Shown here: one piece after another, positions 1 through 64,000 of the stretch
Layout: each line of letters starts with the position of its first letter
Position numbering within the stretch: the stretch's first letter is position 1
Virus record (IMG/VR): IMGVR_UViG_3300042888_001941
Location: 1 to 64,000 of that record
Source of the DNA: a virus
Strand: one strand, 5' to 3'
DNA: 64,000 nucleotides
Translations under genes and position numbers: made by a program
Notes under the pieces: generated by a model
Told to the model about the DNA's origin: nothing
What the model saw: the letters and a program-made list of their open reading frames with translations, nothing else
Databases searched by the model: none

Positions 1-3000
1 TTCTGCGGCTGATGCTTCTAGTGAAGCGTGGCCACCAGCGAGTGTTAGCTGACCGACAGGAACATCAGTTCCGTCCTCAGCACGAACAACACCTGTGTGG
101 AAATATGCGTACTTGCTGCGGCTGCGCGGTGGCTTAGTTCCAAAGCTCATTCCGATGTGGTCAACGTGCCATGCTGCGATGTGGCCGAATACGTGGCCTT
201 CATCATCTACAGTAAGAGGCGTTGCCTTCTGGAGTTTTGGATTGTCAAACCATTCACGCGGCGGCGCGACTGGAATGGCGCCAGCAACTACTCCGCACGC
301 TACAAGCGCGGAAGCTTCTACTGGATCCATTTCGTCGACGTAAACTCCGTCGGGAATCACGATGTCCTCCTGTTTCTCGTCTTCAACGAGGTAGATTTGG
401 CACTCTTGAAATGCCGGTTTTGGCACGAGAGTAACAGCCATAACTCGTGCGTGAGTAATCACGAGCTTGTCTGCGCCAATCTTACCACTGTCTTCTTCTT
501 CTGATAGATCAGCTCTTTCTTCATTTGCTTCGAACTGATCCAAATCCGCGGATACTCCACGGATAAATCCATTGCGCACTAGGCGCTCTGCCTCTTGTCC
601 ATATTCACCCTGGTCAAAGACTCCGGTGGCATTTCCAATACCATTTTCAACTCGTTCCATATGGTCGATACGACCAACAACAACTGAACCGTTATGGCCT
701 TCAGCAGATTTGATCTGCCACATAAGAGGGAGTGGTAACTCACGAATTTCAATCGCGCCCTTCTTAAACTTGCGACCATCACCAGACTCTAGATCTTCTG
801 GGATAACAAGAGGAATGCTGAACTTACCGCCGTCCTCGTATTCAATGTGGCCGCTTGCCTTGAGAACGCGATTACGCGCATCTTTAGCTCGTGCTGAAAG
901 AGACGCAGCCTCGATTACTTGTTCGCTTGAAAGGATCTCGTCCATAGCGAATACTCCTTTCTTCATTCCAGGGTTGTCCTTATCACCAGGCCACATACCT
1001 GTCATTTCCTTGTGGCGTAGTGAGCAGTAACCCTTAGCTCTTGGTCCCATATACTTCTTTAGGTTGCGGTAGCAACGTGTCCAGTCTCCTGGAGTGTTCC
1101 AACGAATCTTTACAAGACCGCCCTTACCAACTGTCCAATAACGGCGTAGGTTCTCAGCGTTGCCGCGATTACGGTCAGGGCCGCCAGCAGCCGTGAGGAA
1201 CATGATACTTCCGCCTGCGCCCCATAGAACTGTAATAAAGTCCTTATCTGGAGTTGCGCTAGCGGCAACTGGAGCAATACCGTCTACCTGCTCAATTACT
1301 GACTTTAACGCACCTGAGTCAAGCGGCACAACAGGTGGAGGAGTCGGAGAATTCATATCAACAAGGAGAGCCTCGTTGCGTATCCACTTGTTATCTTTGC
1401 GTGTGTACGTCATAGGATCTGTGCTGGTTGAGCTTGCAGGCACCAATGAAACAAGTTCAAGAACTGCACCTGGGTCATCTTCTGAAACAACAGCAAAGAA
1501 TACTGGTTGAACGTCTGAGGTCTCAGGCGTCATCTCTTCTGACTTGCCAGCCTTAGCGGCAGAAGCTACCTTAGGAACTGCAGGCTGATAGTAAAGTTTG
1601 TTTGGATAGTAGTACTTACCGTCTGATCCTTTAACCTTCTTGTTAAGGAACGGTGCAAGCAGCGGGTGCTTGTAAGGATCCATAATCATCTTTACACCAG
1701 TAAGATCTTCAAGTTCTTTTAGGAAGTCTGGCTTTTCATATTGCTTAGTCTGCCCTGGTCCAGTGATAATTTCACTTCCAGGTCTAGTGACTGGCTTACC
1801 TGCAGCATACCCATCGCGCTGATCCTTAACAAATCCTGGCCAATCGTTTTGTGCCTTTGCAAGATCACTTGCATTCATGCGAGGAAGTGTTCCTGGCAAT
1901 TGCGCGTATGGACGGTCAATAGGTGTACGAGGCTCTGCAAGAATTCCTGAAGTATCCAAGGGAGTTTGATCTGGAGCTTGACCTTGGCCTGCAGAATACG
2001 TAGGCCTATTTGGGGCAAGCTCAACTGTAGTAATTGGAACTTCTATAGTGTTGCCACTTCCTTCTAGTGTAACGCTAACTGTTTGCTTGGCTTGGTTGAT
2101 TGCAACGATTCTACCTGAGCCTTTCGCTGCGTCTCCGCCTACCACTACTTTTGATCCTACCTTAGGCCTTCTTCCAAATTTTCCGCCTTTTTGACGAGGC
2201 TGATCTTCAACGGCATCACTTCGGTTTTCAGATGTGTAGATTCCATCACCTGGGATTCCACCTGGTGTACTGGCAGAAGGAGTTTCACCTGCCGCAGTTA
2301 AAGTTCTGTCAAGAAATTCTAAGTCTAGCTCATTTGCAGCCGCAAGAATCATTGAAGCTTCGTCGTAGTCAATGTCAAACAAAGACACTGGGCGATACGC
2401 ATCTTGCTGGAATGATGCAGATAAGAATAGAGCAGACTCAGGGTCAATTTCAATATGAGTCTTTTCTGTTACGTCATCCTCTTCATCAAGAGCGAGGTCG
2501 TAACTTGCAAGGTCAGGGCTGACTCCGTCCAGCATATGCCAGTGCCCAGAGTCCCATACGGAGACAAGTAAGTCTTCATCAATTTTGTATAGGCGGTCAA
2601 TGCCTGAGCCGTCCATACGCAAACGGGCAAGAAATTCAACTGCTCCATTTTCAGGGGAGAATGCCGCAAGATCTGCATCGTAATTATTCTCTGCTACAAA
2701 GTCAAAAGGATCTGCAACGTAACCGAGGTCTGCGTAACCGTCAGCCTTTAGCGCTTTCTTGTTTTCGCGCTCGACAATTGCTCGCGCCCAACGCCACGCG
2801 GCGTCGCCACCCCAGAGAGCCCACGCGATACGCCCGCGAGACGGGAAACCGTCTTCGCCTGGCTCATAGCCTTTCGCCTTCTTATCAATTTCATGACGAG
2901 GAAAATATTTCGCAATATGGCGAACTTTCTCGATACCAATTTGTCCGCCCTTCGCGAGTGTGCGTGCACTGTTAACTCCTACGGGAGTACCACCACGCTT

Positions 3001-3294
3001 GTGCTCTTTGCGCCATTCAAGGCCTCTTTTTGCCTCGGCCTGCGCTGCTTTAGGAATTGTGTATAGTCTGCTGCCTGCTGCAACGATGCTTACGTCTAAA
3101 GATGTCAATGTTGCCTGGGCTAGCTCTAATGCTGAAGAAATATCTTTACGGGTAGCTGGCTTCCATTTTGCAGAAGCAGTGAGTGAGGAGAAAGTTCCAG
3201 TCTCAACTACAGTGTTTTCATCTAGGTCAATGATGACTGCATTTACATCATCACTGAATAAAGCGCGTGAGCCACTCTGTCCTACATGTTTCAT
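1..3294 (-). CDS. Capsid maturation (prohead) protease polyprotein, partial (>1098 aa, runs off left edge)
   Basis: Not in the ORF track. My translation from ATG 3294 (overlapping the stop of 3291..4283) is open to base 1. The C-terminal part has ESGDGRKF..LPLPLMWQ..GH..VVGRID..RGVSADLD..TLVPKPAF and then PPREWF..PLTV..GHVFGHIAAW, as in actinophage maturation proteases. N-terminal modules include PSRGRIAWALWGGDAA and KIRWNTPGDWTRC. Confidence 0.8.
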   Translation of the reverse strand, partial: MKHVGQSGSRALFSDDVNAVIIDLDENTVVETGTFSSLTASAKWKPATRKDISSALELAQATLTSLDVSIVAAGSRLYTIPKAAQAEAKRGLEWRKEHKRGGTPVGVNSARTLAKGGQIGIEKVRHIAKYFPRHEIDKKAKGYEPGEDGFPSRGRIAWALWGGDAAWRWARAIVERENKKALKADGYADLGYVADPFDFVAENNYDADLAAFSPENGAVEFLARLRMDGSGIDRLYKIDEDLLVSVWDSGHWHMLDGVSPDLASYDLALDEEDDVTEKTHIEIDPESALFLSASFQQDAYRPVSLFDIDYDEASMILAAANELDLEFLDRTLTAAGETPSASTPGGIPGDGIYTSENRSDAVEDQPRQKGGKFGRRPKVGSKVVVGGDAAKGSGRIVAINQAKQTVSVTLEGSGNTIEVPITTVELAPNRPTYSAGQGQAPDQTPLDTSGILAEPRTPIDRPYAQLPGTLPRMNASDLAKAQNDWPGFVKDQRDGYAAGKPVTRPGSEIITGPGQTKQYEKPDFLKELEDLTGVKMIMDPYKHPLLAPFLNKKVKGSDGKYYYPNKLYYQPAVPKVASAAKAGKSEEMTPETSDVQPVFFAVVSEDDPGAVLELVSLVPASSTSTDPMTYTRKDNKWIRNEALLVDMNSPTPPPVVPLDSGALKSVIEQVDGIAPVAASATPDKDFITVLWGAGGSIMFLTAAGGPDRNRGNAENLRRYWTVGKGGLVKIRWNTPGDWTRCYRNLKKYMGPRAKGYCSLRHKEMTGMWPGDKDNPGMKKGVFAMDEILSSEQVIEAASLSARAKDARNRVLKASGHIEYEDGGKFSIPLVIPEDLESGDGRKFKKGAIEIRELPLPLMWQIKSAEGHNGSVVVGRIDHMERVENGIGNATGVFDQGEYGQEAERLVRNGFIRGVSADLDQFEANEERADLSEEEDSGKIGADKLVITHARVMAVTLVPKPAFQECQIYLVEDEKQEDIVIPDGVYVDEMDPVEASALVACGVVAGAIPVAPPREWFDNPKLQKATPLTVDDEGHVFGHIAAWHVDHIGMSFGTKPPRSRSKYAYFHTGVVRAEDGTDVPVGQLTLAGGHASLEASAAE

Positions 3295-4283
3295 CCGGTG
3301 TTTTTTCCTGTCTCATCGGTAACTGGTCCGCCTGCAATCCACGCGTCACACGTACGCGAAGCTGCACACTTAAAGTCTAACGCCTCGCAATATCCTAAAT
3401 CGCCCGCGGCAACCACGTCATAGGAATCTTCAACGTTTTCGTCGCCTTGCTGCAGACCTTGGGCAATACAGCCTTGCATCTTAGAGGTCTGAATAAACGC
3501 CGCGCAGTTACCGCATAGGCTCTTCTTTGCATCGCCTATGGTGACGCTCCAGCGGTCTGCCTTGACCTGCCAGAACTCGTCATTAGGCTCCGCAGGGTTA
3601 AGTGGGCCGTACCCTACGTTGTCAATTGCGTTCTGACGGTTCTTGATATTCAATGCAATGTCCTGCGTTGCAGGTGGGCATGATGTATCAGCCGCGGCGG
3701 TCATTGCTGACGGCTCGCCAAAAACAATCTCGCGAACAAAACCTTCTGGCATTTCTTTACCGTCCTGCATGTCGAGGATCCATGCGTTAGGTCCTTCTGG
3801 GTCAATACCGCCTAGAGCTGCCATCACTAACTCAAACATACCGTCAGAAGTAACCTTCATGTTAGGATTTTCTTCTGTGCCTTCAAGTTGGTCATAAAGA
3901 TCTGGGTAGTCATTAAGAACCTGGTCAATATCTGCTTGCACGTTGATAAGTCTTTGGTCGACAGGCTCTTCCTTAAGAGCTTCAAGAGACTTCATTATAG
4001 AAAGCTGCTCTTCTTTAACGGCAATCTTTTCTGATGATTCTTCCCTGGCTGGCCCAAAACGGTAAGACATTGACAAGCCAGTTGTTGCAACAGATAGGTA
4101 GTCGTCTACCTTATAGTTCGAGCTGAAGTTCTTGGCTCTTTCCATAAGCATTTTTTCACGCTTCTTTGGATCAAACACTTTACGGTCATTATCAAAGACG
4201 TACTTAAAGCCTTTGTCTGAGGCTACAATTGAAAAGACGTGCTCTTCTGTGCCAAGGTCATATGCGCGGATTACTTTTATCAT
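3291..4283 (-). CDS. Head-module protein with C-terminal Cys-rich domain
   Basis: 330 aa. C-terminus CPPATQD..NRQNAI..YGPLNP..CGNCAAF..GYC..FKCAASRTC; tightly packed in the head operon. Confidence 0.65.
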   Translation of the reverse strand: MIKVIRAYDLGTEEHVFSIVASDKGFKYVFDNDRKVFDPKKREKMLMERAKNFSSNYKVDDYLSVATTGLSMSYRFGPAREESSEKIAVKEEQLSIMKSLEALKEEPVDQRLINVQADIDQVLNDYPDLYDQLEGTEENPNMKVTSDGMFELVMAALGGIDPEGPNAWILDMQDGKEMPEGFVREIVFGEPSAMTAAADTSCPPATQDIALNIKNRQNAIDNVGYGPLNPAEPNDEFWQVKADRWSVTIGDAKKSLCGNCAAFIQTSKMQGCIAQGLQQGDENVEDSYDVVAAGDLGYCEALDFKCAASRTCDAWIAGGPVTDETGKNTG

Positions 4284-4289
4284 TTCGTC

Positions 4290-7200
4290 TTACCTCTTCC
4301 AGTAGTTTCTCTTCATTGATTTTGCAAGCGCGTCATTCTCGGCTGTGCCTGGTGTCGCGATTCGTGCAAGACGTTCTTTCATCGCATCCTTGAATGCATT
4401 GTAGCTTCCCCACTTCTCAATGATGGCGGCAAGCTCTTCACCTTTAGGCTGGAACAAAGGATTATCAAGATTGGTGATAAGCTTGTCTACCTGGTTTAAG
4501 AACATCTCTTTAGTGCGTGCTTCTCCAGCAGTATCTATAAGTCTAGGGATAGCTGATTGGTACACGTCTCCAGCTGATGGCCAGTTTCTTCCCAAGAAGG
4601 AAGCTATGCTGTCATCGTCTGTGTCAATGTTGATAAGGCCATGATCAATTGGGAATATTCTCAACTTGTTAGTGGCGTTATCAAACGCGACCATCCAGTT
4701 TGCATCATGACGGTCTTCAGAGTCTCCGAGCATATCTATAATTGCCATGCTAAGAATATCCTCAGGATTACTTAACATGTCAACAAAAGTTCCATTGTTT
4801 CCAAAGAATCTGTTTCCAGCCTCTGGATTTACTACTCCGTCGTAGAACATCTTTTCTGCGTTAACAGGAGATGCGCTAATAGGTAGTGTAGCCCCAGCTT
4901 CGGACATGATAAACACGTCTAGGTTCTCACGAGATGCGCGAACATCTGGAATACCGTGAAGACCAAGAGCGTTAAGTACAACGTTAGCCTCAACCTCGCT
5001 GGTTAGTCCTCGTACGCCATTCCACTCTCTAGAAAGATTCTCTTCCTTGACAAAGAATACTTGTCCGCTTTGCTTATGAATAACTTTGAACGTTGTGTTC
5101 TGTCCACTTTCATACTTACCTAGTGGAGTTGCTGTAAACCCAGCAGCTTGCAGCGCTTCTGAGTTGTCCAAGAAGTCGTCTACCGAGAAGTCAGTGAGTG
5201 CCTCGCCAATTCCTCCAAACGGATCTGCAAAGTCATAGTCTGCACGGTACTCTGCGTCAAGCCCTGTGCGTAGACGGAACAAATCGTCCATAGGCATCTT
5301 GCTATCTTTATCAAGAAGCTGCTTTGAGACGTATGAGTTAAGAGCTGCCTTAGCCGCAGGAGACAAGAAGCCGAGAGGGCGATTGTTTCTTAGCGCGTCG
5401 CGAATTGCTTCCATATGAGGACCAAGCTCTGGGTTATCAGCCTGGAATGCATTGTCCATAACTTGAGCAAGAGCGTTAGCACTCATATTTGGCTTATTTT
5501 GTCCAGCCTTGATGCGGCGCTCAGCGTTCTTAATTTGATTGTAGTTAACTGCTTGCTTCTGCTCGCGCGCATCTGGAGTTAGATGCTTAACACCGTCCCA
5601 CGGCTTTTGTATGAGAACTTCTTTTCCTAGCCAATTTTCTGCACCTGGGTACCAACCAACAAGCGCTACCTCAAGAGGAGTAGGAAGACTATTAAGATCT
5701 CCTCCACTAGCTGCAAGCTTTTGATTTAGCTTTTCAACAAGAGCTTTTTCTTCTGGTGTTCTCGCCCTACGCTTAAGAAGGCCTATCACGTCTGCAGCGA
5801 TGTACTGGTCTTGCCAGTTAAATCCGTTTAGTGCCCAGACAAACGCGCCTTGCCAGCTTCCTCCTCCTGCAGCAAATACCTTTACCTTTTCAATTCCATT
5901 AGCAATGTACCAGTTTTCCATGTAACGGTTGTAGGCGCTAGCAAATCCTTTTTTCTTGTTTCCTCCAGCAATTCTAAGAATTTCGTTCTTTACTGTAGCT
6001 TCATACGTTTTATTGCCCTGCGCATCAGTCGTAACTTCAATGCTCATGCTGCGAGTGCCGTCTCCGACTTCTCGACCATTTTTTTCAACAAGAAACCCTA
6101 TAGACAAAGAGTATCTTTCTTTTCCAGATTGACGTTCTTGAGCATCACTTCTTACATAAGATCTTACGCTTGTAGCATTTATTGAAAAACCTTCAGACCC
6201 AAAAGAAACGCCTTGGCGGGATCCAAAAATATCCTTAACAATTTCATTTAACGCTTTGTCTGCGTTAATTTTAGCTTGCACATCTCTAGAGTCTGAGGCG
6301 TCAGCGACTGCTTTTAGAGCTGCAGCCAACGACTCAAAAGAAGCTCTTGTTGTGGCAGCCTTAGCAATTTCTGCATCTCTGTCGCCCCACGCAGAGAAAT
6401 CAGACTGCACTACGCCTTCTTGAACAAGAGGCTTGATGTTATCTGGAATTTCACTTGTGTCGTTAATTCCCCACGCTGCTCCTGAGCGGGCAACGTTAGG
6501 AGCTGGTCTAATTGGAGCGTCTAGACGAGATTCAACGTCTGTAGAAGGAGTGGCAGGTGATGGCGCAAGAGAACCGGAAGGCGCGGTAGCAAGAGACCCA
6601 TCAGGGTTAGACACTGCCTTAATCTGATTTGCAGAGCGTACAGCAACCTTGCCATCATCAAACTTAATACGTACATACTCTGGATCATTCTGAATACTTA
6701 CGACTGTTCCACGCTTGCCATCACGATTAGCGGTGACAATTGAACCTGCGCCAACTACAGAACCGTCTGATGCGAGCGTAGTGTTATTGACTGAGTATCC
6801 AGCTTCACGAGCACCTGGGTAGACGAAAGTAGACGCAGGAGCTTCTGTTGCTGGCGCAGCAGGAGCTGGCGCAGCGGGAGCTGGAGTTGCATTAGGGGAA
6901 CGAAGTGCAACCTCTTGACGAATTGCTTGCGCTACTCCTTCAGGCAGTTCTGTCCAGCCGTACGCTCTTCCTCCAGGGCTTAAAAACCAATCAGCGTCGG
7001 ATTCAAGACTTACTGCCCCACCATTAGGGTGAATCGAAATTACTTTTGCATCTTCAAGGTCAGTTTCCGCAGTTTGAACGAGCAGTATGCCATTGTTAGG
7101 GTTGTACGCAATAAACTTAACATCTGGAGACATTCCATTGCTGAATATTCCAACTAGTGCGTTAGCAGCGTCATCCAGCATGAGAACAGTCTGTGGTGAC

Positions 7201-10200
7201 GTTGAAGGGTCTTCTTCATTGATGTCTGCAAGCGCGTCTGAGAACGGAGCAAATTCAACTGAGCTGCCTGGTGCTGCTTCTGTTGCAGGAGCTGGAGGTT
7301 CTTCTGGGTTAAGAAGTCTAATGTCTGGATCTGGCGCATCAACAAGAGATGAATCAAGTCCTGCAGCATCTACTGCGTCGCCATCAAGAACTTCTCCATT
7401 AACGTCTGTGTAAAGACCTTTTTGTGCGTCCCAACGAATGTCCTCACGGGAAAGACGCTTAATAGCTTCTTCTTCTGACATGTCATTTGACTCATCACGA
7501 AGATTAAATAGAATTTCGTTGGTGTTAATATTTAGAAGTTGTAACGCATCACGAAGCGCTTCTGCCGGCACTTCAGCTACTCCAGCATCTCCTCCAAAAT
7601 CTAGAAGAGCTACACCAGAACCATCGGTAATTGCATCAAGCATCTGGTCAATAAGATCTGCTGGATTATAGTCTGCAGCTAGTATTCTAGGATTGTCAGT
7701 ATAACCATTTTCATCAATGTCTGGGACTGACGGGATGTATGGATCTGTGTCCATGTCAAAGTAGTCTGGATTGTCATAGTCAACAGGAACGTTCTCTATG
7801 AGAGATCCAGTAATCTTCTTCTCTGACTCACTTCTTTTATACGCGGGTGACTCGTCGTCAGGGTCTGCTTCCTTAATCTGACGAATCTCGTCAGTCATGT
7901 CCTCAATAAGTTGAACATCCTCAGGAGATGATACGCCTCCTTGAGCGTCAAGAAGTTTACGCACGTTGTTGCGGTTACCGTTAACTGCATCGTACGCATT
8001 GGCGATGACACGGTTAGGGTCTCCACCGGCCTCGTAGACTGCGTTGTAAAGAGCCTCGGCCAGCACAAACTCTTCTCCAGCGTTGAACTCGAGAGCTCCA
8101 CTGCCTGTGCCACTAACTTCTCCTGCGCGACGCGCTGGTGCATTAGTTACATCTTCAAGATCTGCAAGATCTGGGAGATCATCGTCGTCTCCTACGTTTG
8201 CATCAAGGATGTCCTGCATTGCATCATCGTTAGGACGGCCAATCAACGCTTGTGTAAACGCAGCAACAAGATCACTGAGGCTGAACTTTGTTGCAAGGCG
8301 CCGTGGGTCATCTGTAAAGTCTGTTGACTCTTCATCGATGCGACCTTCTGGCTCATATTCTGTGGTGCGAAGTTGGTATGCCCCAGCAGGCTTATCGAAA
8401 TCTCCGAATAGAGCAGGAGATCCTGGTGTGCTAGGGCTTGGTGCTTTTGGGAGTGTGCCTCCACCTGGTGACGGCGGTTCGTCTGGGCCGGAACCAGTAA
8501 TATCTTGAAGAGCTTCTTCCCAGTCTTCTTGCGTGCTGAGTCTTGACATAAGAATACCATCTTCGTTACTGTCAGGCCCATCGCCAATTAGTTTCCTTGC
8601 AAGTTCTTCAGACACTGTCTTTTCTGGGAATGTAAAACGAACAACACGCTCGTCACCAAAAGCTAAGCCCGTCTGTTGCGGACTTAGATCTACGTAGATT
8701 CCTAAATCGTTTGCCTGGTCAACAATGTGCTGCATTATTGTTTTTTCGTCGTCCCAAAGATCATCCATCTCCGCTAAAATAATGTCATATTCTTTTCCAT
8801 CTGGTTTTTCAATAGAGTTAGTTGAACCCCAGATTCCACGTGACGTGTCTACTGGCCCTGAGCCAGAAGGTGGTTCGCCTGGGCCGCCTACCTTGTCTAC
8901 TCCGTCTCCAAGATTTTCATCAAGATCTAAACCGTAGGCTTCATTAAATGCATCTTTAGCATCTGTAGGTATGTCAAATGTTACTCGCTTAGTAAGCCCA
9001 TCTTCGCTAGTACTTACTACCTTGACACCGAGCTTATCAAGACCTTTACCTTCTAGCCACTTAGCAAGCGCTTCTTGCTCAGTCATCTCTGTTGGGTCTT
9101 CATCTTCAAGCCCTGGAATGTCCTCGAACATGTCGCTTGAACCTAATGTTTCAAAGTCAACTGTGTAGCGTTCGCCTGGGCCTGAGCTACCTTTTGCTTC
9201 TTCAATCATTCCATCATCGATAAGATCTTGGAACGTTACACCTTCTTCAAAGTCACCATACGCTTTGACAAAATCAGCTTTAGCATCTTCAGGGATTTCC
9301 AAGACAGACTCTGGTCCGCCATATCCATCTGTAAGTAACTTAACTTTGACACGTCCGTCAAGACTATTAGCTTTTAACCATGCATCAAGAATTTCTGAGT
9401 TTTCATAATCGCCGTCTGGGTCAAGACCGATTTGTTCAAGTGTCTCTTCATCACGGAGGGCGTCGAAATCAACTTTGTAATTCTTGCTTTCGACAGAAGT
9501 AGCATTGCCAATACCACGAAGAGCTTCGTTTACCTTTTCTGCGTATTTGTCATACTGCTCATCAGACTCCCAGTCGATACCGCCGTCGTCTTCAATGCGA
9601 CCAATAATCTTGTCGCCAGGCTCCCATCCATCTGGGTACATAACAACGTTTCCGTAATTGTCAGGTGCAAACGTTACACCCTCCATGTTGTACTCTCCAG
9701 TGCTGTCTTCACGCATTTTCTTATTAAGAGCGTCCAGCGTAGACTTGTCAATTTCAACAAAGTCTTCAGTAACGACACGAGCGTCGTATCTGTCGTCTCT
9801 AGGCTCTTGTGGGAATTCGCGTGGAGGCAAGTTCTTCTCCATGTTGCGACGAAGATCTTGTTCTGCTTTCTTAACTTGTTCAGGTGTAGTTGGCTCTGTT
9901 TGAGGAGCTGCTCCAGGTACTCTGTTTCCGTCTTCGTCAACGTAGTACATTACAGCATCTTTGTCTCTAACAATTGGGTTGTCCTTTGTAAATGTATCAT
10001 TAAGATAATCTACTAATCCTGGAACACCTTGGTTGTCAATTTCATCCCATGACTCAAAACGACGTGAAGGGCCACGGCCGTCGGTGCCTTCTGCTGGAAT
10101 CCATCCGCCTGAGTGTCCAGCAATGTACGTTCCATCGTCGTTGAGACGCGCGATGATTGGATATGTTCCACCATCACGTAATGGCATTTCACGAGTGTAT

Positions 10201-11600
10201 GACTTATCATCGTTAGCATCACGAGTCCAAGCATTAGGGACTACGTTTCCGTTAAGGTCCTTATCGCTTAGTGGGCGAGGTGCAGGACGCTGTGCGTCAA
10301 ACTTCTTGTTCTCTTCAGCACGCTGCTGCTGAGTCCTAGCAATATCTTTAAAGTCAACAACATCTTCTTCAGTAGCTCCAGGAATTCTTGCAAGAGGAAG
10401 CTCGCCGCTTTCTTCTTCAAGGCGAGCAATCTCCTTGTCAAACTCTGGCTGATCCTTTTCAATAAGCGCATTAGCCTCGGCCCAGTTGCGAGCATTTCCA
10501 ACTGTGCCTGCTGGGCGTCCGTCCGCATTGAGACGTGTAACAGATTGTGGTTGACCGTTTGGTCCAGGGATAACTGCGTAGTTATCGTCTGATACATAGT
10601 AAGGACCTTGCTTCTTCCAACCAATTGGTAGTTCTTTGCGAGCGCCAGATAGGTCTGAAACTGAAGGGATGTCCTGGTCAAACTGATCTTTAAATGATGG
10701 CTCCTCTGGAGCTTCCATTCCTGGAATACGTGCTTGGTACACTGCGGCATTGCTACTGCTAACTGGGTACAGTCCAGGTTGAAGTCCAGGTACTCCTGAA
10801 ACTTCAATAAGACCAAATTCAGATGTTAATGATGTACCTGTTGCTGTGCGCTCTACAATACTGTTTGAGCCAGCGCCGACGTAGTTACCACGGGCAACTT
10901 GAATTGAGCCATCAGGCAAACGGAAGCGGAAGTTAATGCCGCGACCCATTTCAACCCACTGGCCAAAACGGTCACGCCACTGTAAAGCAACACGTGCTCT
11001 GCGAGCTGCAGAAGAGTTACCACTGCTAAACGCTGCTGTGATAGCAGTTACGTCATCAATCTTAAAGTACGCAGGGACCGCAGACGCCTGTAATGAGCGA
11101 AGGCGTAGAAACGCGTGCTCACGCTCGATAGACTCAGGCGGAAGCGAGTGGGCCATAGCAACAAGAGGGCGAGCCTCATCTGAGATTGCAGGGTCAGCCG
11201 CAATCCACTCTGCGTACTTCTTGCGAAGGTCCTCACTGGTTAGTGACGCATTAAGAGGAGACAGCGGGTGTCCCTTTGGAAGAAGGTCCGCATGCTTAGT
11301 GCTAACACTTGCAAGAAGAGTCTTTTGATTCAAACTAATAAACTTTGTGACCTCGCGTAGAACTCCGTGATTGCGAGACTCTTCTGGGAGTGATGCAAGC
11401 TCCTTCATCGCGCGAGCCATAACAATCAACGCAGCGCGTGGTGTTACATGACGCTCAGGTAGTGCTGTCTCATTGGCTGCGTGAACAAGCGAAAGGACCT
11501 GGTCGTTAAGAGCCTTTTCGCTCTTAGCCTTTGCCTTTGCTGACTGCGCAACCTTACGATTAGAGTTGCGGTCAATCATTCTGTTGATTGGTGAGTCCAT
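4290..11600 (-). CDS. Giant acidic head-module protein (2436 aa) with GNAT-like and C-terminal HipA/PI3-PI4-kinase-like domains
   Basis: Kinase-like motifs FFVKEE, SEVEAN, EDRHDANW, IFPIDHG. GNAT-like NEILRI..KKKGFASAY..GIEKVKVFA..GAFVWALNGF. SH3-like segment and internal repeats. Lies between portal and protease. Confidence 0.75.
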   Translation of the reverse strand: MDSPINRMIDRNSNRKVAQSAKAKAKSEKALNDQVLSLVHAANETALPERHVTPRAALIVMARAMKELASLPEESRNHGVLREVTKFISLNQKTLLASVSTKHADLLPKGHPLSPLNASLTSEDLRKKYAEWIAADPAISDEARPLVAMAHSLPPESIEREHAFLRLRSLQASAVPAYFKIDDVTAITAAFSSGNSSAARRARVALQWRDRFGQWVEMGRGINFRFRLPDGSIQVARGNYVGAGSNSIVERTATGTSLTSEFGLIEVSGVPGLQPGLYPVSSSNAAVYQARIPGMEAPEEPSFKDQFDQDIPSVSDLSGARKELPIGWKKQGPYYVSDDNYAVIPGPNGQPQSVTRLNADGRPAGTVGNARNWAEANALIEKDQPEFDKEIARLEEESGELPLARIPGATEEDVVDFKDIARTQQQRAEENKKFDAQRPAPRPLSDKDLNGNVVPNAWTRDANDDKSYTREMPLRDGGTYPIIARLNDDGTYIAGHSGGWIPAEGTDGRGPSRRFESWDEIDNQGVPGLVDYLNDTFTKDNPIVRDKDAVMYYVDEDGNRVPGAAPQTEPTTPEQVKKAEQDLRRNMEKNLPPREFPQEPRDDRYDARVVTEDFVEIDKSTLDALNKKMREDSTGEYNMEGVTFAPDNYGNVVMYPDGWEPGDKIIGRIEDDGGIDWESDEQYDKYAEKVNEALRGIGNATSVESKNYKVDFDALRDEETLEQIGLDPDGDYENSEILDAWLKANSLDGRVKVKLLTDGYGGPESVLEIPEDAKADFVKAYGDFEEGVTFQDLIDDGMIEEAKGSSGPGERYTVDFETLGSSDMFEDIPGLEDEDPTEMTEQEALAKWLEGKGLDKLGVKVVSTSEDGLTKRVTFDIPTDAKDAFNEAYGLDLDENLGDGVDKVGGPGEPPSGSGPVDTSRGIWGSTNSIEKPDGKEYDIILAEMDDLWDDEKTIMQHIVDQANDLGIYVDLSPQQTGLAFGDERVVRFTFPEKTVSEELARKLIGDGPDSNEDGILMSRLSTQEDWEEALQDITGSGPDEPPSPGGGTLPKAPSPSTPGSPALFGDFDKPAGAYQLRTTEYEPEGRIDEESTDFTDDPRRLATKFSLSDLVAAFTQALIGRPNDDAMQDILDANVGDDDDLPDLADLEDVTNAPARRAGEVSGTGSGALEFNAGEEFVLAEALYNAVYEAGGDPNRVIANAYDAVNGNRNNVRKLLDAQGGVSSPEDVQLIEDMTDEIRQIKEADPDDESPAYKRSESEKKITGSLIENVPVDYDNPDYFDMDTDPYIPSVPDIDENGYTDNPRILAADYNPADLIDQMLDAITDGSGVALLDFGGDAGVAEVPAEALRDALQLLNINTNEILFNLRDESNDMSEEEAIKRLSREDIRWDAQKGLYTDVNGEVLDGDAVDAAGLDSSLVDAPDPDIRLLNPEEPPAPATEAAPGSSVEFAPFSDALADINEEDPSTSPQTVLMLDDAANALVGIFSNGMSPDVKFIAYNPNNGILLVQTAETDLEDAKVISIHPNGGAVSLESDADWFLSPGGRAYGWTELPEGVAQAIRQEVALRSPNATPAPAAPAPAAPATEAPASTFVYPGAREAGYSVNNTTLASDGSVVGAGSIVTANRDGKRGTVVSIQNDPEYVRIKFDDGKVAVRSANQIKAVSNPDGSLATAPSGSLAPSPATPSTDVESRLDAPIRPAPNVARSGAAWGINDTSEIPDNIKPLVQEGVVQSDFSAWGDRDAEIAKAATTRASFESLAAALKAVADASDSRDVQAKINADKALNEIVKDIFGSRQGVSFGSEGFSINATSVRSYVRSDAQERQSGKERYSLSIGFLVEKNGREVGDGTRSMSIEVTTDAQGNKTYEATVKNEILRIAGGNKKKGFASAYNRYMENWYIANGIEKVKVFAAGGGSWQGAFVWALNGFNWQDQYIAADVIGLLKRRARTPEEKALVEKLNQKLAASGGDLNSLPTPLEVALVGWYPGAENWLGKEVLIQKPWDGVKHLTPDAREQKQAVNYNQIKNAERRIKAGQNKPNMSANALAQVMDNAFQADNPELGPHMEAIRDALRNNRPLGFLSPAAKAALNSYVSKQLLDKDSKMPMDDLFRLRTGLDAEYRADYDFADPFGGIGEALTDFSVDDFLDNSEALQAAGFTATPLGKYESGQNTTFKVIHKQSGQVFFVKEENLSREWNGVRGLTSEVEANVVLNALGLHGIPDVRASRENLDVFIMSEAGATLPISASPVNAEKMFYDGVVNPEAGNRFFGNNGTFVDMLSNPEDILSMAIIDMLGDSEDRHDANWMVAFDNATNKLRIFPIDHGLINIDTDDDSIASFLGRNWPSAGDVYQSAIPRLIDTAGEARTKEMFLNQVDKLITNLDNPLFQPKGEELAAIIEKWGSYNAFKDAMKERLARIATPGTAENDALAKSMKRNYWKR

Positions 11601-11602
11601 GG

Positions 11603-13429
11603 TTATTCTCCTGTTGCCTTTCTTTGCTTCTTTGGCAGGAGGTCTGCATCTTTGCTTTCATAGAGTTTTGTTGCTAGTTCGTACGCTCGTGAGAAAGGCA
11701 CATCGCCGTCACGGACGCCACGTAACCAGGCGCCTCGTAGGGCTGGGATCACTTCGTATCCCATACCTGAATATTCAGCCATAGAAAAAATTGCGTGCTC
11801 TGGTGAGCCATACTCGTCCGCAGACTTAAGCGCAACCTGGAGAAGTTCATGCTGTAGAACAGCTGCCTCTCCACGAGATGACTTAGGGTGAGCCTTAGGT
11901 AGCAAATCATTGTCCTGCTTGTAATTTGGATTTGCTGGGCGGCCGCTCTTAAGAAGCTTAAGGAATGCGTTAACACGCGCCATTGCCCACTGGTCACGAG
12001 TCTTACCTGGTCTGTGACTTGATGAGAACGCTCCAGCGCCGCGGCGGTATACTGCCTTCAGCATTGGAAGTGTTGCCTTACGTCCAGCCTTTGAGTTCTT
12101 GTTGTGCTCTTCAACCTTATTGCGAAGAGCTGTTTCTACCTTGTCGGAGAAAACAATTTTCTTTGAGCCTGCGGCAGATCCTGGCTTGTTTCTCTTTGAG
12201 CCGTAGATACGGTCCTTCTTGGGAGCGCGGCGTGATGCTGCAAGCTCTGCGTCAGAGTCGTCTGCTGCATTAACAGGGACACAGTTAGGAACCATGTTTC
12301 CCTTCTTGCCCTTCTTCATACCGACCTGCTTGTAACCGTCCCAGCAAGGACTCTTACCAGCTGCAATTAAAGCGTCGTATTCGTGAGCGCTAAGCTCATC
12401 AAAAGGCTCGTCAAAATTAACTGCACTTGCAGTAATCTGGTCGTCCTCAACCTTAACAACGCCGTCAGGGATCACCGCGAAGCGGCACTTGCCGTCGTCT
12501 TCAATAGGCTGTGCAATAATCTTGCAAACGCCAGGACCTTCATACAAAACGCAGTTGATGCACTTAACACCAATATCCTTGACATCGTTCTCAGCCGGAG
12601 GAGTGTACCCAGCCCAGATACCTGTGCGGTCCTCGTTAAACTTTCCGTACTTCTCTGCAATCTCTAAAAGAGCCTTTGCTAAATCTTGCTCCTCGGCAAC
12701 AATAATTCCTGCTGCCATAAGTGCTTCTTGCTGCTCTGCTTGAAAGTCTTCGTACACATCCATACCAACGTGGCAGTGATGGCATGGGCAATCCTCGTCA
12801 CAGAGACAAACGCCACCATCGCTTGACGGACACATACACTCGCCATATCCACAGAGCGGGCAACCATTTGCATCGTCCATGAGCTGCTCAACAACAGGCA
12901 GGACTTCATCAGTCATGTCTGCGTCTAAAGGTTGAACAGCGTCAGATTTTCCCAATGCGTCAGCGCGCTGTGGAGATAAGAAAGATGTTAACTTCCAGCG
13001 TAGCTTCTTATGCTCGTCATCACGGCCCGCGAGGTAATCTGCAATACCTTGCTCGTCAAGATCCGAAGCGATCTTAAACGCGACGTTGATTGACTCAATA
13101 AGAATGTTGTTTGCCTCTAGCAAATCCTGACACATAAGCATCGCATCAGAGCCAACCTCCATGTCGGACATGTTGGACAAGTTTGCAAAGTCTGAAAGCT
13201 TGTAAGGAGCGAGCGCGCCTATCTTGCGGATGTTCTCTGCAACAGGGTCAAACTGCGCGAAGGCGTCTTCGTAGATGTCACTAAAGAAGTCATGAAACTG
13301 TGAGAAGTCACGGCCCATAACATTCCAGTGGTGTCCGTGTGCCTTGGTGTAGAAAACAACGTTGTTACCCAGAAGACGAGCAAGAGCTTCTACAAGCTCT
13401 GGCTTTTCTACACGCATGTTGTGATTCAT
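11603..13429 (-). CDS. Dps/ferritin-like domain fused to Cys-rich, HiPIP-like and other small head-associated domains
   Basis: N-terminal Dps signature YTKAHGHHWNVMG.DF.QFH.FF..IYE..D.VAE.IR..G, then CPLC..CMC..CLC..CPCHHCH, CINC..C..C, CWDGYKQVGMK..VPNCVP and VYRRG..HRPG..QWAMARVN. Confidence 0.85.
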   Translation of the reverse strand: MNHNMRVEKPELVEALARLLGNNVVFYTKAHGHHWNVMGRDFSQFHDFFSDIYEDAFAQFDPVAENIRKIGALAPYKLSDFANLSNMSDMEVGSDAMLMCQDLLEANNILIESINVAFKIASDLDEQGIADYLAGRDDEHKKLRWKLTSFLSPQRADALGKSDAVQPLDADMTDEVLPVVEQLMDDANGCPLCGYGECMCPSSDGGVCLCDEDCPCHHCHVGMDVYEDFQAEQQEALMAAGIIVAEEQDLAKALLEIAEKYGKFNEDRTGIWAGYTPPAENDVKDIGVKCINCVLYEGPGVCKIIAQPIEDDGKCRFAVIPDGVVKVEDDQITASAVNFDEPFDELSAHEYDALIAAGKSPCWDGYKQVGMKKGKKGNMVPNCVPVNAADDSDAELAASRRAPKKDRIYGSKRNKPGSAAGSKKIVFSDKVETALRNKVEEHNKNSKAGRKATLPMLKAVYRRGAGAFSSSHRPGKTRDQWAMARVNAFLKLLKSGRPANPNYKQDNDLLPKAHPKSSRGEAAVLQHELLQVALKSADEYGSPEHAIFSMAEYSGMGYEVIPALRGAWLRGVRDGDVPFSRAYELATKLYESKDADLLPKKQRKATGE

Positions 13430-13431
13430 CC

Positions 13432-15180
13432 TTATGCTCCTTCTACTGCCTTGTCAATAAGTCCAGAAATTTCATCTTCTGCGGGTGCAGGTGTAGGCTC
13501 TGCAGCTGGTGTAGGCGCTGGGGCTGGTGCACCTTGCTGCTCAAGAATCTGCTGTACCTCGGGAGGAACTGGCGCTACAGAGTCTGCCTGCTGCGCATCA
13601 CGAACAGACTGCATTACGTCTGGAGCAATCGCCGCAATCATCGCCTGAGTAAGCTCTGGAGAGATAGCGCCCTTTTCAATCATCATGCGGATTGCAATTT
13701 CCTTAGCGTCTGGAGCGTCCTGATTTGAGAATCCGTGAGCGCGACGCCATGTCTCATAAGAAATGGCCATCTTCTCAAAGCCTGAGTCAGCATCAGCTGC
13801 GCGGTCATTGCGAGTAGCAACCTGTGAAGGGTCGTACCAAACAACAATCTTCTTTACATCTTCTTCGCTAAAGCCAGAAGAGATAAGCGCTGGGCGTAGG
13901 TAAACAACTGTGAGTGCGTCAGCAATCAAAAGCATCAACGGTTCAATGTGAGCCTTGTATAAAGACTCGTCAATCTGCAGAGCGTTAGAGTACTTAACGT
14001 TTGCTAGCCCTGTAACAATATCCTTAGGAACGTCAAGTCCCTGGAGAATACGCTCGAGGACTCGATCTGCACGTTGTGCAAGCGCTGGGTCAAATGAGCG
14101 TTCAAACTTGAACTGCTTAATTTTGTCGCCAAGCTCTGCAGGTCCGCGAATAATAAGTGGAACAACCGCGCTGGCTGAGTCCTCATCACGAATCGGAGTC
14201 GTCATCGCGTCAATGAGCTGATCCTCAAACTCGTCCTCTGCCTCTTCAACAGTAAGACCTGGATTGAGATCATTCTCATCATCGTATGGATAGTCTGGGT
14301 CTGGAGATGCAGCAACGCTTAAACCGTCTGGTAAGTAGAGAGCTCCTGCGTTAAGTCGTGAGCGAGTTGTCGCGCGGAACGTGCGGTTGAGCAAAAGCAG
14401 CTCTGCGCAAAGATCTAGGAGACCGCGTAAGCTTGAGTCTGCCTCTTCAGAGTAACGTGGGTGTGAACGCCAGATGCGTCCAACAAATGAGCTCTTTGGG
14501 AGTTGAACAACACTCTGTCCAGTGCGTCCGCCGGTTGATAAATCACGGCGTGGAACAATTACATAGTTGTTTCTTGCGTCAAGTTGTAGCTCGTCTGTAG
14601 ATCTAATATCCCATGACTCTGGAACGCCAGTGCCTGGGCGAGCTGGAGACTGAACAAGATAGCACTCGCCAGAAACTACAAGGTTAAGAGCTGCATCCTT
14701 TAGAAGACCAGCTTGTCCACCGTTCGTGGAGTCTAAGCGCGCAAGTGCACGCTCGGCTGCTGCCGCTAAGCGTTCGTCAACAACTTTGCTGCTGTTAACA
14801 CTTACTGGAGACTCAGCAGGGTTGTCAACTGCTGCCGCGTATAAACGAATACGTGAAACAACAGATCCAACCAAGTTAAATGCATACTTGATTTCTCCGA
14901 TAGCGTCGTAGTACTCCCACGCTTCGCCTTGCCAGTCAGCGGACCCTCCGGCACGGCGCTGCTTGAAGTATTCAACCTCGCCCTTGTCATTGAGTTTCAT
15001 CTGAACTGCAGCCGCGGTCATTGCTCGCGGAGTTGAGTATGCTACCGCCTGTGCGGAGTTAATCATTGGATCAATATTAAATGACGTAGGAGCCTGTGGT
15101 GGGGTGACGCGCTGCGCTGCTCTTCGCTGCGCACGGTTACCGCTAGGACGTGAATTGTTATCACGCTTAAATACAGCCAC
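13432..15180 (-). CDS. Portal protein (actinophage type)
   Basis: 582 aa. WQ.EAWEYYD.IGE..YA..SR.RL, GECYLV, RSRL..G.L..P and GLDVP..IVTG motifs; position between terminase and protease. Confidence 0.8.
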   Translation of the reverse strand: MAVFKRDNNSRPSGNRAQRRAAQRVTPPQAPTSFNIDPMINSAQAVAYSTPRAMTAAAVQMKLNDKGEVEYFKQRRAGGSADWQGEAWEYYDAIGEIKYAFNLVGSVVSRIRLYAAAVDNPAESPVSVNSSKVVDERLAAAAERALARLDSTNGGQAGLLKDAALNLVVSGECYLVQSPARPGTGVPESWDIRSTDELQLDARNNYVIVPRRDLSTGGRTGQSVVQLPKSSFVGRIWRSHPRYSEEADSSLRGLLDLCAELLLLNRTFRATTRSRLNAGALYLPDGLSVAASPDPDYPYDDENDLNPGLTVEEAEDEFEDQLIDAMTTPIRDEDSASAVVPLIIRGPAELGDKIKQFKFERSFDPALAQRADRVLERILQGLDVPKDIVTGLANVKYSNALQIDESLYKAHIEPLMLLIADALTVVYLRPALISSGFSEEDVKKIVVWYDPSQVATRNDRAADADSGFEKMAISYETWRRAHGFSNQDAPDAKEIAIRMMIEKGAISPELTQAMIAAIAPDVMQSVRDAQQADSVAPVPPEVQQILEQQGAPAPAPTPAAEPTPAPAEDEISGLIDKAVEGA

Positions 15181-15218
15181 GCTATACTCCTCGTCTTTGG
15201 TTAACGGAGCGCTTAGAG

Positions 15219-15557
15219 TTAATCATCTAAACGCGCGGTTAGAAGGCTGGATACTGCCGATAGGGCAAATATACACCCGATTAGCAAAGTCATAGTTGGA
15301 AAAGCAGCATAAAAAAGTACGACTGGAAGCGCAACCCACATGGACACGCACCACTCGCAAGTAAAGAGGAATCCTAGGTAGCTTGTCTCTGGTGGAAACT
15401 TTTCCCAGAACGCATTACGGAGCGGGGCAAGAACTTCATCCTTAATGATAAGTCGGGTGATTCTAAACACCGCGAGTGCTAAGATGATGAAGTTGATAGC
15501 GGACATCACCTGGAAGTGTTCAAATGGATTGAAGGTGGTCATTTCGGTTAGTGTCAT
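15219..15557 (-). CDS. DUF1360-like membrane protein
   Basis: LALAVFRITRLI..D..LR..LG.LFTC.WC.S.W pattern. Start set at MTLTE, overlapping the upstream stop. Confidence 0.7.
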   Translation of the reverse strand: MTLTEMTTFNPFEHFQVMSAINFIILALAVFRITRLIIKDEVLAPLRNAFWEKFPPETSYLGFLFTCEWCVSMWVALPVVLFYAAFPTMTLLIGCIFALSAVSSLLTARLDD

Positions 15558-15946
15558 GTTGTTGGGTCCTTTACTGAGTCCATCGTTTGGTACGGGCTCC
15601 AGGAGCGAAGGCGTGAGCCGCAATTGCACCCTTTAACGTACTTAAACGCGATGATCTTGCCGGAGCGGGTAAGCGCCTGCGAGTCATCTGATTTATTCCC
15701 AGACCAGTTTAGGTCTTGGAGTCTTTCAGAGAAGATTAGCCGCGGTCCCGTGTGGTGGTCTGCCGCGACTAATAGAACTGAGGATTCGTCGTCCTCTAGG
15801 ACAACAAGGCGTACTTTCTCGAGATAACGAGCGCCAGTATGGATCTTAGAACAAGAGGAAGAGACAAGAACACTTTTGAAGTCATCGGTGATGTCGGGAG
15901 GGACAACCGTGATGTTAGCGGGAAACAGGTCGTGACGTACTCTCAT
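15554..15946 (-). CDS. Hypothetical protein
   Basis: 130 aa; 4-bp overlaps with both neighbours; C-terminal GCNCGSRLRSW. Confidence 0.65.
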   Translation of the reverse strand: MRVRHDLFPANITVVPPDITDDFKSVLVSSSCSKIHTGARYLEKVRLVVLEDDESSVLLVAADHHTGPRLIFSERLQDLNWSGNKSDDSQALTRSGKIIAFKYVKGCNCGSRLRSWSPYQTMDSVKDPTT

Positions 15947-16431
15947 TGAATTGCCTTATCTACACGACGTTTCATCGCGCGATAGGTAACCCCTGACGCA
16001 CGGGCAAGCTCGGACACTGTAACACCCTTAAGAAAGAGCTCTCCTGCTATTACGGTTAATTCATTATTCGCGGTGAAAGAAGCAGACGTGACGGTTGTTC
16101 GTGAGCGGTAACGCCGAGCAAGAGGCGACAGCCGCGCAATGCGCAACTGCTCATCATGTGGAATACCTGGGCTCTTTGGACGTTGTCTTACAGAGCGAGG
16201 CTTCTTCACAGGAGGCGTAGGGGTCGCGGTGATAAACTCGTGGCGAGTGACTTCTTTAATAACCCAGGAGCGAATCGTGCTTCGTCTGCGCGGCGGGTTA
16301 AACGCATCAGCAATAGACTGCAATGTCCAGCCAGCCTCGTGTAGATCTTGGACGCGGCTCCACAATTGATCCTTCACAAGCGTGGCAAGGAACTCTTGCT
16401 CACTCTTTGGAAGATCGGGTGTATGCGCCAT
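15943..16431 (-). CDS. Tandem HTH DNA-binding protein (paralog 1)
   Basis: GWTLQSIADA and GVTVSELARASGVTYRAM. Leaderless start with TATAGT 6 nt upstream. Confidence 0.7.
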   Translation of the reverse strand: MAHTPDLPKSEQEFLATLVKDQLWSRVQDLHEAGWTLQSIADAFNPPRRRSTIRSWVIKEVTRHEFITATPTPPVKKPRSVRQRPKSPGIPHDEQLRIARLSPLARRYRSRTTVTSASFTANNELTVIAGELFLKGVTVSELARASGVTYRAMKRRVDKAIQ

Positions 16432-16669
16432 AGTGAAACTATATCATCTTCGAAGACGTTTATGTACAAATTGCGGTGATAAGATGATGTACAATTCGAA
16501 GAATCGGTACCTTAAGGTTAAGTGCCTTGGACGTGAGAATGGGTAGCTGTATACGAGAGGCGCTTTCCAATGTGTCTCGAGCGTTTTTTCTACATAATAT
16601 ATTTTTTCTACTTTGCAGGAAAATAAAAGAAGACCACCTGCTATGAGGTGGCCTTCTTTCTTTAAGAAT

Positions 16670-17110
16670 TTATACGATTGGATTTACGTTTGGATCTCCA
16701 GCAAAGATAGCTAGGAATGTATCAGTGTCTACTGACTTGTCAGTGACGCCCATTCCTCTGTCCTGTTGGAACGCGTTAACTGACATCATGGTGAGTTCAC
16801 CTAGCCAGCCATCACGATCTCCAACAACATCCTTATAGCCAAGCTCTTCAAGGCGACGTTGTAGATGATGAATGGTTAGAGACTTGCGCTCGAACTTATT
16901 CTCATATACACACTTGCTAAGAAGGACTTCATCCACGTCGCCAGTAACTGCAGCGTTAGCTACAGGCATTGGCGCAGGTGGCTCTACAGGAGCTGGTACT
17001 GGTTCAGGTTGAGGCTCAGGCTCTGCAACAGGCGTAGGTTCTTCTACTACTACCGCAGGTACTTCCTCTACCGTAACCGCAGGGGTTTCGATGTTTTCAA
17101 TATCTTCCAT
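16670..17110 (-). CDS. Peptidoglycan-binding-domain protein with Pro/Glu-rich N-terminus
   Basis: LQRRLEELGY..DG.LG..T..SV.AFQ...G PGBD pattern. Confidence 0.7.
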   Translation of the reverse strand: MEDIENIETPAVTVEEVPAVVVEEPTPVAEPEPQPEPVPAPVEPPAPMPVANAAVTGDVDEVLLSKCVYENKFERKSLTIHHLQRRLEELGYKDVVGDRDGWLGELTMMSVNAFQQDRGMGVTDKSVDTDTFLAIFAGDPNVNPIV

Positions 17111-17125
17111 AGGCTTATCTTAATC

Positions 17126-17707
17126 CTAATCTTTTGTTGTTGACTTAGGGAATTTCTTTTCCCATTTGGTAATGAGATGCTCACCCGGAGTTCCATCGTA
17201 AGCATTAGGCCCTAAGCCCCATGATGACCAGTCCGTACCGCCTCGTGTCATGTAGTGCACAATCTGAACGTTAGTAACTGGGTCGAACAGATCCGTATGC
17301 TTTAGTACACCGAACTTCTCATTAAATAGAGCAAGACGGTCTTTGCCTAAGCTACCGATCATGTTAATTTGGAAAATACCGTATGAGTTATCACCGGTGC
17401 TTACCGTATCGTTGTGAGCTACTGGACGGCCGTTAGATTCCTTCATGGCGACAGCCCAGGCAGTCCGCAAGGACTTGCCCTTGAAGCCTACCGTAGACAT
17501 GAGCTCGATGAGCTCGTCATTGGTAAGCGTCTTTGCGCCTCTGAACTTGTCCAGAGGATCTACTACCTTTACCGCTTTAGCTTTAGCTACCGCGGGTTTT
17601 GTTTGGGTTGCATTAGCAGCTGTAGTAGCTACCGCAGCAACTCCGATTGTTAGAGCCGTAATATAGGCTACGGTCGACATTGCTATGGCACGTGTTGTGA
17701 TTTGCAA
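17126..17707 (-). CDS. Secreted lytic transglycosylase/lysozyme-like protein
   Basis: Signal peptide; AVAMKESNG (catalytic Glu), SYGIFQIN, LFDPVTN, DWSSW; SD AAGGAGG upstream. Confidence 0.8.
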   Translation of the reverse strand: MQITTRAIAMSTVAYITALTIGVAAVATTAANATQTKPAVAKAKAVKVVDPLDKFRGAKTLTNDELIELMSTVGFKGKSLRTAWAVAMKESNGRPVAHNDTVSTGDNSYGIFQINMIGSLGKDRLALFNEKFGVLKHTDLFDPVTNVQIVHYMTRGGTDWSSWGLGPNAYDGTPGEHLITKWEKKFPKSTTKD

Positions 17708-17950
17708 CGCTAGTTCGCCTCCTTAGGTCGGGGATGGGACAACCCAATGCTGACTGCTCATTGAGCTTCTTGCTACCGCTATGCTCCTCAGACTTTAGTC
17801 TGTCCTCTACCGCTTGCATAGGGCCGGAGATAAGAAGGGATAACATTGTTAGTCCTCCGTCTCTCCGTAGTAGGTTTGTACCTGGTGATAACTATACCAT
17901 AGTTAAAATGAAACAGGCACCCGTAGGTGCCTGTCCCACTGTAATTTGTG

Positions 17951-18121
17951 TTACTCCTTCATAGAGAGGAGCGCCGTTGACACTGAGGCTAAGCCTAGGG
18001 CCATGATTAGTTCCCCGTTCTCTGGGGCAGTGAGCGCCGTAATAACGGCAAGTATCGCTAGGCCTAAGGAAGATAGAGCTAGCCAGGCGACCTCACGTAG
18101 GTAATTTAGGATATTACCCAT
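17951..18121 (-). CDS. Small two-TM membrane protein (56 aa)
   Basis: My translation: MGNILNYLREVAWLALSSLGLAILAVITAL...; fills the gap below the ORF-track cutoff. Confidence 0.55.
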   Translation of the reverse strand: MGNILNYLREVAWLALSSLGLAILAVITALTAPENGELIMALGLASVSTALLSMKE

Positions 18122-18123
18122 TG

Positions 18124-18303
18124 TTACTTAGCCTTACGGGTTTTACCCTTAAGTCTATCGGAGGTATTGCGGATAGGTGTCCCTGAGTCCGCGATGAGCT
18201 TACGAGCCTTACCGTAGGTAATTCCTAGCTCCTGTGCTACCTCGACTACTGATTTACCTGCTGTATAAAGTGATGCTGCTTGTACTGGTGTCGCTGTTGA
18301 CAT
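18124..18303 (-). CDS. Small HTH protein (59 aa)
   Basis: My translation: LYTAGKSVVEVAQELGITYGKARKLI..SG.PIR; SD GAGAGG. Confidence 0.7.
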   Translation of the reverse strand: MSTATPVQAASLYTAGKSVVEVAQELGITYGKARKLIADSGTPIRNTSDRLKGKTRKAK

Positions 18304-18398
18304 CGGTATTCCTCTCTTCGTTGTTTGATTTGTGCTGGTAGTTCTAAGCTAGTGAGCGCACAATCGACTCACCCGCTTCTGTAAGCAGATGGTACTGC

Positions 18399-18857
18399 TT
18401 AAGATTTAGTGGCCTTTTCAAGCTTTGGTGGAGTTTTGCCATGTACGCCGCAAAGCGACTTTCCACCCCAGGCTCCACGAGGTTTGATGTTGTCATCGCA
18501 CTCGGTGCCGTAGTTGTGAAGATAGCATTGAACTCTTGGCTGCATGTTTGGTAGAGAATTGGTAAGAGCCACAAGTGCTCGCTTGAACACGGTGGTCTTT
18601 ACCTGAAGTGCACCGTCTGCGTTATGGCATGAAATGCATAGGTACTCATTACGTCTGTGGGCTGGATCTCTTACTGCCTTATCAGCTCCACATTTGTCGC
18701 AAGCCTGAGTCCATTTAACACCGCGGACAAGTGTGCGGTAGTCAGTAGCGCATACGAGTGTGTCGTTATGTGCGTAAAGTAAGACGTCTACTTCACCGCA
18801 GATAGGGCAGACCCCACGAACGTACTGTTGCTCACGCTGATTTGTTCCTTGCGTCAT
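18399..18857 (-). CDS. Multi-CxxC zinc-finger protein
   Basis: CPIC, CDKC, CISC, CGVH; SD GGAGG. Confidence 0.6.
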   Translation of the reverse strand: MTQGTNQREQQYVRGVCPICGEVDVLLYAHNDTLVCATDYRTLVRGVKWTQACDKCGADKAVRDPAHRRNEYLCISCHNADGALQVKTTVFKRALVALTNSLPNMQPRVQCYLHNYGTECDDNIKPRGAWGGKSLCGVHGKTPPKLEKATKS

Positions 18858-18908
18858 TTATCCTCCGGTTCGGGTAGACTATAATCCTTCTACCTTTACT
18901 TGTAAAAT

Positions 18909-19184
18909 TTAGTTCTTGGGTCCCACGACACCAAGAAGAGTTGTTGGCTTCTTCCGCGCACGGAGCTTTGCGAACTCTTCCTTTGCGATGTGTTCAGTGT
19001 GACGTGACACAATCCAGAGTGGGAGAACGCCCGCAACTACAAGAAATGTAGCGGCAAGGAAAGCAGAGATGCTTGGGAAGATGAAGAATGTGTGAGCTGC
19101 GTACGGAACCCAGGCAAGAGCTAGGAGACGTAGGGCAACCGTATAGCGACGGTATCTAAATCCTCTAAAGTTGTTAATTTTCAT
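18909..19184 (-). CDS. Two-TM membrane protein
   Basis: Start reset to MKINN behind the repeated ACGACGAAAGGA SD. Confidence 0.6.
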   Translation of the reverse strand: MKINNFRGFRYRRYTVALRLLALAWVPYAAHTFFIFPSISAFLAATFLVVAGVLPLWIVSRHTEHIAKEEFAKLRARKKPTTLLGVVGPKN

Positions 19185-19243
19185 TTTCGGTCCTTTCGTC
19201 GTTGTTAGGATAATTATAGCAGGATAATCAGGAAAAGTAAACC

Positions 19244-19813
19244 TTAGCACCCGAATGCCTTGCGGCAGTCAGGTCCTAGGAAGAAGGCTCGGCTGGTTGG
19301 ATCTGTGAGCTCGGCGCCACACTTTCCGCAGCAGGCGTAGTGCTCACCGAAGAGGCGAGCGTACTTATATGGATGTGAGGCAATGATGTCCGTAACGATG
19401 ATAACATCACCGGCAGGCATCTTGTCTCGGTTGAATCCACCTACTGAGCCAGTGAGGCGGCGCATGAAGAGCGTGTTCTCGTACTCACGAATCTCAACGA
19501 AGAGTAGGTCACCCGTAAGAGGTGTGTCCTGGAGTGGAGCGATGTCTAGCTCGTCCACAGGGATTGCGTACTTAGACTTAGGTACGCGTGAAAGGCAGCG
19601 CTGAAGAGCTGATGTTGGCTCGGCTAGCTTAGGCAAGCCAAGCAGCATAGAGATTACCGCGGAGGCTGAACGCTTAGTAATGGTGCTAAGCGCAGTGAAG
19701 CGGTCATCGACAAATTGCTGGATGATTGGGTCACCCGCAGGGAGCTCGCGTGAATCGAGGAGCTCGTTGATAAAGGTAATTTGCTTATCGCTTGCTGGGA
19801 ACGTAGTAGTCAT
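19244..19813 (-). CDS. DUF6011-like zinc-finger protein
   Basis: C-terminal CGKCGAELTDPTSRA..LGPDC; start MTTTF by ATGA overlap. Confidence 0.7.
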   Translation of the reverse strand: MTTTFPASDKQITFINELLDSRELPAGDPIIQQFVDDRFTALSTITKRSASAVISMLLGLPKLAEPTSALQRCLSRVPKSKYAIPVDELDIAPLQDTPLTGDLLFVEIREYENTLFMRRLTGSVGGFNRDKMPAGDVIIVTDIIASHPYKYARLFGEHYACCGKCGAELTDPTSRAFFLGPDCRKAFGC

Positions 19814-19983
19814 GGACGAACTCCCCACCACTTAAGCCCACCGGTGTGAGCAACTGAACCTTCGTAGGTAACTGCCCATGAGGCAGCCTCGCCGTAGCTG
19901 GCGCATGTCTGAAATACTGGAGCCATTCCGTGGAATGTATACATGTAGACTGTTTGGTTTCCAGCCTCGTATCCTTTTGTCAT
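19810..19983 (-). CDS. Hypothetical protein (57 aa)
   Basis: My translation MTKGYEAGNQ...KWWGVRP; follows the promoter copy at 20011. Confidence 0.5.
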   Translation of the reverse strand: MTKGYEAGNQTVYMYTFHGMAPVFQTCASYGEAASWAVTYEGSVAHTGGLKWWGVRP

Positions 19984-20039
19984 TTGGGTTCCAATCCGTT
20001 TGTTATGGTTAATTATAACAGGTAAATTGGGAAAATGGC

Positions 20040-21434
20040 CTATCTGACCTTAAATGTTCCTCCGCCTCGGAAGCTAGGCATACGTCTAGCCGCAGGGCTC
20101 TTAGCCTTAATGGTTCCGCCAACGAAACCGGCAGGTGGCTTGATGAGGAGAGCTGTGAGGGCGTGGACCAGGGCGTCTACTCGGTCTGGGGATTTGCCTT
20201 CGCCTGGAATCCAAGCGCACATCTGGGACTCGAGGTCGCCTAGATAGCCAACGTGGTGGACACGGTTCTGCTCGTAGGCAAGCGTGATTGGCTCGGCGCG
20301 AAGTGCCTTGCCGTATTTGGAGTGAACCTCAAGGACCTTTACAGTTGGGTCAATTGTGTTAATGGCGTTTCTTACCAAGGCACCACCTTGGTTTACTTCG
20401 GCTACCACAGGGCAACCCCACTTGCGAGCCATTTGCACTACCTTGTTAGCCCAGACCTCCGGTGAACCGTGAATGGAGGCGTCCTCAAGTACCCAGCTCT
20501 GACGCTTGTAAAGATCTCGGTCACCGGTAGAAGCTACGACGACTATGCCGCATTCATCTCGAGGGTTCTCGGCTACAGATGGGTCAACGCCAATGCACCG
20601 CAAAGGTGTGCCCATTGGCAACTGCATCTCTCGGCCACGGTCGATGAGCTCCTGTGTCCAGAGAGCTCCTTCAACATCTGAAAGCATCTCACCGTAGAGC
20701 TCTTGCGCAGCCAAGCGAGTTCCTTCGTACACTCCAACGATTGCATCGATGTAAGCTTGAGAAAGGTTTCCGCTGTTGTCCAGTGTAGAACCTTTTGTAA
20801 TAACTACCTTGCCAGTCTTCTCAGCTTCGGCGATGAGCTGGTAGAGAAGCGGCACACGCTTAGGAGTTGTCGTAATCATAATTTTTGGATTCGCGCCAAG
20901 ACGAGTGCCAACGCGTAAGTTGTCAAAGGCTGTCATGCCAGCTGCATCAGGCGTTTGCCTCCATGCAGCAACTTCATCTCCCCAGGCGTGCGTGAACTGA
21001 GGTCCACGAAGGGAGTCTGGCTCGTCAGCTGTGAAGCATGTTGCCGTATTGCCGTTAGGCCAAGTTAGTCTTCGTTTGGACGGTTCGTATAAAGGGCGTT
21101 CGCTTGGCGGAGTTACGTTAATAATTCCAGACTCGCCTTCAACGATAACGTCACGTACGTCAGCGGCAGTACGAGCTACCAACGCGAAACGGCGCTGGCC
21201 AGTTGTTGTGTACTTAGCTTCTTCACGCACCCACTCGGCTGCCGTACGAGTTTTGCCAGCTCCGCGACCAGCGATGTAAGCCCAGATGTTCCAATCGCCT
21301 GGTGGAGCTTGCTGCTCTGGGCGTCCCCACACAGACCAGTCCCAGAGGAGATTGTCTGGATCAAAACCCGCAAGGATTTCATTGCGCTGCTCCTCAGGGA
21401 GATGCGCAAGCTGTTCCATCAAACTTTTAGCCAT
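20040..21434 (-). CDS. terL: Terminase large subunit
   Basis: Walker A AGRGAGKT, LRGPQF..AW.DE, ITTTP, nuclease GVDP, AEVNQGG, SPDRVDA. Confidence 0.95.
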   Translation of the reverse strand: MAKSLMEQLAHLPEEQRNEILAGFDPDNLLWDWSVWGRPEQQAPPGDWNIWAYIAGRGAGKTRTAAEWVREEAKYTTTGQRRFALVARTAADVRDVIVEGESGIINVTPPSERPLYEPSKRRLTWPNGNTATCFTADEPDSLRGPQFTHAWGDEVAAWRQTPDAAGMTAFDNLRVGTRLGANPKIMITTTPKRVPLLYQLIAEAEKTGKVVITKGSTLDNSGNLSQAYIDAIVGVYEGTRLAAQELYGEMLSDVEGALWTQELIDRGREMQLPMGTPLRCIGVDPSVAENPRDECGIVVVASTGDRDLYKRQSWVLEDASIHGSPEVWANKVVQMARKWGCPVVAEVNQGGALVRNAINTIDPTVKVLEVHSKYGKALRAEPITLAYEQNRVHHVGYLGDLESQMCAWIPGEGKSPDRVDALVHALTALLIKPPAGFVGGTIKAKSPAARRMPSFRGGGTFKVR

Positions 21435-21451
21435 GTGTACTATAGTACATT

Positions 21452-21491
21452 AAAAAGAAAAAGACTAGGCGGGTGAATGCCTAGTCTTTTT
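21452..21491. terminator. Intrinsic terminator, possibly bidirectional
   Basis: AAAAAGACTAGGC-8nt-GCCTAGTCTTTTT hairpin with A and T tails. Confidence 0.8.
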
Positions 21492-21572
21492 CCCCAGAAA
21501 GGAGTCTCGAGCAAATGGATTGGAGTACATTCGCGAGACCCTCAGTTAGGAAATGCAATAACCTAACCGAGT
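21452..21572 (-). ncRNA. Candidate ~120-nt three-hairpin small RNA
   Basis: Extended -10 at 21578-21589; stems 21541-50/21562-71 and 21504-09/21534-39; then the terminator. Confidence 0.5.
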
Positions 21573-21584
21573 AAGATAATTATA

Positions 21585-22514
21585 TCACGCAAATATGGAA
21601 ACTTCGTCATGAATCTTCGAGACCGTAGTTGCCCATACCGCAGGTGTGTGGTCAAATGGTTGATACCCACCGGCACCGCCAATGAGAACACGACCTTCCG
21701 AATATGCAGAGGCAATACGCCCAACAGTTGCAGCCGCATCTTCATATCCTGGATAATCGAACTGGAGAGTTGATAATGGATCTGTCTTATGAGCATCAGC
21801 TCCAGCAGCAACTAAAACAACATCTGGCTTTATCTTGTCAGCAAGTTGCTCGATTTCTCCCATAGCTCTACGAAACTCATCATCACCGCTTGCCGGATCC
21901 AATGCCCAGTTATAGACACCTAGCTCAGGGAAGTGCCCCTTTAGTCCAGTGCCTGGGAAGATTACCGAATCGTGAATGCTACAAGTTACCGCATCTCTGT
22001 TACCCGTAAGTAAGTTCTCAACGCCATCACCATGATGAGCATCCCAGTCGATGTACATGACCTTCATGCCGTTTTTGTTGAATTCACGTGCAGCCCAAGC
22101 CATATCGTTGAATACACAGAAACCAGACGAGTGATTGTACTGCGCATGATGCTTAGCTCCCTGAGGATTAAAGCCAACCTTTAGCTCGCCAGCTAGCATC
22201 TTCTCAGTAAGACGAACAGTGCCCGCAAACATATGAAGAGCTACTTGCCCCATGTGCTTATTGTCTGGACTCCATTGCCCGCTATGCCCACGGTCAAGTA
22301 CATCAGCTACGTAGTACGCATCATGAATAGACTCAACACGCTCTCTGTCTCCCGCAACAATATCTGGAGAAACAAGAACGATGTCCTTGTCTTCTTTTAG
22401 AAGTTCGGTGGCGTACTTAGCTCTTACTGGATTAGTTGGGTGCGAATCTCCTTCGCTGCCAAGCTTCCAGTCTAAATAGATGTCGCCGTATGCGACGTGT
22501 AGCTTATTTTTCAT
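21585..22514 (-). CDS. Zn-dependent deacetylase, histone deacetylase/AcuC family
   Basis: HP.NP.R, HHA, SGFCVFND, IDWDAHHGDG, SIH, FPGTG, GADAH..DPL, GGY. Start reset to MKNKL. Confidence 0.92.
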   Translation of the reverse strand: MKNKLHVAYGDIYLDWKLGSEGDSHPTNPVRAKYATELLKEDKDIVLVSPDIVAGDRERVESIHDAYYVADVLDRGHSGQWSPDNKHMGQVALHMFAGTVRLTEKMLAGELKVGFNPQGAKHHAQYNHSSGFCVFNDMAWAAREFNKNGMKVMYIDWDAHHGDGVENLLTGNRDAVTCSIHDSVIFPGTGLKGHFPELGVYNWALDPASGDDEFRRAMGEIEQLADKIKPDVVLVAAGADAHKTDPLSTLQFDYPGYEDAAATVGRIASAYSEGRVLIGGAGGYQPFDHTPAVWATTVSKIHDEVSIFA

Positions 22515-23016
22515 TTGTAGTTGCGTCCTTAGCATGTAGGTAGTCAACGAAGTCGTCGTTGAGCAGTACGGCATTAGATCTCTTGTCCCGCATCAGCTGA
22601 ATCGCATCAGCAGAAGAGTATCCTTCAAGCATGAGGGCAAGACCCATCGTTAAGCTAGAACGGTTAATCCCAGCTTGACAACGAATCAATACTCGCTTGC
22701 CAGATTTCCAAGCGGCATGTGCAAATGCAGCTGCCTCATGGAGAGAAGCGTAATCCGCATTGCCTTCAAGACCTGAGTCGTAGAAGCCATAACGAAGTTC
22801 TTGCACAAACCAGTCAACTGGATTTGCCCAAGCGTAAAGAGTTACTACCGTATCAAAATCATCTTTAGTGATAGCACGAGATCCATGAATGTTTGCTGCA
22901 TCCTCAATCGTGTCATCGTCGTCTGTTCCACCAAGAAATAATCCTGGGAGTATCTCACTCCATAGGGGGAAGTCCCAGTCGATGTTGTGAACTGGTGCGT
23001 ATGAAGCATTAGCCAT
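22504..23016 (-). CDS. Dual-specificity/tyrosine protein phosphatase
   Basis: SEILPGLFLGG; CX5R loop VLIRCQAGINRS; overlaps the deacetylase start. Confidence 0.9.
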   Translation of the reverse strand: MANASYAPVHNIDWDFPLWSEILPGLFLGGTDDDDTIEDAANIHGSRAITKDDFDTVVTLYAWANPVDWFVQELRYGFYDSGLEGNADYASLHEAAAFAHAAWKSGKRVLIRCQAGINRSSLTMGLALMLEGYSSADAIQLMRDKRSNAVLLNDDFVDYLHAKDATTNEK

Positions 23017-23018
23017 TA

Positions 23019-23237
23019 TTACCCTCCGGTCATCTCTAACCAGCACTTAGGATGCGTGCCAGAAATCATTTGTTCACGAATTGCAATGTCTAGCTCAGGG
23101 AATGCCTCTTGAATCAGCATACCGAAGTTCCATTGAAGGAAGCCCACGGCTGGAACTTCGACAACGCCTTGCTCGCCGCACATGCCGCAAACTGGAGTTT
23201 CGACCAGGTAGGTTTCATTTGTAAGGTCTGTTGACAT
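23019..23237 (-). CDS. Small zinc-binding protein
   Basis: CGMC..IQEAFP.L..REQMISG.HP.CW; first gene after the promoter at 23267. Confidence 0.65.
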   Translation of the reverse strand: MSTDLTNETYLVETPVCGMCGEQGVVEVPAVGFLQWNFGMLIQEAFPELDIAIREQMISGTHPKCWLEMTGG

Positions 23238-23299
23238 TTTCTCGTCCTTTCGTCGTTTGTTATATCTATTATATCAGGTAATGTTACCTGCGAGTACCA

Positions 23300-23866
23300 C
23301 TACTCTTCTTGTATGTACGTATGAATCTCTCCACCGGAGTAGATGTCATGCTTGCAAGCTATCTCGATAGCTCGCCGCAAAACCTTTTCGGCAGCCTCAG
23401 GAGTCTTAACCTTTTGGAAGTGAAGAGCTTCGAGAGCTCCAAGAGCTAAGTCTCCACCACTGCCGGAGTAGTAAACGTTCCTAGCTTCTCTATCCCAGCT
23501 GTAATCATTAAAAATTGGATACAGAACTCCACGAACCGAAACAATTAAGTTCGAATCGTGCCAAGCTGCATCACCGTCTTCTTTTCCTTCAAAGCCAGCA
23601 TCAACGAAAGCTTTACGAAGTGACGGTATAAACTTCTTTGTCATAAAAACGTCTAGGTCTTCACTACGAGTAGGAGTTGGAGGTTTCCAACCGAACTGAG
23701 CAATGTTGCCACCACGTGATGCGCCAGACACTGCAATGAGAACTCCATTGTTGTCTACGATTTTGTGAGTCGCAAGGTCCATGAAACGACCGTCCTCATC
23801 AGATGCTCGTGAATCACAGCCGATGACTGACCAGCCATCCCCTTGAATTGCCGCAAGCGTAGTCAT
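23300..23866 (-). CDS. Proteasome beta/HslV-like Ntn threonine protease
   Basis: N-terminal M-T-T, DSR, KI, GSGG..A.G.L, DIYSGG. Confidence 0.85.
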   Translation of the reverse strand: MTTLAAIQGDGWSVIGCDSRASDEDGRFMDLATHKIVDNNGVLIAVSGASRGGNIAQFGWKPPTPTRSEDLDVFMTKKFIPSLRKAFVDAGFEGKEDGDAAWHDSNLIVSVRGVLYPIFNDYSWDREARNVYYSGSGGDLALGALEALHFQKVKTPEAAEKVLRRAIEIACKHDIYSGGEIHTYIQEE

Positions 23867-23931
23867 GATTCTCCCTAGATGTTTCCCAAGCGCCTAGGAA
23901 AACTGTATCCTAAGCGCCTGGGTTACGTCTA

Positions 23932-24264
23932 TTAGACGAGATCTATAATTGCAATTGGCACTGTTACGTTGGCAGATTCAACCGCACCTGTGGTTGGATT
24001 TACCCTTGAGAATCTACCCATAGGTGTCTCAAGTCGAACGGTAACCTTTGTACGGTTCTTCCCTGAGATTGTGGCATACTGCCCAACCATGTAACGAGTT
24101 CCTGTGGACTCATTGAAGCGTACACGCGCACCAATGTTGTAATCATTGATGGTTAGTGCCGCACGTGCCTTTGGGGTACGTAAAGCAATGGCGTCCTTAA
24201 TCTTGCCAAGGTCTGAGTCCATTGAACCAGAGTTGATGGCGTCAAGAATATCCTGAGTGTTCAT
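23932..24264 (-). CDS. Hypothetical protein with SH3-like C-terminus
   Basis: Start reset to MNTQ behind the cassette SD; IGARVRF..G..ATI..NRTKVTVRL. Confidence 0.6.
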   Translation of the reverse strand: MNTQDILDAINSGSMDSDLGKIKDAIALRTPKARAALTINDYNIGARVRFNESTGTRYMVGQYATISGKNRTKVTVRLETPMGRFSRVNPTTGAVESANVTVPIAIIDLV

Positions 24265-24301
24265 CCTACTTCCTTTCGTCGTTAGGATAATTATATCAGG
24301 T

Positions 24302-24547
24302 TTATCCGTCAACCTCTGCCTTGAAATACTGGATTCCATCAGCTTTTTGTACTTCATCCTCTACCCAAGGTAGACGAGTACGGCTGATATCCAGGAGGCT
24401 GTTGGTGAAAGCTACCGCAGTCTTCTTGGCAGCGCCAAGAGAAGTATGCGCTGCATAGCGAGCCTCACCGGTGGCGAGGTCCTTTACGGTTACAAGCCAG
24501 GCTGCCTGTGGGGCTTTGTTCTTTAACAATGTAGCTACTACGCTCAT
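24302..24547 (-). CDS. Hypothetical protein
   Basis: 81 aa; SD GGAAGGA; stop abuts the next promoter copy. Confidence 0.6.
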   Translation of the reverse strand: MSVVATLLKNKAPQAAWLVTVKDLATGEARYAAHTSLGAAKKTAVAFTNSLLDISRTRLPWVEDEVQKADGIQYFKAEVDG

Positions 24548-24559
24548 TGGTTTTCCTTC

Positions 24560-24784
24560 CTAGTTGTTGTCATTGGGGTCGAACCATCCTTCACGTGAGT
24601 TGCTTTCACCGCAGGCTGAGCAGATCCATTCTGCTACCCAGGTGACAACACCGTGAGAATACTCTTGAGTTGTGATGACAGACTGCTCACGCAGGCAGTC
24701 ATCGTTGCCGCATTCGAGATCCATGTCTCCTTCTGCAGCTGAGGAGAAGCTGATGGCGTCTCCTTCGTAGTACGAGCTGCTCAT
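24560..24784 (-). CDS. Small zinc-ribbon protein
   Basis: MSSSYY..CGNDDC..CSAC; TAATG coupling. Confidence 0.55.
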   Translation of the reverse strand: MSSSYYEGDAISFSSAAEGDMDLECGNDDCLREQSVITTQEYSHGVVTWVAEWICSACGESNSREGWFDPNDNN

Positions 24785-24972
24785 TAGTCTACAGCCAGCG
24801 AGCTGCAAAGCGGCAGTGCGTGATGACGCCACTGGTCGATGACTCTGTCAATTGACTCTACGTATCCAACGTTCTCTTTTAGAACGAGTAGCACGGCAAA
24901 GTCAGATAGAGCTCTATTTTGAGCTATGACACAGTCCTCAAGCGAGCGAGAGCAGTGTTCACAGAGACTCAT
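24784..24972 (-). CDS. Hypothetical protein
   Basis: 62 aa; translationally coupled on both sides. Confidence 0.5.
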   Translation of the reverse strand: MSLCEHCSRSLEDCVIAQNRALSDFAVLLVLKENVGYVESIDRVIDQWRHHALPLCSSLAVD

Positions 24973-25139
24973 GAAGCCTCCGCATGAAGTGGTTTTGCTG
25001 TACGGAACTTAACAAGAACATCAGAGACTCTGTGAGCTTCCTCGAACATTCCGAGAGACTCGTACATTGCCTTCTGCTTTCCGAGAGCAGCAAGGATAAC
25101 GATGAGGTCAGCGTTATCTATCTTTATGTCGTACTGCAT
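24969..25139 (-). CDS. Hypothetical protein (56 aa)
   Basis: My translation MQYDIKIDNADL...; directly behind the cassette promoter and SD. Confidence 0.6.
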   Translation of the reverse strand: MQYDIKIDNADLIVILAALGKQKAMYESLGMFEEAHRVSDVLVKFRTAKPLHAEAS

Positions 25140-25174
25140 GGTAGTCCTTTCGTCATTAAGTAAATTATATCAGG

Positions 25175-25399
25175 TTATGGCAGCTTTTCGTCCAGCTCCA
25201 CGAATTTTGTTGCCCATTTGGTTAGGGCTGCTTCACTTCTGTTCTTGTGATGACCGCACAGGAAGATCTCGCCATTGACGCCAATAATCTTCCACACTGC
25301 ACGAGCAACACGGCATGAGTCACATTCAACCCAGCCAGAGAAAGTTTCTTTCGCTTCTTCCTCAACGAGCTGGACTTCTTCTTCCACAATCGACTCCAT
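25175..25399 (-). CDS. Small actinobacterial-type zinc finger (CxxC...CxHH)
   Basis: CDSCRVARA..GEIFLCGHH; SD AAAGGAG. Confidence 0.6.
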   Translation of the reverse strand: MESIVEEEVQLVEEEAKETFSGWVECDSCRVARAVWKIIGVNGEIFLCGHHKNRSEAALTKWATKFVELDEKLP

Positions 25400-25478
25400 G
25401 ACTCTCCTTTGTTAGAACGAAACTATCATACTTACAGAGAGAAGACCAGAGCGGGAATCCGCCCTGGCCTCTCTGCAA

Positions 25479-25721
25479 TTATGCTGAGTAAGCGATTGTG
25501 TAACCTTTGTCGAGCTTTGATTGGATCTTGTCCATCGCTGCCCAGCGAGCACCTTGCTCACTTGAGAAACGCAATGTCTTGCTCTGACGGTTTGGCTTTT
25601 CTGCCATTCCCCAGACTGCGGTAAACGAGTTACCATTAACTGAAAGTTCGTAAACTTTCTTCTTTCCTAGAGCTCCGCGTGTTCCGTCGGATGCTTTTAC
25701 TAGGCACCATTTTGTCTGCAC
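25479..25721 (-). CDS. WGR-domain-like protein
   Basis: KKVYELSV..TAVWG..Q.KT..F..A..KI..KL.KGY; GTG start behind the cassette SD. Confidence 0.65.
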   Translation of the reverse strand: MQTKWCLVKASDGTRGALGKKKVYELSVNGNSFTAVWGMAEKPNRQSKTLRFSSEQGARWAAMDKIQSKLDKGYTIAYSA

Positions 25722-25810
25722 TTTGTATCCTTCCGTCGTTTTCACCCTTTGTGGTGATGGGTTAATTATATCAGGTAAATCAGGAAGATAGTGCCTTACT
25801 CGCTAGTAAC

Positions 25811-26074
25811 TTATTGGTCAGACCAGAGTTCCTCGCGGAGGGCTTCCTCGTATAGATCACCGCGGTAGGAATTGGAACCGAAGGAGATGTCCTCCTCCAT
25901 GAGCTTATTCAGGGACAGGACTGCGGTATGACCCTCAGCCTCGAACATAATGACCAGCTTCATATCAGATTCGTTTGCGTCATCAACTACCGCAACCTTG
26001 AAGGGTAGCCCAGCTACTCCGTTGCGATGGTAGTCCGCATCAACTATCTGAAGTTTGTTTGGATCTAAGCTCAT
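25811..26074 (-). CDS. Hypothetical phage protein
   Basis: 87 aa; YHRNGVAG.PF and NSYRGD motifs. Confidence 0.6.
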   Translation of the reverse strand: MSLDPNKLQIVDADYHRNGVAGLPFKVAVVDDANESDMKLVIMFEAEGHTAVLSLNKLMEEDISFGSNSYRGDLYEEALREELWSDQ

Positions 26075-26238
26075 TTCTTTTCTTTCCTCTCAGGTCGTCG
26101 TTCTGAAATCTCATGCGTTGCCACATCCTTTCCGTGTTTGTGAAGCCATGCCTTAGCGACGTCTTCATTCACGAACTGGCCTAGCCACTTCCCATCAGCA
26201 TCGTACACATTCACGAGTTCGTATAAAGGATTACTCAT
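26071..26238 (-). CDS. Hypothetical protein (55 aa)
   Basis: My translation MSNPLYELVNVYDADGKWLGQF...; overlaps both neighbours. Confidence 0.55.
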   Translation of the reverse strand: MSNPLYELVNVYDADGKWLGQFVNEDVAKAWLHKHGKDVATHEISERRPERKEKK

Positions 26239-26833
26239 TGGTTAGTCGATTCGCTTGCTTAATCACCGTGTAGGACTTACTTTGTCCAGGTGATTCTTTG
26301 TATCCGTATCGAACGAAACGAAACTGGATTGCTCCATGGGTGACTCCAAGAAGCTTTCCAAGCCGATAAACGCTTACTCCTTCTTCGGTGTGAGCTTTCC
26401 AGAGGAGTGCAGTGTACTCTTCAGCTTCAGCTCGTCCTTGCGAGTGGTCCCATCGAAGTTTCCGTGCGATTGGCTGTAGTTCTTTTAGTCGCGCAAGCGT
26501 CTCAGGGTTTGGATCTGTCTGCTCCGCTCCGGAGTACACCATGACTTCTTCAGTCGGTAACTCTGGGACAGGGTAACTGCCTGGAGCTTGCTGCACAAGG
26601 TACACCAACTCTGGGTTGGCTTGAGTCTCAAGTTGACGCACACGCTCACGAGTAAGTCCTAGTGAGTCTGCAACAGCCTGAAGCGTCCAGCCTTTGATAC
26701 GAAGAGCGTATATGTACGCCGCACGTAATTCTTTTTCCTTTACAGGAATGAGACCTAAGGCAGTCGTAACTACATCAGGTAGTTTGAGATGTTGGCGTTG
26801 AGTCACCAAAGCTTTCTTGTAGATTCTTTTCAT
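26231..26833 (-). CDS. Tandem HTH protein with sigma70 region-4-like helix (paralog 2)
   Basis: GWTLQAVADSLGLTRERVRQLE and GVSVYRLGKLLGVTHGAI. Confidence 0.75.
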   Translation of the reverse strand: MKRIYKKALVTQRQHLKLPDVVTTALGLIPVKEKELRAAYIYALRIKGWTLQAVADSLGLTRERVRQLETQANPELVYLVQQAPGSYPVPELPTEEVMVYSGAEQTDPNPETLARLKELQPIARKLRWDHSQGRAEAEEYTALLWKAHTEEGVSVYRLGKLLGVTHGAIQFRFVRYGYKESPGQSKSYTVIKQANRLTNE

Positions 26834-26985
26834 TAGTTATGATTCAAGAAATCTTCAACAGCCTGGTTGATAGCGTCCTTCACAGATTCGGAAAGCTTTG
26901 CTAGCTCTTCGAAAGAGAATGTTCGCTCTGACATTTCCTCGAGGTCATCTACTGAGAGACTTGCCTCGTAAACCATTTTACTCAT
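26833..26985 (-). CDS. Small acidic protein (50 aa)
   Basis: My translation MSKMVYEASLSVDDLEEM...; behind the cassette SD. Confidence 0.6.
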   Translation of the reverse strand: MSKMVYEASLSVDDLEEMSERTFSFEELAKLSESVKDAINQAVEDFLNHN

Positions 26986-27023
26986 GATAGTCCTTTCGTC
27001 GTTGGTTTGTTAATTATATCATG

Positions 27024-27326
27024 TTATGCTAAAGAATGTACACGCATCTGATACTCTACAGTAGCAAGTGCGACAGTTGAGTTCCCACCGACGTTCCAGT
27101 GCATTAACTCATCTAACTCTGGAGTTCCGAGTTCGTATCGCTTCCAATCGTAGATAGTTGCAACAGTTCCGTCTTCGAATTTAAGACACCATTCAGTAGT
27201 TACCTTGTCGCCTTCACCGTAATACTCAGGTTCACCGAAGACTTCTATGAGTCTACGCAGTGTAGTCTCTGTGTATCCTTGAAGTGAGGTCCCATCAGAG
27301 ACGCTTAGATCTTTTATAAACTTCAT
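27024..27326 (-). CDS. Hypothetical phage protein
   Basis: GTSLQGY..L..VFGEP..DKV..EW..ATIYDWK..W.VGG, a pattern I recognise from small phage proteins. Confidence 0.7.
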   Translation of the reverse strand: MKFIKDLSVSDGTSLQGYTETTLRRLIEVFGEPEYYGEGDKVTTEWCLKFEDGTVATIYDWKRYELGTPELDELMHWNVGGNSTVALATVEYQMRVHSLA

Positions 27327-27327
27327 T

Positions 27328-27507
27328 TTAGTTCTCCTCTGCTAACTTAAGTACTGCGGTAAGAGTTTCGATTGCTGACTCATAATACTCGTCTGACTCG
27401 TAGTACTCGTTGTCAGCCAACGGAGCATCATTGTTCGCATCCTCTTGCGCGATGATTAAGTTCGCGCGAAAGGCTTGGATCTTTTCTACCAATTCTTCTT
27501 TTGACAC
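27328..27507 (-). CDS. Small acidic protein (59 aa)
   Basis: GTG start behind the cassette SD; my translation MSKEELVEKIQAFRANL... Confidence 0.6.
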   Translation of the reverse strand: MSKEELVEKIQAFRANLIIAQEDANNDAPLADNEYYESDEYYESAIETLTAVLKLAEEN

Positions 27508-27579
27508 TTTGTATCCTTCCGTCGTTTGTCGTGGTTAATTATATCAGGTAAGTATGACAAGTAAGGGCGCAGTCACAAG

Positions 27580-27825
27580 TTATGCGCGATAGCCGGATTG
27601 AGTTTTTTCGAGTTTTTCGACAGGCGCGCAGTTTGTGCAGAGCATATGAGTTGGCCAGACAGAGCTTGGATATACGGCGAGCATATATTTTGTGACGTTG
27701 TTGCAGTCGCGGCAAGCGTGAGAAAAGATTTCAGAAGTTTCGATTTCGCGATTAACGCAGTAGTAGCGAGTTTCGAAAGTTGGGCTGTCGTAGAAATATG
27801 AGCCGTGACGAAGGTTTGCGGACAT
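27580..27825 (-). CDS. Small zinc-finger protein
   Basis: CRDC...CTNC; promoter copy at 27867. Confidence 0.55.
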   Translation of the reverse strand: MSANLRHGSYFYDSPTFETRYYCVNREIETSEIFSHACRDCNNVTKYMLAVYPSSVWPTHMLCTNCAPVEKLEKTQSGYRA

Positions 27826-27893
27826 GATGTCTCCAGTCGTTATATTAACGTATTCGTTAATAAATGAATTATATCATGTTTATAATAAAAATA

Positions 27894-28160
27894 TTACGAA
27901 AGACTCAGCTGCTGTTCTAGCTTCTGCATCTTTTCAACGACCTCAATACTCCAGTTCACGTCTGTCCCGCACTTGGGGCAGTACTCTGGCCAGAAGTCAT
28001 CTGGAGTAGACGTGTCGATGATGACGGTGGATTCGCCGCAAGTAATTTCTGCACTGTCCTTGAGGAACATCCACTGGAATCGTTGAAGGTTCGTTAAAGA
28101 ACTCCACTCAACTGCAGGGCCTTCGCACTCAAGGGTCATGAGCACTGGCAGCTTACTCAT
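27894..28160 (-). CDS. Small zinc-ribbon protein
   Basis: CPKCG; ATGA coupling. Confidence 0.55.
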   Translation of the reverse strand: MSKLPVLMTLECEGPAVEWSSLTNLQRFQWMFLKDSAEITCGESTVIIDTSTPDDFWPEYCPKCGTDVNWSIEVVEKMQKLEQQLSLS

Positions 28161-28336
28161 GAGATTTCCACATCAGGAAACCATCGGATAATTGTTTGGA
28201 GGAGGTGGTCGTAATCACCGCTTGTCATTTCCTCAGTGAAGCCCGCAATCTCGTCGTGACGACCTAGCTTCTTTAGCTCTCGCTGTCCTGCCGCAATGAT
28301 AGCAAACGCGTTGCCGTCTGAAATCTGTACTGCCAT
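28157..28336 (-). CDS. Small hypothetical protein (59 aa)
   Basis: My translation DGNAFAII..EMTSGDYDHLLQT; cassette SD variant ACGACGGAGGA. Confidence 0.7.
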   Translation of the reverse strand: MAVQISDGNAFAIIAAGQRELKKLGRHDEIAGFTEEMTSGDYDHLLQTIIRWFPDVEIS

Positions 28337-28363
28337 GTTATCCTCCGTCGTTTGTAATTATAG

Positions 28364-28439
28364 ACGCGGCAGGAGCTGGGATTGTTTCGTGCCTTCTGCA
28401 GAAGGTGGTTGTTTGACCACCAGTGCTTCCCTGCCGCGT
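28364..28439 (-). ncRNA. Structured leader/ncRNA candidate A
   Basis: Closing stem ACGCGGCAGG/CCTGCCGCGT with internal hairpins, between the promoter at 28446 and the SD at 28341. Confidence 0.5.
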
Positions 28440-28457
28440 TGGTTTAATTATATCAGG

Positions 28458-28646
28458 TTACTCTGTCTCGATGTACACAGTAGAGCCGTGTTTCGTGATG
28501 ATGTCCTCGAACTTGTCGCCTTCGATAGAATCAAGCTCAATGCCTTCCGGCAAGTCTGATTCCTTGAGTACGAATACGTAGTCCGCATCCGAGCCAACCC
28601 ACCAGTCACCGTTAGGTGACGCGTACCACACTCTTTCCGTAGCCAT
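28458..28646 (-). CDS. Small acidic protein
   Basis: Start reset to MATERVWY. Confidence 0.55.
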   Translation of the reverse strand: MATERVWYASPNGDWWVGSDADYVFVLKESDLPEGIELDSIEGDKFEDIITKHGSTVYIETE

Positions 28647-28648
28647 GG

Positions 28649-28801
28649 TTAACCCACCTGGAACGCATCGCAATAGCGACATTGGTACCAGTCGCCAAGC
28701 TTTGAGTCTTCTACGTACTCGTGGATGTAGTCGTGCTGGTCATCGGTAGCGCAAAAGATATCGTCACCGCGCCGTATAAAGCTGCGTGCCTTTGTTTGCA
28801 T
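28649..28801 (-). CDS. Small zinc-binding protein (50 aa)
   Basis: My translation MQTKARS..C..H..CRYCDAFQVG; behind the cassette SD. Confidence 0.6.
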   Translation of the reverse strand: MQTKARSFIRRGDDIFCATDDQHDYIHEYVEDSKLGDWYQCRYCDAFQVG

Positions 28802-28824
28802 GGTCGTCCTTTCGTCGTTTAGGT

Positions 28825-28936
28825 GTTCAAGGGCCGCGGTGATACTTCGGCCAATCTTGCCAGAGGTCTCTTGCGAGACGTGGACTCGGGCGTCGCATGT
28901 TCCGCCTAGTTTAACTAGTGGCTAGCACCCTTGAAC
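28825..28936 (-). ncRNA. Structured leader/ncRNA candidate B
   Basis: Closing stem GTTCAAGGG/CCCTTGAAC; internal GUCUC-GCAA-GAGAC GNRA hairpin; between the promoter at 28942 and the SD at 28807. Confidence 0.55.
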
Positions 28937-28943
28937 GAGTTAA

Positions 28944-29864
28944 TTATATCAGGTTGTACTGCTTTTGGACCACATCTGTGACCGAACGGTAAGCCTTGTC
29001 CAGCTTGGACTGGATGGTTGCCCATAGGGAGTCGTATGTTCCACCTTCTGAGAGGGACTGAGTCCACTTAGACGCCACCGCAACCGTTGCTGCTGATGTT
29101 CCAAGCACAAGGGTGTTTGACCCGTTGAGGAGAGTTGTGTTGTAACGCCCTAGAGCATAGAGATCTAAGTCCGCGCCACCGTTAGAGTTTGGCATGATTG
29201 GATAGACCCAACCGGTGACTGCACGAATCGTATAGCGTGTATCCGTTGCTCCTACCGTGATTGCTTCTGGTATACATGCCGGATAGTCAACCTTGGTTTG
29301 ATTGGAACGGTTGCCCGCCGCTGTGAACACACCAATGTTGCTTGCCTTAAGCTCTACAATACGAGACTGCAGTGGAGTTTCAATAGGGCATGCCGCTTCT
29401 TTGTACGCACGTCCCATAGAGATAGAGACCGCACCGACGTTTAGTCGAGCTGAGTTAGCCGCAACCCAATCAAGAGCGAGCTGCACGGCTTTAGTTGTGT
29501 ACGTATTGGCGAAGCCTTTGTCCGACTTGCCGATGATACGAATAAGCACGAACTGAGTTGAAGGGTTAACTGCACTAGCAATCGACGCCATCTGCGTGCC
29601 GTGATTAAACGTCCTGTCCTTAGCTCCGTCCGTTGCCGCTAGCGATGCTGCACCTGGGCCAGTCATTGATGCTTGCCCGTTAGGACACTTACCGAACTCG
29701 ATAAAACATGCCTCATCAATTACCTTGCCCGCAAGGAATGGAAGCTGTGTGTTAAACCCAGAGTCAATGATGACAAGAGTCTTTGGTTGTGTTGCCTGCG
29801 CTGATGGAGTCAGCCCTGCCGCAAGAGCAAGAATGATTCCGGTGATTGCTAGTTTGGTTTTCAT
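28944..29864 (-). CDS. Secreted subtilisin-like (S8) serine protease
   Basis: Signal peptide MKTKLAITGIILALAAG; triad IIDSG, HGTQM, GTSAA; oxyanion AAGN. Confidence 0.88.
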   Translation of the reverse strand: MKTKLAITGIILALAAGLTPSAQATQPKTLVIIDSGFNTQLPFLAGKVIDEACFIEFGKCPNGQASMTGPGAASLAATDGAKDRTFNHGTQMASIASAVNPSTQFVLIRIIGKSDKGFANTYTTKAVQLALDWVAANSARLNVGAVSISMGRAYKEAACPIETPLQSRIVELKASNIGVFTAAGNRSNQTKVDYPACIPEAITVGATDTRYTIRAVTGWVYPIMPNSNGGADLDLYALGRYNTTLLNGSNTLVLGTSAATVAVASKWTQSLSEGGTYDSLWATIQSKLDKAYRSVTDVVQKQYNLI

Positions 29865-29949
29865 GTTCGTCCTTTGTTTGTCGTTTGTCATTAAGTTAGC
29901 TCCGGTGCAGGTATACTTTGACGGAAGGGTTCCCGCACCGGAATATTGT

Positions 29950-31773
29950 TTACGCCGCGTTCCTGCGACCAATCTTTGATAGAGCGTCTGCGGCTGCCTG
30001 ACCAATAGTCACTGCCGCATCTGCTGGGTCCTGAACCTTTGCAAGAACTACTGCTGATGTTCCTGAAGTGATTCTGTCTGCATAGCTACTACGCTCGTAC
30101 TTGTCGAACGGTAGCCACAGAACTGCAACACCTGCCTTGTCACATTCACGCACCCACTTTTTCGCATGGTCACGCTCTGCATCTGTGTAGCAACCATCGC
30201 TAACAACTACGAGTAGTCGTGCGCCTGAACCTGCAAGAAGATTCAACCCACCATCAAGTGCCTTGAACGCCTTGTCGAACTTTTCAGTTCCATCAGGTGC
30301 AGTGTAGACATTTACCTTATCAAGGTGCTGACCTGGCTTGAGTGTAGGGAATACATCTTCGCCATAGTAGACCATAGCAGTCTGTGCTTGAACACGTCGA
30401 CCTGCTTCTGACATTGCCCACGCAGTAACTGCCATAGGGTTCATCGCACTTGCCATAGAACCTGAGATGTCTACCATCACACCAATCTTGAGTGTTGGGT
30501 CATCTGTGTGCTTGCGCACTGTACGCTTCCATGGCTCTGCATGCATCATTGAACCTTGAGCGCGATACGCAGCTTCCTGAACTATCGCACGAGTGCGAAG
30601 ACGTCCTGGAGGAAGAATAGATGAGATCTCGTGTTCATCGCGCTCACGATACTTCGCACGCTCGAGGAGATTCGCAATCTTGACTGCTGCTGCGCGCTCT
30701 GAAGGTAGTGGGTCACGTGTCTCGGTGAGACGTGAACGACTTCCTGCAGTAACGCCCATGTCTGCGGTAGTCTTACCGAAGACATCATTGGCAACCTTCT
30801 TGTGGTCCTTCTGCTGACTTGCAGCCTTTGAGCGATTATCGACAACCTGCTGCCAATCTTCTTTCTGCTCTTGGTCCTGCACTTCATCGCCAACTGCGAT
30901 TGCAACGTTACCTGCTGCTTCATCAAGGGCTTCCTTAATGTCACCAATGATTCCATCAACGATGACAAGGATCTCTGAACCAGGTCCTCCTGGAGTTGGC
31001 TTCTCTGGTTCACCACGCTCGGTGGCGAGATCTGCAAGAAGCTTTTCCCACTCGCGAGCAAGTGCATAGAGGTTACGTGGGTCTGTGTGATTATCGTGTG
31101 CTTGGAAGCGAATCCAGATATCACGAAGACTTGCGTAGACTTCATTGCCGAGGAAGTCGATGACAATAGCTTTGATCTCTGCAACATCTGCAAAGTCAAC
31201 TGAACCTGCATCTGCGCGAGCACAAGTGAGAGCTGCGAGTCCTGCGACTGCACGAACACCATGAGCTAGGTGCTCATCTGCATGAGCATTGATGTCGTGT
31301 AGAACAATTTCCAATGCGCAAGCGCGAAGGAAGACTCGATTAGCTGGGAAGTTCACAACACCATGATGTTCGATGCGTGATTCCTCGAGAGACATAAGGG
31401 CTCTGTACTCGTTCATTGAGAGTTCTTCAAGAGCCTTCTCAAGATTGTAGCGTGAGTATCGAGCATGGAGTGCCTCATGGAAGATCGCACCTGCAGCCTT
31501 TGGCCAGTCGAAAAGTGTGTCACGTTCACGAAGGTCACCAATGATCTCTGGTGAAGCACCTGCGCCAAATGCGATGTCAACATTGACCTCTACCTCAGCC
31601 AATGGTGGATTGAAGCAGGCTGGGCTTGGTCCTCCAGCTCCGGGTCCTACGTATGCAACGATGTCTGAGCGTCCTGCCCATGTATTGACAAGGTTGCCAA
31701 TCTGTGCGCCAACGGGGAGCCACTCTTCTGGAGTACGCTCCGCACGTGTCGCGGAATGCTTAATGTGTCCCAT
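29950..31773 (-). CDS. VWA (CobT-like) protein with N-terminal HExxH metallopeptidase-like domain
   Basis: HEALH..LEESRIE; MIDAS DISGS and VVSDG; start reset to MGHIK behind the cassette SD. Confidence 0.8.
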   Translation of the reverse strand: MGHIKHSATRAERTPEEWLPVGAQIGNLVNTWAGRSDIVAYVGPGAGGPSPACFNPPLAEVEVNVDIAFGAGASPEIIGDLRERDTLFDWPKAAGAIFHEALHARYSRYNLEKALEELSMNEYRALMSLEESRIEHHGVVNFPANRVFLRACALEIVLHDINAHADEHLAHGVRAVAGLAALTCARADAGSVDFADVAEIKAIVIDFLGNEVYASLRDIWIRFQAHDNHTDPRNLYALAREWEKLLADLATERGEPEKPTPGGPGSEILVIVDGIIGDIKEALDEAAGNVAIAVGDEVQDQEQKEDWQQVVDNRSKAASQQKDHKKVANDVFGKTTADMGVTAGSRSRLTETRDPLPSERAAAVKIANLLERAKYRERDEHEISSILPPGRLRTRAIVQEAAYRAQGSMMHAEPWKRTVRKHTDDPTLKIGVMVDISGSMASAMNPMAVTAWAMSEAGRRVQAQTAMVYYGEDVFPTLKPGQHLDKVNVYTAPDGTEKFDKAFKALDGGLNLLAGSGARLLVVVSDGCYTDAERDHAKKWVRECDKAGVAVLWLPFDKYERSSYADRITSGTSAVVLAKVQDPADAAVTIGQAAADALSKIGRRNAA

Positions 31774-31869
31774 GTCTATCCTTCCGTCATTGATTGATGA
31801 GTTAATTATATCAGGTGGAGAGGGGTCCCAGGCACCCACACCTAGAACCCCTCCGGCCCACAGCCAAGA

Positions 31870-32862
31870 TTAGATCTTGGCTGGTTGGCAACCTTCACCG
31901 TAGACTCGAGTGAACACATCCGCAACGACGGGGCGGTCCAGTTCAGGAGCTGCTGCGATGATGTTCGCAATTGCGAACTTGGTGCCAAATGTCTTGGAGA
32001 TGTCACGGAATGCGAGTAGTTCACGCATCTGTGGGCACCAGCCAGTTTCACCTGATTGTTGACGACGTGACAAGTTCTGTGCAACTGTCACAATCTGCTG
32101 AGGTGCGCCAAGCTTCTTGGCAAGCACCCAGTCTGTAGTCATCTCTGCTTGCACAATGAAGCGAGATAGAAGAGCTTCAGAGAGTCGAACTCCAGGAGCG
32201 TTTGGATTGGTTGCTGCGATTACGTAGAACCCTTCCTTAGCTTTTACAGTTCCGCGCTCTGGGTTTGCAGTGACAGTGTACTCACCACGACCATCCATGA
32301 GACCATACACACCTGCCATGACCTTAGGGTCAACAAGTCCTACCTCATCAACGAAGAATGGTTTTCCTTCTTCAGCTGCTTTTAATAGTGGACCATCGAC
32401 CCAGTCGAAGCCACCTGTAGGTGTTTGTACGTAACCACCAATGAAGTCTGATAGTTCTGTGTCGCCTGTACCAAGAACTGTACGCACGTCATTGCCGAAC
32501 GCAGCTTCTACGAGTGCAGTCTTACCGCAACCTGGAGCTCCGTACAGAAGAATGTACTGCTGGTTCTTGCGCGCTTCGCGAAGGACCATGACATCGTCAT
32601 GCTCTCCCCACTTGCGTGCATGGTACTTGTCACCATTAGGGCGCTTGTATGTAGAGTCTTCCCCTACGAATGCATCTGCTGATATCACTGGAATAACCTT
32701 TGTCTTGGGTGTTGGACGATTTCCAACTTTACCCTGTGGTTGAACTAGTGAGTCGAGAGATGCAGCGAGTTCATCGTTCATCTGCTGTGCTACAACAGTG
32801 TAAACACTGTCGCTTAGGTTTGGGTAGATCTTGTTTAGAGATTCCATTACTGCTGTTGTCAT
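31870..32862 (-). CDS. MoxR/CobS/CbbQ-like AAA+ ATPase
   Basis: GAPGCGKT, FFVDE, AATNP, LSEALLSRF. Confidence 0.9.
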   Translation of the reverse strand: MTTAVMESLNKIYPNLSDSVYTVVAQQMNDELAASLDSLVQPQGKVGNRPTPKTKVIPVISADAFVGEDSTYKRPNGDKYHARKWGEHDDVMVLREARKNQQYILLYGAPGCGKTALVEAAFGNDVRTVLGTGDTELSDFIGGYVQTPTGGFDWVDGPLLKAAEEGKPFFVDEVGLVDPKVMAGVYGLMDGRGEYTVTANPERGTVKAKEGFYVIAATNPNAPGVRLSEALLSRFIVQAEMTTDWVLAKKLGAPQQIVTVAQNLSRRQQSGETGWCPQMRELLAFRDISKTFGTKFAIANIIAAAPELDRPVVADVFTRVYGEGCQPAKI

Positions 32863-32892
32863 TTGTTTGTCCTTTGTCGTTGGGTGGGTGGG

Positions 32893-33351
32893 TTAGGACA
32901 CGAAGAGTGATTCGCCGAACCCAAGGGAACGACGTACTCGTGTGATGCGTCCTAGTACTTTGTAAGGAGTCTTTCCGGCACGAATGCCATCAAGGTCATC
33001 AACTGATACTTCTACATAGATTGGCTGCTTATACATTAGGTATCCATAAGCTGCAAGTTGGTTGAACGTTGAAGCAACGAACTCAAAGCGAGTCCTTGCT
33101 GTGTCAATAGCTTCCTCGGTAGTGCGCTTCTGAAACACACCGAACTCATTTACGCTGATGGTAGGGAGTCCTGCATGCTTCCAACCTTTGCGAGGCTGGG
33201 CTGAAGAGATCTGGCGGCGGAACATCATTGAAGGTACGTTCTTGCCACTGGATGAGATTCCATCCGGAGTGATGAGGACCTGGTACGTTTGAGTCTCCTT
33301 GCGGAGCTCCATGTACATGGCCTTTCCTACAACCTTGTCTTTATCTGACAT
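32893..33351 (-). CDS. Hypothetical protein, first gene of the AAA operon
   Basis: 152 aa behind the cassette promoter and SD. Confidence 0.7.
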   Translation of the reverse strand: MSDKDKVVGKAMYMELRKETQTYQVLITPDGISSSGKNVPSMMFRRQISSAQPRKGWKHAGLPTISVNEFGVFQKRTTEEAIDTARTRFEFVASTFNQLAAYGYLMYKQPIYVEVSVDDLDGIRAGKTPYKVLGRITRVRRSLGFGESLFVS

Positions 33352-33402
33352 GGGTTATCCTTTCGTCGTTTGGGTGAATATAGAACAATTATATCAGGTT
33401 AA

Positions 33403-33624
33403 TTAGATGCTTCCGAACAGTTCCTGTGCTTCACGGGAGATCTGCTGGAGAGCGTTTTCATCAGATGGGTACTTTACAAGATTCCCTGATGCTGTAGCGG
33501 TAAGGTGCGTGTTGATCTTGAGAAGTCCTTGAGCGTCGAACTCAAGAGTAGCTCCTGCAAGGTTGTTGTCAACGTAGCGCTTGAGTGCTTCAAGCGTCTT
33601 TAAGTCTTCTATATTAAGTTGCAT
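33403..33624 (-). CDS. Hypothetical protein
   Basis: Start reset to MQLNI behind the cassette SD. Confidence 0.6.
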   Translation of the reverse strand: MQLNIEDLKTLEALKRYVDNNLAGATLEFDAQGLLKINTHLTATASGNLVKYPSDENALQQISREAQELFGSI

Positions 33625-33662
33625 GGGTGTTCCTTTCGTCGTTGGTTCAATTATATCAGGTT

Positions 33663-33953
33663 CTAGCAGTGGCAAGCGCCACTGCTAGAAGGGGTCACGA
33701 AGCAGACTCCGCAGACCTGAGCCTTTGGGGCTGGGGTAGAGTTGCGAGGTGTAGTGAGCCCAGAGGTTGTGAGCTTATTAGATACTGCGTAGTAACTGCG
33801 ACCTAGCTGCTTCGCAATATCCTTAATGGATACCTTGGCAGCGCGGAGAGTTTCGATGGTGCGGATTTCCGCCAGCGTCCATTCCTCATTGAGGTTAACG
33901 GCTGTGGCGAGTGAGAAGCTTTGGGCTTCGCGGTTCCAGAGTTGGTTTTGCAT
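33663..33953 (-). CDS. HTH protein with C-terminal Cys cluster
   Basis: WTLAEI..SIKDIAKQLGRSYYAV; CGVC..C.C; start reset to MQNQ. Confidence 0.65.
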   Translation of the reverse strand: MQNQLWNREAQSFSLATAVNLNEEWTLAEIRTIETLRAAKVSIKDIAKQLGRSYYAVSNKLTTSGLTTPRNSTPAPKAQVCGVCFVTPSSSGACHC

Positions 33954-34144
33954 ATTCTTTCCTTCCGTCGTTGTGTATGGATCAATTATATCAGGGAAGA
34001 TCAGGAATATGGGGTAAATAGGGTAAATAGACAAAAAAAGTTTTTAGGAGGGTTTTGGCGTATATTCCTGAAACCACCTGATATAATAGATACCATCAGA
34101 CCAACCGGCCTGGTAACGACGTAAAGACAAAGGGAAGGGACCAT

Positions 34145-34477
34145 ATGTCCAGCACCGCAGTTCGCACCGAGGTTACAGAGATTACTGTAACCAGCACCGT
34201 AGCTCACTTGGACGAGACAGTAGATGCTCTCATCAAGGAGTTCGCAAAAGCTAAGAAGGATATGAAAGTCCTCGAGGCTAAAAAGAAAGCTGCCGAAGAT
34301 AAGATTCGTCAGCTTATGGGTGACGCCAAGATTGGATTTATCAACGGCGTACAGCGTGTGGAAATTAAAGACCGCACCACAACCAAGATCGACCGTGAGC
34401 TATTGCAGGAAGCATATCCTGACGCTTACACCGCAACACTTAAGTCTACAGATTACACAATCGTAGACGCTAAGTAA
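34145..34477 (+). CDS. Coiled-coil phage protein
   Basis: Has its own promoter copy (34077), SD and terminator; KIDRELLQEAYPDAY resembles C-termini of phage recombination-associated proteins. Confidence 0.7.
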   Translation: MSSTAVRTEVTEITVTSTVAHLDETVDALIKEFAKAKKDMKVLEAKKKAAEDKIRQLMGDAKIGFINGVQRVEIKDRTTTKIDRELLQEAYPDAYTATLKSTDYTIVDAK

Positions 34478-34485
34478 CCTTAAAT

Positions 34486-34521
34486 AAAAAGCTCCCTGGC
34501 TAAACGCCAGGGAGTTTTTTT
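34486..34521. terminator. Bidirectional intrinsic terminator
   Basis: AAAAAGCTCCCTGGC-TAAAC-GCCAGGGAGTTTTTTT between convergent genes. Confidence 0.9.
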
Positions 34522-34531
34522 ATGTTTGTGT

Positions 34532-34750
34532 TTAGTAGTCGACTACAGGAGAAGCGCAGTCGCTGCAGACGAACCAGTAGTTCTCATCTTCATCTACAAC
34601 AATCACACAGGAGAAGAACTTGCCAATCGCAAAGCCAACTATGTCACCGCAACTTCGACAGGCGTCACCATCATGAGAAAACTCCGCGGGCGCATCGTTG
34701 TTCTGCGCCTCGACGGAGTCCTCTACTACATATAGTTCAAAGCTTGCCAT
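34532..34750 (-). CDS. Small zinc-finger protein
   Basis: CRSC...CSDC; ends at the terminator. Confidence 0.55.
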   Translation of the reverse strand: MASFELYVVEDSVEAQNNDAPAEFSHDGDACRSCGDIVGFAIGKFFSCVIVVDEDENYWFVCSDCASPVVDY

Positions 34751-34772
34751 AGCGGCAAACTTAAACTACTTT

Positions 34773-35429
34773 CTAAAGAGCTGACTTAAGGAATTCCTTG
34801 AGACGAGCAAGTTCTGTTTGAACCTTCTCTAGCTCTGCGGACATTTCCTTGGTACGTTCAGCTACGATCTTCTCGATGAGCATGTCGATTACGGGGTTCG
34901 ACATAGTTCCCGCAGGGATATTCACTGGGGTGATGTCCTCAAGAATAACTTGTTCGTCCTTAGCTCGAGCTGCTTTCTTCTTGGACCAAGGGACTCCCCA
35001 GCTATCGCTTAGGAAGATGCCTGGTACAGCTTCTGCTTCGGTTCTTGCCTGAACTGGATTCTGAGTGGAATAGAGCGCTGCTCGCATATTCCTAATCTTC
35101 TGTCCACTTGCTCTGAGAGAACGTTCATCTGACGTCTCATCACGAGTGAACAGCTTATTCTTTTCAACAAGTTCATTCAGTGCAATGCGTACGTGACTGT
35201 CATGATAGCGACGACCTAGCCCTTGAGCTGTCATCTCTGTAATCTCAGTAACGCTTAGTGGTTGTGTTTGGTTTTGCATTAGTTCTAACATCTGCGATGC
35301 GAACTTTGTGAGAGCAGCTGCCTGGGGTTCTTGCATAACTGTCTCTTCCTTTGGTGCCAGCGATTGATAAAAAGGATCTGTAGGTTTCACTCTGGTAGTG
35401 AACCTAGCTACCTGTTGGATCTTCGGCAT
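34773..35429 (-). CDS. Winged-helix-like DNA-binding protein with coiled-coil tail
   Basis: PLSVTEI..HVRIALNELVEKNKL; cassette promoter and SD upstream. Confidence 0.6.
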   Translation of the reverse strand: MPKIQQVARFTTRVKPTDPFYQSLAPKEETVMQEPQAAALTKFASQMLELMQNQTQPLSVTEITEMTAQGLGRRYHDSHVRIALNELVEKNKLFTRDETSDERSLRASGQKIRNMRAALYSTQNPVQARTEAEAVPGIFLSDSWGVPWSKKKAARAKDEQVILEDITPVNIPAGTMSNPVIDMLIEKIVAERTKEMSAELEKVQTELARLKEFLKSAL

Positions 35430-35567
35430 AGTTTCCTTTCGTCATTGAAGTTGAATTATAACAGGTCGACTATGAAAAGCTCGGCAAGCTAGGGGCATCC
35501 CAGTTCTTAGTGGAGATCTCACCAAGAAGCTGAGATCAGATCAAGTCGATCGGAAGACTTCTTAGTA

Positions 35568-36347
35568 CTAAGAAGTTAAAGAAGCATCAAGCTGGAAAAT
35601 CCCGGTGCGTTCTCCGAGAACTCTCAATGTTCGTTCTTCCGGAACGCCAGTCGCGTCTGACCCGACGTACCCGAGAGTACGTTGCCAGTGTGCGTACGCC
35701 CGTTGCGTCTCAGCATCGAACATGTCTGGCGTTACGGTGTCAAGTCCGACCGTCTGTGAAAGCGCAAGCTGGACAAGCCCGATGGCTTTATTCCGGCGAC
35801 CAGGCCGACATGCCTGTGCTGAAATCGCATGCCCGCTGCCCGTTGCAGCTTTTATAAGTCTCCCAGGCCGCAATTTGAAAGACGCAGGCCGTGCAAACCC
35901 AAGTACCTCATGCCGTGACCTTACTCGCGAGTACACACCCGCCAGGGCTTGGTCTGCCTTAGGCAGGCCTGAACCCGTGTCCGCCTCGATTGTCTGGACG
36001 AGCCCGTCGGCTTGCCACCTATCCGTCTTCACTACCAGGCCGCAATGCGGCATGCCGTAACTTGTGCCCGTTGCCTGAAATGAAAAGAAAGCTATATCGC
36101 CAGGCCGCGGTTTGTTAAATAGTCGATTTTGTCTAACGAACTCCGCTAACGCGGTCGGCGTGTAAGCGCAGCTAGGAATCTCCAGGCCCGCCTGATGAAA
36201 TACATAGTCGATGAACATGCCCGCCCAAGGTTGGCCGTTGTATCCGGCCGCCTCGCCAAAAGGGTTATGGTTGTTGCTGCGTGTTGTTGTGCCAAGCCAC
36301 CGCTCTGCCTCGGCGATGACAAGCCGTGCCTGTGTGTCGTTTGTCAT
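35568..36347 (-). CDS. Endolysin-like protein: CHAP-like domain plus peptidoglycan-binding domain
   Basis: NGQPWAGMF, PRPGDIAFF, HCGLV, TIEADT; PGBD VQLAL..T..AY..WQ..LG. Confidence 0.75.
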   Translation of the reverse strand: MTNDTQARLVIAEAERWLGTTTRSNNHNPFGEAAGYNGQPWAGMFIDYVFHQAGLEIPSCAYTPTALAEFVRQNRLFNKPRPGDIAFFSFQATGTSYGMPHCGLVVKTDRWQADGLVQTIEADTGSGLPKADQALAGVYSRVRSRHEVLGFARPASFKLRPGRLIKAATGSGHAISAQACRPGRRNKAIGLVQLALSQTVGLDTVTPDMFDAETQRAYAHWQRTLGYVGSDATGVPEERTLRVLGERTGIFQLDASLTS

Positions 36348-36356
36348 TCACATCAC

Positions 36357-36548
36357 CTAATCTTGTTTGCTAAGCTCCTCAACAAGGAGTTGCTGAATCA
36401 TATCACCTAAGTTCTCTGCTTCGTTCGCCCGTGCCGTTAGCCGGATGTGCTCCTCACGAGTTGCCGCCTGCTCAACATCGTTTAGGAGCGAGGCCGCATG
36501 CTCCCTCATTTGGTAGGCGATTTCTTCAAGTGCTGTTATGTTACTCAT
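36357..36548 (-). CDS. Small helical protein
   Basis: Start reset to MSNIT; overlaps the upstream stop. Confidence 0.55.
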   Translation of the reverse strand: MSNITALEEIAYQMREHAASLLNDVEQAATREEHIRLTARANEAENLGDMIQQLLVEELSKQD

Positions 36549-37440
36549 CGGTAGGGCTCTCCTCGACAACCGTCGCATCTTCTACTGCCTGGGCGTCATT
36601 AACTCCGTCATTCGAAAGCTCAACCGCGATGTTATAGGCTCCGCTTGATAGGCGGGCAAGCCGCTCTGCAATAATTGAAGAGGCAGGCCGTGCGTCTGTA
36701 ACATTAACGTTCGCGTCAAACTCTACACCGCCTCGTATGCCAGCGCGGTCTAGAATCTCCGTAGATGCTTTTAATCTTACTGGCTCTGACGCCGCATTGG
36801 TCATCAAGTCTTCTAAGATGTCTACCGCATATGGAGCTGCTTGTGTTATCCGCTTGCGAGCTCTCTCGATATCCTCGCCTGGCTTCTTAGAAAGATGGCG
36901 AAGGTGAACACGGCACAAGCCGTCATCCTTCGGCCGTCCGGAAGACCAGAGCATACAGCGAATGCCGTCGTCCTTGATGGTAGAACATCTGTGTGGGAGT
37001 GCGGTCGGCTTACGCTTGGAGCTGGCGATTGGCTCGTCCTGCTCCTTGCCCCACATCTTAGTAGCTCCGATTACCCAAGGTGGAACTAGCTTATCCGTCA
37101 TCGCCTCAACAAGAAGATCATACCCGGTGAGGTAATCTGAGTTCACATTGTCTGGGTCAACAAGGATTGGCTTCTTCTCCGCTAGGGATAAGAGTCTACG
37201 CTCCGTTGCCATGTCTTGAGATCTCGCCATGATGAGACCCGTAGGAACTCCATTGGTAGAGTAAACTGTGTCCCAGCCCATGTGCGCCTTACGAAGCAGT
37301 GAGCGGTTCTCATAGGTATCCTCACAGACACCGCGCTCCATCTCGATGATACCGCACAGTGAAAGATCTGGCCTCAGGTTGACAGGTTCGTCAATCTGAA
37401 TCTCTGGCTTCTCATCTTCGGGAGGAGTAATCTCTAGCAT
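36541..37440 (-). CDS. Probable terminase small subunit-like protein
   Basis: RC....DG.RC...G.CRVH zinc motif followed by A...L..L...A.SE.VRLKAS.EILDRAG. Start reset to MLEIT. Confidence 0.55.
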   Translation of the reverse strand: MLEITPPEDEKPEIQIDEPVNLRPDLSLCGIIEMERGVCEDTYENRSLLRKAHMGWDTVYSTNGVPTGLIMARSQDMATERRLLSLAEKKPILVDPDNVNSDYLTGYDLLVEAMTDKLVPPWVIGATKMWGKEQDEPIASSKRKPTALPHRCSTIKDDGIRCMLWSSGRPKDDGLCRVHLRHLSKKPGEDIERARKRITQAAPYAVDILEDLMTNAASEPVRLKASTEILDRAGIRGGVEFDANVNVTDARPASSIIAERLARLSSGAYNIAVELSNDGVNDAQAVEDATVVEESPTDE

Positions 37441-37598
37441 GTTGTAATAGTACACTTGTACATAAAAAGAGACAGACCCCGTCACATCGGGGAGAGGTCT
37501 AGTGACGGGGCCTGCCTGAACTGCACAAGGAAACGAAAACGAGACCACAGGCTCGCAATCGCGTCGCTTGAAGTCTCGCTGTCGTTAAAGCTTGGGTG

Positions 37599-37859
37599 TT
37601 ACTTCTTCTTTGGTTCAGCCTTCTTCTTGACTGTTTTCTTCTCTACTTCAGCTGCCGCTGCTGTCAGAACCTTCTGGGCGACGACGCCGAAGGCTGGATC
37701 TTTCTTGTTGACAAAGCGGATAACTACAGGGATTACCGCGGCAATGCCTGCATTGAGAAGTACCGCAGGATCTGATTCACCTGCGAGGTAAAGAGCTGTT
37801 GCTGCTGCAATGAATGAGCGGACATATGAAGCCGCCATTGCCTTGAGTTGTTTGTTCAT
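37599..37859 (-). CDS. Holin-like membrane protein
   Basis: SYVRSFIAA..LYLAG..AGIAAVIPVVIR..N.KD.AFG; two TMs, basic tail, near the lysin. Confidence 0.6.
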   Translation of the reverse strand: MNKQLKAMAASYVRSFIAAATALYLAGESDPAVLLNAGIAAVIPVVIRFVNKKDPAFGVVAQKVLTAAAAEVEKKTVKKKAEPKKK

Positions 37860-37989
37860 GAACTTTCCTCCCGTTAACAAGTCTTGCTAACGGGGAAATC
37901 TTAATACAAGTCTCGAAGGTTTATTGGGTGAGAGAGGAGAAAACGCCCCTAGATTGCCCTCTTCAGAAACAGATTATCGAACTGCTTCT

Positions 37990-38202
37990 TTAAGGGTCCG
38001 TCTTGGTCTTCCTAGCAACCACAACATCTTTAGCTTCCCAGGTCGAATTACATGAGCAACCACAGATCCAAAGCTTGTCAAACCAGGCTACTTCATGTGG
38101 ACACTTGTCATGGAAGGTGTCATTACAGAATCCGCAAGACCTCTCGGACTTGACTACTGTTCTGACTCCGTACCACTCCAGGTGGTTGGTTTCTTTACTC
38201 AA
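37990..38202 (-). CDS. Small Cys-rich protein
   Basis: CGFC..H..C..CGCSC. Confidence 0.55.
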   Translation of the reverse strand: MSKETNHLEWYGVRTVVKSERSCGFCNDTFHDKCPHEVAWFDKLWICGCSCNSTWEAKDVVVARKTKTDP

Positions 38203-38854
38203 TAACGTAGACCGTCTGCTTGTGGTGGCGGAGCTTGACTGTGGGATCTATCCAAATCTGGAATCCTGACCGTTGGGCGTTTCCGCACCATGAGTAATCT
38301 TCCCCAACGTTTACTCTCATCTCTGAGTCTTCCCTCCACTTGATCTTCCCGATAAGGAACCATGGTCTTGGGATACTTTCAAAGACTCCAGTCTTCACCG
38401 CAACGAATCCAAATCCGACACCGCCTACCTGAACAGGAGAATCATGGAGGAGGAACTCAACCTTGTTCATGCGAGTTGGGACACCTCTGTCATCTGGGAG
38501 CTGGGCAGCAACCGAACCGATTGGGTCAAGAGCATACAGCCCAGAGATGATGTGGCGGTCTGACTCGTAGAGCTTCATGAAGTCTTCAACCGTCCACTCG
38601 ATGTCTGAGTCAATCCAGAAAAGCTTCTTGTAAGTGAACTCACCGCGACCTGGAGCTGTCGCATCGAAGTCGTGCATGGTCGTGTCAAGAGCGGTTAGTT
38701 CTCGTGCGGTAGCTACAAATGAGGAATATCGGGAGATGAAGTGATATGAAATTCCACGAGCATTGAGCTCCTTGGTGGTCTCAACCAGACTCTTCACATA
38801 CTCCGGGACAAAGGAAGATCCTGGCGTCATGATGACAACGTCGTAGTGTTTCAT
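38195..38854 (-). CDS. GT-A fold glycosyltransferase-like protein
   Basis: FWIDSDI (DxD), GVGFGFVAVK..VFE..PWF, GEDYSWC, IWIDP.V.L.H.K. Confidence 0.8.
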   Translation of the reverse strand: MKHYDVVIMTPGSSFVPEYVKSLVETTKELNARGISYHFISRYSSFVATARELTALDTTMHDFDATAPGRGEFTYKKLFWIDSDIEWTVEDFMKLYESDRHIISGLYALDPIGSVAAQLPDDRGVPTRMNKVEFLLHDSPVQVGGVGFGFVAVKTGVFESIPRPWFLIGKIKWREDSEMRVNVGEDYSWCGNAQRSGFQIWIDPTVKLRHHKQTVYVIE

Positions 38855-38991
38855 TAGAACTCCACATCAAACCAGAAGAAGATCAGATCCATAGAGAGCT
38901 GATACCTGCTTACGTTAATCGCAAGGTTAAAGCTTGGGAACTTGTGGAGTCCAACACGAACCCACTTACCCTTTACAACATATTCCCTCAT
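38854..38991 (-). CDS. Small hypothetical protein (45 aa)
   Basis: My translation MREYVVKGKW...FFWFDVEF; coupled on both sides. Confidence 0.5.
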   Translation of the reverse strand: MREYVVKGKWVRVGLHKFPSFNLAINVSRYQLSMDLIFFWFDVEF

Positions 38992-39455
38992 CACATTGAC
39001 ACTCGGCAATCGTGACAGATAAGCGCATCGAAGCCAGTTGCTTCATCAGCCAATCTTCCTGACTGAGTTACAGCCGCAGGTACAACATTGGAAGCTCCGC
39101 TACCACACTTATCACACTTAAGCTCAACTAGCCAGGTAACTTCTTTACCTGAGCTTACGGTAGATGCAATTCCACGAGTTAAAGCGTGCATGGCTCCAGC
39201 ACCTTCCGTACGTCTCATGAACGCACGAATGTCTTCAGACTCAATCACAGGCTTCACAGCTTTGCATGGGCACAACAACGCACTTGGCTTACATGTCAAG
39301 TGTCCTGCGTACTCTGAGTGACGAGCTACCGCGTGACCGCAAAGACACACCCGTCTATCTCGTCTACCCTTCTTGGTCTCACCAAGAATCTTCCGGTCTA
39401 CCTCAAGAACTTCCTCAATGGAAAGTCCCATACCTTCAAGTGGATTTATCCCCAT
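38991..39455 (-). CDS. Cys/His-rich zinc-binding protein
   Basis: CLCGH..H, C..CPC, CDKC, CHDC. Confidence 0.65.
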   Translation of the reverse strand: MGINPLEGMGLSIEEVLEVDRKILGETKKGRRDRRVCLCGHAVARHSEYAGHLTCKPSALLCPCKAVKPVIESEDIRAFMRRTEGAGAMHALTRGIASTVSSGKEVTWLVELKCDKCGSGASNVVPAAVTQSGRLADEATGFDALICHDCRVSM

Positions 39456-39619
39456 AGCATCATCACCGATACCCAGATGAAGACTTGGCTACACCAAAGA
39501 AAGTTAATCAAGTACCTGAACTTCTTATCTACCCAATACTGACTTTTAGTGACCCAGGTCAAGAAGACTACTCCAAATGTAGCAATGAAACAAGCAAAAA
39601 GTGTTGCACCATCAATCAT
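39446..39619 (-). CDS. Small two-TM protein (57 aa)
   Basis: My translation MIDGATLFACFIATFGVVFLTWV...; SD GGAGAG. Confidence 0.5.
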   Translation of the reverse strand: MIDGATLFACFIATFGVVFLTWVTKSQYWVDKKFRYLINFLWCSQVFIWVSVMMLWG

Positions 39620-39659
39620 GCGTCTCTCCTTTGTAAGTTGTTAAGCAGACCCTATCACA

Positions 39660-39990
39660 AGTTGTCTAAAAAAGTAACAAGAATTCTCAACTAAAATCAA
39701 CTTAATTTTTGGATACTACGATTCTCAACCATCTTTTCTAAAGCCCCTAGGAGAAACTCTATACACGTATAAGAAATATAGTTAAGAATTGTAGTATCGT
39801 GTACATACTATAAATACTAAAAATGGGTTTACTAGGTCAGTTTTATATCTCGCAACTATTTTTCTCACCTAGTAAGCCTCTCGTACAGTACTAGGTCCTT
39901 TTCTCTCTTCTCTTTCTTTTTCTTTCCTAGTAAGTCCTTTTTCACTTTCTCTCTTTTTCTCTTCGTCTTCTCATTTATTCAATAATCGCG
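39660..39990. repeat. AT-rich intergenic repeat region (candidate origin)
   Basis: 16/18 inverted repeat at 39712-29/39781-98; TACTAGG/CCTAGTA at 39830, 39868, 39889, 39926; polypyrimidine tract ~39897-39975. Confidence 0.6.
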
Positions 39991-40017
39991 GCGGAAAATT
40001 TGTATTAGAATCATCCT

Positions 40018-40251
40018 ATGTACCCAGACCAAGACGCTCATGAATACGCTCTTGCTCGTCTGTCCGCCTGTCAATTTACCGTCGCTGCCCTCCTGCAAGA
40101 TCTCAGAGATCCTTGCGATTCAGAGCGCAGAGCGGATCTTCTCATTGCAAGTGAATACCTATTAAACGACATCCTGCAGCTCAACAATGCCCTAAGGGAA
40201 ATGACCTGGGCGTCACTAGATAAGAAAGCTCACCCGTCCTCTACAGAATAA
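40018..40251 (+). CDS. Hypothetical protein
   Basis: 77 aa; leaderless start with TAGAAT 6 nt upstream. Confidence 0.55.
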   Translation: MYPDQDAHEYALARLSACQFTVAALLQDLRDPCDSERRADLLIASEYLLNDILQLNNALREMTWASLDKKAHPSSTE

Positions 40252-40281
40252 AAACGTAAAACCTACCACCGGAAGGTAACC

Positions 40282-43200
40282 GTGCCCCGCAGTAAAAAGC
40301 GCCGTGGGGGAGAGCACGCAAGTAAAAGTAAGATAAGTAAGCGACTCCTGATTGCAGGAGGCATGGCAGGAGCGTCTATGCTCCTGTCACCTCGTTCTGC
40401 CCAGGCAGAGGAAGTTGTTACTCCGCCTTCTTCCGAACAGACTTCGCAGCAGTCACAACCGCCACAAGGCCAATCACAGCAAAGTTCGCAAGGAACCCAA
40501 CAGCAAACGACATCCAGTCCATCTTCGTCTCCTTCATCTTTAAGTACAACAGATATTACCACGCTCGAGACAAAAGTTGAACAAATCAACGAGGTTCTCG
40601 CTACCGTCACATCTCCCACATCTACTACTGAGGCGGTAGCTCAAAATGCCAACACCCAAGTTGAAGAAGCTGCGCAGGCGGTACAAGATGTATCAACGAC
40701 AGCAGCTGCCGTTACTACTGCTACCACTAATCTATCTAGCGCGACTGCGGCAGCATCTTCTACGACTGCCACGCTTACTCAGGCGCAGTCCGCAGACTCC
40801 ACCGCCCAGGCAGCGGTAACCGCTCAGACTCCTGTTGTTGAAGCCGCGCAAGAAGAAGCGACAGATGCGCAGGCAGCCGCTGATGAAGCGTCTACCTCAT
40901 CTACGATTACTGAAACCTTTACCAATAACCAGCGCACAACTGATATGGCTATCACGGTTAATGGTGTTCCGGTTTCCACGACTCCGACCAGCGGCGTACA
41001 GATTAACTCATACAATAACTCAGGACCTGTCACCGGCGGAACACTGTCCGACCAATGGAGCCCTGGGATTCTTATCAATCCCGTTCAAGATGCAACTTCA
41101 ATGTCCTTTGACTCGTTTGCAAAAAATGGTGACTCTCCTATCACGGTTACCTACACCGATGGAACTACGTCTACCGTTACGTACGCGAACAACGTCAGCC
41201 AGGATAACCCAGGATTCACATCTACGGTAACTATTACCGCCCCTGAAGGAAAAGCAATTGCCTCTATTAAAATCGAGGCAACTAATGATTACCATATTAT
41301 TGACAACATTTCAGCGTCTGTTCAGACAACTGACCCTGCCTTAGCACAAGCAGCAGCTACTGCACAGGCAACACTTACCTCTGCTCAAGCTATTCTTACC
41401 ACGCTACAGGCAGATGCGAATGCAACCGCCCAGCAACTCGCTGACGCTCAAGCGGCGTACACTCTAGCCCAGCAAGGTCTTTCGACCGCTACGTATAACT
41501 TGCAGTCCACTACTATTGCATCACAGGTGGCAGTTGCTGCAGCCCCTGTTGAAACCCGTGAAGCGGTTATTGCTGTTGCTAACGCGCAGGTTGCAGTTTC
41601 CCAAGACGCAGTTACCCAGCTCGCAACTGCAGTCACAAATCTTGCAACAACAAACTCAAACATTGTTGGAACCAATGCGACAGACGCAGCAGTCTCCGAT
41701 GCACAGGACGCTGTTGAAGCAGCGCAGGACGCTATTGATGAAGCAGAAGCAAAGAAGCTCGTGGCGGACACATTACTTACCGCTGCTGGAAATAGCACGG
41801 TTGCCTCTGCCCAGGATAACGTTGAAGACAAGACAGCAGATCTTCTTACCGCCGAGGACGCGGTTGACGCTCAAGAAGTTGTTGTTGAAGATGCACAGGC
41901 TGATAAAGACGCAGCGCAGGCAGTCGTTGATGCAAGCACCACTCCAGGATTACAGGTAACCGTCTACAACGTGCAAGGGCAGAACGCAGCTCCTGTAGTT
42001 ACAGCGAGTACTCCCGTTCTTGCAACGTTTGTTGACACGAACGGAATCGATGAACAGTGGGGTGGAGGACTTGTTGCCAACCCTTCTCGTGTAGATGACG
42101 TTGTTGTTAAGTACGAAGGTGTGTGGACTCCAACCTTCACCGGAACACAGTACATTCATCACGCAGCAGATGACGGAACCCGTCTGTACCTTGATGGTGA
42201 ACTTATATCAGATGCTTGGTACGACAAGGGAGGCGGAGGACCGACTGTTGATATTGAAACTCAGGCAGGAGTATCTCGCCAGTTTGAGTTTTGGTACTAT
42301 GAAAACGGTGGAGGAGCGCACGTAGCTCTTCTCCGTTACACTGATTACGGCTGGCAAGTAATCCCTGGCTCAGAGTTCTCAATATCTAATGCGTCTCAAG
42401 CTGAGAAAGATGCACTAGCGTCTGCAGTTACAACTCTCAACACAGAGACAAACACGTTGTCATCTCTTGAAGCAACTGAGGCTCAAGCTCAGCAAGATCT
42501 TACTTCTGCCCAGGCAACTCTCGTTTTAGCTCAGTCAGCAGAGACTGCGATTACCGAGTATGTTGCGCTCGCGCAAACAGCAATTGATACTACCGTTACC
42601 GCCATCGCCGAGGTGTCCGCTGCGCATTCTGTAATTCAAGCACAGGTTGCTTATGAAGCTCAACCAATTAACGCTCCTTCAAACGTCGTTGTAACTGTTC
42701 TCCCTGAAGGTGACGTTCAAATTACTTGGTCAGCTCCTGAGACTGGACTTGAGCCAGAGCGCTACGCTATTTCCTGGAGTACAGGTGATGCTGGCTGGGG
42801 TGTAGCAACCGGCAACGCGGGTGACGAAAACGCATTGAACACAAGTATTACATTGTCAAAGGATCTTTTCGTATCTACCGGCGGACTTAATAAGGTCTAC
42901 AACTTTACTGTTCGCTCTGATAACGACACAATTGCAAAGTACTCTGAGGCTACAGCAGTTACAGCAGTTACAGTTATTGACTCAGTTGCAGAGGCAGCAA
43001 GAATTCAAGCAGAGCAAAATGCATTAGCTGCGGCAGCAGCAAACGCACTTGCAGAGGCAGCAGCAGCGTCGGCGCAAGCAGCAGCCGCTGCAGCAGAAGC
43101 CGCAGCGCAAGCTGCACAGGCAGAGGCGGCCGCTGCAGAGGCAGCAGCTCAAGCAGCAGAGGCCGAAGCCGCAGCAGCTGAAGCGGAAGCCGCTGCACAA

Positions 43201-44175
43201 GAAGAAGCAAACGCTCAGGCAGAGGCTGAGGCAGCAGCCGCTGAGGCAGAGGCTCAAGCGCAAGCTGAAGCACAGGCGCAAGCAGAAGCAGAGGCTCAGG
43301 CAGCAGAAGAAGCTGCAGCACAGGCAGAGGCCGAAGCTCAAGCACAAGCGGAGGCAGACGCACAAGCGGAGGCTGAAGCTGAAGCAGCAGAGCAAGAAGC
43401 TGAAGAGCAAGCAGCTAAGGACGCAGAGGCAGAGGCTGCTGCAGAAGAAGCCGAAGCCGAAGCCGAAGCCAAGGACCCAGACGCACAAACAGATAACGCT
43501 CTTGAAGACGGAGAGATTTCTGAGAAAGAAGCCGAGAAAGTTGGAGATGCTCTCGCGGCTGACGGAAAAGTTACCGCTAGCGAAATTGAAAACGTTGTTG
43601 AAGCTATCGCAGGAAAAGATGGAGAGTTGTCTAAGGCAGAAATTGCTGCGGTTGCAAACGTTCTTGTTGCTGCGTTTACTCAAGACGGAGGAGCTGTTCC
43701 TGCATCAGCAATTGCGGCAGCTGGAATTGAGTACAAGGATCTCCCACCCGAGACTCCGGTTGAAACTCGCACAGACTCAAGTGGAACTCCAATTGTTATC
43801 ACAGCAGAGACCGCGGCAGACATTGCGCTTGTAACAGATCCTGGAGCTCTTGCAGAGGCATTGTTCTCAGACCCAGGAGCGGCACTCGCTGCGTTTGGAA
43901 GTATTGGCGCGGATATGTCTGAGGAAGAAAGAAAGCAATCACAAGAAGCTGTTGTTGCAACTGTTGTTGCTGCAGGCGCTGCAATTCAAGCAGCTGCAGG
44001 AGCAGTGGCCGCTGCAACATCAACATCCGCTCCTTCTAGCTCTGCGCCTCGTGGCGGAGATGCGGGAGCACCATTAGGAAAAGAAGGCGGAACAGTTAAG
44101 CGCTCTGCCCGTCGCGCTCCTAAGAAGGTAGTTAAGAAAGCTAATAGAATACGACCAACAAGGAGACCTAAATAA
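40282..44175 (+). CDS. Large exported/membrane protein with PA14 and FN3-like domains and Ala/Glu/Gln repeats
   Basis: Signal-like N-terminus; PA14 motifs IDEQWGGG..ADDGTRLYLDG..WYYENGGGA; FN3-like APSNV..ITWSAP; long AEAEA repeat; basic tail. Confidence 0.8.
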   Translation: MPRSKKRRGGEHASKSKISKRLLIAGGMAGASMLLSPRSAQAEEVVTPPSSEQTSQQSQPPQGQSQQSSQGTQQQTTSSPSSSPSSLSTTDITTLETKVEQINEVLATVTSPTSTTEAVAQNANTQVEEAAQAVQDVSTTAAAVTTATTNLSSATAAASSTTATLTQAQSADSTAQAAVTAQTPVVEAAQEEATDAQAAADEASTSSTITETFTNNQRTTDMAITVNGVPVSTTPTSGVQINSYNNSGPVTGGTLSDQWSPGILINPVQDATSMSFDSFAKNGDSPITVTYTDGTTSTVTYANNVSQDNPGFTSTVTITAPEGKAIASIKIEATNDYHIIDNISASVQTTDPALAQAAATAQATLTSAQAILTTLQADANATAQQLADAQAAYTLAQQGLSTATYNLQSTTIASQVAVAAAPVETREAVIAVANAQVAVSQDAVTQLATAVTNLATTNSNIVGTNATDAAVSDAQDAVEAAQDAIDEAEAKKLVADTLLTAAGNSTVASAQDNVEDKTADLLTAEDAVDAQEVVVEDAQADKDAAQAVVDASTTPGLQVTVYNVQGQNAAPVVTASTPVLATFVDTNGIDEQWGGGLVANPSRVDDVVVKYEGVWTPTFTGTQYIHHAADDGTRLYLDGELISDAWYDKGGGGPTVDIETQAGVSRQFEFWYYENGGGAHVALLRYTDYGWQVIPGSEFSISNASQAEKDALASAVTTLNTETNTLSSLEATEAQAQQDLTSAQATLVLAQSAETAITEYVALAQTAIDTTVTAIAEVSAAHSVIQAQVAYEAQPINAPSNVVVTVLPEGDVQITWSAPETGLEPERYAISWSTGDAGWGVATGNAGDENALNTSITLSKDLFVSTGGLNKVYNFTVRSDNDTIAKYSEATAVTAVTVIDSVAEAARIQAEQNALAAAAANALAEAAAASAQAAAAAAEAAAQAAQAEAAAAEAAAQAAEAEAAAAEAEAAAQEEANAQAEAEAAAAEAEAQAQAEAQAQAEAEAQAAEEAAAQAEAEAQAQAEADAQAEAEAEAAEQEAEEQAAKDAEAEAAAEEAEAEAEAKDPDAQTDNALEDGEISEKEAEKVGDALAADGKVTASEIENVVEAIAGKDGELSKAEIAAVANVLVAAFTQDGGAVPASAIAAAGIEYKDLPPETPVETRTDSSGTPIVITAETAADIALVTDPGALAEALFSDPGAALAAFGSIGADMSEEERKQSQEAVVATVVAAGAAIQAAAGAVAAATSTSAPSSSAPRGGDAGAPLGKEGGTVKRSARRAPKKVVKKANRIRPTRRPK

Positions 44176-44360
44176 TGAAAGACTTCATAAGAGATCTTGC
44201 AGACCAGCAATGGACTCTACTTGGCATGTTCGTAGCATGGCTTGTTCTCGATGGATCTGCACGCACCATCGTAGGTTACGCAATTGTGTTTACTACTATC
44301 ATGTGGTCACTTACCTACCGTCTCCGTAATCCTAAGGAAGACGAAGAAGACGCCGAGTAG
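44175..44360 (+). CDS. Small two-TM partner protein
   Basis: WTLLGMFVAWLVLDGSA..IVG; TAATG coupling to the large gene. Confidence 0.65.
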   Translation: MKDFIRDLADQQWTLLGMFVAWLVLDGSARTIVGYAIVFTTIMWSLTYRLRNPKEDEEDAE

Positions 44361-44381
44361 TACTTAGGATAGAATCTTCCT

Positions 44382-44969
44382 ATGCCAATCCTAGGAACCA
44401 TAGCCTCGCAGGTTCCTGCTAACTTACCTACTACATCTTTCTTTTCTATAGCTACATCTACTGTTAGCTCAGGCGGAACAAGCGCTATTAGTTTTAGTTC
44501 TATCCCTAGCACGTATAAGCATCTTCAGGTGAGAGCTTTTGCTAGAGGAACTGCTACTGGAAATGCGGACTATAGAGAATCTTTAAGAATGAGAGTGAAT
44601 GGTGACACTGGAAGCAATTACACTCTCCATCGTCTCTGGGGCGACGGCGTAGTTGTTTCGGGCGTGAACGTTACAGGCAGAACAGAGTTTGAAACTGCTG
44701 GAATGATTCAAGACGGAGATGGTCTAGCAAATGCGTTTGGTTACGCCGTTGTCGAGATACTAGACTATGCTAACACTAATAAATATAAAACATTCAGATC
44801 TCTTACCGGGTTTGACAATAATACGACTGGAACAAGTCAAAAGCAAGGCGGCGTACTTTTAACCTCCTGTGTGTGGATGAACACCAACGCTATCTCTTCA
44901 ATAACGATGTACTGCTCAGCAAATGTTGCTCAATACAGCCACTTTGCACTTTATGGAGTTAAAGGATAA
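44382..44969 (+). CDS. Virion-type beta protein, paralog 1 of 3
   Basis: IATSTV..ISFSSIPSTYKHLQ..ILDYANTNKYKT..FALYGVK. Confidence 0.7.
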   Translation: MPILGTIASQVPANLPTTSFFSIATSTVSSGGTSAISFSSIPSTYKHLQVRAFARGTATGNADYRESLRMRVNGDTGSNYTLHRLWGDGVVVSGVNVTGRTEFETAGMIQDGDGLANAFGYAVVEILDYANTNKYKTFRSLTGFDNNTTGTSQKQGGVLLTSCVWMNTNAISSITMYCSANVAQYSHFALYGVKG

Positions 44970-44971
44970 TT

Positions 44972-45520
44972 ATGGCTGCAGGACCTACGTATTCTCCCAT
45001 TGCGACATCTACTGTTTCAAGTGGAACTCCGTATTCTTACACTTTTTCTAACATACCACAGACTTACACTGATTTAGTTCTTACTGCTAGGTTTGCCGGG
45101 CAGTATCCTTCAAACGATAGAAGTCAACTAACTTTTCAAGTAGGAAATGGATCTGTAGACACAGGTGCAAACTACTCTCTTACTCTTATGACTGGTAATG
45201 GTTCATCTGCAACTACTGGAAGAGACACTAATGTTTCTCAACTTTCATTCGCAACATTTCCATTAGGTCCGTCTTCTAGCTTGCAGCAGAACAGTTTAAT
45301 TACTTATTTTCCAAACTATGCAAACACAACAACTTTTAAGAATTTACTCTCTAGAGGCACTCAAATGAACTCTAGTAACAACACTCCAATGACGACTGCT
45401 TACGTTGGTCTATGGCGTTCAACTGCTGCAATCAACACTATAAAGATTAAAGACTACTCTGAACTGTATTATTTTTATCCAGGCACAACATTCACTTTAT
45501 ATGGAATTGCTGCTGCGTAG
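44972..45520 (+). CDS. Virion-type beta protein, paralog 2 of 3
   Basis: TFSNIPQTYTDLVL..NYANTTTFK..GLWRSTAAI..TFTLYGI. Confidence 0.7.
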   Translation: MAAGPTYSPIATSTVSSGTPYSYTFSNIPQTYTDLVLTARFAGQYPSNDRSQLTFQVGNGSVDTGANYSLTLMTGNGSSATTGRDTNVSQLSFATFPLGPSSSLQQNSLITYFPNYANTTTFKNLLSRGTQMNSSNNTPMTTAYVGLWRSTAAINTIKIKDYSELYYFYPGTTFTLYGIAAA

Positions 45521-45529
45521 GGAGAGATC

Positions 45530-46066
45530 ATGCCAAATACATTTACCCTTATCGCCTCCAGTGAAGTTGGTCCAAGCGGAGCTTCTAGTATTGACTTTAC
45601 TAATATTCCACAAACGTATACCGATCTTCTTATAGAGGTATCAGGTCGTACTACTAACTGGGGATACAGTTACAATAACCTGTATTTATCCATTAACGCG
45701 ACTCCTTCCGGCAGCAGTTACTCAAATCGTATTCTTTACTCAGTAGGCAGCACAACTGGTTCGTTTAGTCAGAGTGGCACCTCTCAATTTTTAATTGGAG
45801 CAACGCCTAGCACGGCAGGAACAGCTAACACTTTTTCTAACGTGATGTGCTATTTAGAAAATTACACTAGTTCTTCTACTAATAAAACAGCGTCATCTGA
45901 CGGAGCGTCTCCCCGTAACTCTTCTACTAACGGAGACACATTCTTAAACTTGTCTGCTGGTTTATGGGGATCTAACACTGCCGTTACTTCACTTTATTTA
46001 ACAAGTGACCAGTCAACATTTGTTCAATATTCAACAGCCTACCTCTACGGTATCAAGAACTCCTAA
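45530..46066 (+). CDS. Virion-type beta protein, paralog 3 of 3
   Basis: IDFTNIPQTYTDLL..TANTFSN..AGLW..TAYLYGIKNS. Confidence 0.7.
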   Translation: MPNTFTLIASSEVGPSGASSIDFTNIPQTYTDLLIEVSGRTTNWGYSYNNLYLSINATPSGSSYSNRILYSVGSTTGSFSQSGTSQFLIGATPSTAGTANTFSNVMCYLENYTSSSTNKTASSDGASPRNSSTNGDTFLNLSAGLWGSNTAVTSLYLTSDQSTFVQYSTAYLYGIKNS

Positions 46067-46158
46067 CCTTCCTGTAAGGAAGATCCGCCTAACCAATTGT
46101 TATAATTCGCTTCCACGTGTAATAATAGAACTTGCTATTACACGTAAGGGAGAGAACG

Positions 46159-46467
46159 ATGAAAAGACTTGTTGTCTATATTGTTAATGTAGATGAAGAT
46201 ATAGCAGAGAAAGCGTTGTTAAGCGCTATTGATTCTCTAGCTCCACTTAACCTTGTCAAGGTATCTCCCAAGAGTGTAGAGGTAGAACCTCATGATGATT
46301 ACCGTGGCATTGTTGCCAAGTTCGAGTATGACTTCATTGCGGCTGAAGCAAATGAAAATAGAAACGCGTCCAAAGGTCTCCAGGATCTTATCCAGTCCCT
46401 AATTAAGGCGCAGCTATGGAAAATCCCTAGCGTACGAGTTATTATTGAATCTGGAGTACAGAATTGA
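46159..46467 (+). CDS. Hypothetical protein
   Basis: Start reset to MKRLV; SD AAGGGAG. Confidence 0.6.
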   Translation: MKRLVVYIVNVDEDIAEKALLSAIDSLAPLNLVKVSPKSVEVEPHDDYRGIVAKFEYDFIAAEANENRNASKGLQDLIQSLIKAQLWKIPSVRVIIESGVQN

Positions 46468-46931
46468 AAAAAGATGAATTGACAGAGAAGTACGCTCAAA
46501 AAATAGAGCCAATCCTTCCACTTGCTAAACGAGCGTATGGTCTTCGCGGACAAGCAACTCCTGAGCATAAGGCAAGCGAGAAGTATACAGCACTATTGAA
46601 AGAGTATTACTCCAAGGGTGGATCTCTTGTTGCGCTTGCAGAGAAGTTAGGTGTTGCCTATTCAGGTATGCGCCGTCGTATCTTTGCATCTTCAACACCT
46701 CCCGCCCCGCGTAAACCACGTTCGCAGTCTACCGAGGAGTCCACTGAAAAGACGCTCACAAGGGTTCTAAAGGCCAAAGAGACTTCAACCGAGCGTTACC
46801 ACGAGGAACTATACAAAGCCTACCACAGCGGCGTCTCCCTTGCGGTGATAGCAAAGGGTTTATCCCTTAGCTCATCTGCTCCTCTTTACTACGCGGTGCA
46901 GCGTCATACTGCTCGTTTAAGCGAAGAGTAA
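46464..46931 (+). CDS. Tandem HTH protein (paralog 3)
   Basis: GGSLVALAEKLGVAYSGMRRR and GVSLAVIAKGL. Confidence 0.7.
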   Translation: MKKDELTEKYAQKIEPILPLAKRAYGLRGQATPEHKASEKYTALLKEYYSKGGSLVALAEKLGVAYSGMRRRIFASSTPPAPRKPRSQSTEESTEKTLTRVLKAKETSTERYHEELYKAYHSGVSLAVIAKGLSLSSSAPLYYAVQRHTARLSEE

Positions 46932-47050
46932 CGTGAGAAAACTTTTAGCCGCGCCTTTTTGGTTTATTCACGATAAGGCTGACTGGTTTAATCGAGTAGG
47001 GTGTTATATTGCTTTGGGTAAAAACTGGCGAACACGCTGGGATAACTAGC

Positions 47051-47263
47051 ATGAGAAGCAAATGGTCACCTAAGACAAAGCGTCCTCACGTATGCAGGAA
47101 ACCTAGTTACCTAAGTGTTCTCCTTCATGGCGGTCTCGCTCTAGGTCTTGATCTTCGAACTTCTCGTATCTGGACCTGCGGTGACTGTAACAAGTCCTAT
47201 CGCCCATACTGGGCGCAACTTTCTGGAAATGACTATGTATGGAAGGAAGTACCCACCTCGTGA
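47051..47263 (+). CDS. Small zinc-ribbon protein
   Basis: HVC..WTCGDC; coupled to the next gene. Confidence 0.45.
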   Translation: MRSKWSPKTKRPHVCRKPSYLSVLLHGGLALGLDLRTSRIWTCGDCNKSYRPYWAQLSGNDYVWKEVPTS

Positions 47264-47487
47264 TGTGGTCCTGGATTCTTGCGGCAATAGGTGTAACTGG
47301 AATATACTTCGTTGGTCGCAAGACTATCTGGGGTTGGCTTATTCTTCTCGTAAACGAGTGCGTGTGGATTGCATACGCGCTTGCTACCAAGCAGTACGGG
47401 TTTATCTTTATGGCAACCGCTTACGCGGCCGTCTACGTTAAGTCCTACATGCTCTGGCACAAGGAAAACAATGAACAAAACGCGTAA
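47263..47487 (+). CDS. PnuC-like small membrane protein
   Basis: WSWILAAIGVTG..GRK..WGW..W..YAL...QYGF. Confidence 0.6.
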   Translation: MWSWILAAIGVTGIYFVGRKTIWGWLILLVNECVWIAYALATKQYGFIFMATAYAAVYVKSYMLWHKENNEQNA

Positions 47488-47635
47488 GCTCTTTAGCGTA
47501 GAAACAGGTGCAGGAACCTCGGATAGCTGGGGCTTCTCCTTTCTCTTCTGCGCTTATGACAAATCCCTTGCGGTGACGATTTTGCACTGGTACGCCTACA
47601 TCTCTATCTGGCCAGAGAAGGTAGATGAGAAGTAG
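47471..47635 (+). CDS. Hypothetical protein
   Basis: MNKTRK start behind AAGGA. Confidence 0.45.
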   Translation: MNKTRKLFSVETGAGTSDSWGFSFLFCAYDKSLAVTILHWYAYISIWPEKVDEK

Positions 47636-47771
47636 ATAATATAGAATAACTAAGTTCCCGCGATGATGAGACACGTGTCCGCGGGTGCGCGCGATTCCTA
47701 CCACCACACCGGAAATCGCCGCGCGCGACCTGAGTAAGTCGTTAAACTGCTCACTAGTTTATAGTCCGCTC

Positions 47772-47990
47772 ATGGCAATGATGTTTGGTGATATTACCCC
47801 AACAACTAAGGATGATGTTTGCGCCATATGCAGCTTCCGCGCTGCGGTTAAGGTTCATTTTAAGCAAGGAAATCTTGTCACGTTTTGTGACCTACACGCG
47901 TTTGTTAACAGCGAGATAATATGGAAAAACGCCCAGGCAGTCTATGACCGCGTGGACGTTTTACCTCCTAGAGAAGAACTAGATAACTAG
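47772..47990 (+). CDS. Small zinc finger, similar to 25175..25399
   Basis: DVCAIC..A..FCDLH; leaderless TATAGT-6nt-ATG. Confidence 0.55.
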   Translation: MAMMFGDITPTTKDDVCAICSFRAAVKVHFKQGNLVTFCDLHAFVNSEIIWKNAQAVYDRVDVLPPREELDN

Positions 47991-48215
47991 TGTTGCTGCT
48001 TCTTCCTCAGTTAAAGGTGTTCCTGCAACAAGCTTAGCCTTTGCAGATTCCTTAAGTGCTGCGAGCTCAGCAGCAGCCTCAGCACGTGCTTCTGCTTCTG
48101 CAAGTGCAGCAGCAGCGTCCTGGTCGCGCTGAGCAATCTCAGCTGATGTAAGAGGAATGATTTGCTGTTCGCCTGTTGAGCAATCAACAACAATCTTTGT
48201 TGGTGTGTCTGACAT
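47979..48215 (-). CDS. Small virion-cluster protein
   Basis: KIVVDCSTGE..LT..EIA..SAKAKL..LTEEEA. Confidence 0.7.
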   Translation of the reverse strand: MSDTPTKIVVDCSTGEQQIIPLTSAEIAQRDQDAAAALAEAEARAEAAAELAALKESAKAKLVAGTPLTEEEAATLVI

Positions 48216-48556
48216 TATTCAGTTACCTCGATCCATGATGTTGTGTCTTCATCCCAGGTGTACATCTTGTCATCTTCTGGGCGAGCAACTGGAGCGTCCC
48301 AGTTGCATGTGTCTTCATTCAATACCCAAGACGCATATGGCTTAGGTGGAATGAAAGCATCACGCACGGAGTCGAATGTGTATCCAATTCCTGCGTAGTT
48401 CTTACGGATATTAGCATTGTAAGATGTTTGTACCCAGGTGCCACCAAGACCGAGGTCGTCGGCTAGGTATTCCTGCCCGCGGTTTTCTTGTGCGTCTGGG
48501 ACGACAAGAACACGGGTTACGATGCTGTCTGCATCAATCTCTGCAAAGTGTGCCAT
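48215..48556 (-). CDS. Conserved protein accompanying Gly-rich genes
   Basis: MAHFAEID..WVQTSYN..RKNYAGIGYT.D..DAFIPPKP..SW.L.E.TC.W.AP. Confidence 0.75.
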   Translation of the reverse strand: MAHFAEIDADSIVTRVLVVPDAQENRGQEYLADDLGLGGTWVQTSYNANIRKNYAGIGYTFDSVRDAFIPPKPYASWVLNEDTCNWDAPVARPEDDKMYTWDEDTTSWIEVTE

Positions 48557-48631
48557 CGTTATAGATCTCCTTGGTTTACGACGTTAGGCTAATAATATCA
48601 CTTATCATTTGCGGTGATACCAGTGATTTTC

Positions 48632-48835
48632 TTACTTTGGATCTAGGTTACCTTCCCCATAGACCACATCGGCGTTAAGAAGCTTCACATCACGCTTGGT
48701 GACGATTCCGCCCTTTTCGTCTAACTGCTTACGCGCGGTGTCCGCGTCGTCCGCAATAATATGGATAAGCATAGTGACCTCATAGCTGAAGCACTGCGTT
48801 ACCTTTTTGTCCTTGATAGGTGTTACCTTTGCCAT
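48632..48835 (-). CDS. Hypothetical protein
   Basis: 67 aa; SD AAGGGAG. Confidence 0.6.
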   Translation of the reverse strand: MAKVTPIKDKKVTQCFSYEVTMLIHIIADDADTARKQLDEKGGIVTKRDVKLLNADVVYGEGNLDPK

Positions 48836-48859
48836 GTCTCTCCCTTGTTAATAGGCATA

Positions 48860-50569
48860 TTAAATCGCGTATCTAATGATTACGATACCAGATCCGCCGG
48901 TGCCTCCTGCAGCTCCATTGTAACCAGCACCACTTCCTCCGCCACCAGTGTTTGGAGTTCCGCTGCTAGAACCGCCGCTTGCTCCACCGCCTAAACCACC
49001 AGTGCTGTTGAAGCTTGGATTCCAACCTCCGTACCCAGCGCCACCACCTGCATAGTAGCGAGTACCGCTAGAGTTTTGTCCAGTTCCAGTCGCTACTCCC
49101 CAAGAAGAGAAGTCAGACGAGCCTATACCACCAGCTCCAGGATAAGAACTTGGTCCGCTGCTCCCTGCTTGGCCAGCTCCACCTGCACCGCCACCGCCAC
49201 CGCCACCACCGTTATTTCCACCGACTCCACCATTGTTTCCTTGTGACGGACTTGTGCTTGGTGTATTACCAGAACCGCCTGTTCCATTTAGACCTGCACC
49301 ACCACCAGAACCACCGCTGCCTCCTGATTCCGTTGCGCTGCTACCACCTTGGCTGTTTCCGCCTCTGCCGCCTCCCGTAGAAGTAATCGTTGAAAATGTT
49401 GAGTCGGTGCCACTTGTAGTAGAAGGTCCACCTGCTCCAACTGTAACTGTATAAGAAGTATTAGATGTTAAAGATAGAGATGAACCTCCTCTAAGTCCAC
49501 CTGCACCACCACCGCCACCGCCACCAGGGGTGTTGCCTGAGTAAGATCGGCCACCTCCGCCACCGCCAGCTACGACGAGAACGTCAGCAGTTATATTTTG
49601 CATAGGTATAAACGTTGCTGTATTAAGAAACACGTGATACCAATAACTTGAGTCTTTGTAAACTCCGCCACCGTTTGCTTTAGCAAGTCCAGTGTATAGT
49701 GCAGCAGTAGATGTAAATGTGTGAATAGTGTAACCACCTGAAGATGTTACATCTCCACCAGTTGCTTTCTGCGTTCCTGAGTAGCGAGCAATTACAATGC
49801 CAGATCCGCCAGCACCGCCAAAGTAGTTTGAACTGCCTTCTTGCCAGTCTCCACCGCCGCCACCACCGCCGGTGTTAGCTGTCCCTGCTGTAGCATTTGT
49901 TAAGTTAGAACCAGCACCAGCTCCACCTCCGCCAGCACCACCCGCTCCACCAGGAGCACTATTTGCTTTTCTTCCTGCTCCGCCACCACCACCTGCATAG
50001 GTTACCGATGAGCCAGAATAAGAGTTTGCTGCGCCATTAGCTCCAGCTCCACCAGCTCTTGTTGTAGCAGCTGTACCAACGCCACCTGCGCCTCCACCAC
50101 CACCACCCATATGATAAGGGCTTCCGCCGTCAACGCCTTTGCCTCCTGCATAACCTTCTACTGGAGTGTAACCTCCCGCGTTTCCTGCGCCACCAGGTCG
50201 GTCCCCACTTTGTGAGCCGCCTCCACCACCGCCAGAACCACCTGCTGCTCCATTTTGGTCAATACCACCACCGCCACCACCACCAGTAGCACTAAAAGTT
50301 GTAATTCCTGAACCAGAAATAGAACTAGTTGAACCACTAACTCCAACAGATTGAAGAGTAGGTCCAGCTGCACCACCTCCGCCAACTGTTACAGTGTACG
50401 AAGTAGACAAGTTAAGATTAACAGCAGTATTTGTTCTAAAACCACCACCACCGCCACCACCTGCAAGACCGCTACCGCCACCTCCACCACCAGCTACAAT
50501 AAGAAAGTCAGTAGACAGCATCATTCTTTGCATAGCTCCATGCGAAGCTGCTGTTCCTAGTATTGGCAT
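48860..50569 (-). CDS. Glycine-rich two-domain protein (putative tail fibre/decoration)
   Basis: Two domains, each LV.AGGGGG..GGSGIVI.RY. Confidence 0.8.
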   Translation of the reverse strand: MPILGTAASHGAMQRMMLSTDFLIVAGGGGGGSGLAGGGGGGGFRTNTAVNLNLSTSYTVTVGGGGAAGPTLQSVGVSGSTSSISGSGITTFSATGGGGGGGIDQNGAAGGSGGGGGGSQSGDRPGGAGNAGGYTPVEGYAGGKGVDGGSPYHMGGGGGGAGGVGTAATTRAGGAGANGAANSYSGSSVTYAGGGGGAGRKANSAPGGAGGAGGGGAGAGSNLTNATAGTANTGGGGGGGDWQEGSSNYFGGAGGSGIVIARYSGTQKATGGDVTSSGGYTIHTFTSTAALYTGLAKANGGGVYKDSSYWYHVFLNTATFIPMQNITADVLVVAGGGGGGRSYSGNTPGGGGGGGAGGLRGGSSLSLTSNTSYTVTVGAGGPSTTSGTDSTFSTITSTGGGRGGNSQGGSSATESGGSGGSGGGAGLNGTGGSGNTPSTSPSQGNNGGVGGNNGGGGGGGGAGGAGQAGSSGPSSYPGAGGIGSSDFSSWGVATGTGQNSSGTRYYAGGGAGYGGWNPSFNSTGGLGGGASGGSSSGTPNTGGGGSGAGYNGAAGGTGGSGIVIIRYAI

Positions 50570-50588
50570 CTGTGTCTCCTATTAACTA

Positions 50589-52316
50589 TTAAATTGCATA
50601 CCGAATAATTACAATACCTGATCCACCAGTGCCACCATTTGTTACGCTGCCTGTAGAGCCACCTCCGCCACCACCGCCTGTGTTTGCAGTTCCTGCAGTG
50701 CCTGGGTTGCTTGGTCCACCGCCACCACCTTCACCTCCGCCACCAATTCCACCTACTGCGCCAGGGCGACCGAACTGATCTCCAGCTCCTCCACCACCAG
50801 CAGCAAAGTAGTAGTTACCGCTAGATAAAACACCTTTACCTGTTGCAGCTCCACCAGAGAGTGCAGTGTACGAACCAATACCACCTTGTCCTCCAGTTCC
50901 AGGATAACCAGATGCTCGCACTACGCCAGCTGCTCCAGCACCGCCACCTCCACCACCACAAGTGCCTTCATTAGAAATTGCACCGTTGTTACCTTCAGAA
51001 GGTGAGTATCCACCTGAGTTACCAGTACCAGCTGTTCCAGTGCTGCGAATACCGCCACCAGATCCACCATTACCACCAGGTGAAGCATCTTTACCGTATC
51101 CACCACCAGACGCAGAAAATGAATTAAATGTAGACGCAGTTCCATTGTTCTGGTATGTGCCACCGCTACCAACAGTTACTGTGTAACTAGTCGCGCTCAA
51201 TGACTGCGATGTTGCAGTTCTAAATCCACCCGCTCCTCCGCCTCCACCACCGTTTACACCGCCGCCACCACCACCAGCGATTACTAAGTAATCAGCAGTA
51301 AGTGGCACTGAAGGAACAAAGTTTGCAGTATCAGTAAACACATGATACATATGGCCAGACGCATAAGTAATAGTTCCACCAGTTGCTTTAGCTACAGGCT
51401 CTCCAGCATAAAAAACATCAGATGAAGTAAATGTATGATAAGTGTAGCCACCAGATGAAACTACTGCTCCACCGTACGCTTTCTGTGAACCAGAGTAACG
51501 CGCAATAACAATTCCTGAACCACCTTGGCCACCAGTTCTATCATTAGTGTTCGAGCCAGAGCCACCGCCTCCACCTCCACCAGTATTTACAGTTGCAGCA
51601 GACCCATTAGAGTTAGATCCACCATTACCTCCACCGCCAGCTCCTCCAGAACCAGCTCCTCCAGTTGTCCAACCTCCTCCGCCTCCACCGCCAGCATAAT
51701 ACCCACCTGCGCCAGTTCCAGTTGCACTTGCCCAAGTTGAAGCAGAGTTAGAACCTACACCACCATTTCCACCAAAACCATTTGTTGCGTTACTTCCAGC
51801 GCCACCTGCACCACCACCGCCACCGGCAGTGTTACTTGAATCTCCAGCAGAGTTATCCTGGTATCCACCACCGATACCGCCAGCATAACCTTCTACAGGT
51901 GAGTAAGAACCAGAGTTACCAGTGCCTGCTCCAGTAGTGTACTGTGCTCCGCCACCTGAGCCACCTGAACCACCATTGTTTGCTAAGTCTCCACCACGTC
52001 CACCACCACTTGCAGAATTAGAAATTGAACCACCGATAAAAGATGACGCAGTGCCAGGTGTAGTTCCACCGTTAGGTATTTGTCCAAAGTAACCATAGCC
52101 ACCAGTCCCACCGCCACCAACTGATACTGTGTAACTTCCAGTAGATAAGCTTTGACTTGAAAGTAGACGATATCCGCCCGCTCCGCCACCGCCGCCTTTT
52201 GATCGCGAGTTGTATCCACCGCCACCGCCGCCACCACCTGCAACTACTAGCAGATCAATAGATAAGCCCATTCGGCTCAATGCGCCATGTGATGCTGAGC
52301 TTCCAAGAATTGGCAT
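50589..52316 (-). CDS. Glycine-rich two-domain protein, tandem paralog
   Basis: Same architecture, same MPILG start and GGSGIVIIRYAI end. Confidence 0.8.
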   Translation of the reverse strand: MPILGSSASHGALSRMGLSIDLLVVAGGGGGGGGYNSRSKGGGGGAGGYRLLSSQSLSTGSYTVSVGGGGTGGYGYFGQIPNGGTTPGTASSFIGGSISNSASGGGRGGDLANNGGSGGSGGGAQYTTGAGTGNSGSYSPVEGYAGGIGGGYQDNSAGDSSNTAGGGGGAGGAGSNATNGFGGNGGVGSNSASTWASATGTGAGGYYAGGGGGGGWTTGGAGSGGAGGGGNGGSNSNGSAATVNTGGGGGGGSGSNTNDRTGGQGGSGIVIARYSGSQKAYGGAVVSSGGYTYHTFTSSDVFYAGEPVAKATGGTITYASGHMYHVFTDTANFVPSVPLTADYLVIAGGGGGGVNGGGGGGAGGFRTATSQSLSATSYTVTVGSGGTYQNNGTASTFNSFSASGGGYGKDASPGGNGGSGGGIRSTGTAGTGNSGGYSPSEGNNGAISNEGTCGGGGGGAGAAGVVRASGYPGTGGQGGIGSYTALSGGAATGKGVLSSGNYYFAAGGGGAGDQFGRPGAVGGIGGGGEGGGGGPSNPGTAGTANTGGGGGGGSTGSVTNGGTGGSGIVIIRYAI

Positions 52317-52380
52317 TAGGGTATATCCTCACTAAACTATTGTGGCAATTCTATACTAGAAGGGATAAATTGTCTTAGGG

Positions 52381-52413
52381 AAAAGAAAAGAGGGCAGGTT
52401 TCCCTGCCCCCTT
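52381..52413 (-). terminator. Probable intrinsic terminator
   Basis: GGGCAGG-GAAA-CCTGCCC followed by a U-rich tail on the minus strand. Confidence 0.7.
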
Positions 52414-52425
52414 CCTTAGTGCTAG

Positions 52426-54138
52426 TTAAGCACGGACCTTCTTCTGGATCTTTAGAACCAATCCAGTTAGCGCGGTGATCTGCTTCTTAAGAGAAGCAAT
52501 CATTGCGGTGACATCTGCTGACAACTTAGCAACTGCGTCAGACGCGGCTGTCGCAGCAGCTGTTGCATCATCCGCAGCTTTAGCAGCGGCAAGCGCTGCC
52601 TCGGTTGCTGCATTAGCAGCAATTGCAGCTTCTTCAGAAGCTTTGGTAGCAGCCTTAGCCGCGGTGTTAGAAACAACCGCAGATGCTGTAACGGCAACCT
52701 GTCCAGCTGCTGGAAGTGATGTTCCACCAGTTGCGGTGATTGTTACAGTGTTCTCAGTCAAAGGCATGAATACCTTGTATGACTTTACAGTCTCTGTATC
52801 AGTTGTAACTGATGTGGCTGTAAGAACGTCTGAGCCTGCACCAAATGCATAGGTAGATCCAATTCCACCAGCTGCAAATAGGCTTGCGTGTGTCTTGCCA
52901 GATACTGGAAGACCAGCAGCGTCAAGAACCTGAACCTTGATTGTTGCCGCTTCTCCTGGAAGATACTCAGCCTTGTCGAATGTAAGCTTGACAGTTGCTG
53001 CTGCACCTTCTACGCGAGTAGCTACTGGTGCTGAAACGATTGTTCCTGCTGCGTTCTTAACAACGATTGCAGCTCCACCAGTCTTTACGCCTGTAAGTGT
53101 AAATGTTGCAACGCCATCAACGATTGTTGCTGCTGTGCCTGAATCAGACACTGCTGTAACATCTGATGAATATGCATAAAGTGTTCCAGCTCCAACGGTT
53201 ACGCCAGAAGCGTCCTTAGCAACAGCCTTTACAGTTGTTGCATTAGCGCCAACTGCAATAACAGGCTTAACTGCGGTTGCTGTGATTGAAGCAGCATCTC
53301 CGTAGAATGTTACCTGCTCAGTTGCAATAACTGCACCTGTAAGTGTTGTAAGGGTGATTGTTCCAACTCCAGCAGTTCCATCAGCAAATACGCCAATGTG
53401 GTTGCCTGTAGGAATAACCAACGCGCGGCCAAGGGCAGAGATTGTTGTAGCGTTTGCGCCATAGCCAATCAAGCCTGTTCCTGTAACTGTTGCAAGCATC
53501 GCCTCTGTTGCTGCGCCGCCAGCTGCGTTCTTAGGTGTAACAACGATAACCGCTGCTGCATCTGTTGAGGTAGCCTTTGGAGCGTAGACAGCGTCATCAG
53601 CTGTTGCTGTTGTAACTTCACCACGGTTAAGAATTGAAGTTGTTGTTGAGGCTGCAGGCGTTACGTCCGCTGCCTTCACTGTCACTGTCCAAGCAACTGA
53701 TGGACCAGTTGATGGGCGAGTTGTAATGATTCTTGCCTCGTATGTACCAGCAACTGAAGGCGCTACCAATGATACTGTAAACTTTGCAGTTACGTATCCA
53801 GGGGTGTTAACTGTTGAGTTAACGTCCGCTGAAGCATTGCCAGCGGCAATAGCTACTGTAGCGGTGGTTGTTTCAAGGACTGCAAGTGTTGCAGTCTTGC
53901 CTGCGCCTGTTGGCTGGGTAAACATTGCAGAAAGAACAGTTGCTGTATCAGCCGCTGTCTCTGAGATAAATGACAAGGTAACTACTGCTGTGGCGGTTTC
54001 ACCGGCTGTAATTGAGTCGGTTGCCGAATCAATTGTTAGCGCGGGTCCAATCACAACAGCACTTGTCGGAAGTGCTGACATTACGCCGAAGGACATTGCT
54101 GCAGCAAGCCCCAGGGCAATTTTCTTAAATGAATTCAT
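52426..54138 (-). CDS. Host-like secreted Ig-domain/S-layer-like surface protein
   Basis: Signal MNSFKKIALGLAAAM; Ala/Thr/Val-rich beta domains; C-terminal helix ..IASLKKQITALT.LV.KIQKKV. Confidence 0.7.
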   Translation of the reverse strand: MNSFKKIALGLAAAMSFGVMSALPTSAVVIGPALTIDSATDSITAGETATAVVTLSFISETAADTATVLSAMFTQPTGAGKTATLAVLETTTATVAIAAGNASADVNSTVNTPGYVTAKFTVSLVAPSVAGTYEARIITTRPSTGPSVAWTVTVKAADVTPAASTTTSILNRGEVTTATADDAVYAPKATSTDAAAVIVVTPKNAAGGAATEAMLATVTGTGLIGYGANATTISALGRALVIPTGNHIGVFADGTAGVGTITLTTLTGAVIATEQVTFYGDAASITATAVKPVIAVGANATTVKAVAKDASGVTVGAGTLYAYSSDVTAVSDSGTAATIVDGVATFTLTGVKTGGAAIVVKNAAGTIVSAPVATRVEGAAATVKLTFDKAEYLPGEAATIKVQVLDAAGLPVSGKTHASLFAAGGIGSTYAFGAGSDVLTATSVTTDTETVKSYKVFMPLTENTVTITATGGTSLPAAGQVAVTASAVVSNTAAKAATKASEEAAIAANAATEAALAAAKAADDATAAATAASDAVAKLSADVTAMIASLKKQITALTGLVLKIQKKVRA

Positions 54139-54328
54139 TATTCTCCTTATTTAATCTGCCCAAGGATAGGGACAGACGTAATTGCAGTGCCTTTAGGCAC
54201 ATACCTAACTACCGTTCAGTATCTAGGTGTTTTTGTTCGCAATCCCTCGCTAATGAAGAGACTACGTATATTCTATCGCAGATGGCACATTGCCACTGAG
54301 CTAGACGTTGTTTGTCAGTGAGCAAATA

Positions 54329-54625
54329 CTATTGAGCTTTCTTGTCAACAGAGTTAAACGCAGAGTTAATTTCCTCTACTGTAAGTTTTCCGTCATCCAT
54401 GAAGCCACGAGCGAGACGCTCTATAACAGTTGCAACACCAAGTGTTCCAGCAAGAATTACTGCCTTGTATGTGCTAATTCCAACAACGGCGCCAGCACCA
54501 ATAACACTAAGGCCTGATGCAGCGAATACTGCGATGATACGAAGTAGGATGTTTTTAATCGCGGTGACAGGGCCAGCGCTTGTTGATACGTCTACGTCGA
54601 GCGCAGATTCTTTCTTTCGAGCCAT
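54329..54625 (-). CDS. Holin-like two-TM membrane protein
   Basis: RIIAVFAASGL.VIGAG..GVA.V.E.LAR...DDGKL..EIN.AF. Confidence 0.55.
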   Translation of the reverse strand: MARKKESALDVDVSTSAGPVTAIKNILLRIIAVFAASGLSVIGAGAVVGISTYKAVILAGTLGVATVIERLARGFMDDGKLTVEEINSAFNSVDKKAQ

Positions 54626-54702
54626 TGATCTCTCCTAGGGAGTTAGAGGTACACTTCTCTCATGTGCCTCTCCCCAGAAGCAAACCAATCTTATCGCTTT
54701 TA

Positions 54703-55035
54703 TTACGAGGCGATTTCTAGTCCTCGCTTGCGGCGAATAACTCGTCTTTCACGTTCGCTTGTCCCACCCCAGATTCCAAACTCATGATGCTCTATCGCCC
54801 AGTCTAAGCACTCGTCTATAAGGTCGCAGCGACGACATACTGCGCGAACCATCTTAAACTCTTTACCTTGCCCGCCACCTTTTTCTGGGAAAAACAAATC
54901 TGGATCTACGCTAGCGCAGTTAGGAGTTCCTTTATCGTAAAAGGTTGGATATGCTTTTGAGATCTGAATGTCGATAACCATGGGCGGACCATATACAAAA
55001 CCGTTAGACTTGTAAACTGTAAGTCTTACGTGCAC
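54703..55035 (-). CDS. whiB: WhiB family Fe-S transcription factor
   Basis: C..DPDLFFP..C..C..C..A..GIWGG.SERER. Confidence 0.92.
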   Translation of the reverse strand: MHVRLTVYKSNGFVYGPPMVIDIQISKAYPTFYDKGTPNCASVDPDLFFPEKGGGQGKEFKMVRAVCRRCDLIDECLDWAIEHHEFGIWGGTSERERRVIRRKRGLEIAS

Positions 55036-55036
55036 A

Positions 55037-55336
55037 TTAACGGGTGCCAGTAAATCCTTGCTTACGCAATAGGACTAATCTTTCGTCTGCGCCCATTCCT
55101 CCCCAAACTCCGTAGAATTCAGGTACACGTAAAGAATGCTCAAGGCACTGCTGCATTACAGGGCAAGCTTTACATATCTCTATTGCAGCTTTTTCTTTTT
55201 TCTTCTTTTGAACACTTCTTAAGTTGTGCTCTAGGAAGAATATCTCTGGATCTGCTTCTCTGCATGAGCCAAGACTCTGCCATTCCCATTCTTCATAAAT
55301 AGGACGCAGGTTATCTAACTGCGGATTGTGCTTCAT
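55037..55336 (-). CDS. whiB: WhiB family Fe-S transcription factor (WhiB3/WhiD-like)
   Basis: WEWQ..G.CR..D..FF..C..CPV..C..HSL.V.E.YGVWGG. Confidence 0.92.
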   Translation of the reverse strand: MKHNPQLDNLRPIYEEWEWQSLGSCREADPEIFFLEHNLRSVQKKKKEKAAIEICKACPVMQQCLEHSLRVPEFYGVWGGMGADERLVLLRKQGFTGTR

Positions 55337-55518
55337 TACCCTCCGGTAGAGAAGAATCCTCTTCCCTTAAATATAGTTGCAGGGGCACTATACACTCGCT
55401 TAAGGCTAGAAGTACACAACTCTTCACCACAATTTAATACATCTGGCTCAGGCTCTGTCATTCCTCGTTCTAGAGTTGTTGAATGTCCTTTTTCACATAT
55501 GTAATCGTAGAATGCCAT
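55336..55518 (-). CDS. FmdB-family zinc-ribbon protein
   Basis: YDY.C..H..C..C..L.RVYS..FKG.GF.ST. Confidence 0.8.
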   Translation of the reverse strand: MAFYDYICEKGHSTTLERGMTEPEPDVLNCGEELCTSSLKRVYSAPATIFKGRGFFSTGG

Positions 55519-55586
55519 ATTACTTTCCCTTTGGCTTTGATTTCTTACATCCGCATGTTGCGCACATATTATTTGCTCCTTATCCT

Positions 55587-57647
55587 TTAGTTTTTTAGAT
55601 TTTCTGTAATTAACTTAATTTCACATGCGTCTGTTGTGCAGTACGCATCTCCGATAGCATCTGCCGCCATTCCTGCGTAGACTCCTGAGAAGTCAATAGG
55701 GAATAACTTCATGATTGCATCTTCATACTCTTCCTCAGTAATCTGAGTATAAGGCATTTGAGGATATGTAAAGTTCCCTGAAGGCAAGAAGGACACAGTC
55801 TTTAGTTGACCGTCGTACATATGGAGAACTGTTCCTACGTGCTCAGCTTCCTTCTCAGGGTCAAAGGACACGGTCACAGAGACTGAGTTATCAGACCAGT
55901 AGCGCTGTGCGGTTGCGGCAAGAGACATCTTCTCAAAGATAGTGACGTCTTTCTCTGCGCGCTCTGCAAGTGACTTAATTGGAAAGAACACAACGCTTGT
56001 TGTATCTGGAGACTCAGATGCTGGCTCAATACGGTAGTTAGCCATCTTGAAAAGAGGAAGCATTGGATCTGAATTAGCAAAGCGAATAGCGCGGTTAAAG
56101 AACTTACCACCTACTGTCCAGTGAACTCCTGGTGACTCGCCAGCAAGAATTGACACTGTGCCTGATGGCTTAACAGTTGTCATCTTAATAGACTCACGAA
56201 TACCAAGCCACTCTGAATACGTATTGTCATACGCCTTAATGTGCTTGTAGCCTTCGTCCATCCAATCACGAAGAGCTGGAAGCCCTACGCGGTCTGCGAA
56301 GTTTGCAACGCCTGACATCGAGGTTCCAATGCGGCGGTTACGCTGCATAATCGCGTTTGTTTCCTCCCAGTGTGTAGGGAGAAGGGTTACGGTCTTAGCG
56401 TAAAGGTAAGCAAACTTTAAGGTGCGCTTATAGTCTTCAAGGTTGTCATGACGATTTAGATATGTCTCAACAAGTGTGCAGCACTCATATGATTCAAGCG
56501 ATTGCTCTGCGCAAGGGTTGTATCCTGCAATACGCCAGTCCTTGTTGTTGATTGGGTCAGCTAGGCGTCCGTACTTCTTTGATACGTCCATCCAAATAAC
56601 TCCAGGCTCACCATTAAGCGCAATGCCTGGAACAATCTTGTCAAGGTCTTGTCCTACAGTTGTTTCAACTGAGTTATTCGACATCCAGCCCCAGCCTGGA
56701 GCTTTAGGGTCATAGCTGTTTCGCTCTGGAAACTTTTCTGCGTTCTTAAGGTTTAAGAATGTGTCATCGTCTAGTCTACCGATAAGAAGCTCTGCACTGC
56801 GGCGTACATTGCCACTAACGACACAGACGCCAATGAGATTACCAATATCAGCGATATCAGTTCGCGTAATTTTTTCACCAGCACGTCCTTTGAATAGTTT
56901 GTGAATGTAGTTGTGTAAACGCTCTAATGGTTCATGTCCTGCGGCGGTTCCACCAAATGTTTTGATTGGGACGCCTGCTGGGCGGACTTCGCTGTAATCA
57001 AAGACTGGAGTCGTCTGATCTGCTCGTAGGTAAGCATTGATGATGAGTGTGAGTGATTCGACCCATCCTTCTCGTGTGTCTGGGACAACGTATGTCTCCT
57101 CTCCTTGTGGTGCGTATATTGTAAAGTCTTTATCAGCACCCTTATCGTCAAATCCAACACCAACGCCAAGCATTGACGCTTCCATAAGAAACGCAAAAGG
57201 ACGCGCAGGATTCTGCTTAGTCATTTCCATAGTTGACACAAACGCGCAGTTTTGAAGTGCTGCAGAGTTGCGTTGCTGATTTACAAGCGGAGTTCCCATA
57301 ACCCAAAGCCCACGGCCTGGCGGTGTCCACTTTAGCTGGAACAGACGGTCAAATGCTTCCTTAGCAGAAGCCTGAGCCTTAGCATCATTCCAAGGAAGAC
57401 GCTGTGACTTGCAGTGATCTTTCTGAATTGAGTACATGCCATTGATGACACGCTCACAGACGTCAGCCCAAGTTTCTTTGGTGCCGTCTTCTTTTAATCG
57501 AGAGTATGTACGTAAGAAAGTAATTTCTCCGACCGAGTTGCCTGCCGCATCTGTATAACCAAATGGAGCTTTCTTTGATTTATATCCTGCAACAAAGTCA
57601 TCGCTTAGGCGAAAAGAGAAAAGACTACTCACGTATGTACCCCACAT
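55587..57647 (-). CDS. nrdJ: Class II (B12-dependent) ribonucleotide reductase, monomeric RTPR type
   Basis: RTYSR, PPGRGLW, LQNC, GNVRRSA, NPCAEQ.L..CCTLVE, TTVKPSGT, C-terminal C..D.C. Confidence 0.93.
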   Translation of the reverse strand: MWGTYVSSLFSFRLSDDFVAGYKSKKAPFGYTDAAGNSVGEITFLRTYSRLKEDGTKETWADVCERVINGMYSIQKDHCKSQRLPWNDAKAQASAKEAFDRLFQLKWTPPGRGLWVMGTPLVNQQRNSAALQNCAFVSTMEMTKQNPARPFAFLMEASMLGVGVGFDDKGADKDFTIYAPQGEETYVVPDTREGWVESLTLIINAYLRADQTTPVFDYSEVRPAGVPIKTFGGTAAGHEPLERLHNYIHKLFKGRAGEKITRTDIADIGNLIGVCVVSGNVRRSAELLIGRLDDDTFLNLKNAEKFPERNSYDPKAPGWGWMSNNSVETTVGQDLDKIVPGIALNGEPGVIWMDVSKKYGRLADPINNKDWRIAGYNPCAEQSLESYECCTLVETYLNRHDNLEDYKRTLKFAYLYAKTVTLLPTHWEETNAIMQRNRRIGTSMSGVANFADRVGLPALRDWMDEGYKHIKAYDNTYSEWLGIRESIKMTTVKPSGTVSILAGESPGVHWTVGGKFFNRAIRFANSDPMLPLFKMANYRIEPASESPDTTSVVFFPIKSLAERAEKDVTIFEKMSLAATAQRYWSDNSVSVTVSFDPEKEAEHVGTVLHMYDGQLKTVSFLPSGNFTYPQMPYTQITEEEYEDAIMKLFPIDFSGVYAGMAADAIGDAYCTTDACEIKLITENLKN

Positions 57648-57712
57648 TTAGTTTAGTTTAGAAAGAATTTAGTAAATACATTATACTCAGTTTTAGAGAA
57701 AACTAGTATAGG

Positions 57713-57946
57713 CTACTCCGAAAGGAATAGTGACTCAAATAACTCTTTGCATGTTGGGCACACTGGGTACTTACTTGGGTCACGAGAAGGCACCCATATT
57801 TTGCCGCATAGAGCAACTACTGGGGTTCCCATTACGTATGACTCAGTTGCCTGGTCCTTTTCTACGTAGTGGGAAAACCTGTCTTTATCTTCATTAGAAA
57901 GCTTAGTATCTGCTTTAGTTTCAAGTACGGTGTCCGTGAAGCCCAT
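57713..57946 (-). CDS. DUF3039 protein
   Basis: FSHYV.K..G.PVVALCGK.WVP.RDP.KYPVCP.CK. Confidence 0.9.
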   Translation of the reverse strand: MGFTDTVLETKADTKLSNEDKDRFSHYVEKDQATESYVMGTPVVALCGKIWVPSRDPSKYPVCPTCKELFESLFLSE

Positions 57947-57991
57947 AATGCCTATATTAACTAATAAATCACCATGTGATACAGTTTTACC

Positions 57992-58672
57992 ATGAACAAA
58001 TCGGTTATTCTTCTACCATCCCGCGGTAGATCTCATCGCATTGATGAGTGCCTAGACTCACTTCTTGAGCACTCTACTGCGTCAGATATTGTCGTCTGCT
58101 TAGACGAAGACGACCATGAGAGTTATACAAAGCGCGACGGTGTTATTTACGACATCGGGCCTAAGCCAACACGCATTGGTCTTAATGAAAAGCTAAACAG
58201 AATGTTGCCTAAGATCATTGATAAATATGACTTTGTCCTTTGGGCAGCAGATGACACAGTTGCTGTGACGCACGGCTGGGATGCTCTTTTAGTTGAGGCA
58301 ATAAAAGACGTTCCACTTGGAATCGCGTATCCAAATGATCTTCTTCAAGGAGACAGACTCCCAAGTAACGGAACGTGTTTCGATATTAGGATTCCTAAGG
58401 TCTTGGGGTACCTAGCTCCACCGACGCTTTTTCACCTCTATATGGATAACTTTTGGAAGCTATTAGGTGAAGAGTTAGGTACTCTAAGATACTGCGAAGA
58501 TGTTATTCTTGAGCATAATCACTACACCAATAAAAAAGCTCCTGTAGATAAAACGTACGCATCAATCAACAGTAGAGAAATGTATGTTGCTGACCACCAA
58601 TCGTATGAAATCTATAAGAATCATGGACTTGCGGCTGATGTAAAGAAATTGAACGAATCACTTAATGACTAG
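57992..58672 (+). CDS. Family-2-like glycosyltransferase
   Basis: PSRGR, D.DD, ADD, GWD..L, HLY.DN.W..LG, EH.H. Confidence 0.75.
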   Translation: MNKSVILLPSRGRSHRIDECLDSLLEHSTASDIVVCLDEDDHESYTKRDGVIYDIGPKPTRIGLNEKLNRMLPKIIDKYDFVLWAADDTVAVTHGWDALLVEAIKDVPLGIAYPNDLLQGDRLPSNGTCFDIRIPKVLGYLAPPTLFHLYMDNFWKLLGEELGTLRYCEDVILEHNHYTNKKAPVDKTYASINSREMYVADHQSYEIYKNHGLAADVKKLNESLND

Positions 58673-59339
58673 AACCATAGGAATGCTTCCAGCGTCTGGC
58701 AGTGCTAGTCGCTTACTCGGCATTCCTAAATTCTTTCTTCCTATTGAAAACGGCAAGTCACTTCTCCACCGCCACGTTGAGATGATGGGTGAAGTTTGTG
58801 ACGAGGTGCGAATAGCTACGCGTGAGCGCTGGCGCCCTCTTCTTGAGGATCTTAAGCTTAATGCTGAGATCTGCTATATGGAGCCGTCAACAATGGCAGA
58901 CGCGCTTCTTAAAATGGAGCCACTATGGAACGATATTGTTGTTGGAATGCCAGATGTTTATGTTGGCGGGTCTAACCGTAACTTTTACGCAGAGATGCTT
59001 AAGCAAGAAGGTGATGTTGTTTTAGCGACATGGAACTACATTGAAGAGAAAATGAAAGGCAAGCTAGGTCAAGTTCTTACAGACGACTACTCGCGTGTGT
59101 TAAACGTTCTTGACAAGCACCCAACCTGCGAGTACCCAGAGATCTGGGGCGCAATAGTTTTCCGTAATGAAATGATTCACAAGATTGACAGGTCTGGCGG
59201 ATCAGTTCTCAAGAATGTAAATGACTGGATTGACAAGGGCGTAAAGGTCTCTGCGGTGAAGATTCCAGGCGAGTACGTGGACGCAGGAACAGTGCAAGGT
59301 CTTGTTGAGATGTATCGTTACGTAGGTAAATCACTGTGA
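58665..59339 (+). CDS. Sugar-phosphate nucleotidyltransferase-like protein
   Basis: LPASGSASRL.GIPK..LP, GMPD, Y.DAGT. Confidence 0.8.
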   Translation: MTRTIGMLPASGSASRLLGIPKFFLPIENGKSLLHRHVEMMGEVCDEVRIATRERWRPLLEDLKLNAEICYMEPSTMADALLKMEPLWNDIVVGMPDVYVGGSNRNFYAEMLKQEGDVVLATWNYIEEKMKGKLGQVLTDDYSRVLNVLDKHPTCEYPEIWGAIVFRNEMIHKIDRSGGSVLKNVNDWIDKGVKVSAVKIPGEYVDAGTVQGLVEMYRYVGKSL

Positions 59340-60007
59340 AAATGGAGATAGATGAATTCTTTCAAAAGGATCAAGTCACCTATTCACAGCTAAGGCAAGA
59401 TCTTTTTGCTCTGTACCATAAGCAAGACTCACCAGGATACTTTGTAGAGTTTGGTTCTCTTGATGGGATAGACACGAGCAATACGTACATCCTTGAGAAG
59501 TATCATGGCTGGACAGGAATTCTTGCAGAGCCACTTCCTCGCTTCTACGATGAGCTCCATCGCAATCGCGCATGCATCATTGATACCCGTTGCGTGTTCT
59601 CTCACTCCGGTGACGTTGTTCAGTTCGGTGAGGTCGAGGACTTCCCTGCGGTGTCTACTTTGATTTCTCATAAGGACCAAAGCAGTATGTGGAAAGAGAA
59701 GCGTCAGACGAATAAGATCCACGATGTCGTGACAGTTTCCCTTGATGACCTATTAGACGAGCACAATGCACCTGCGGTGATAGATTACCTATCTATCGAC
59801 ACTGAAGGATCTGAATACACGATTCTTAGCGCTCACAGTTTCAAGCGTCCGTTTAACACAATAAGTGTTGAATACGCAAACCAAGATGAGCGTCATAAGC
59901 TTTACAATTTACTTACGTACCACAAGTATATTCGGGCTCACGCAAAACTTTCCCAGTGGGAAGACTGGTACGTGTACGCACCTTGGTACGTAGAGAAGTA
60001 CCACTAG
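59336..60007 (+). CDS. FkbM-family methyltransferase
   Basis: SQ..QD, FVEFG..DG...SNT..LE, W.GIL.EP, IDYLSIDTEGSE. Confidence 0.88.
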   Translation: MKMEIDEFFQKDQVTYSQLRQDLFALYHKQDSPGYFVEFGSLDGIDTSNTYILEKYHGWTGILAEPLPRFYDELHRNRACIIDTRCVFSHSGDVVQFGEVEDFPAVSTLISHKDQSSMWKEKRQTNKIHDVVTVSLDDLLDEHNAPAVIDYLSIDTEGSEYTILSAHSFKRPFNTISVEYANQDERHKLYNLLTYHKYIRAHAKLSQWEDWYVYAPWYVEKYH

Positions 60008-60080
60008 AGCGAACGACGGGGTTCGAACCCGCGACCTGAACCTTGGCAAGGTTCCGCGCTACCAGCTGCGCTACGTTCGC
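60008..60080 (-). tRNA. tRNA-Gly(GCC), CCA not encoded
   Basis: Acceptor GCGAACG/CGUUCGC, D arm AGCGCAGCUGGUAGCGC, anticodon arm AACCU-UGCCA-AGGUU, T loop GGUUCGAACC. Confidence 0.95.
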
Positions 60081-60105
60081 ATTACGTTAGGTATACTATA
60101 TATCC

Positions 60106-60366
60106 ATGGCAGTTCCTGACGCGACACTAAAGGTCGCACGCGCAATATATGAATACGCAGGAGTAGATGATCTGCCAGATTGGAAAGACCTTCCCCCTAC
60201 GATACAGATCTCTTATGTAGAAGAAGCAGAAGCAGCTCTACGAGCAACCTGCGACCACATTAAGTATCTTGCCAGCAATATCGACGCTGATGACTCAGAT
60301 GAGATTCTTGTTAAAGGAACTCTCGTATCTGTGTCGAATTTATTAGATCCAAGAGTAAAGGACTAG
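60106..60366 (+). CDS. Hypothetical protein
   Basis: VARAIY..W.DL..Y..A; leaderless start. Confidence 0.6.
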   Translation: MAVPDATLKVARAIYEYAGVDDLPDWKDLPPTIQISYVEEAEAALRATCDHIKYLASNIDADDSDEILVKGTLVSVSNLLDPRVKD

Positions 60367-60367
60367 C

Positions 60368-60703
60368 ATGAACATCATTGACTCTTCTTCCAAAACCTTT
60401 GCAGATGACGTTCTGCTATCTCCTGTTCCAGTCCTTGTTGATTTCTGGGCTGAGTGGTGTGGTCCTTGCAGAATGATGCTTCCTATCTTACAGGAACTTG
60501 CGGCGGAAAACTTTCATTCTCTTAAAATTGTAAAGATCAACAGTGACGACAACTCAGGTCTTGCTGCTGAGTTAAGTATTCGCTCAATTCCTACAATGAT
60601 TCTTTTTGTTAATGGTAAAGAAGTTCATCGCGTAACGGGCGCAAAGCCAAAGCCAGCGCTTATGAAAGAAATCGACGAAGCACTAGGAGCTAACAATGAG
60701 TGA
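60368..60703 (+). CDS. trxA: Thioredoxin
   Basis: VLVDFWAEWCGPC, SIPT. Confidence 0.95.
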   Translation: MNIIDSSSKTFADDVLLSPVPVLVDFWAEWCGPCRMMLPILQELAAENFHSLKIVKINSDDNSGLAAELSIRSIPTMILFVNGKEVHRVTGAKPKPALMKEIDEALGANNE

Positions 60704-60790
60704 TATGGGTGTAATGATTTTGTCCTTCGCAAGCGCAGCCTGTGGCATGACGCTTATGTACATCTGGTTAAAGCACGGGAAGTAGCATTT

Positions 60791-61444
60791 ATGCGTGTTC
60801 TAGTTTTAGCAGCTGGAACCGGAGATCGCTGGGGCAACTATCGAGGAACTGCTAAACACTTTCTTAACGTTGAAGGTGAAGTTCTCATCGAGCGTACCAT
60901 CAGGCAGTTTTCTAAGTACACAGATGACATATTAGTCGTAGGTTCAGGTCTGGAGTACTCGTTCTCTAATACGTCGTTGTTCATACCTGCGGTGACAGAT
61001 ACCGACGTGCTACTCGGTGATATGCTTAAGTTTTATTCATCAATGCACCTGTGGTCGGACGTTAGAACCGTTCTTGTATTCGGTGACGTTTATTTTACCG
61101 ACGACGCGGTTAGCCAGATCATGTCGTCCGACCTAAACTTTACATTTCTTCTTCGCTCTAACTCGCAGGGACAGGCGGGAGGACGACGCGAGGTGTTCGC
61201 GCTTTCATTTAATGGATCAATGAACCAGGTTATATCCGATAATATACTTAAGCACATAAAGGGTCGCTCGGCCCCACGGGCAGGAGGATGGTTTTTATAC
61301 AAGTCCTTGGTTAGACCAAACTATATCTATAACAACAATCACATAGACATAGACGACTGGACGACGGACTTTGACTATCCTGAAGATGTTATCTTGTGGG
61401 AGACTAAAAGAAAAGAAAATGCCGAGCTAGAAGGCAATAAGTAA
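60791..61444 (+). CDS. Nucleotidyltransferase (LicC/MobA-like fold)
   Basis: LAAG.G.RW..KH..GE.LI.RT, FGDVYF, DFD.PED. Confidence 0.75.
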   Translation: MRVLVLAAGTGDRWGNYRGTAKHFLNVEGEVLIERTIRQFSKYTDDILVVGSGLEYSFSNTSLFIPAVTDTDVLLGDMLKFYSSMHLWSDVRTVLVFGDVYFTDDAVSQIMSSDLNFTFLLRSNSQGQAGGRREVFALSFNGSMNQVISDNILKHIKGRSAPRAGGWFLYKSLVRPNYIYNNNHIDIDDWTTDFDYPEDVILWETKRKENAELEGNK

Positions 61445-61445
61445 C

Positions 61446-61793
61446 TTACGCTCTTCCAAAGTCATCTTCGTAACGAATGATGTCGTCTTCACCTAGGTAC
61501 TCGCCTGTCTGTATTTCAATAAAGACAAGATCCTCTAAGCCTTCTGCCTCTACGCGGTGAACTTCTCCAACTCCGATTGACACGTAGTCTCCTGGACCAA
61601 GGTGCAGTTCTTGCTCGCCTAGCTCAACCTTGGCGTACCCCTGCGTCACATACCAATGCTCTGCACGGTGTTTGTGTGATTGTTTGCTGAGACGGCTTCC
61701 AACTTCAACGTGTATACGTTTAACTTGCGCGCGTTGCTCAGTGTGAAGGATTACATAAAAGCCCCAAGGGCGAACAAAGATCTCTTGCGTCAT
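61446..61793 (-). CDS. Cupin, mannose-6-phosphate isomerase type II-like
   Basis: RPWG.Y, KRI.V..G.RLS.Q.H.HR.EHW, IEIQTG.Y.GEDDI.R.EDD.GR. Confidence 0.9.
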   Translation of the reverse strand: MTQEIFVRPWGFYVILHTEQRAQVKRIHVEVGSRLSKQSHKHRAEHWYVTQGYAKVELGEQELHLGPGDYVSIGVGEVHRVEAEGLEDLVFIEIQTGEYLGEDDIIRYEDDFGRA

Positions 61794-61814
61794 ACATGAA
61801 CTGTATCATAAATA

Positions 61815-62040
61815 GTGAGCCGAGCTAGCAGCGGGCGACGGGACTTATTGCTACCCTAAAGGTAGCTCCATCATTCGACTACCCGTCCAATGTCTGAGCA
61901 TACCCGCTGCTAGCACTCAACTCTGTAGTTGGGACGGATGACAGTTGTACGTCTTGTCCAGGACGATTCGAACAGGCGGGGTGGGCTAAGGTTCACTTTC
62001 GTGGTGACAAGTTACTGATGGCGTCCCAGGCTGTGGCGAT
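61815..62040 (-). ncRNA. Two-domain structured ncRNA candidate
   Basis: Promoter copy at 62046; closing stems 61930-36/62022-28 and 61824-35/61903-14 with nested helices; no convincing ORF. Confidence 0.6.
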
Positions 62041-62057
62041 AATTAAATTATAACAGG

Positions 62058-62333
62058 TTAAGGCTGCTTAAGCGTATTTACCCAACCTACAAGAGACTCA
62101 AGGGATAGGTCCATCATGCCGTCTTCCCCTAGAAGGTCCTCAAGGCGGCCAATGATGTCGGACAGTTCTTCCTCTGTGACACCCGTAAGACGCATAATGT
62201 GTTCTTCCATAAGACCCATTAGCTCACGCATAAAGTCTATCGGCACCAGGGCAAGACCCTCTTCTTTCAGGTACTGCATTAGAACATCATCATCCCTATC
62301 AAAGTCAGGATCTATATCATCTTCGAATGCCAT
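62058..62333 (-). CDS. Highly acidic small protein
   Basis: 91 aa, D/E-rich; leaderless start. Confidence 0.6.
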   Translation of the reverse strand: MAFEDDIDPDFDRDDDVLMQYLKEEGLALVPIDFMRELMGLMEEHIMRLTGVTEEELSDIIGRLEDLLGEDGMMDLSLESLVGWVNTLKQP

Positions 62334-62436
62334 TGATAGATACTATCTTACAATAATCGCGGTGACAGTTTTACGTTTTAGCCCTTACGTGATATTGTTT
62401 ATTATATTAAATGACACACGACCAAAGGAAGATTAA

Positions 62437-63564
62437 ATGAAAAAGCTTATATCTACTCTCGGACTTATCTCTGCATTAGCATTAGTCGCATCACCTGCGC
62501 AGGCGCGCTGGGCAATTGACTATGACCCAGTCGGTTCTATCTTTAGAATGGTAGAAGATGATCTGCTCCAAACCAGAGCAGACGGTTACTTTGTTATCTC
62601 TGCAGAGGAGATTACGACTGCTAGAGAAGCCGCGCCTACAGCGCCAAGCAAGTATGCTGTTATCATTGGCGGTGTTGTTGACAAGATAGTTACGTGGGAC
62701 GGTTACAGTCCACACGCAAAGATTAAGGATAACAGCGTAGTAGTTAAGATCCCAGCTGAGGGCGGCGTTAAGTACGTTGACCCTAAGGGATTCATTCGTC
62801 TTAAGGCAATCACCCAAGGATCAATTATCTCTGTTGTTGATGCTCCAGGATCTACCATTACTCCTACACTTGTTGATATTGAGTATGTTCCTGTCGTTGA
62901 ATTACCTGAGGAGCCAGTAGGACCTGCGGTGACAGAAGCAAACTCTGCAGTTGTTGTAAGCCAATCCGTCGCGGTGAACAACTCGATTTCTCTTAACATC
63001 CAGGTTCCTGATGTTGCCAATCTTCCTTCAACGTCATCTGTATCTGTCTATGTTGTAACTGACGGTAGATCTACCACTGCTATTGGTCTAGCACCGTCAC
63101 AAACTGCGGTGACAGTAACAGACGTGCCTCAAGGACAAAACGTTACGGTTAAGACAGTGATTCACGACTCTGTGACGAACACTGAGACGGTTGTTTCCAA
63201 TCCGGTGATTGCTACAACGCCTGTTGCGGTTCCTGTCTCTACACCCGCTCGAGACGCCTCACATGACCTTGCTACAGTTGCTGCTCCAGTAACTCAGGCA
63301 GTAACCACTGATTCATCGGGCGCTCGTAGTGCATCTATCTCAATACCTGCGGTGACAAACTTCGATGGTAACAAGACCTGGGCAACCCTTATGGTTGTTG
63401 ATAAGAAGACAGGGTCTACCACGGCAATTGGAACTGATGGCTCAGCCCAGACTCTAGACGTTAATTCACTAGGGTCTAACAGTGACTATGAGGTTAAGCT
63501 TGTTCTCCGCGATTTAGCAACAGGACAAGAGACAACTATCTACGGTCAAACAATTACTAAGTAG
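62437..63564 (+). CDS. Secreted protein with two FN3/Ig-like repeats
   Basis: Signal peptide; two repeats containing STTAIG..V..V..D..T..ET. Confidence 0.7.
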   Translation: MKKLISTLGLISALALVASPAQARWAIDYDPVGSIFRMVEDDLLQTRADGYFVISAEEITTAREAAPTAPSKYAVIIGGVVDKIVTWDGYSPHAKIKDNSVVVKIPAEGGVKYVDPKGFIRLKAITQGSIISVVDAPGSTITPTLVDIEYVPVVELPEEPVGPAVTEANSAVVVSQSVAVNNSISLNIQVPDVANLPSTSSVSVYVVTDGRSTTAIGLAPSQTAVTVTDVPQGQNVTVKTVIHDSVTNTETVVSNPVIATTPVAVPVSTPARDASHDLATVAAPVTQAVTTDSSGARSASISIPAVTNFDGNKTWATLMVVDKKTGSTTAIGTDGSAQTLDVNSLGSNSDYEVKLVLRDLATGQETTIYGQTITK

Positions 63565-63587
63565 CAATTCTGTGCTAGTATTACTTA

Positions 63588-64000
63588 ATGCCTAATCTAA
63601 AGCGTTCCTGTAGCTCTTGCACTAAGTGCTGCGAAGGCTGGCTTACTGGAGAAGCTTTAGGCTACTCGTTTTTTCCAGGCAATCCTTGTCACTTTGTCTC
63701 CGTAGGTAAAGGGTGCACCGTTTATTCTAAAAGACCAAAGGAGCCTTGTAAGTCTTATAAGTGTAGTTGGCTCGTAAACGAAGATCTGCCTGAATGGATG
63801 AAACCTGATGAAGTAAATGCCATTGTAGATTTTAGAGAGACAGATGGCATTCTCTACATGCAAGTCATTGAAGCTGGATCTGTTTTAGAGTCTCGTGTCT
63901 TAAGTTGGCTAATTCAATACGCTTTAAGAAGTAAGTATAACTTCTTATGGAGTATCAATGGCGAAAAAAACTGGATTGGAAATGTAGAATTTAATGAGCT
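63588..64000 (+). CDS. YkgJ-like Cys-cluster protein, partial
   Basis: Not in the ORF track. My translation MPNLKRSCSSCTKCCEGWL..PCHF..CTVY..RP..PC..Y.C.W, open to the window end. Confidence 0.7.
   Translation, partial: MPNLKRSCSSCTKCCEGWLTGEALGYSFFPGNPCHFVSVGKGCTVYSKRPKEPCKSYKCSWLVNEDLPEWMKPDEVNAIVDFRETDGILYMQVIEAGSVLESRVLSWLIQYALRSKYNFLWSINGEKNWIGNVEFNE

Follow-up and report, generated by a model that had tools for sequence, protein, structure and literature searches.

Phosphatase and deacetylase genes that vary in step with kinase and GNAT-like domains suggest paired writers and erasers of protein marks in a freshwater actinobacterial phage

The uncultivated freshwater actinobacterial phage IMGVR_UViG_3300042888_001941, analyzed here as one stretch of 64,000 nt (the window), encodes a giant head-module protein that ends in a GNAT-like and a kinase-like domain and, at a separate site, a Cys-based phosphatase and a Zn-dependent deacetylase. 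Among related phage records that contain both regions, all 27 agree: presence of the kinase equals presence of the phosphatase, and presence of the GNAT-like domain equals presence of the deacetylase. This sequence pattern suggests that the four enzymes are paired writers and erasers of protein marks.

The giant post-portal protein and its C-terminal module

The giant protein (2436 aa; 4290–11600, minus strand; ORF and translation) comprises a conserved N-terminal region, an acidic, repeat-rich middle, and a C-terminal GNAT-like plus kinase module. Its gene follows the portal (13432–15180, minus strand; phrog_776, 4.6e-108), which served as tree marker, and a Dps-fusion gene, and lies between the portal and a protease-like ORF. 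The last 696 residues are common to 61 large homologues, with 100% coverage down to 37% identity, while the counterpart in Actinomycetia phage DSL-LC01, whose portal is 75% identical, has only the N-terminal and middle parts in common with the giant protein. A Pfam search of the giant protein detected no MuF, portal, or other packaging domain. In three of ten relatives scanned, the GNAT-like domain sits C-terminally on portal/MuF fusion proteins, and the Phage_min_cap2 protein of Microbacterium phage Jera also ends in the same domain. From the gene position and, by analogy, from these fusions, we infer that the giant protein is packed into the virion and ejected.

Residues 2131–2436 (4293–5210, minus strand) constitute an atypical protein-kinase-like domain of the PI4KII/CtkA/CotH/HipA-like kind, as judged by AF2, VIA, and profile comparison. 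In the AF2 model (mean pLDDT 94.6), it is a bilobal kinase fold with intact catalytic residues. The best VIA match is CotH (5jd9; Z 13.2, rmsd 4.3, 255 residues aligned), followed by PI4KII (Z ~12; PI4KIIb 12.1), CtkA (11.7), and HipA (11.5) with 220–259 residues aligned; Fam20 and PI3K are also among the matches, which range from Z 13.2 to 10. Foldseek gave a probability of 1.00, with 66 matches at E ≤ 0.001, and profile comparison against the PDB matched PI4KII-beta (E 0.0012) and CtkA (0.019) at their catalytic loops. K2185, E2202, D2296-R-H-x-x-N2301, and D2319 (IDHG) are invariant or nearly so across 47 homologues. In domain numbering, K55, E72, D166, R167, N171, and D189 are invariant in ten diverse members and H168 nearly so; the catalytic residues are likewise kept in relatives that have the kinase only.

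Pfam PF00454 reaches 15–18.4 bits on this domain against a cut-off of 27.1, covering the catalytic loop only, and neither the HipA family nor HipA_C gave a Pfam match to it. Because the Pfam thresholds are not reached, we file the kinase at the superfamily level and not as a HipA or PI4K member. Of the HipA/PI3K-like kinase that had been proposed from the letters, the kinase fold, K, E, DRHxxN, and IDHG all hold, but by Z score the domain is nearer to CotH, PI4KII, and CtkA than to HipA. With HipA, CtkA, CotH, and the type II PI4-kinases, it shares the fold (Z 10–13), the catalytic Lys/Glu, the DRHxxN loop, and IDHG. In contrast to them, it carries a C-terminal helical extension of its own and occurs as a fusion to a phage head protein, and its identity to them is only 9–16%.

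The resemblance to a spore-coat kinase and the location of the giant gene inside the head-morphogenesis module are consistent with a role in assembly, in which kinase and GNAT would modify phage head proteins or the giant protein itself, the erasers would complete a maturation cycle, and no host target would be involved. CotH kinases phosphorylate spore-coat proteins, HipA-type kinases autophosphorylate, and such a role would explain the co-variation described below equally well. However, DSL-LC01 and two further relatives (G058 and G060), with portals 72–75% identical, lack all four enzymes and still build related heads, and the module is therefore dispensable for assembly. Moreover, a variable C-terminal enzyme domain on a head protein is characteristic of effectors that are ejected, as far as the main text of the polyvalent-protein study goes (PMC5512222). 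We consider control of assembly improbable.

The GNAT-fold acetyltransferase-like domain occupies approximately residues 1787–2014 (5559–6242, minus strand), as delimited by the model, VIA, and Foldseek. In the AF2 model of the surrounding region (residues 1741–2130; pLDDT 88.6), it is GNAT-fold and acetyltransferase-like. The VIA search is independent of Foldseek, and all 50 matches listed from its 48,161 chains are GNAT, HAT1, or p300-type acetyltransferases, with modest scores that speak for the fold level only (Z 6.0–7.3, rmsd ~3–5, 106–159 residues aligned). Foldseek matched Naa50, KKT23, AtaT, and GmvT with probabilities of ~0.9–1.0, but at E values of 3e-3 or weaker; the profile matched the GNAT protein 2aj6 in the PDB (E 0.0072). 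Pfam made no GNAT call on the phage's own domain, while 9 of 20 members of the GNAT-like family match PF00583 weakly (best E 3.5e-4) and the Jera protein, gp5, scores 16.1 bits, below the cut-off of 20.7.

Motif A of GNATs, which binds the CoA pyrophosphate, reads Q/R-x-x-G-x-G/A. The family consensus is QGxGFA, and the giant protein and its close relatives carry KKKGFA, with Gly and Ala kept and Lys in place of Gln/Arg. Further, the domain has a conserved C-terminal extension (PTPxExAxxGWxPGAxxWxGK). Structure prediction thus bears out the GNAT-like fold put forward in the earlier note, but over a wider extent than the 5815–6100 proposed there. Among the nearest neighbours in structure are N-terminal acetyltransferases and toxins that acetylate aminoacyl-tRNA; to our knowledge, HDAC-type enzymes reverse the products of neither.

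The phosphatase–deacetylase gene pair

The dual-specificity Cys-based CX5R phosphatase (DSP; 170 aa; 22504–23016, minus strand) matches PF00782 (5.3e-10, 39.7 bits, cut-off 33.5) and phrog_10650 (5.9e-17). Its best solved relative is DUSP10, with LIRCQAGINRS aligned to LIHCQAGVSRS, and D80, C113, and R119, i.e., the general-acid Asp and the C-x5-R P-loop, are invariant in 19 of 19 relatives. By sequence, the enzyme is DUSP-like with an intact active site. The HDAC-family Zn-dependent deacetylase (HDAC; 309 aa from the ATG at 22514; 21585–22514, minus strand) matches PF00850 (1.5e-52, 179 bits, cut-off 27.9), and its best solved relatives are the HDAC6 catalytic domains (3e-33), bacterial HDAH, and a lysine deacylase. 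The motifs HH, DWDAHHGDG, GADAHKTDP, and GGAGGY align to the catalytic motifs of HDAC6 and HDAH; we take them to supply the His-His dyad, the Asp-His-Asp zinc ligands, and the catalytic Tyr. The alignment marks the enzyme as class-II-like with an intact active site.

The DSP starts at ATG 23016, preceded by the ribosome-binding sequence GGAGGG, and its stop codon (22504–22506) lies beyond the HDAC ATG, so that the genes overlap by 11 nt (ATGAAAAATAA). Both the overlap and the two families, as read earlier from the letters, are confirmed by the located start and stop codons and the PF00782 and PF00850 matches. The two genes are closely coupled: DSP lies directly upstream in 53 of 61 HDAC-anchored loci (HSP gap −8 to +40 nt), five have no DSP upstream, and three are cut by the contig end.

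An extended −10 promoter-like motif, TGATATAAT, found by motif scan at 23268–23276 (minus strand), precedes the pair. Between this motif and the DSP lies a Cys-rich ORF of 72 aa (23019–23237, minus strand), which belongs to no Pfam family and is kept upstream of the DSP in only 16 of 41 DSP-anchored loci. The next TGATATAAT (21579–21587, minus strand; motif scan) coincides in part with the stop codon of HDAC and precedes the large terminase gene TerL (20040–21434, minus strand; PF03237 5.2e-21, PF17289 1e-8), which directly follows HDAC. A single motif thus stands upstream of the unit, as expected for the one cassette promoter proposed before, but the unit begins with the 72-aa ORF and is not confined to the eraser pair. 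Motifs of this type occur 20 times in the window against 1.29 expected; 18 of the 20 are on the minus strand, at 19213–35463, and none falls within 1–19000.

From the eraser genes it is 10 kb downstream to the start of the giant gene and 16–17 kb to the writer domains, with TerL, the portal, and other genes between them. Writer and eraser genes are non-adjacent, and they stand in different promoter contexts.

Co-variation of writers and erasers among relatives

Scorable records (n = 27) are relatives with both regions on the contig. Both domains and both erasers are found in 13 of them. Seven have the kinase without the GNAT-like domain; there the DSP is present and HDAC is nowhere on the record. 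Conversely, three have the GNAT-like domain without the kinase and carry HDAC but no DSP, one of these (G049) with terminal repeats. All four enzymes are absent from the remaining four (DSL-LC01, G058, G059, and G060). The co-occurrence of kinase with phosphatase and of GNAT with deacetylase, which the earlier note had named as the check to make, is therefore complete, with all four combinations represented. TerL and the portal are kept between the changing sites. Since the changes affect two sites 10–16 kb apart with these genes retained in between, linkage is not the explanation.

On the portal tree, each trait requires at least three changes, all of them on shared branches. Near-copies are numerous in the set of 27 (26 distinct portals among 32 rows), and the differing pairs per writer number one on strongly supported branches and up to three on the best tree; with so few independent events (1–3 per pair), a sign test cannot reach 0.05. 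A genome-wide control over 159 genes in ten whole records showed that the exact presence vector of the kinase recurs in two genes, DSP and an 87-aa ORF, and that of the GNAT-like domain in HDAC only; control genes were scored by tblastn and writers by profile, which biases this comparison slightly toward the erasers. Only these exact per-record vectors are rare, whereas a class-level match (presence in the both and kinase-only classes, absence elsewhere) is frequent, with 26 of 161 query units showing it.

The small number of events also fits the absence of any functional link, the pattern then arising from lineage and mosaic gene content among enzymes with unrelated roles. For example, HDAC could be an acetylpolyamine or other small-molecule amidohydrolase, the substrate of DSP could be something other than protein, and the GNAT-like domain could serve as a structural module of the head. 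The variability of 128 of the 159 genes among the ten records, the 87-aa ORF whose fit to the kinase vector equals that of DSP, the modest GNAT Z scores, and a motif A that departs from Q/RxxGxG/A all point this way. However, exact vectors occur in only 2/159 (kinase) and 1/159 (GNAT) genes and include precisely a phosphatase and a deacetylase, each transition needed two separate deletions at distant sites, and the catalytic residues are conserved in all four enzymes. We regard such an unlinked origin as improbable.

Outside the lineage, the partners are found apart. Jera, a 41-kb phage, has the GNAT-like domain, with HDAC and DSP absent from its genome; its 667-aa gp5, a post-portal head protein, ends in a domain of the same family (BLASTP 1e-11, 29% identity; profile E 2.4e-45) but has no kinase. 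Rhodococcus phage E3 has an HDAC and no GNAT-like match. Microbacterium phage Magritte, from an unrelated lineage, carries an HDAC 41% identical, without DSP or kinase; its post-portal protein of 1991 aa ends in a probable divergent GNAT-like copy, which lacks the QGxGFA stretch and reaches an hhalign probability of only 80%. More generally, the GNAT-like domain is widespread without HDAC: the 696-aa C-terminal query gave 452 matches at E up to 0.001 in a representative library, and many of the 150 matches listed span just the GNAT-like part. An HDAC match is present in only 8 of the 50,697 cultured phage records. A search that had no positive control found four other cultured actinophages in which a DSP-type phosphatase occurs but this kinase does not. 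The earlier note had held that erasers independent of writers would speak against their pairing; such independence is partly seen outside the lineage, where Jera has the GNAT-like domain without an HDAC and E3 the reverse, and in none of the 27 lineage records.

The HDAC of E3 and the DSP-type phosphatases of the other actinophages also fit a different account, in which the two enzymes of each pair act separately, on different substrates of the same host system, and are gained and lost with host range. One enzyme could, for instance, imitate or forestall a defence or regulatory circuit of the host that works through Ser/Thr kinases or acetylation, and the other could undo it. The co-variation fits this equally well, and a phage kinase is reported to disarm defences broadly through phosphorylation (PMC13645617). 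Yet two host circuits would be needed, each met by two opposite phage chemistries, and the one-to-one match of opposite activities is more simply accounted for by shared marks. Different substrates thus appear rather unlikely.

Proposed mechanism and relation to known systems

We favor, as somewhat more probable than its negation, a reading in which the giant protein serves as polyvalent cargo of the head, DSP is functionally tied to the kinase and HDAC to the GNAT, and the erasers reverse the marks of the delivered writers. The C-terminal module would combine a GNAT-type acyltransferase with an atypical Ser/Thr-type kinase from the PI4KII/CtkA/HipA/CotH group. Packed into the capsid, the cargo would enter the next cell with the DNA and modify host proteins ahead of any phage gene expression. 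DSP and HDAC, presumably transcribed from the promoter-dense region upstream of TerL, would strip the same marks once these are no longer useful and might keep the producing cell functional while new writer protein builds up before packaging. The fuller form of this idea, that each injected catalytic domain has its own phage antidote and that the four enzymes make a two-mark (phospho/acetyl) switch on host proteins, written at entry by pre-made virion enzymes and later erased by newly expressed ones, we advance tentatively, as somewhat less probable than its negation; "enzymatic immunity" of virion-borne effectors would then be a principle not seen before. In a bolder variant, the targets of the PI4KII-like kinase and the Cys-phosphatase could be actinobacterial phosphatidylinositol lipids.

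Polyvalent proteins, inferred to be packed in the capsid and delivered with the DNA, are described with both kinases and GNATs among their domains in the main text of Iyer, Burroughs, Anand, de Souza, and Aravind (2017, PMC5512222). The giant protein resembles them, as that text presents them, as a very large multidomain head-gene product with protein-modifying domains, here at least two enzyme domains, and effector domains vary among relatives in both. Its gene has the portal on one side and protease-like genes on the other, and Pfam detected no MuF or portal domain in the protein itself. The polyvalent kinases in that text are a truncated Ser/Thr/Tyr-kinase clade in elements of Verrucomicrobia, Chlamydia, and Bacteroidetes, whereas the kinase domain of this actinophage is complete and PI4KII/CtkA/HipA-like. 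Neither "phosphatase" nor "deacetylase" appears as a word in the same main text; cognate eraser genes therefore lie outside the polyvalent system as described there. Of the claim that a two-mark switch was undescribed, the writer half is thus already in print, while we did not find cognate eraser genes described.

An early phage kinase may serve as a model. T7 protein kinase gp0.7 is reported to phosphorylate many host proteins early in infection (PMC13645617), and a comparable role for the phage kinase domain is plausible by analogy. In contrast to the giant-protein kinase, gp0.7 is an early-gene product of a different kinase lineage and is not carried on a head protein. We know of no phage phosphatase partner for the T7 kinase.

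Pairs of opposite enzymes are familiar from other systems. In the toxin–antitoxin system DarT/DarG, the antitoxin enzymatically reverses the modification made by the toxin, and Legionella has the effector/metaeffector pairs SidM/SidD and AnkX/Lem3. Common to these and the phage is a writer and an enzyme of reverse chemistry on the same genetic element, gained and lost together. The phage pairs differ in their chemistry (phosphorylation/dephosphorylation and acetylation/deacetylation), in number (two in one phage), in being known from sequence, and in having head-protein domains as writers. Moreover, toxin–antitoxin genes are adjacent in one operon, whereas the writer and eraser genes here are 10–16 kb apart.

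Predictions make virion-borne polyvalent proteins a widespread class of phage weapon, but almost none has a known target or mode of control. The identity of the eraser points to the chemistry of the mark that its writer makes and thereby offers a concrete, testable handle, while the natural variants with both, either, or none of the pairs provide ready-made genetic controls. If the pairing is true, phages would control the effectors that they inject by reversing their action enzymatically, in the manner of the metaeffectors of intracellular pathogens, and the biology of freshwater actinobacterial phages would come to include reversible phosphorylation and acetylation of host proteins.

Architecture and writer domains of the giant head-module protein

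The window takes in the opening 64 kb of a 136,434-bp IMG/VR record, which CheckV rates complete, and its minus strand encodes a head module. TerL, the large terminase (20040–21434, −), comes first and is followed, all on the same strand, by a lytic transglycosylase and a peptidoglycan-binding protein, the portal (13432–15180, −), directly thereafter a 608-aa Dps/ferritin fusion protein (11603–13429, −), the giant protein of 2436 aa (4290–11600, −), a 330-aa ORF, and a large protease-like ORF of at least 1098 aa (1–3294, −), which runs off the record start. The PHROGs matched by the C-terminal third of this last ORF carry the annotations portal/MuF-like and head maturation protease, and a circular permutation of the record probably passes through this gene. 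The Dps fusion joins an N-terminal ferritin/Dps domain (PF00210, 5e-16) to a DUF5824 match; in the related record G050, a gene of its own (152 aa) encodes the Dps part.

DNA searches of cultured phages with the giant gene and with the phosphatase–deacetylase gene pair (DSP and HDAC, the erasers) returned no match, and PHROGs contains no family for the giant protein or for HDAC. Among named relatives, the closest is Actinomycetia phage DSL-LC01, assembled from a metagenome (portal identity 75%), for which PMC10611076 names a freshwater lake as source. Microbacterium, Arthrobacter, and Gordonia phages come next, and together these relatives make an actinobacterial host likely. At its locus (OQ999401, 16801–26670), DSL-LC01 encodes a 3289-aa post-portal protein, which has only the N-terminal 390 aa and a middle repeat in common with the window's giant protein. 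Since its remaining 2000+ residues lack a Pfam family, it may carry different, unrecognised cargo domains. The N-terminal 470 aa of the window's giant protein found no usable match in the ESM Atlas.

Of the 61 large proteins found, 57 retain, from end to end and at identities down to 37%, the last 696 residues of the giant protein, which hold a GNAT-like and a kinase domain (the writers). As a query against a representative library, these residues gave 452 matches, many of which, among the matches listed, concern the GNAT-like part alone. Residues 2131–2436 are predicted to adopt a protein-kinase-like fold (pLDDT 94.6; Foldseek probability 1.00). In VIA, the model scored highest against CotH (Z 13.2, rmsd 4.3, 255 aligned), followed by type II PI4-kinases (Z ~12), CtkA (Z 11.7), and HipA (Z 11.5). 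By analogy to CotH, which acts on spore coats, the enzymes might modify the phage's own head proteins; we regard this as distinctly improbable. A ten-member kinase profile aligned with the catalytic loops of PI4KII-beta (E 0.0012) and CtkA (E 0.019) among PDB sequences, against which single-sequence searches with either writer domain gave chance-level matches only. Homologues show little or no variation at the Lys, the Glu, DRHxxN, and the Asp of IDHG. The score against Pfam PF00454 stayed under the cut-off, and the domain is therefore assigned at superfamily level only. Of the HipA/PI3K-like kinase proposed in the earlier note, the kinase fold and the intact catalytic residues stand, with CotH, PI4KII, and CtkA closer by Z score than HipA.

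Residues 1741–2130 were modeled at pLDDT 88.6. When 48,161 chains were searched independently of Foldseek, 50 of the 50 matches listed were acetyltransferases of the GNAT, HAT1, or p300 kind, which upholds the previously noted GNAT-like domain at fold level and with modest Z scores (6.0–7.3). Foldseek neighbors include Naa50, KKT23, and the GNAT toxins AtaT and GmvT. A GNAT-like motif A in the family consensus, QGxGFA, reads KKKGFA in the window, and PF00583 is matched weakly by 9 of 20 family members. The domain also forms the C-terminal end of the Phage_min_cap2 protein of the cultured Microbacterium phage Jera and, in 3 of another 10 relatives scanned, the end of portal or MuF fusions; tblastn with the Jera domain against cultured phages matched Jera itself only. 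Judging from two homologous proteins, P0129 (485 aa), in which it precedes an ADP-ribosyltransferase toxin domain (PF03496), and P0064, a 4097-aa Mycobacterium protein named toxin glutamine deamidase, the GNAT-like domain travels with polymorphic-toxin-like architectures. P0064 carries PF00583, and 18% of its length is covered by the match to the C-terminal module (E 3.2e-10).

The phosphatase–deacetylase unit

HDAC (309 aa, ATG at 22514, −; PF00850, 179 bits) can be aligned to HDAC6 and bacterial HDAH at their catalytic motifs. DSP (170 aa, ATG at 23016, −; PF00782 above cut-off) aligns with DUSP10 over the CX5R loop and the general-acid Asp, and its D80, C113, and R119 are invariant in 19/19 relatives. 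The HDAC start and the DSP stop overlap by 11 nt. An extended −10 motif, TGATATAAT (23268–23276, −), heads a unit of a 72-aa Cys-rich ORF, DSP, and HDAC, and the next such motif lies at the HDAC stop. Hence, the CX5R phosphatase and HDAC described earlier as an overlapping pair do share one upstream promoter-like motif, but the unit is not just a pair. Only the closest relatives keep the 72-aa ORF, which was set aside as a third partner because it is retained in only 16 of 41 DSP-anchored loci.

The window holds 20 extended −10 motifs where 1.29 are expected, and 18 of the 20, with the exact sequence TGNTATAAT, lie on the minus strand within 19213–35463. The motif scan of the window found no TGNTATAAT in the structural genes at 1–19000, and this distribution suggests two transcription regimes. 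Just upstream of the DSP unit, a 188-aa proteasome/HslV-like protein (23300–23866, −; PF00227, 2.1e-6) is kept in most relatives.

DSP lies directly upstream of HDAC in 53 of 61 HDAC-anchored loci and is missing there in 5, the other 3 loci being truncated; conversely, HDAC directly follows DSP in 27 of 41 DSP-anchored loci and does not in 14. The 19-kb fragment G048 (L115), the only record seen with the pair broken up, has both genes 4 kb apart on opposite strands, its giant gene being off the contig. In the related loci L081–L093 and L110 and in the kinase-only genome G036 (L057/L058), with portal identities of 70–79%, tblastn found no homologue of the window's TerL beside the pair, and the terminase gene has apparently been replaced or relocated.

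Co-variation of writers and erasers

IMG/VR searches were anchored on the kinase, HDAC, DSP, and then the portal, and whole records were scored for all four features. The portal scan matched at least 599 stretches, 595 of them coding for a relative of the portal, and the best 80 were used. Both regions are on the contig in 27 records; G008, G017, G042, G043, G048, G053, G054, G055, G056, and G057 (a region off the contig or uncovered) and all short fragments from the kinase-, HDAC-, DSP-, and portal-anchored searches fall outside this count. The writers were scored in 8 records of the 14 DSP-only loci and in 4 of the 5 HDAC-only loci.

Kinase, GNAT-like domain, DSP, and HDAC are all present in 13 records, the window's included. 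Seven have the kinase without the GNAT-like domain and DSP without HDAC anywhere on the record, three, including G049 with its terminal repeats, have the GNAT-like domain without the kinase and HDAC without DSP, and four (DSL-LC01, G058, G059, and G060) have none of these features. The pairing of kinase with phosphatase and of GNAT with deacetylase among relatives, which the earlier note had put forward as a check, is concordant in 27/27 records for each pair. Absence of DSP was scored in G058 and G060 by a profile search without positive control and then by tblastn alongside positive records, and in G059 by the DSP profile (A6) alone, without positive control. Kinase-only proteins retain all catalytic motifs, and in GNAT-only genomes the GNAT-like domain again forms the C-terminus of a post-portal protein.

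Linkage does not explain the co-variation, because each change falls at two separate sites 10–16 kb apart, between which the portal is retained, as is TerL in the window's own clade. In a portal tree of 32 rows, whose deep branches are weak, each trait changes at least three times and the changes coincide. Per pair, this leaves one (supported branches) to three (best tree) independent contrasts, all concordant, so that a sign test has no power. As an internal control, 159 genes of the window's genome were compared with ten whole records, and 128 of the genes vary. The exact presence/absence vector of the kinase recurs in 2/159 genes, DSP and an 87-aa ORF (25811–26074, −), and that of the GNAT-like domain in 1/159, HDAC. 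At class level, a pattern like that of the kinase is frequent (26 of 161 units), and the strength of the result therefore rests on the exact per-record match. Coincidence, to which the few contrasts leave some room, appears very unlikely in view of these exact matches. The 87-aa ORF, in which no Pfam family was found, may form a third component with the kinase and the phosphatase, as it is the only other gene of the 159 to share their vector across the ten whole relatives.

Outside the lineage, the picture is mixed. The Microbacterium phage Magritte, whose portal went unmatched in one search, carries the best cultured-phage HDAC match (41% identity) and lacks both DSP and kinase. The C-terminus of its 1991-aa post-portal protein is a probable divergent relative of the GNAT-like domain (hhalign 80%, E 1.4e-5), with the QGxGFA stretch missing. 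Jera, which bears the GNAT-like domain, lacks HDAC, and the Rhodococcus phage E3 has HDAC and no GNAT-like match. Four other actinophages encode DSP-type phosphatases amid replication genes and no such kinase, as searched without positive control with the kinase profile A5, which matched none of these DSP-bearing actinophages and matched G056 in another search. A conserved phosphatase–HDAC pair in Magritte and E3 was dropped, since the genes directly upstream of both HDACs are not phosphatases. Erasers occurring independently of writers, named beforehand as evidence against a matched set, are thus absent from the records scored in the lineage (27/27) but found outside it (E3 and the four actinophages), where Jera shows the converse, a writer without its eraser. 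Such separate occurrence would suit writers and erasers that act independently on the same host circuit, a reading which we consider unlikely.

Candidate antagonists of polyvalent cargo

Iyer et al (PMC5512222) describe polyvalent proteins as multidomain giants whose genes sit among the late genes and which are predicted to be packaged into the head and to accompany the DNA on delivery; kinases and GNATs figure among the effector domains listed there. The window's giant protein resembles polyvalent proteins in architecture, and its writer half adds a new member to this known kind. In contrast to polyvalent proteins as described there, phosphatase and deacetylase genes, neither of which the main text mentions, co-vary with the writers of the window's lineage. 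Within the openly accessible literature covered (PMC5512222 and PMC7824862 included), no phage kinase/phosphatase or GNAT/deacetylase pairing was found described. Of the two-mark switch that the earlier note did not know to be described, packaged kinase and GNAT writers are already in print (PMC5512222), whereas co-varying eraser genes were not found in the texts covered.

A predicted complex of the kinase domain with DSP scored 0.00 without controls, which speaks neither for nor against binding. Structural neighbors of the GNAT-like domain include N-terminal and aminoacyl-tRNA acetyltransferases, and we know of no HDAC-type enzyme that reverses the products of either. On balance, we lean slightly toward the view that the phage uses DSP and HDAC to counteract its two cargo enzymes. 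In that role, they would remove the marks made by the cargo kinase and GNAT, either ending an early host-directed effect or sparing the producing cell as freshly made cargo protein builds up.

Follow-up and report, generated by a model that had tools for sequence, protein, structure and literature searches.

Most of what is known about phage regulatory RNAs comes from a small number of enterobacterial models. The small antisense RNA sar of phage P22 acts on the ribosome-binding region of the phage's own mRNA. FsrA, RoxS/RsaE, RNAIII, the actinobacterial 6C RNA and the streptococcal csRNAs pair with Shine-Dalgarno (SD) sequences through pyrimidine-rich loops or linkers and do so independently of Hfq, which Actinobacteria, to our knowledge, lack. 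Small RNAs (sRNAs) of the DapZ and MicL type, which come from 3' ends, are transcribed from a promoter that lies within the upstream gene or at its end. According to a 2025 review of phage RNAs, loops of the c4 antisense RNA of phages P1 and P7 pair with the ribosome-binding region of phage mRNA and block its translation (PMC12197685); that review nowhere mentions actinobacteria or mycobacteria. A related arrangement in cis is given in a report on Staphylococcus aureus icaR, in which a C/U-rich motif of the 3' UTR (UCCCCUG) pairs with the mRNA's own SD and prevents initiation (PMC3868564).

Here we describe an RNA element from an uncultured large lake phage of actinobacteria, encoded on the minus strand between a deacetylase-like gene and terL. 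The phage genome spans 136,434 bp (136 kb), and the stretch of it analysed here, called the window, is 64,000 nt long. The upstream neighbour of the element is a 329-aa deacetylase-like (Hist_deacetyl) gene. A sequence-only reading had placed a cassette promoter before the hairpins, and one is indeed present (minus strand, 21587-21579): TGATATAAT, whose TGA is the stop codon of the 329-aa gene. The phage genome contains 16 exact copies of TGATATAAT and 21 TGnTATAAT sites, with ~1 copy expected for a given 9-mer, and 14 of the copies lie on the minus strand from 21587 to 33993. TGATATAAT is a member of the phage's repeated family of cassette promoters and presumably acts as a promoter, with a transcription start predicted near 21572. 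In all 23 distinct homologues, exactly three promoter columns are invariant, -12T, -11A and -7T, and they follow the stop codon of the upstream gene. By sequence evidence the RNA unit is bounded by this promoter of its own and by a Rho-independent terminator (Table 1). Immediately after the terminator, the palindrome TGTACTATAGTACA together with the terL ATG probably forms a leaderless late promoter; the palindrome is kept in relatives both with and without the sRNA.

Table 1 Predicted features of the RNA locus and of the candidate target cassette, with positions in the window.
Feature	Position	Strand	Basis or remark
Extended -10 promoter TGATATAAT	21579..21587	-	1 of 16 exact genome copies
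Hairpin 1: 10-bp stem, 11-nt loop	21541..21571	-	Fold; starts 1-2 nt past the inferred transcription start
Hairpin 2: bulged stem bearing the conserved loop	21503..21540	-	Fold, covariation
Apical loop of hairpin 2, UACUCCAAUC, 10 nt	21518..21527	-	Proposed antisense seed
Linker CUCCUUUCU	21496..21504	-	16S-tail identity, GAAAGGA complementarity
Intrinsic terminator: 15-bp stem, 8-nt loop, U-tract	21450..21493	-	Fold
Palindrome TGTACTATAGTACA and ATG of terL	21432..21449	-	Context, outside the RNA
Candidate target: cassette with the 57-aa gene after terL	19983..20020	-	8 bp with the loop
Target cassette, promoter TGTTATAAT	20020-20012	-	
Target cassette, leader GGATTGGAA		-	
Target cassette, GGATTGGA	19997-19990	-	
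Target cassette, ATG	19983	-	

The 10-bp hairpin, the second bulged hairpin, the linker and the intrinsic terminator listed by the sequence-only reading are all recovered at the same minus-strand positions. The minus strand folds at -57.0 kcal/mol (z = -7.9; 0 of 200 shuffles equally good) and the plus strand at -47.6 kcal/mol (z = -5.0). For comparative analysis, we used covariance model R2, built from alignment A1 with its RNAalifold structure; its 36 matches comprise 23 distinct sequences, the remainder being identical duplicates. Covariation, which had been proposed earlier as a check, backs the fold. Compensatory changes occur in 22 of 37 pairs, compared with 3-10 when partners are slid and with shuffles as good in 0 of 500 cases, and 97.3% of cells are paired, compared with 41-54% for slid partners. 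These changes affect seven of the eight modelled pairs in hairpin 1, all four pairs in the upper stem of hairpin 2 and 8 of the 16 pairs in the helix of the terminator, which is itself conserved. At the base of hairpin 2 two registers fit about equally, one pairing the CC of the linker and the other freeing it. Many stem positions are mostly G-U, which pairs on the minus strand only, and hence the RNA is read from the minus strand. The comparison supports a stand-alone, structured, non-coding RNA unit of ~118 nt (about 120).

The R2 element lies directly upstream of terL in 35 of 80 TerL-related IMG/VR loci, as well as in the window, and is found once per genome. The closest GenBank relative of the phage, Actinomycetia phage DSL-LC01 (~70% nucleotide identity in terL), has only 57 nt upstream of terL and gives no match to the covariance model. 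No family in Rfam 15 covers the RNA element at the gathering level, at which the sole match in the 64-kb window is a tRNA (60008-60080). With E values up to 10 for positions 21400-21650, the best match is FsrA (RF02273), which reaches 16.4 bits where its gathering score is 80, and C4 (RF01695) and 6C (RF01066) are absent from the matches. Literature searches on the element found no earlier description. Comparative support is strong for regarding it as a new RNA family in abundant uncultured lake actinophages.

Neither strand has a conserved ORF, with frame, length and presence all differing among the 23 homologues. The absence of a minus-strand gene, claimed earlier, holds: the only ORF there has 21 codons, lacks an SD and begins inside hairpin 2. 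It was also considered as a gene in its own right and rejected, since it is not conserved among the 23 homologues. On the plus strand a 19-aa ORF is present in the window at 21515-21574, with the SD AGAAAGGAG located 10 nt upstream. Its translation from this SD, which would make the locus an antisense pair and was offered by the sequence-only reading as its alternative, is extremely unlikely. The ORF is kept in only ~5 of the 23 homologues, in truncated or altered forms with varying lengths and ends, and is otherwise absent; the substitutions are compensatory for the RNA stems of the opposite strand; a search for a plus-strand promoter found none; and the ORF sits downstream of the bidirectional terminator stem.

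Read-through transcripts of the deacetylase-like gene would end at the sRNA terminator too, and the structure may therefore form an mRNA 3' end. This could in principle be all that it does, acting in cis as the structured 3' end of the deacetylase/phosphatase transcript, stabilising the mRNA and, as a strong terminator, shielding the late terL promoter against early transcription, with no role in trans. The position at the early/late border, immediately before the terL promoter in 36 of 36 cases, agrees with such a function, as does the fact that read-through transcripts must stop at the element's terminator, and 3' UTRs of relatives contain the same loop hairpin with no promoter dedicated to it. 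We nevertheless consider a purely cis-acting role unlikely, given that a terminator needs neither two extra covarying hairpins nor an invariant 10-nt loop or a conserved promoter. Furthermore, in the relatives L063-L080 the deacetylase gene is joined to the terL promoter without any terminator in between, and insulation is thus dispensable.

The sequence-only reading had centred on the linker CUCCUUUCU. Its match to the 3' end of actinobacterial 16S rRNA is confirmed: in two genomes from the probable host lineage, one of them that of Aurantimicrobium minutum, the 16S gene end (GGATCACCTCCTTTCT) is identical to the 9-nt linker CTCCTTTCT. The linker's complementarity to the GAAAGGA behind the cassette promoters is confirmed for at least 10 cassettes. 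The linker 9-mer occurs four times in the genome against ~1 expected and is hence unremarkable on its own. From these features it had been inferred that the RNA is a trans-acting blocker of SD-led mRNAs that spares leaderless ones such as terL; in this model the linker would mimic the 16S 3' tail and bind SDs generally, GAAAGGA and GGAG alike. The structured non-coding RNA unit in this proposal stands, while global SD blocking and leaderless sparing are weak, and we regard such a mimic as quite unlikely. In its favour, terL has no SD ahead of its ATG, and the core of the motif is kept (CCUUU in 21 of the 23 homologues, CCUUUC in 15 and UCCUUUC in 10) while other parts of the linker vary in length and sequence. 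Yet the full CUCCUUUCU occurs in only 1 of 23 homologues and the motif is absent in two. The CC can also pair with a GG at the base of hairpin 2 (predicted unpaired probability ~0.3-0.4 in most sequences, with UUUC(U) predicted open), and this pairing could itself account for the conservation of the CC. Pairing of the linker with the cassette ribosome-binding sites, suggested as a further check, is not above that of random windows in this genome (143 of 200 random sets as good), and elsewhere the hairpin module comes without the CUCCUUUCU linker. A general blocker would also strike the phage's own genes, given that the late structural genes are SD-led with GGAG-type SDs and the early genes are SD-led too, and only terL would be spared. 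As the linker gives only 7 bp, equal to the ribosome, the RNA would have to rival ribosome numbers.

The sequence-only reading overlooked the better conserved, fully open loop of hairpin 2 and its matching leader. This loop, UACUCCAAUC, is the best-conserved open segment (unpaired probability ~1.0), and CUCCAAUC is kept in 18 of 23 homologues. Of 22 distinct flank contexts of the loop 10-mer, 19 present it as a hairpin loop, and at least ten different stems carry it; among these contexts are hairpins in the 3' UTR downstream of a WGR-like gene, in relatives without the terL-proximal RNA. Finding one invariant loop on ten or more unrelated stems is classically a sign of a protein operator hairpin, and in several relatives the hairpin comes after the same small WGR-like gene. 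The loop might therefore be a binding site or decoy for a phage or host RNA-binding protein instead of an antisense seed. We judge this improbable, because it leaves unexplained a conserved, co-occurring leader with the exact complement of the loop, and no candidate RNA-binding protein was found.

That leader is GGAUUGGAG, to which UACUCCAAUC plus its closing C is complementary, and which forms a second leader/SD module (leader-2) on several unrelated early cassettes. In total, GGATTGGAGATCC..ATG follows TG[A/T]TATAAT in 21 true cassettes, spread over 19 contigs, and leader-2 stands ahead of at least four unrelated genes; a 93-aa leader-2 protein matches HTH/transcription-regulator PHROGs, and the 57-aa leader-2 protein has no Pfam or PHROG match. 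Among TerL-related contigs of at least 12 kb (41 of the 80 TerL loci), the 9-mer shared by loop and leader occurs 55 times against 8.4 expected, and its reversed control twice. Of the 27 contigs that have the loop hairpin, 13 also carry the leader on the sense strand, as against none of the 14 contigs that lack the hairpin (464 kb altogether), a co-occurrence with a Fisher value of 0.0011, not corrected for relatedness, and with strand and context inspected for every contig except G029, which was assigned from a spacing identical to that in G028. The other 14 loop-bearing contigs, most of them fragments, have no exact leader. Conversely, the 19 leader contigs comprise 15 with the loop 9-mer, one with a variant sRNA and three fragments of 4-11 kb. 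Loop and leader may co-occur only through joint inheritance, and conservation of the GGAG-bearing leader might reflect no more than its quality as a ribosome-binding site. The two do not covary: the loop of L014 differs (GAUUCAACCCC) yet its leader is unchanged, and no matched leaders for the two types of variant loop (L011/L014; L017/L025/L027) were found within the 4-kb flanks.

Within the genome studied here, loop 2 was compared with 20 cassette leaders, and the cassette at 20020 pairs best, at -12.2 kcal/mol. Within this genome alone the pairing lacks statistical significance, since 27 of 200 random window sets equal it, and the match is limited to 8 bp because the leader reads GGAUUGGAA. 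Loop 1 is not enriched for pairing with the cassette leaders of this genome (124 of 200 random sets as good). A whole-genome duplex scan with loop 1, loop 2 and the linker on both strands returned only the antisense self-match and background-level matches. Searching for GGATTGGAGTA with at most one mismatch revealed no enrichment in two genomes of the likely host lineage (12 matches in G001, against 22 for the reversed control).

Loop and complement could also be signals in DNA and not in RNA, that is, inverted repeats serving as recombination or shuffling sites of the cassette array. In the window, CTCCAATCC and GGATTGGAG are inverted repeats flanking terL, in some relatives the repeats flank a promoter at 100-800 bp, and the whole region is a mosaic of portable cassettes. 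But the sense-strand G-U stem pairs seen in most contexts are A-C mismatches on the other DNA strand, the second repeat is always at the SD position ahead of an ATG, and there is no adjacent recombinase, which together make a DNA-level role very unlikely.

Our leading reading, to which we give a probability of roughly 0.45, is that the RNA is a c4- or icaR-like antisense repressor of leader-2 early cassettes. The open loop complements the ribosome-binding leader of a few early genes and hence probably turns those genes off. In this antisense model, whose transcription, start site, in vivo pairing and repression of targets we infer from the sequence, the sRNA would be transcribed early from one copy of the -35-independent cassette promoter, fused to the stop codon of the deacetylase-like gene, and transcription would stop at the intrinsic terminator, just ahead of the late and apparently leaderless terL promoter. 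The working part would be hairpin 2's open loop of 10 nt, (G)UACUCCAAUC(C), which would pair over 8-10 bp with the leader GGAUUGGAG(A/U)(U)CC carrying the GGAG SD of a few unrelated early genes. By masking the SD, such pairing would reduce translation of the leader-2 genes, the candidate here being the 57-aa gene after terL, and the linker CUCCUUUCU may contribute weaker pairing to the common GAAAGGA leaders.

When the loop CUCCAAUCC and the leader GGAUUGGAG are set against the 16S tail CUCCUUUCU and the perfect SD AGAAAGGAG, three mutually compensating differences appear. It is conceivable, if rather doubtful, that the two form a private SD/anti-SD channel, consisting of a re-coded 16S-tail loop and a matching re-coded SD leader. 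In such a system, CUCCAAUCC would replace CUCCUUUCU in a portable hairpin and GGAUUGGAG would replace AGAAAGGAG in a portable leader; the hairpin RNA would control whichever genes are given the leader, and the hairpin would be provided in one of two ways, by a stand-alone early sRNA such as that of the window or by the 3' end of an operon. The window RNA holds both the re-coded loop and the wild-type tail linker, and hence it could address both classes of early-cassette leader.

The element offers a target hypothesis that can be tested by mutation, namely that a loop of 9-10 nt acts on a portable ribosome-binding leader. If true, mosaic early-gene cassettes would carry exchangeable post-transcriptional modules (loop and leader) besides promoters, and the two would constitute a natural matched pair of non-canonical SD and anti-SD from Actinobacteria.

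Among the described systems, the element resembles c4 and P22 sar in being a small structured phage RNA with a loop complementary to the ribosome-binding site of the phage's own mRNA, encoded near its candidate target. In contrast to RNAs of the type processed out of the target operon, the window RNA has a promoter of its own, and it lacks a sequence or structure match to the C4 family or any other Rfam family. It differs from both c4 and sar in that the proposed target is a portable leader common to unrelated genes, and in its actinobacterial host and uncultured phage. A likeness to icaR is seen in relative L200, where one and the same operon ends in the loop hairpin and begins with a 5' leader complementary to the loop; in the window, by contrast, the hairpin belongs to a unit apart, which has a promoter of its own and is separated by 1.5 kb from the candidate leader, and the seed is a 10-nt loop instead of UCCCCUG. 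With the C/CU-rich sRNAs of Gram-positive bacteria (FsrA, 6C and others) it shares a pyrimidine-rich loop and linker complementary to SDs, but it is not a member of that group; its linker copies the extreme 16S tail and its loop is a re-coded version of it. Finally, as in sRNAs of the DapZ and MicL type, the upstream coding sequence runs into the promoter at its end, and the upstream mRNA uses the same terminator; the window RNA differs in being encoded by a phage and in having as its promoter one copy of a repeated cassette promoter.

The 150-nt gap between the stop codon of the deacetylase-like gene and the terL ATG holds the features of the small RNA (sRNA) on the minus strand. The sequence-only reading had listed a promoter, two hairpins, an anti-Shine-Dalgarno (anti-SD) string and a terminator, and all of them are present there in that order. 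The minus-strand RNA has a predicted fold energy of -57.0 kcal/mol (z = -7.9), and the plus strand folds more weakly (-47.6). In the hairpin-1 loop (21551-21561) a (G/U)YCAU core is kept in most homologues (UUGCAUUU, GUUCAU, GUCAUU) and could be an anti-start-codon element.

Features of the sRNA unit and of the phage genes discussed
Feature	Position	Strand	Remark
Dual-specificity phosphatase	upstream of deacetylase gene	minus	
Histone-deacetylase-family protein	21585-22574	minus	329 aa
Promoter TGATATAAT	21587-21579	minus	its TGA is the deacetylase stop codon
Hairpin 1	21571-21541	minus	10 bp
Hairpin 2	21540-21503	minus	bulged, 10-nt loop UACUCCAAUC
Linker motif CUCCUUUCU	21504-21496	minus	
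Terminator	21493-21450	minus	15-bp stem and U-tract
Palindrome TGTACTATAGTACA	21432-21449	minus	runs into terL ATG, no SD
terL, large terminase	20040-21434	minus	Terminase_6N/6C
tRNA-Gly (GCC)	60007-60080	minus	

The sRNA promoter is a member of the repeated cassette promoter family of this phage. TGnTATAAT is present 21 times genome-wide and TGATATAAT itself 16 times against ~1 expected; 14 copies are minus-strand sites in the 21.5-34 kb interval. Behind most promoter copies AACGACGAAAGGA comes after ~20 nt and then an ATG, and the sRNA copy has a folded RNA in that place. The minus strand at 19191-35465 is an array of ~18 small expression cassettes laid out as TG(A/T/C)TATAAT, often fused to the preceding stop codon, a leader AACGACG(A/G)AAGGA and ATG. 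Embedded in this array is terL, with a different promoter and apparently leaderless. Behind the cassette promoters at 28455 and 28951 (minus) and at 62055 there is no nearby SD and ATG, and 70-110 nt of apparently structured sequence stand there instead; these units could represent long leaders or additional RNA modules.

Conservation was followed in the best 80 of 508 TerL relatives found in IMG/VR. The covariance model of the sRNA, R2, matched the window and 35 of these best 80 of 508 TerL loci (E 1e-26 or better), with the sRNA always ending 18 nt short of the terL ATG and with one copy in the window's genome. In loci L063-L080, which lack the sRNA, the deacetylase gene is joined directly to the terL promoter; some other relatives lacking it have a different gene upstream of terL, and an R2 search found no sRNA in Actinomycetia phage DSL-LC01, the nearest GenBank phage. 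Across 23 distinct homologue sequences, 97.3% of the cells are paired, compared with 41-54% with slid partners, and 22 of 37 pairs carry compensatory changes versus 3-10 in controls, values reached by none of 500 shuffles. Covariation, which the sequence-only reading had proposed as a check, thus supports the fold. Several stem pairs are predominantly G-U and therefore fit a minus-strand RNA only. The invariant promoter columns of the alignment are exactly -12T, -11A and -7T, and coding constraint does not explain them because they sit beyond the upstream stop codon. No conserved open reading frame (ORF) was found on either strand of the 23 homologues, and the alternative of a plus-strand 19-aa ORF lost ground, given that the ORF occurs in only ~5 of 23 sequences, altered or truncated. 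The sRNA matches no Rfam family. Through promoter family, terminator, covariation and the lack of a conserved ORF, sequence comparison gives good support to a real, conserved, stand-alone non-coding RNA unit with its own predicted promoter and terminator.

The palindrome (A)ATGTACTATAGTACAC-ATG before terL, again with no SD, is kept with and without the sRNA (L001-L039 and L063-L080), and in L040-L062 terL is SD-led and lies behind another gene. L041, L042, L044, L048, L049 and others have no sRNA; in them terL is preceded by a gene that encodes ..AYTPILEENR and includes the string ACTCCAATCC ~58 nt before terL. Over 10 nt this string is identical to the sRNA loop, which lies about as far from terL; chance, shared origin or shared function could be the cause.

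The window comprises the first 64 kb of the IMG/VR phage record (136,434 bp, GC 47.8%), which is 100% complete by CheckV estimate. The 15 GenBank phage records similar in DNA to this stretch are all actinobacteriophages; DSL-LC01 is presented in PMC10611076 as a metagenome-assembled lake phage with Actinomycetia as predicted host. The deacetylase gene has its cellular relatives mainly in freshwater Microbacteriaceae, for example Aurantimicrobium, and the 16S gene ends in GGATCACCTCCTTTCT in two freshwater Microbacteriaceae genomes, so the earlier guess of an actinobacterial host and of a match to its 16S tail is consistent with the data. In the genome collection the phage deacetylase has its best match (70% identity) on L083, a 5-kb contig of a metagenome-assembled genome labelled uncultured Bifidobacterium; the contig is probably phage DNA placed in a bacterial bin.

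The linker between hairpin 2 and the terminator had been read as an anti-SD that blocks SD-led mRNAs and spares leaderless ones such as terL. CCUUU is found in 21 of 23 homologues, CCUUUC in 15 and UCCUUUC in 10. The full 9-nt copy of the 16S tail, CUCCUUUCU, is peculiar to the window's phage (1/23), and two homologues have none of these motifs. Since the remainder of the linker varies in length and sequence, CCUUU(C) appears to be under some constraint, which may be structural. The consensus structure closes the base of hairpin 2 with pairs between the linker CC and a GG, and two related sequences show one A-U compensation there. GUCUC/GAGAC, the alternative register, leaves the CC free but is disrupted in 4-6 sequences, and both registers fit comparably. 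The predicted unpaired probability is ~0.3-0.4 for the CC and ~1.0 for UUUC. For pairing with the linker, 143 of 200 sets of random windows do as well as the cassette leaders of the window genome, so no enrichment is seen. A general SD blocker would, moreover, spare terL alone, because the late structural genes carry GGAG-type SDs, and it would presumably have to compete with ribosomes on the same 7 bp. General blocking of SD-led mRNAs is a weak explanation, kept as a lesser alternative, and the linker may be an auxiliary anti-SD.

The 10-nt loop of hairpin 2 is fully open in predictions and contains CUCCAAUC in 18 of 23 homologues. The cassette that follows terL directly (promoter 20020, ATG 19983, 57-aa protein) carries the complement of the loop, GGATTGGA, at its SD position. 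In relatives this second leader type, leader-2, reads GGATTGGAG(A/T)(T)CC and would form 9-10 bp with the loop. An IMG/VR scan for GGATTGGAGATCC(1-6 nt)ATG gave 79 matches, of which 21, on 19 contigs, lie ~20 nt behind TG[A/T]TATAAT; the other 58 are without cassette architecture and look like chance. At least four genes unrelated to one another stand behind leader-2: one for a 56-58-aa family, one for an acidic protein of 84 aa, one for an HTH-like protein of 93-94 aa, and one more. Leader-2 is thus a portable module, as is the common GAAAGGA leader. The loop is also portable: its 10-mer TACTCCAATC occurs in 22 distinct flank contexts among the loci examined and is a hairpin loop in 19 of them, on at least 10 different stem sequences with frequent sense-strand G-U pairs. 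Among these contexts are 3'-UTR hairpins after a small WGR-like gene, seen in relatives without the terL-proximal RNA, and a second copy in two contigs with that RNA; in L200 one operon runs from leader-2 through two genes and the loop hairpin to a terminator. In many relatives the invariant-loop hairpin comes after the 80-aa WGR-like gene ending ..KGYELAYAV (L200 1886-2128 and homologues); the window homologue (25479-25721, minus, 54% identity) has none after it. L209 has, at ~1300-1400, a -10-like GATATAAT and then GGATTGGAG; no ORF comes next, and ~30 nt on there is another cassette promoter.

By direct sequence reading, three positions distinguish the loop CUCCAAUCC from the 16S tail CUCCUUUCU, and the three corresponding positions distinguish leader-2, GGAUUGGAG, from the perfect SD AGAAAGGAG. 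Leader-2 would use GGAG to pair with the ribosome and have two U-U mismatches outside it, and its pairing with the sRNA loop would be perfect. Leader-2 cassettes such as L100 1501-1518 can form a 4-bp hairpin, GGAU-UGGAG-AUCC, with the GGAG SD in its loop, so contact with the sRNA could start as a loop-loop kiss (CUCCA/UGGAG).

Among the 19 leader-2 contigs, 15 contain the loop 9-mer and one a variant sRNA; the remaining three are 4-11 kb fragments. The 9-mer count in 41 TerL-related contigs (1.10 Mb) is 55 against 8.4 expected and 2 for the reversed control. Sense-strand leader-2 is present in 13 of 27 contigs with the loop hairpin (one of the 13 inferred from spacing) versus none of 14 without it (464 kb; Fisher 0.0011, kinship ignored). 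In the window genome the loop-leader pairing (8 bp, -12.2 kcal/mol) is the best among 20 cassette leaders, yet 27 of 200 random sets match it. A whole-genome scan of the window's phage gave no outstanding target, the flanks examined held no matching leaders for two variant loop types, L014 has the standard leader-2 alongside a variant loop, and the loop complement is not enriched in likely host genomes. A protein-binding site would equally suit the hairpin-2 loop, which is invariant while its stems vary. Pairing of the loop with leader-2, for antisense control of GGAUUGGAG-leader cassettes, is the most likely function of the sRNA, at a probability of roughly 45%.

Our literature searches turned up no description of this element, and by Rfam score it falls in none of the families compared (c4, icaR and Gram-positive SD-targeting sRNAs). 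It is similar to the pyrimidine-rich sRNAs of Gram-positive bacteria that target SDs. For the operon-end copies of the loop hairpin, the predicted action would be similar to the 3'-UTR/SD pairing presented for icaR (PMC3868564). The action predicted for the sRNA would be like that of the c4 RNA of P1/P7, outlined in a review as an RNA whose loops pair around the ribosome-binding site of the phage's own mRNA and block its translation (PMC12197685).

Follow-up and report, generated by a model that had tools for sequence, protein, structure and literature searches.

An isolated promoter copy in the genome of an uncultured phage is followed by a member of a conserved family of structured non-coding RNAs of uncultured phages. 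The copy described here lies on the minus strand of the window, a stretch of 64,000 nucleotides comprising positions 1 to 64,000 of IMG/VR record IMGVR_UViG_3300042888_001941. A promoter-driven, structured non-coding RNA of ~225 nt had been proposed at this site in the initial annotation. That proposal stands, with a length of about 220–245 nt; the two-domain fold drawn for it gives way to one in which covariation favours an H-type pseudoknot resembling coremin, a further pseudoknot of long range, and a three-way junction. Below we detail the locus, the fold and the relatives of this RNA, and weigh what it may do for the phage.

Genomic context and transcription

The RNA occupies a non-coding gap of 264 nt (61794-62057, minus strand) between an upstream ORF of 91 aa and a cupin gene. 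Neither strand of 61794-62057 contains an ORF of at least 30 aa, which upholds the earlier remark that the isolated promoter is followed by no reading frame; a GUG frame of 21 codons within the RNA was discarded, its length, by eye, not being kept in relatives. The upstream ORF is acidic and co-occurs with the RNA in the D1a, D1b and L085 clades, and it was not detected in clade 2. Its stop codon TAA (62060-62058) directly adjoins a cassette-type extended -10 promoter, CCTGTTATAATT (62057-62046, minus strand), with TG at 62055-62054 and TATAAT at 62052-62047. Over the entire 136-kb genome the form CCTG[AT]TATAAT occurs 14 times on the minus strand, 13 copies lying at 20.0–35.5 kb and one at CCTGTTATAATT; the whole genome thus bears out the earlier observation that this is the sole copy outside the array (one copy beyond 19–36 kb). 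With up to two mismatches allowed, the window contains 22 matches to the promoter form against 3.8 expected. The cassette array is assumed to be an early regulon. A TGnTATAAT or GATATAAT box is found at an equal distance upstream in 27 distinct relatives, and the promoter spacing places the predicted transcription start near A62040. The 3′ tail of the gap, UCGGCUCACUAUUUAUGAUACAGUUCAUGU (61794-61823), contains a second, cupin-side box, TGATACAGT (61808-61800), and no terminator-like site was found within 61400-62500.

Four metatranscriptomes from four studies contain one contig each, of 151–213 nt, on 61815-62028, consistent with transcription of the element. One RNA-library contig is more than 99% identical to the window and one extends 20 nt past 61815. 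The contigs span the 5′ domain (up to 62028) with no trimming to the knot apparent, and they reveal neither RNA ends nor abundance.

The phage genome encodes three WhiB genes, which point to an actinobacterial host, probably among the (freshwater) actinobacteria. Actinobacteria possess RNase J and many leaderless mRNAs.

A covarying RNA family

We collected 30 distinct complete copies of the RNA (cores) from uncultured phage and metagenome contigs. The carriers comprise at least about 34 IMG/VR contigs and at least 17 metagenome contigs, some of which are probably one assembly present in both collections. Over the 30 cores, the 47 bp of the eight helices are 92.9% paired compared to 77.3% in shuffles, none of 500 shuffles reaching 92.9%, a comparison that is inflated by kinship among the sequences; sliding the helix partners lowers pairing to 29–42%. 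Changes on both sides with pairing kept are seen in 26 of the 47 pairs, including pairs of the two crossing helices, and this covariation comes from about six clades. The pair counts refer to a MAFFT alignment. A covariance model scores between 106 and 157 bits on all 30 cores. The minimum-free-energy fold of the minus strand (-83.2 kcal/mol) has a z-score of -2.47, two of 200 shuffles folding equally well, compared to -1.57 for the plus strand.

Database searches agree with the earlier statement that the RNA cannot be assigned to a known family. At gathering thresholds Rfam 15 gives no match to the element in the window, only a tRNA-Gly; at E-values up to 10 the region 61600-62300 yields two weak, snoRNA-like chance matches, both within the upstream ORF, and the loci of 11 relatives yield none. 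In blastn searches the element finds no match among GenBank phages, and a 6-kb query matches only tRNA and thioredoxin genes. Among the loci listed by a pattern search of cellular genome contigs, at least 120 in number, none has the hairpin upstream of the pattern. A published survey predicted 10,006 candidate structured RNAs from IMG/VR (PMC10690425), and the RNA may already be among the candidates described there.

Architecture of the core

The core consists, from 5′ to 3′, of an invariant 4-bp hairpin with pseudoknot 1, of pseudoknot 2 stacked directly upon it, and of a three-way junction closed by a stem of 13 bp; all positions below refer to the minus strand. In hairpin H1 (61950-61965), CGUC (61965-61962) pairs with GACG (61953-61950) around an 8-nt loop, CUGGACAA, and the stem is invariant in 30/30 cores. 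Pseudoknot 1 (61940-61958) is formed between GACA of this loop (61958-61955) and UGUC (61943-61940), which follows the spacer UACAAC (61949-61944). It is 97.5% paired in the 30 cores, with both-side changes in three of four pairs. The 5′ strand of pseudoknot 2, AUCCGUCC (61932-61939), follows with no gap and pairs with 61888-61881. These 8 bp are 92.1% paired; the three central pairs show three to four pair types each, the variants including CCGUCC/GGACGG, CCACUC/GAGUGG, CCACCC/GGGUGG, CCCGA/UCGGG and CCCAA/UUGGG. Next comes hairpin H2 (CAACU-ACAG-AGUUG, 61918-61931; 87.3% paired, both-side changes in 2/5 pairs), the length of which is variable: hairpins of differing length substitute at this one position among relatives, and in clade 2 a branched hairpin of 30–60 nt is found there.

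The three-way-junction domain (61824-61914) is closed by stem b, in which 61914-61902 pair with 61836-61824. The initial annotation had recognised this helix as a 12-bp stem, GCUAGCAGCGGG/CCCGCUGCUAGC; it has 13 bp with one G-U pair, is 99.2% paired in the 30 cores, and changes on both sides in 10 of 13 pairs. Within the junction, H5 (61894-61892 with 61879-61877; 94.4% paired, both-side changes in 1/3 pairs) presents the 3′ strand of pseudoknot 2 (61888-61881) in its loop, and H3 (61872-61869 with 61840-61837) is 97.5% paired with both-side changes in 3/4 pairs. H4 (61866-61861 with 61855-61850, loop UUUAG) corresponds to the GCUACC/GGUAGC hairpin proposed earlier, which gains support from both-side changes in four of six pairs; we read its low pairing of 71.6% as an artefact of gap placement in the alignment, which realignment to the covariance model left unrepaired. 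Single-stranded stretches are strongly conserved, among them the spacer and the part of the junction that lies 5′ of H5. An alternative pairing of 61888-61881 with 61840-61837 is partly retained in relatives and hints at a possible switch.

Of the original two-domain picture, the promoter, the lack of an ORF, the 12-bp stem and the GCUACC hairpin thus survive, and the remaining stems and the T-loop do not. The GACGGG/CCCGUC stem is 55.6% paired over the 30 sequences, with two pairs unpaired in 27 of them; the UGGGACG/CGUCCCA stem is 54.3% paired among the 10 distinct closest relatives, and the CAC-GAAA-GUG hairpin 66.7%. CAGU/ACUG and CUUGUC/GACAAG are indeed complementary (97.5% and 95%), but they show zero both-side changes and compete with H1 and pseudoknot 1. 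Two further contacts were rejected: an extension of stem b in the minimum-free-energy fold (GAGUUGA/UCGGCUC) is not kept in clade 2, and where the H4 loop might kiss CCUAAAG of the clade-2 5′ domain, the loop varies while its supposed partner is constant.

A variable 5′ domain

The sequence between the predicted first transcript base and the knot (61966-62040, minus strand) forms a 5′ domain of type D1a closed by helix P0, in which AUCG(C) (62040-62036) pairs with (U)CGA-A-U (61971-61966); P0 is 96% paired in 10 distinct alignment rows, with both-side changes in two of five pairs. The 5′ domain is unrelated in sequence in other clades and missing in L085 and L086, and this 'domain 1' of the initial annotation is, judged by sequence comparison, a swappable add-on. 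The promoter of L085 and L086 stands 5 nt before the knot, so that the RNA there would begin at the knot. L096 and L113, which are otherwise near-identical phages, have swapped 5′ domains, indicating that recombination occurs at the locus. The T-loop-like string GUUCGAAUC noted earlier is not conserved, relatives having UGCGAAUC, UGUGAAUC or CUCGAAUC instead; this stretch is the 3′ strand of the helix closing the 5′ domain. A search for tRNA-like elements with ARAGORN and Rfam gave only the tRNA-Gly at 60007-60080. Pairings between each type of 5′ domain and the hairpin loop that were noticed by eye (CUUGUC/GACAAG, GUGCCC/GGGCAU, UUGCU/AGUAA, UUACU/GGUAA) were dropped because complements of 5–6 nt are expected by chance in a domain of 65 nt and because clade 2 is without any.

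Linkage to the cupin gene

The gene downstream (61446-61793, minus strand) encodes a 115-aa cupin of the mannose-6-phosphate isomerase C-terminal type (PF01050, E 6.7e-32). The extended -10-like box TGATACAGT lies 6 nt before its ATG at 61793, and box and spacing (6–7 nt) are conserved in the D1a, D1b and L085 clades. Such conservation near the ATG suggests that the cupin has its own leaderless transcript, probably as had been claimed before; neither a Shine-Dalgarno sequence nor a leader for the cupin gene was found at the locus. Of 32 loci, 24 have a cupin gene downstream in the same orientation, among them loci with cupins of only 44–62% identity, and the linkage holds also where the search had used the RNA pattern and not the cupin. 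In 16 loci the gap between RNA and cupin is 21–47 nt, to which the window adds a gap of 30 nt, and in L093-type relatives a T-rich tract starts 7 nt after stem b. The RNA is intact in eight loci where an opposite-strand gene or 0.25–1.6 kb precede the cupin, and in L103, L253 and L278, where no cupin gene lies within 2.3–4 kb downstream. The earlier argument that the element is unlikely to be the cupin's UTR retains its basis in the leaderless start; it did not foresee that the position upstream of the cupin is kept in very distant relatives, on account of which a functional link between RNA and cupin remains likely.

Pseudoknot 1 as a recurring module

Pseudoknot 1 occurs alone, outside the RNA family, in at least 87 other phage loci. 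A search pattern that fixed the H1 stem and left the paired bases of pseudoknot 1 free fetched 97 distinct instances, in 67 of which loop and spacer pair at 4/4 positions and in 20 at 3/4. Extended to 5 bp, the helix is 89.1% paired in these 97, with both-side changes in four of five pairs and 102 cells changing on both sides compared to 34 in shuffles. By eye the H1 stem also covaries in other phages (CAAC/GUUG, AGUC/GACU, GGUC/GACC). The small knot is found at many gene boundaries of unrelated phages with evidently different hosts, and at least 10 loci have two to three of these knots on one contig; Rfam at gathering thresholds reports only one tRNA in eight such loci.

By its sequence and predicted fold the knot closely resembles coremin (xrRNA-C), an exonuclease-blocking motif of plant and fungal RNA viruses that was described, with its variant xrRNA-WCC, by Dilweg and Olsthoorn (PMC6546385; PMC10520033; PMC10321173). 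The comparisons that follow are with the motif as those reports outline it. Each is a compact H-type pseudoknot in which an A-rich strand runs along stem 1. The 3–5-bp hairpin hp1 of coremin reads (C)GUC/GAC(G) in BNYVV (PMC10520033), and the H1 stem CGUC/GACG is identical to it. After hp1 follows a conserved spacer of 8–10 nt, UUAAACUAC, with a natural U-to-A change at the second base (PMC10520033; PMC6546385; PMC10321173), such that GACG-UUAAACUAC in coremin may be compared with GACG-UACAACUGU in the window. Both spacers are U/A-rich and end in AAC-U, and five of nine positions are identical; the spacers of other phages read UAAAACUG or UUAAACUG, and UAAAACUGN is present in most other phage copies. 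As in xrRNA-WCC, loop bases form Watson-Crick pairs with the end of the spacer (4 bp here, 97.5% paired).

There are also differences. With 4 bp here and 5 bp in other phages, stem 2 is longer than the 2–3 bp of xrRNA-C and xrRNA-WCC. Loop 1 of coremin follows the rule YGAD (tetraloop) or YGNNAD (hexaloop) (PMC10520033; PMC6546385; PMC10321173), whereas the 8-nt loop of the window, CUGGACAA, has U as its second base and falls outside this rule. One functional heptaloop, CGAGUAA, and one functional octaloop have been reported (PMC10520033), and the loop CCGAGUAA of L083 and L136 includes the working heptaloop. Resistance of coremin to Xrn1 requires a further hairpin, hp2 (PMC10520033; PMC6546385; PMC10321173), whereas here no simple hp2 follows the spacer: the 8-bp pseudoknot 2 starts immediately and H2 comes later, and in many other phage copies no helix stands right after the spacer. 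Furthermore, the carrier is a double-stranded DNA phage, in which the relevant enzyme would be RNase J and not Xrn1. Among the papers retrieved on coremin in bacteriophages and on RNase J with exonuclease-resistant RNAs, none describes such a phage motif.

Comparison with other structured RNAs

Large structured RNAs of phages are exemplified by manA, an RNA of about 190–200 nt with a proposed pseudoknot that precedes mannose-metabolism genes in cyanophages (Weinberg et al. 2010; PMC2864571). According to that study, manA likewise adjoins genes of the mannose-6-phosphate-isomerase type in aquatic phages, and a comparable position before a mannose/fructose metabolism gene is present here (PF01050 gene downstream in 24/32 loci). 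The manA model (RF01745, gathering cut-off 55.2 bits) gave no match at E-values up to 10 in the whole genome, in 61600-62300 or in the loci of 11 relatives, while positive controls scored 145.6 and 82.5 bits. The consensus over two cyanophage records is a GGGaG/CuCCC closing stem around seven hairpins, without a coremin-like knot, and identity with manA was rejected on these grounds. No comparable RNA was found upstream of the isomerase genes of cyanophages S-SCSM1 and S-B05.

A nuclease-blocking RNA of flaviviruses halts bacterial RNase J1 in vitro (PMC5760640). Like the phage RNA it has, as described there, a three-way junction accompanied by a pseudoknot in which a hairpin loop pairs with a strand lying beyond that junction, and the two would share the proposed role of a mechanical block leaving a stable non-coding RNA. 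The helix order differs and Rfam gives no match; the likeness is topological only, the pseudoknots of the flavivirus RNA forming a ring.

Small H-type pseudoknots with an A-rich loop are also known from luteovirus frameshift knots and preQ1-I aptamers. Like pseudoknot 1, these measure about 26 nt and have two short stems as well as an A-rich strand possibly lying in the minor groove of stem 1, and they differ from it in position and conserved bases; moreover, the phage locus has no slippery site or coding frame, and no Rfam preQ1 model matches. The BWYV knot has been compared with the coremin-type motif (PMC10321173). The initial annotation had also grouped the element with units at 21452, 28364 and 28825 as a co-regulated set; a family link to them receives no support, the covariance model finding one match only in the window, and the three units share with the element at most the promoter type.

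Possible functions

The reading that we favour, tentatively and at somewhat less than an even chance, is that of a degradation-resistant early RNA that is genetically linked to the downstream cupin. Pseudoknot 1, buttressed by pseudoknot 2, would act as a mechanical block to 5′-to-3′ degradation, by RNase J in actinobacteria, and what accumulates during infection would be a stable, free-standing RNA, either a core of some 150 nt or the full ~230 nt; read-through might additionally shield the cupin message. A stand-alone role is supported by the loci in which the RNA is intact apart from, or without, a cupin gene and by its own promoter box at a fixed distance, while nuclease resistance itself is inferred solely from the resemblance to coremin. 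Against a nuclease block stand the broken loop rule and the lack of an hp2 directly after the spacer, and the upstream-of-cupin placement in 24/32 loci also fits a cis role. More ambitiously, the RNA might be a phage counterpart of the viral exonuclease-resistant RNAs, in which a coremin-type knot locked to a three-way junction halts RNase J and yields a stable early decoy akin to an sfRNA, the coremin fold then being shared across kingdoms between plant RNA viruses and double-stranded DNA phages. This we regard as rather unlikely. To our knowledge, few large structured RNAs have two pseudoknots supported by covariation, and the majority of those have proved to be ribozymes, riboswitches or nuclease blockers. 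If the knot does block RNase J, no natural exonuclease-resistant RNA of a bacterial virus would precede it; such a block would explain why a 26-nt knot recurs at the gene boundaries of many unrelated phages, and would provide a compact part for stabilising RNA in bacteria with RNase J.

Much of the same evidence bears on a cis-acting leader of the cupin gene, either a ligand-sensing, riboswitch-like analogue of manA or a 5′ stabiliser of read-through mRNA, which we also consider rather unlikely. The same-strand placement in 24/32 loci with a gap of 21–47 nt in 16, and its persistence with divergent cupins and in pattern-fetched loci, are what such a leader would lead one to expect. A three-way junction with a pseudoknot is a typical aptamer feature, the T-rich tract in L093-type relatives and the partly retained alternative pairing would suit a switch, and manA sets the precedent of an RNA before mannose-metabolism genes in cyanophages (PMC2864571). 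The conserved TGATACAGT box 6–7 nt before the ATG nevertheless implies that the cupin transcript is leaderless, there is no Shine-Dalgarno sequence available for sequestering and no terminator-like site in 61400-62500 (the relatives' T tract begins 7 nt after the stem), and the RNA stays intact despite an intervening opposite-strand gene or without a cupin downstream. A usual switching P1 helix is less stable than a stem of 13 bp, and the closing stem appears too stable for that task. Were the element a cupin sensor instead, it would represent a second RNA solution, independent of manA, for the control of phage sugar-nucleotide genes. The 21–47-nt distance between the 3′ end of the structure and the ATG in 16 loci could alternatively mark a processing element, in which a self-cleaving or RNase-directed cut frees the leaderless cupin mRNA and TGATACAGT is the processing site; since no Rfam ribozyme matches even at E-values up to 10, TGATACAGT agrees with the extended -10 pattern of other sites in the genome, and the RNA is retained where no cupin gene adjoins it, we hold this to be very unlikely.

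The knots might instead serve a trans-acting decoy or scaffold that binds a protein, be it a host factor, one acting in defence or one of the phage itself, with no part played by nuclease blocking. The RNA's own cassette-type promoter and the highly conserved single-stranded spacer and junction 5′ of H5 agree with this, and the knot module at many gene boundaries of unrelated phages fits a common binding factor; its spread across evidently different hosts speaks against one specific phage protein, however, and the 91-aa acidic ORF upstream was not detected in clade 2. We hold a decoy or scaffold to be unlikely. Barely credible is the proposition that there is no functional RNA, the conservation reflecting DNA-level signals such as promoter regions and recombination joints, or recent common descent. 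Many copies are closely related, and the exchange of 5′ domains between L096 and L113 shows recombination at the locus, but both-side changes in 26/47 pairs, crossing helices included, the interchange of hairpins of different length at one position, a strand-dependent fold (z -2.47 on the minus and -1.57 on the plus strand) and the RNA-library contigs on the element all argue for an RNA.

Locus, promoter and presence in RNA libraries

The minus-strand gap of 264 nt between an upstream ORF and a cupin gene (61794-62057) carries a member of a conserved, doubly pseudoknotted family of non-coding RNAs that has its own promoter, is present in RNA libraries, is new to Rfam and is genetically linked to the cupin gene. 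The upstream ORF (62058-62333, minus) encodes a very acidic protein of 91 aa without a Pfam match, and the downstream gene (61446-61793, minus) a 115-aa cupin of the mannose-6-phosphate-isomerase C-terminal type (PF01050, E 6.7e-32). CCTGTTATAATT directly adjoins the TAA stop of the 91-aa ORF. On the minus strand of the whole 136,434-bp record CCTG[AT]TATAAT occurs 14 times, with 13 copies at 20.0-35.5 kb and the sole outlying copy at the element, as the initial annotation had proposed in calling this an isolated cassette promoter; with up to two mismatches the cassette promoter has 22 sites in the window against 3.8 expected. It had also claimed that no ORF follows, and none of 30 aa or more was found inside 61794-62057. 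Compared with shuffles, the minus strand has the stronger folding signal, z -2.47 with 2 of 200 shuffles equalling it; for the plus strand z is -1.57. Since the virus record contains three WhiB-family genes (54742-55282, minus, in the window; 99194-99391, minus, in the whole record) and this family was matched in Corynebacterium only among 14 control genomes, the phage host is probably an actinobacterium.

Seven RNA-library runs contain 6-10% of the sampled words from the 1-kb stretch around the element. Contigs were examined in four runs, each belonging to a separate study (three riverine and one freshwater), and every run has one contig of 151-213 nt on the element, covering 61840-62028, 61863-62011, 61836-62023 and 61815-62008, the last with 20 further bases toward the cupin start. 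Identity to the window exceeds 99% for one contig and is 90-95% for the rest; these contigs show presence in RNA libraries, not ends, strand or abundance, and DNA carry-over is possible.

Relatives and known RNA families

Relatives were gathered with both flanking proteins and with patterns from the most conserved stretch. Among the matches listed, 70 locus entries reduce to 31 distinct cores, 30 of them complete and one (L111) cut by a contig end; they reside on about 34 IMG/VR and at least 17 metagenome contigs, some probably one assembly present twice. None of the 120 bacterial or archaeal genome loci among the matches listed is a member. The copies form about six clades: the window with L324 and L335; L346; the L093/L095 type; the L083 and L114 types; L085/L086; and the distant clade 2, which has 70-90 additional bases and the promoter TTGTAC-N18-GATATAAT. 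The acidic 91-aa ORF lies upstream of the RNA in all contigs of the L085 clade and of the two 5'-domain types D1a (that of the window) and D1b, and was not detected in clade 2.

Rfam 15 reports nothing on the window except tRNA-Gly(GCC) at 60007-60080. Neither the element, at E up to 10, nor its homologues at 11 relatives' loci have a match, which bears out the early suggestion of an RNA outside known families, and GenBank phages contain no DNA similar to it.

A conserved fold with two pseudoknots

We tested 47 pairs in eight helices on a MAFFT alignment of the 30 complete cores. Pairing holds in 92.9% of all cells and in 77.3% for shuffles, with 0 of 500 shuffles as high; since the cores fall into few clades, such counts overstate their independence. 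When the partners are shifted by 1-3 columns, pairing drops to 29-42%, and 26 of the 47 pairs show changes on both sides. H1 (CGUC/GACG, minus) does not vary across the 30 cores. Its loop (61958-61955) pairs with 61943-61940 (minus) as pseudoknot 1 (97.5% paired; 3/4 pairs covary), while pseudoknot 2 joins 61939-61932 with 61888-61881 (minus; 92.1%), its three central pairs each occurring as 3-4 pair types. H2, paired at 87.3%, gives way to a long branched hairpin in clade 2; H5 (94.4%) presents the 3' strand of pseudoknot 2 in its loop; H3 reaches 97.5% (3/4 pairs covary) and H4 71.6% (4/6 covary), a figure that we read as a gap-placement artefact of the alignment. With a covariance model made from the nested helices, each of the 30 cores scores between 106 and 157 bits; in the window this model detects a single copy, the element itself.

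The stems originally drawn fared unevenly. The 12-bp stem corresponds to stem b, of 13 bp (99.2% paired; 10/13 pairs covary in 30 cores), and GCUACC/GGUAGC holds across the same alignment. Among the 10 distinct closest relatives UGGGACG/CGUCCCA and CAC/GUG are paired in 54.3% and 66.7% only and are not retained; for CAGU/ACUG and CUUGUC/GACAAG complementarity is kept and covariation never seen. GACGGG/CCCGUC is poorly paired over the family (55.6%) because pseudoknot 2 and H3 use its two strands. Even so, between 14 and 30 of the 30 rows keep four of these pairs, which join the 3' strands of the two helices (61881-61888 with 61837-61840, minus), and a second conformation, with it a two-state switch, could exist; three of six tested pairs change on both sides.

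The supposed T-loop GUUCGAAUC is not conserved in relatives; it supplies the 3' strand of P0, a helix (62040-62036 with 61971-61966, minus; 96% paired, covariation at 2/5 pairs) that closes the 5' domain and begins at the predicted first transcribed base. This domain is modular: L096 and L113 have near-identical cores and unrelated 5' domains, and in L085/L086 it is absent, the promoter lying 5 nt before H1.

The small knot as a recurrent module

The small knot of H1 and pseudoknot 1 is a widespread module. A pattern with H1 and the spacer fixed, and the loop and downstream bases free, gave 121 matches or 97 distinct 35-nt instances, nearly all on unrelated viral contigs. The loop pairs with the four bases after the spacer at 4/4 positions in 67 of the 97 (estimated chance of a perfect match, about 2%) and at 3/4 in 20 more. 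On this alignment the 5-bp stem of the knot is 89.1% paired, 4/5 pairs covary, and 102 cells have both-side changes against 34 in shuffles. On 10 or more of these loci the covariance model finds second and third copies, and in those copies H1 covaries (CAAC/GUUG, AGUC/GACU, GGUC/GACC). Our virus record contains one copy of the knot.

The knot resembles coremin, the exonuclease-blocking motif of plant viruses, printed as GUCCGAAGACGUUAAACUAC (PMC10520033). Coremin needs an hp1 of 3-5 bp, a YGAD/YGNNAD loop, a conserved spacer and then hp2, and has a Watson-Crick variant whose loop pairs with the spacer end (PMC10520033, PMC6546385, PMC10321173). The stem recurs in the phage knot, as does the Watson-Crick loop pairing of the variant, and the spacer is similar in large part; the loop departs from the rule, and no hairpin comes directly after the spacer in the place of hp2. 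Two of these papers make no mention of phages or prokaryotes, and in the literature covered coremin and bacteriophage occur together in one paper, a BNYVV study.

Several knot-bearing contigs have further features. L183, L129, L162, L163, L180 and L182 carry the coremin-like knot 2-3 times each. Their leaders are C/A-rich and have no Shine-Dalgarno sequence, and the next AUG comes about 20-22 nt past the 3' strand of the knot, a constant distance that hints at a possible role in translation start or in protecting message 5' ends. In L121, L142, L155, L156 and L166 a T-arm-like hairpin, CCGGGUGCAACUCCCGG, within a short acceptor-like stem follows about 100 nt after the knot and looks like a tRNA-like mini-structure. 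In L127, L216, L140 and L192 the knot is immediately preceded by a hairpin whose loop, CUUACUUCCUUUC, is similar to the anti-Shine-Dalgarno end of 16S rRNA; 60-100 nt further on comes a sigma-70-like promoter containing ATGTCGGTGG.

Linkage to the cupin gene and possible roles

Context was examined at 32 loci, most of which (L093 and higher) were fetched by RNA pattern and not by cupin. The cupin gene follows on the same strand at 21-47 nt in 16 of them and at 245-1608 nt in eight; in L101 and L107 an opposite-strand ORF intervenes. In the window the distance is 30 nt. The cupin gene was not found in the remaining eight, five of which have less than 1 kb of downstream sequence, while L103, L253 and L278 lack it within 2.3-4 kb. 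Related phages without the RNA (L020-L022, L087-L090) have a methyltransferase gene in its place. The D1a, D1b and L085 clades have a TGATA[CAT]AGT box 6-7 nt ahead of the cupin start codon ATG, consistent with the leaderless start of its own already ascribed to this gene. No terminator-like site is present at the element in the window; in relatives of the L093 type a T tract begins 7 nt past stem b. That the RNA acts in cis, as a putative leader or riboswitch of the cupin gene, we consider rather unlikely.

Actinobacteria possess RNase J. The RNA would be base-paired from its first base, the coremin-like knot would stack on the long-range pseudoknot and the 13-bp stem would clamp the structure, a design that looks built for stability against 5'-3' decay. 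Bacterial RNase J1 is stopped in vitro by a flavivirus nuclease-blocking RNA (PMC5760640). Taken together, these three points lead us to favour, tentatively, a degradation-resistant, stand-alone early RNA. A candidate decoy that binds a protein is more doubtful than the cis-acting role, a candidate processing element is improbable, and a non-functional element is more improbable still.

Identical cores occur at different distances from the cupin gene (L107 and L240, 47 vs 672 nt; L093 and L112, 32 vs 1608 nt), and with such differing content in between the 3' edge of the RNA is a putative hot spot for gene insertion.

As the cupin gene belongs to the manA type, the manA motif (RF01745) was tested explicitly, with 0 matches at E up to 10 in the whole genome; genuine manA RNAs in two cyanophage records reach 145.6 and 82.5 bits, with a consensus unrelated to the element. 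In Synechococcus phage S-B05 (MK799832.1, 1426-1784) the manA RNA occupies 1501-1711 in a tRNA array, with a tRNA gene close on either side (1426-1499 and 1713-1784), a placement easier to reconcile with a co-processed stable RNA than with a 5' UTR element.
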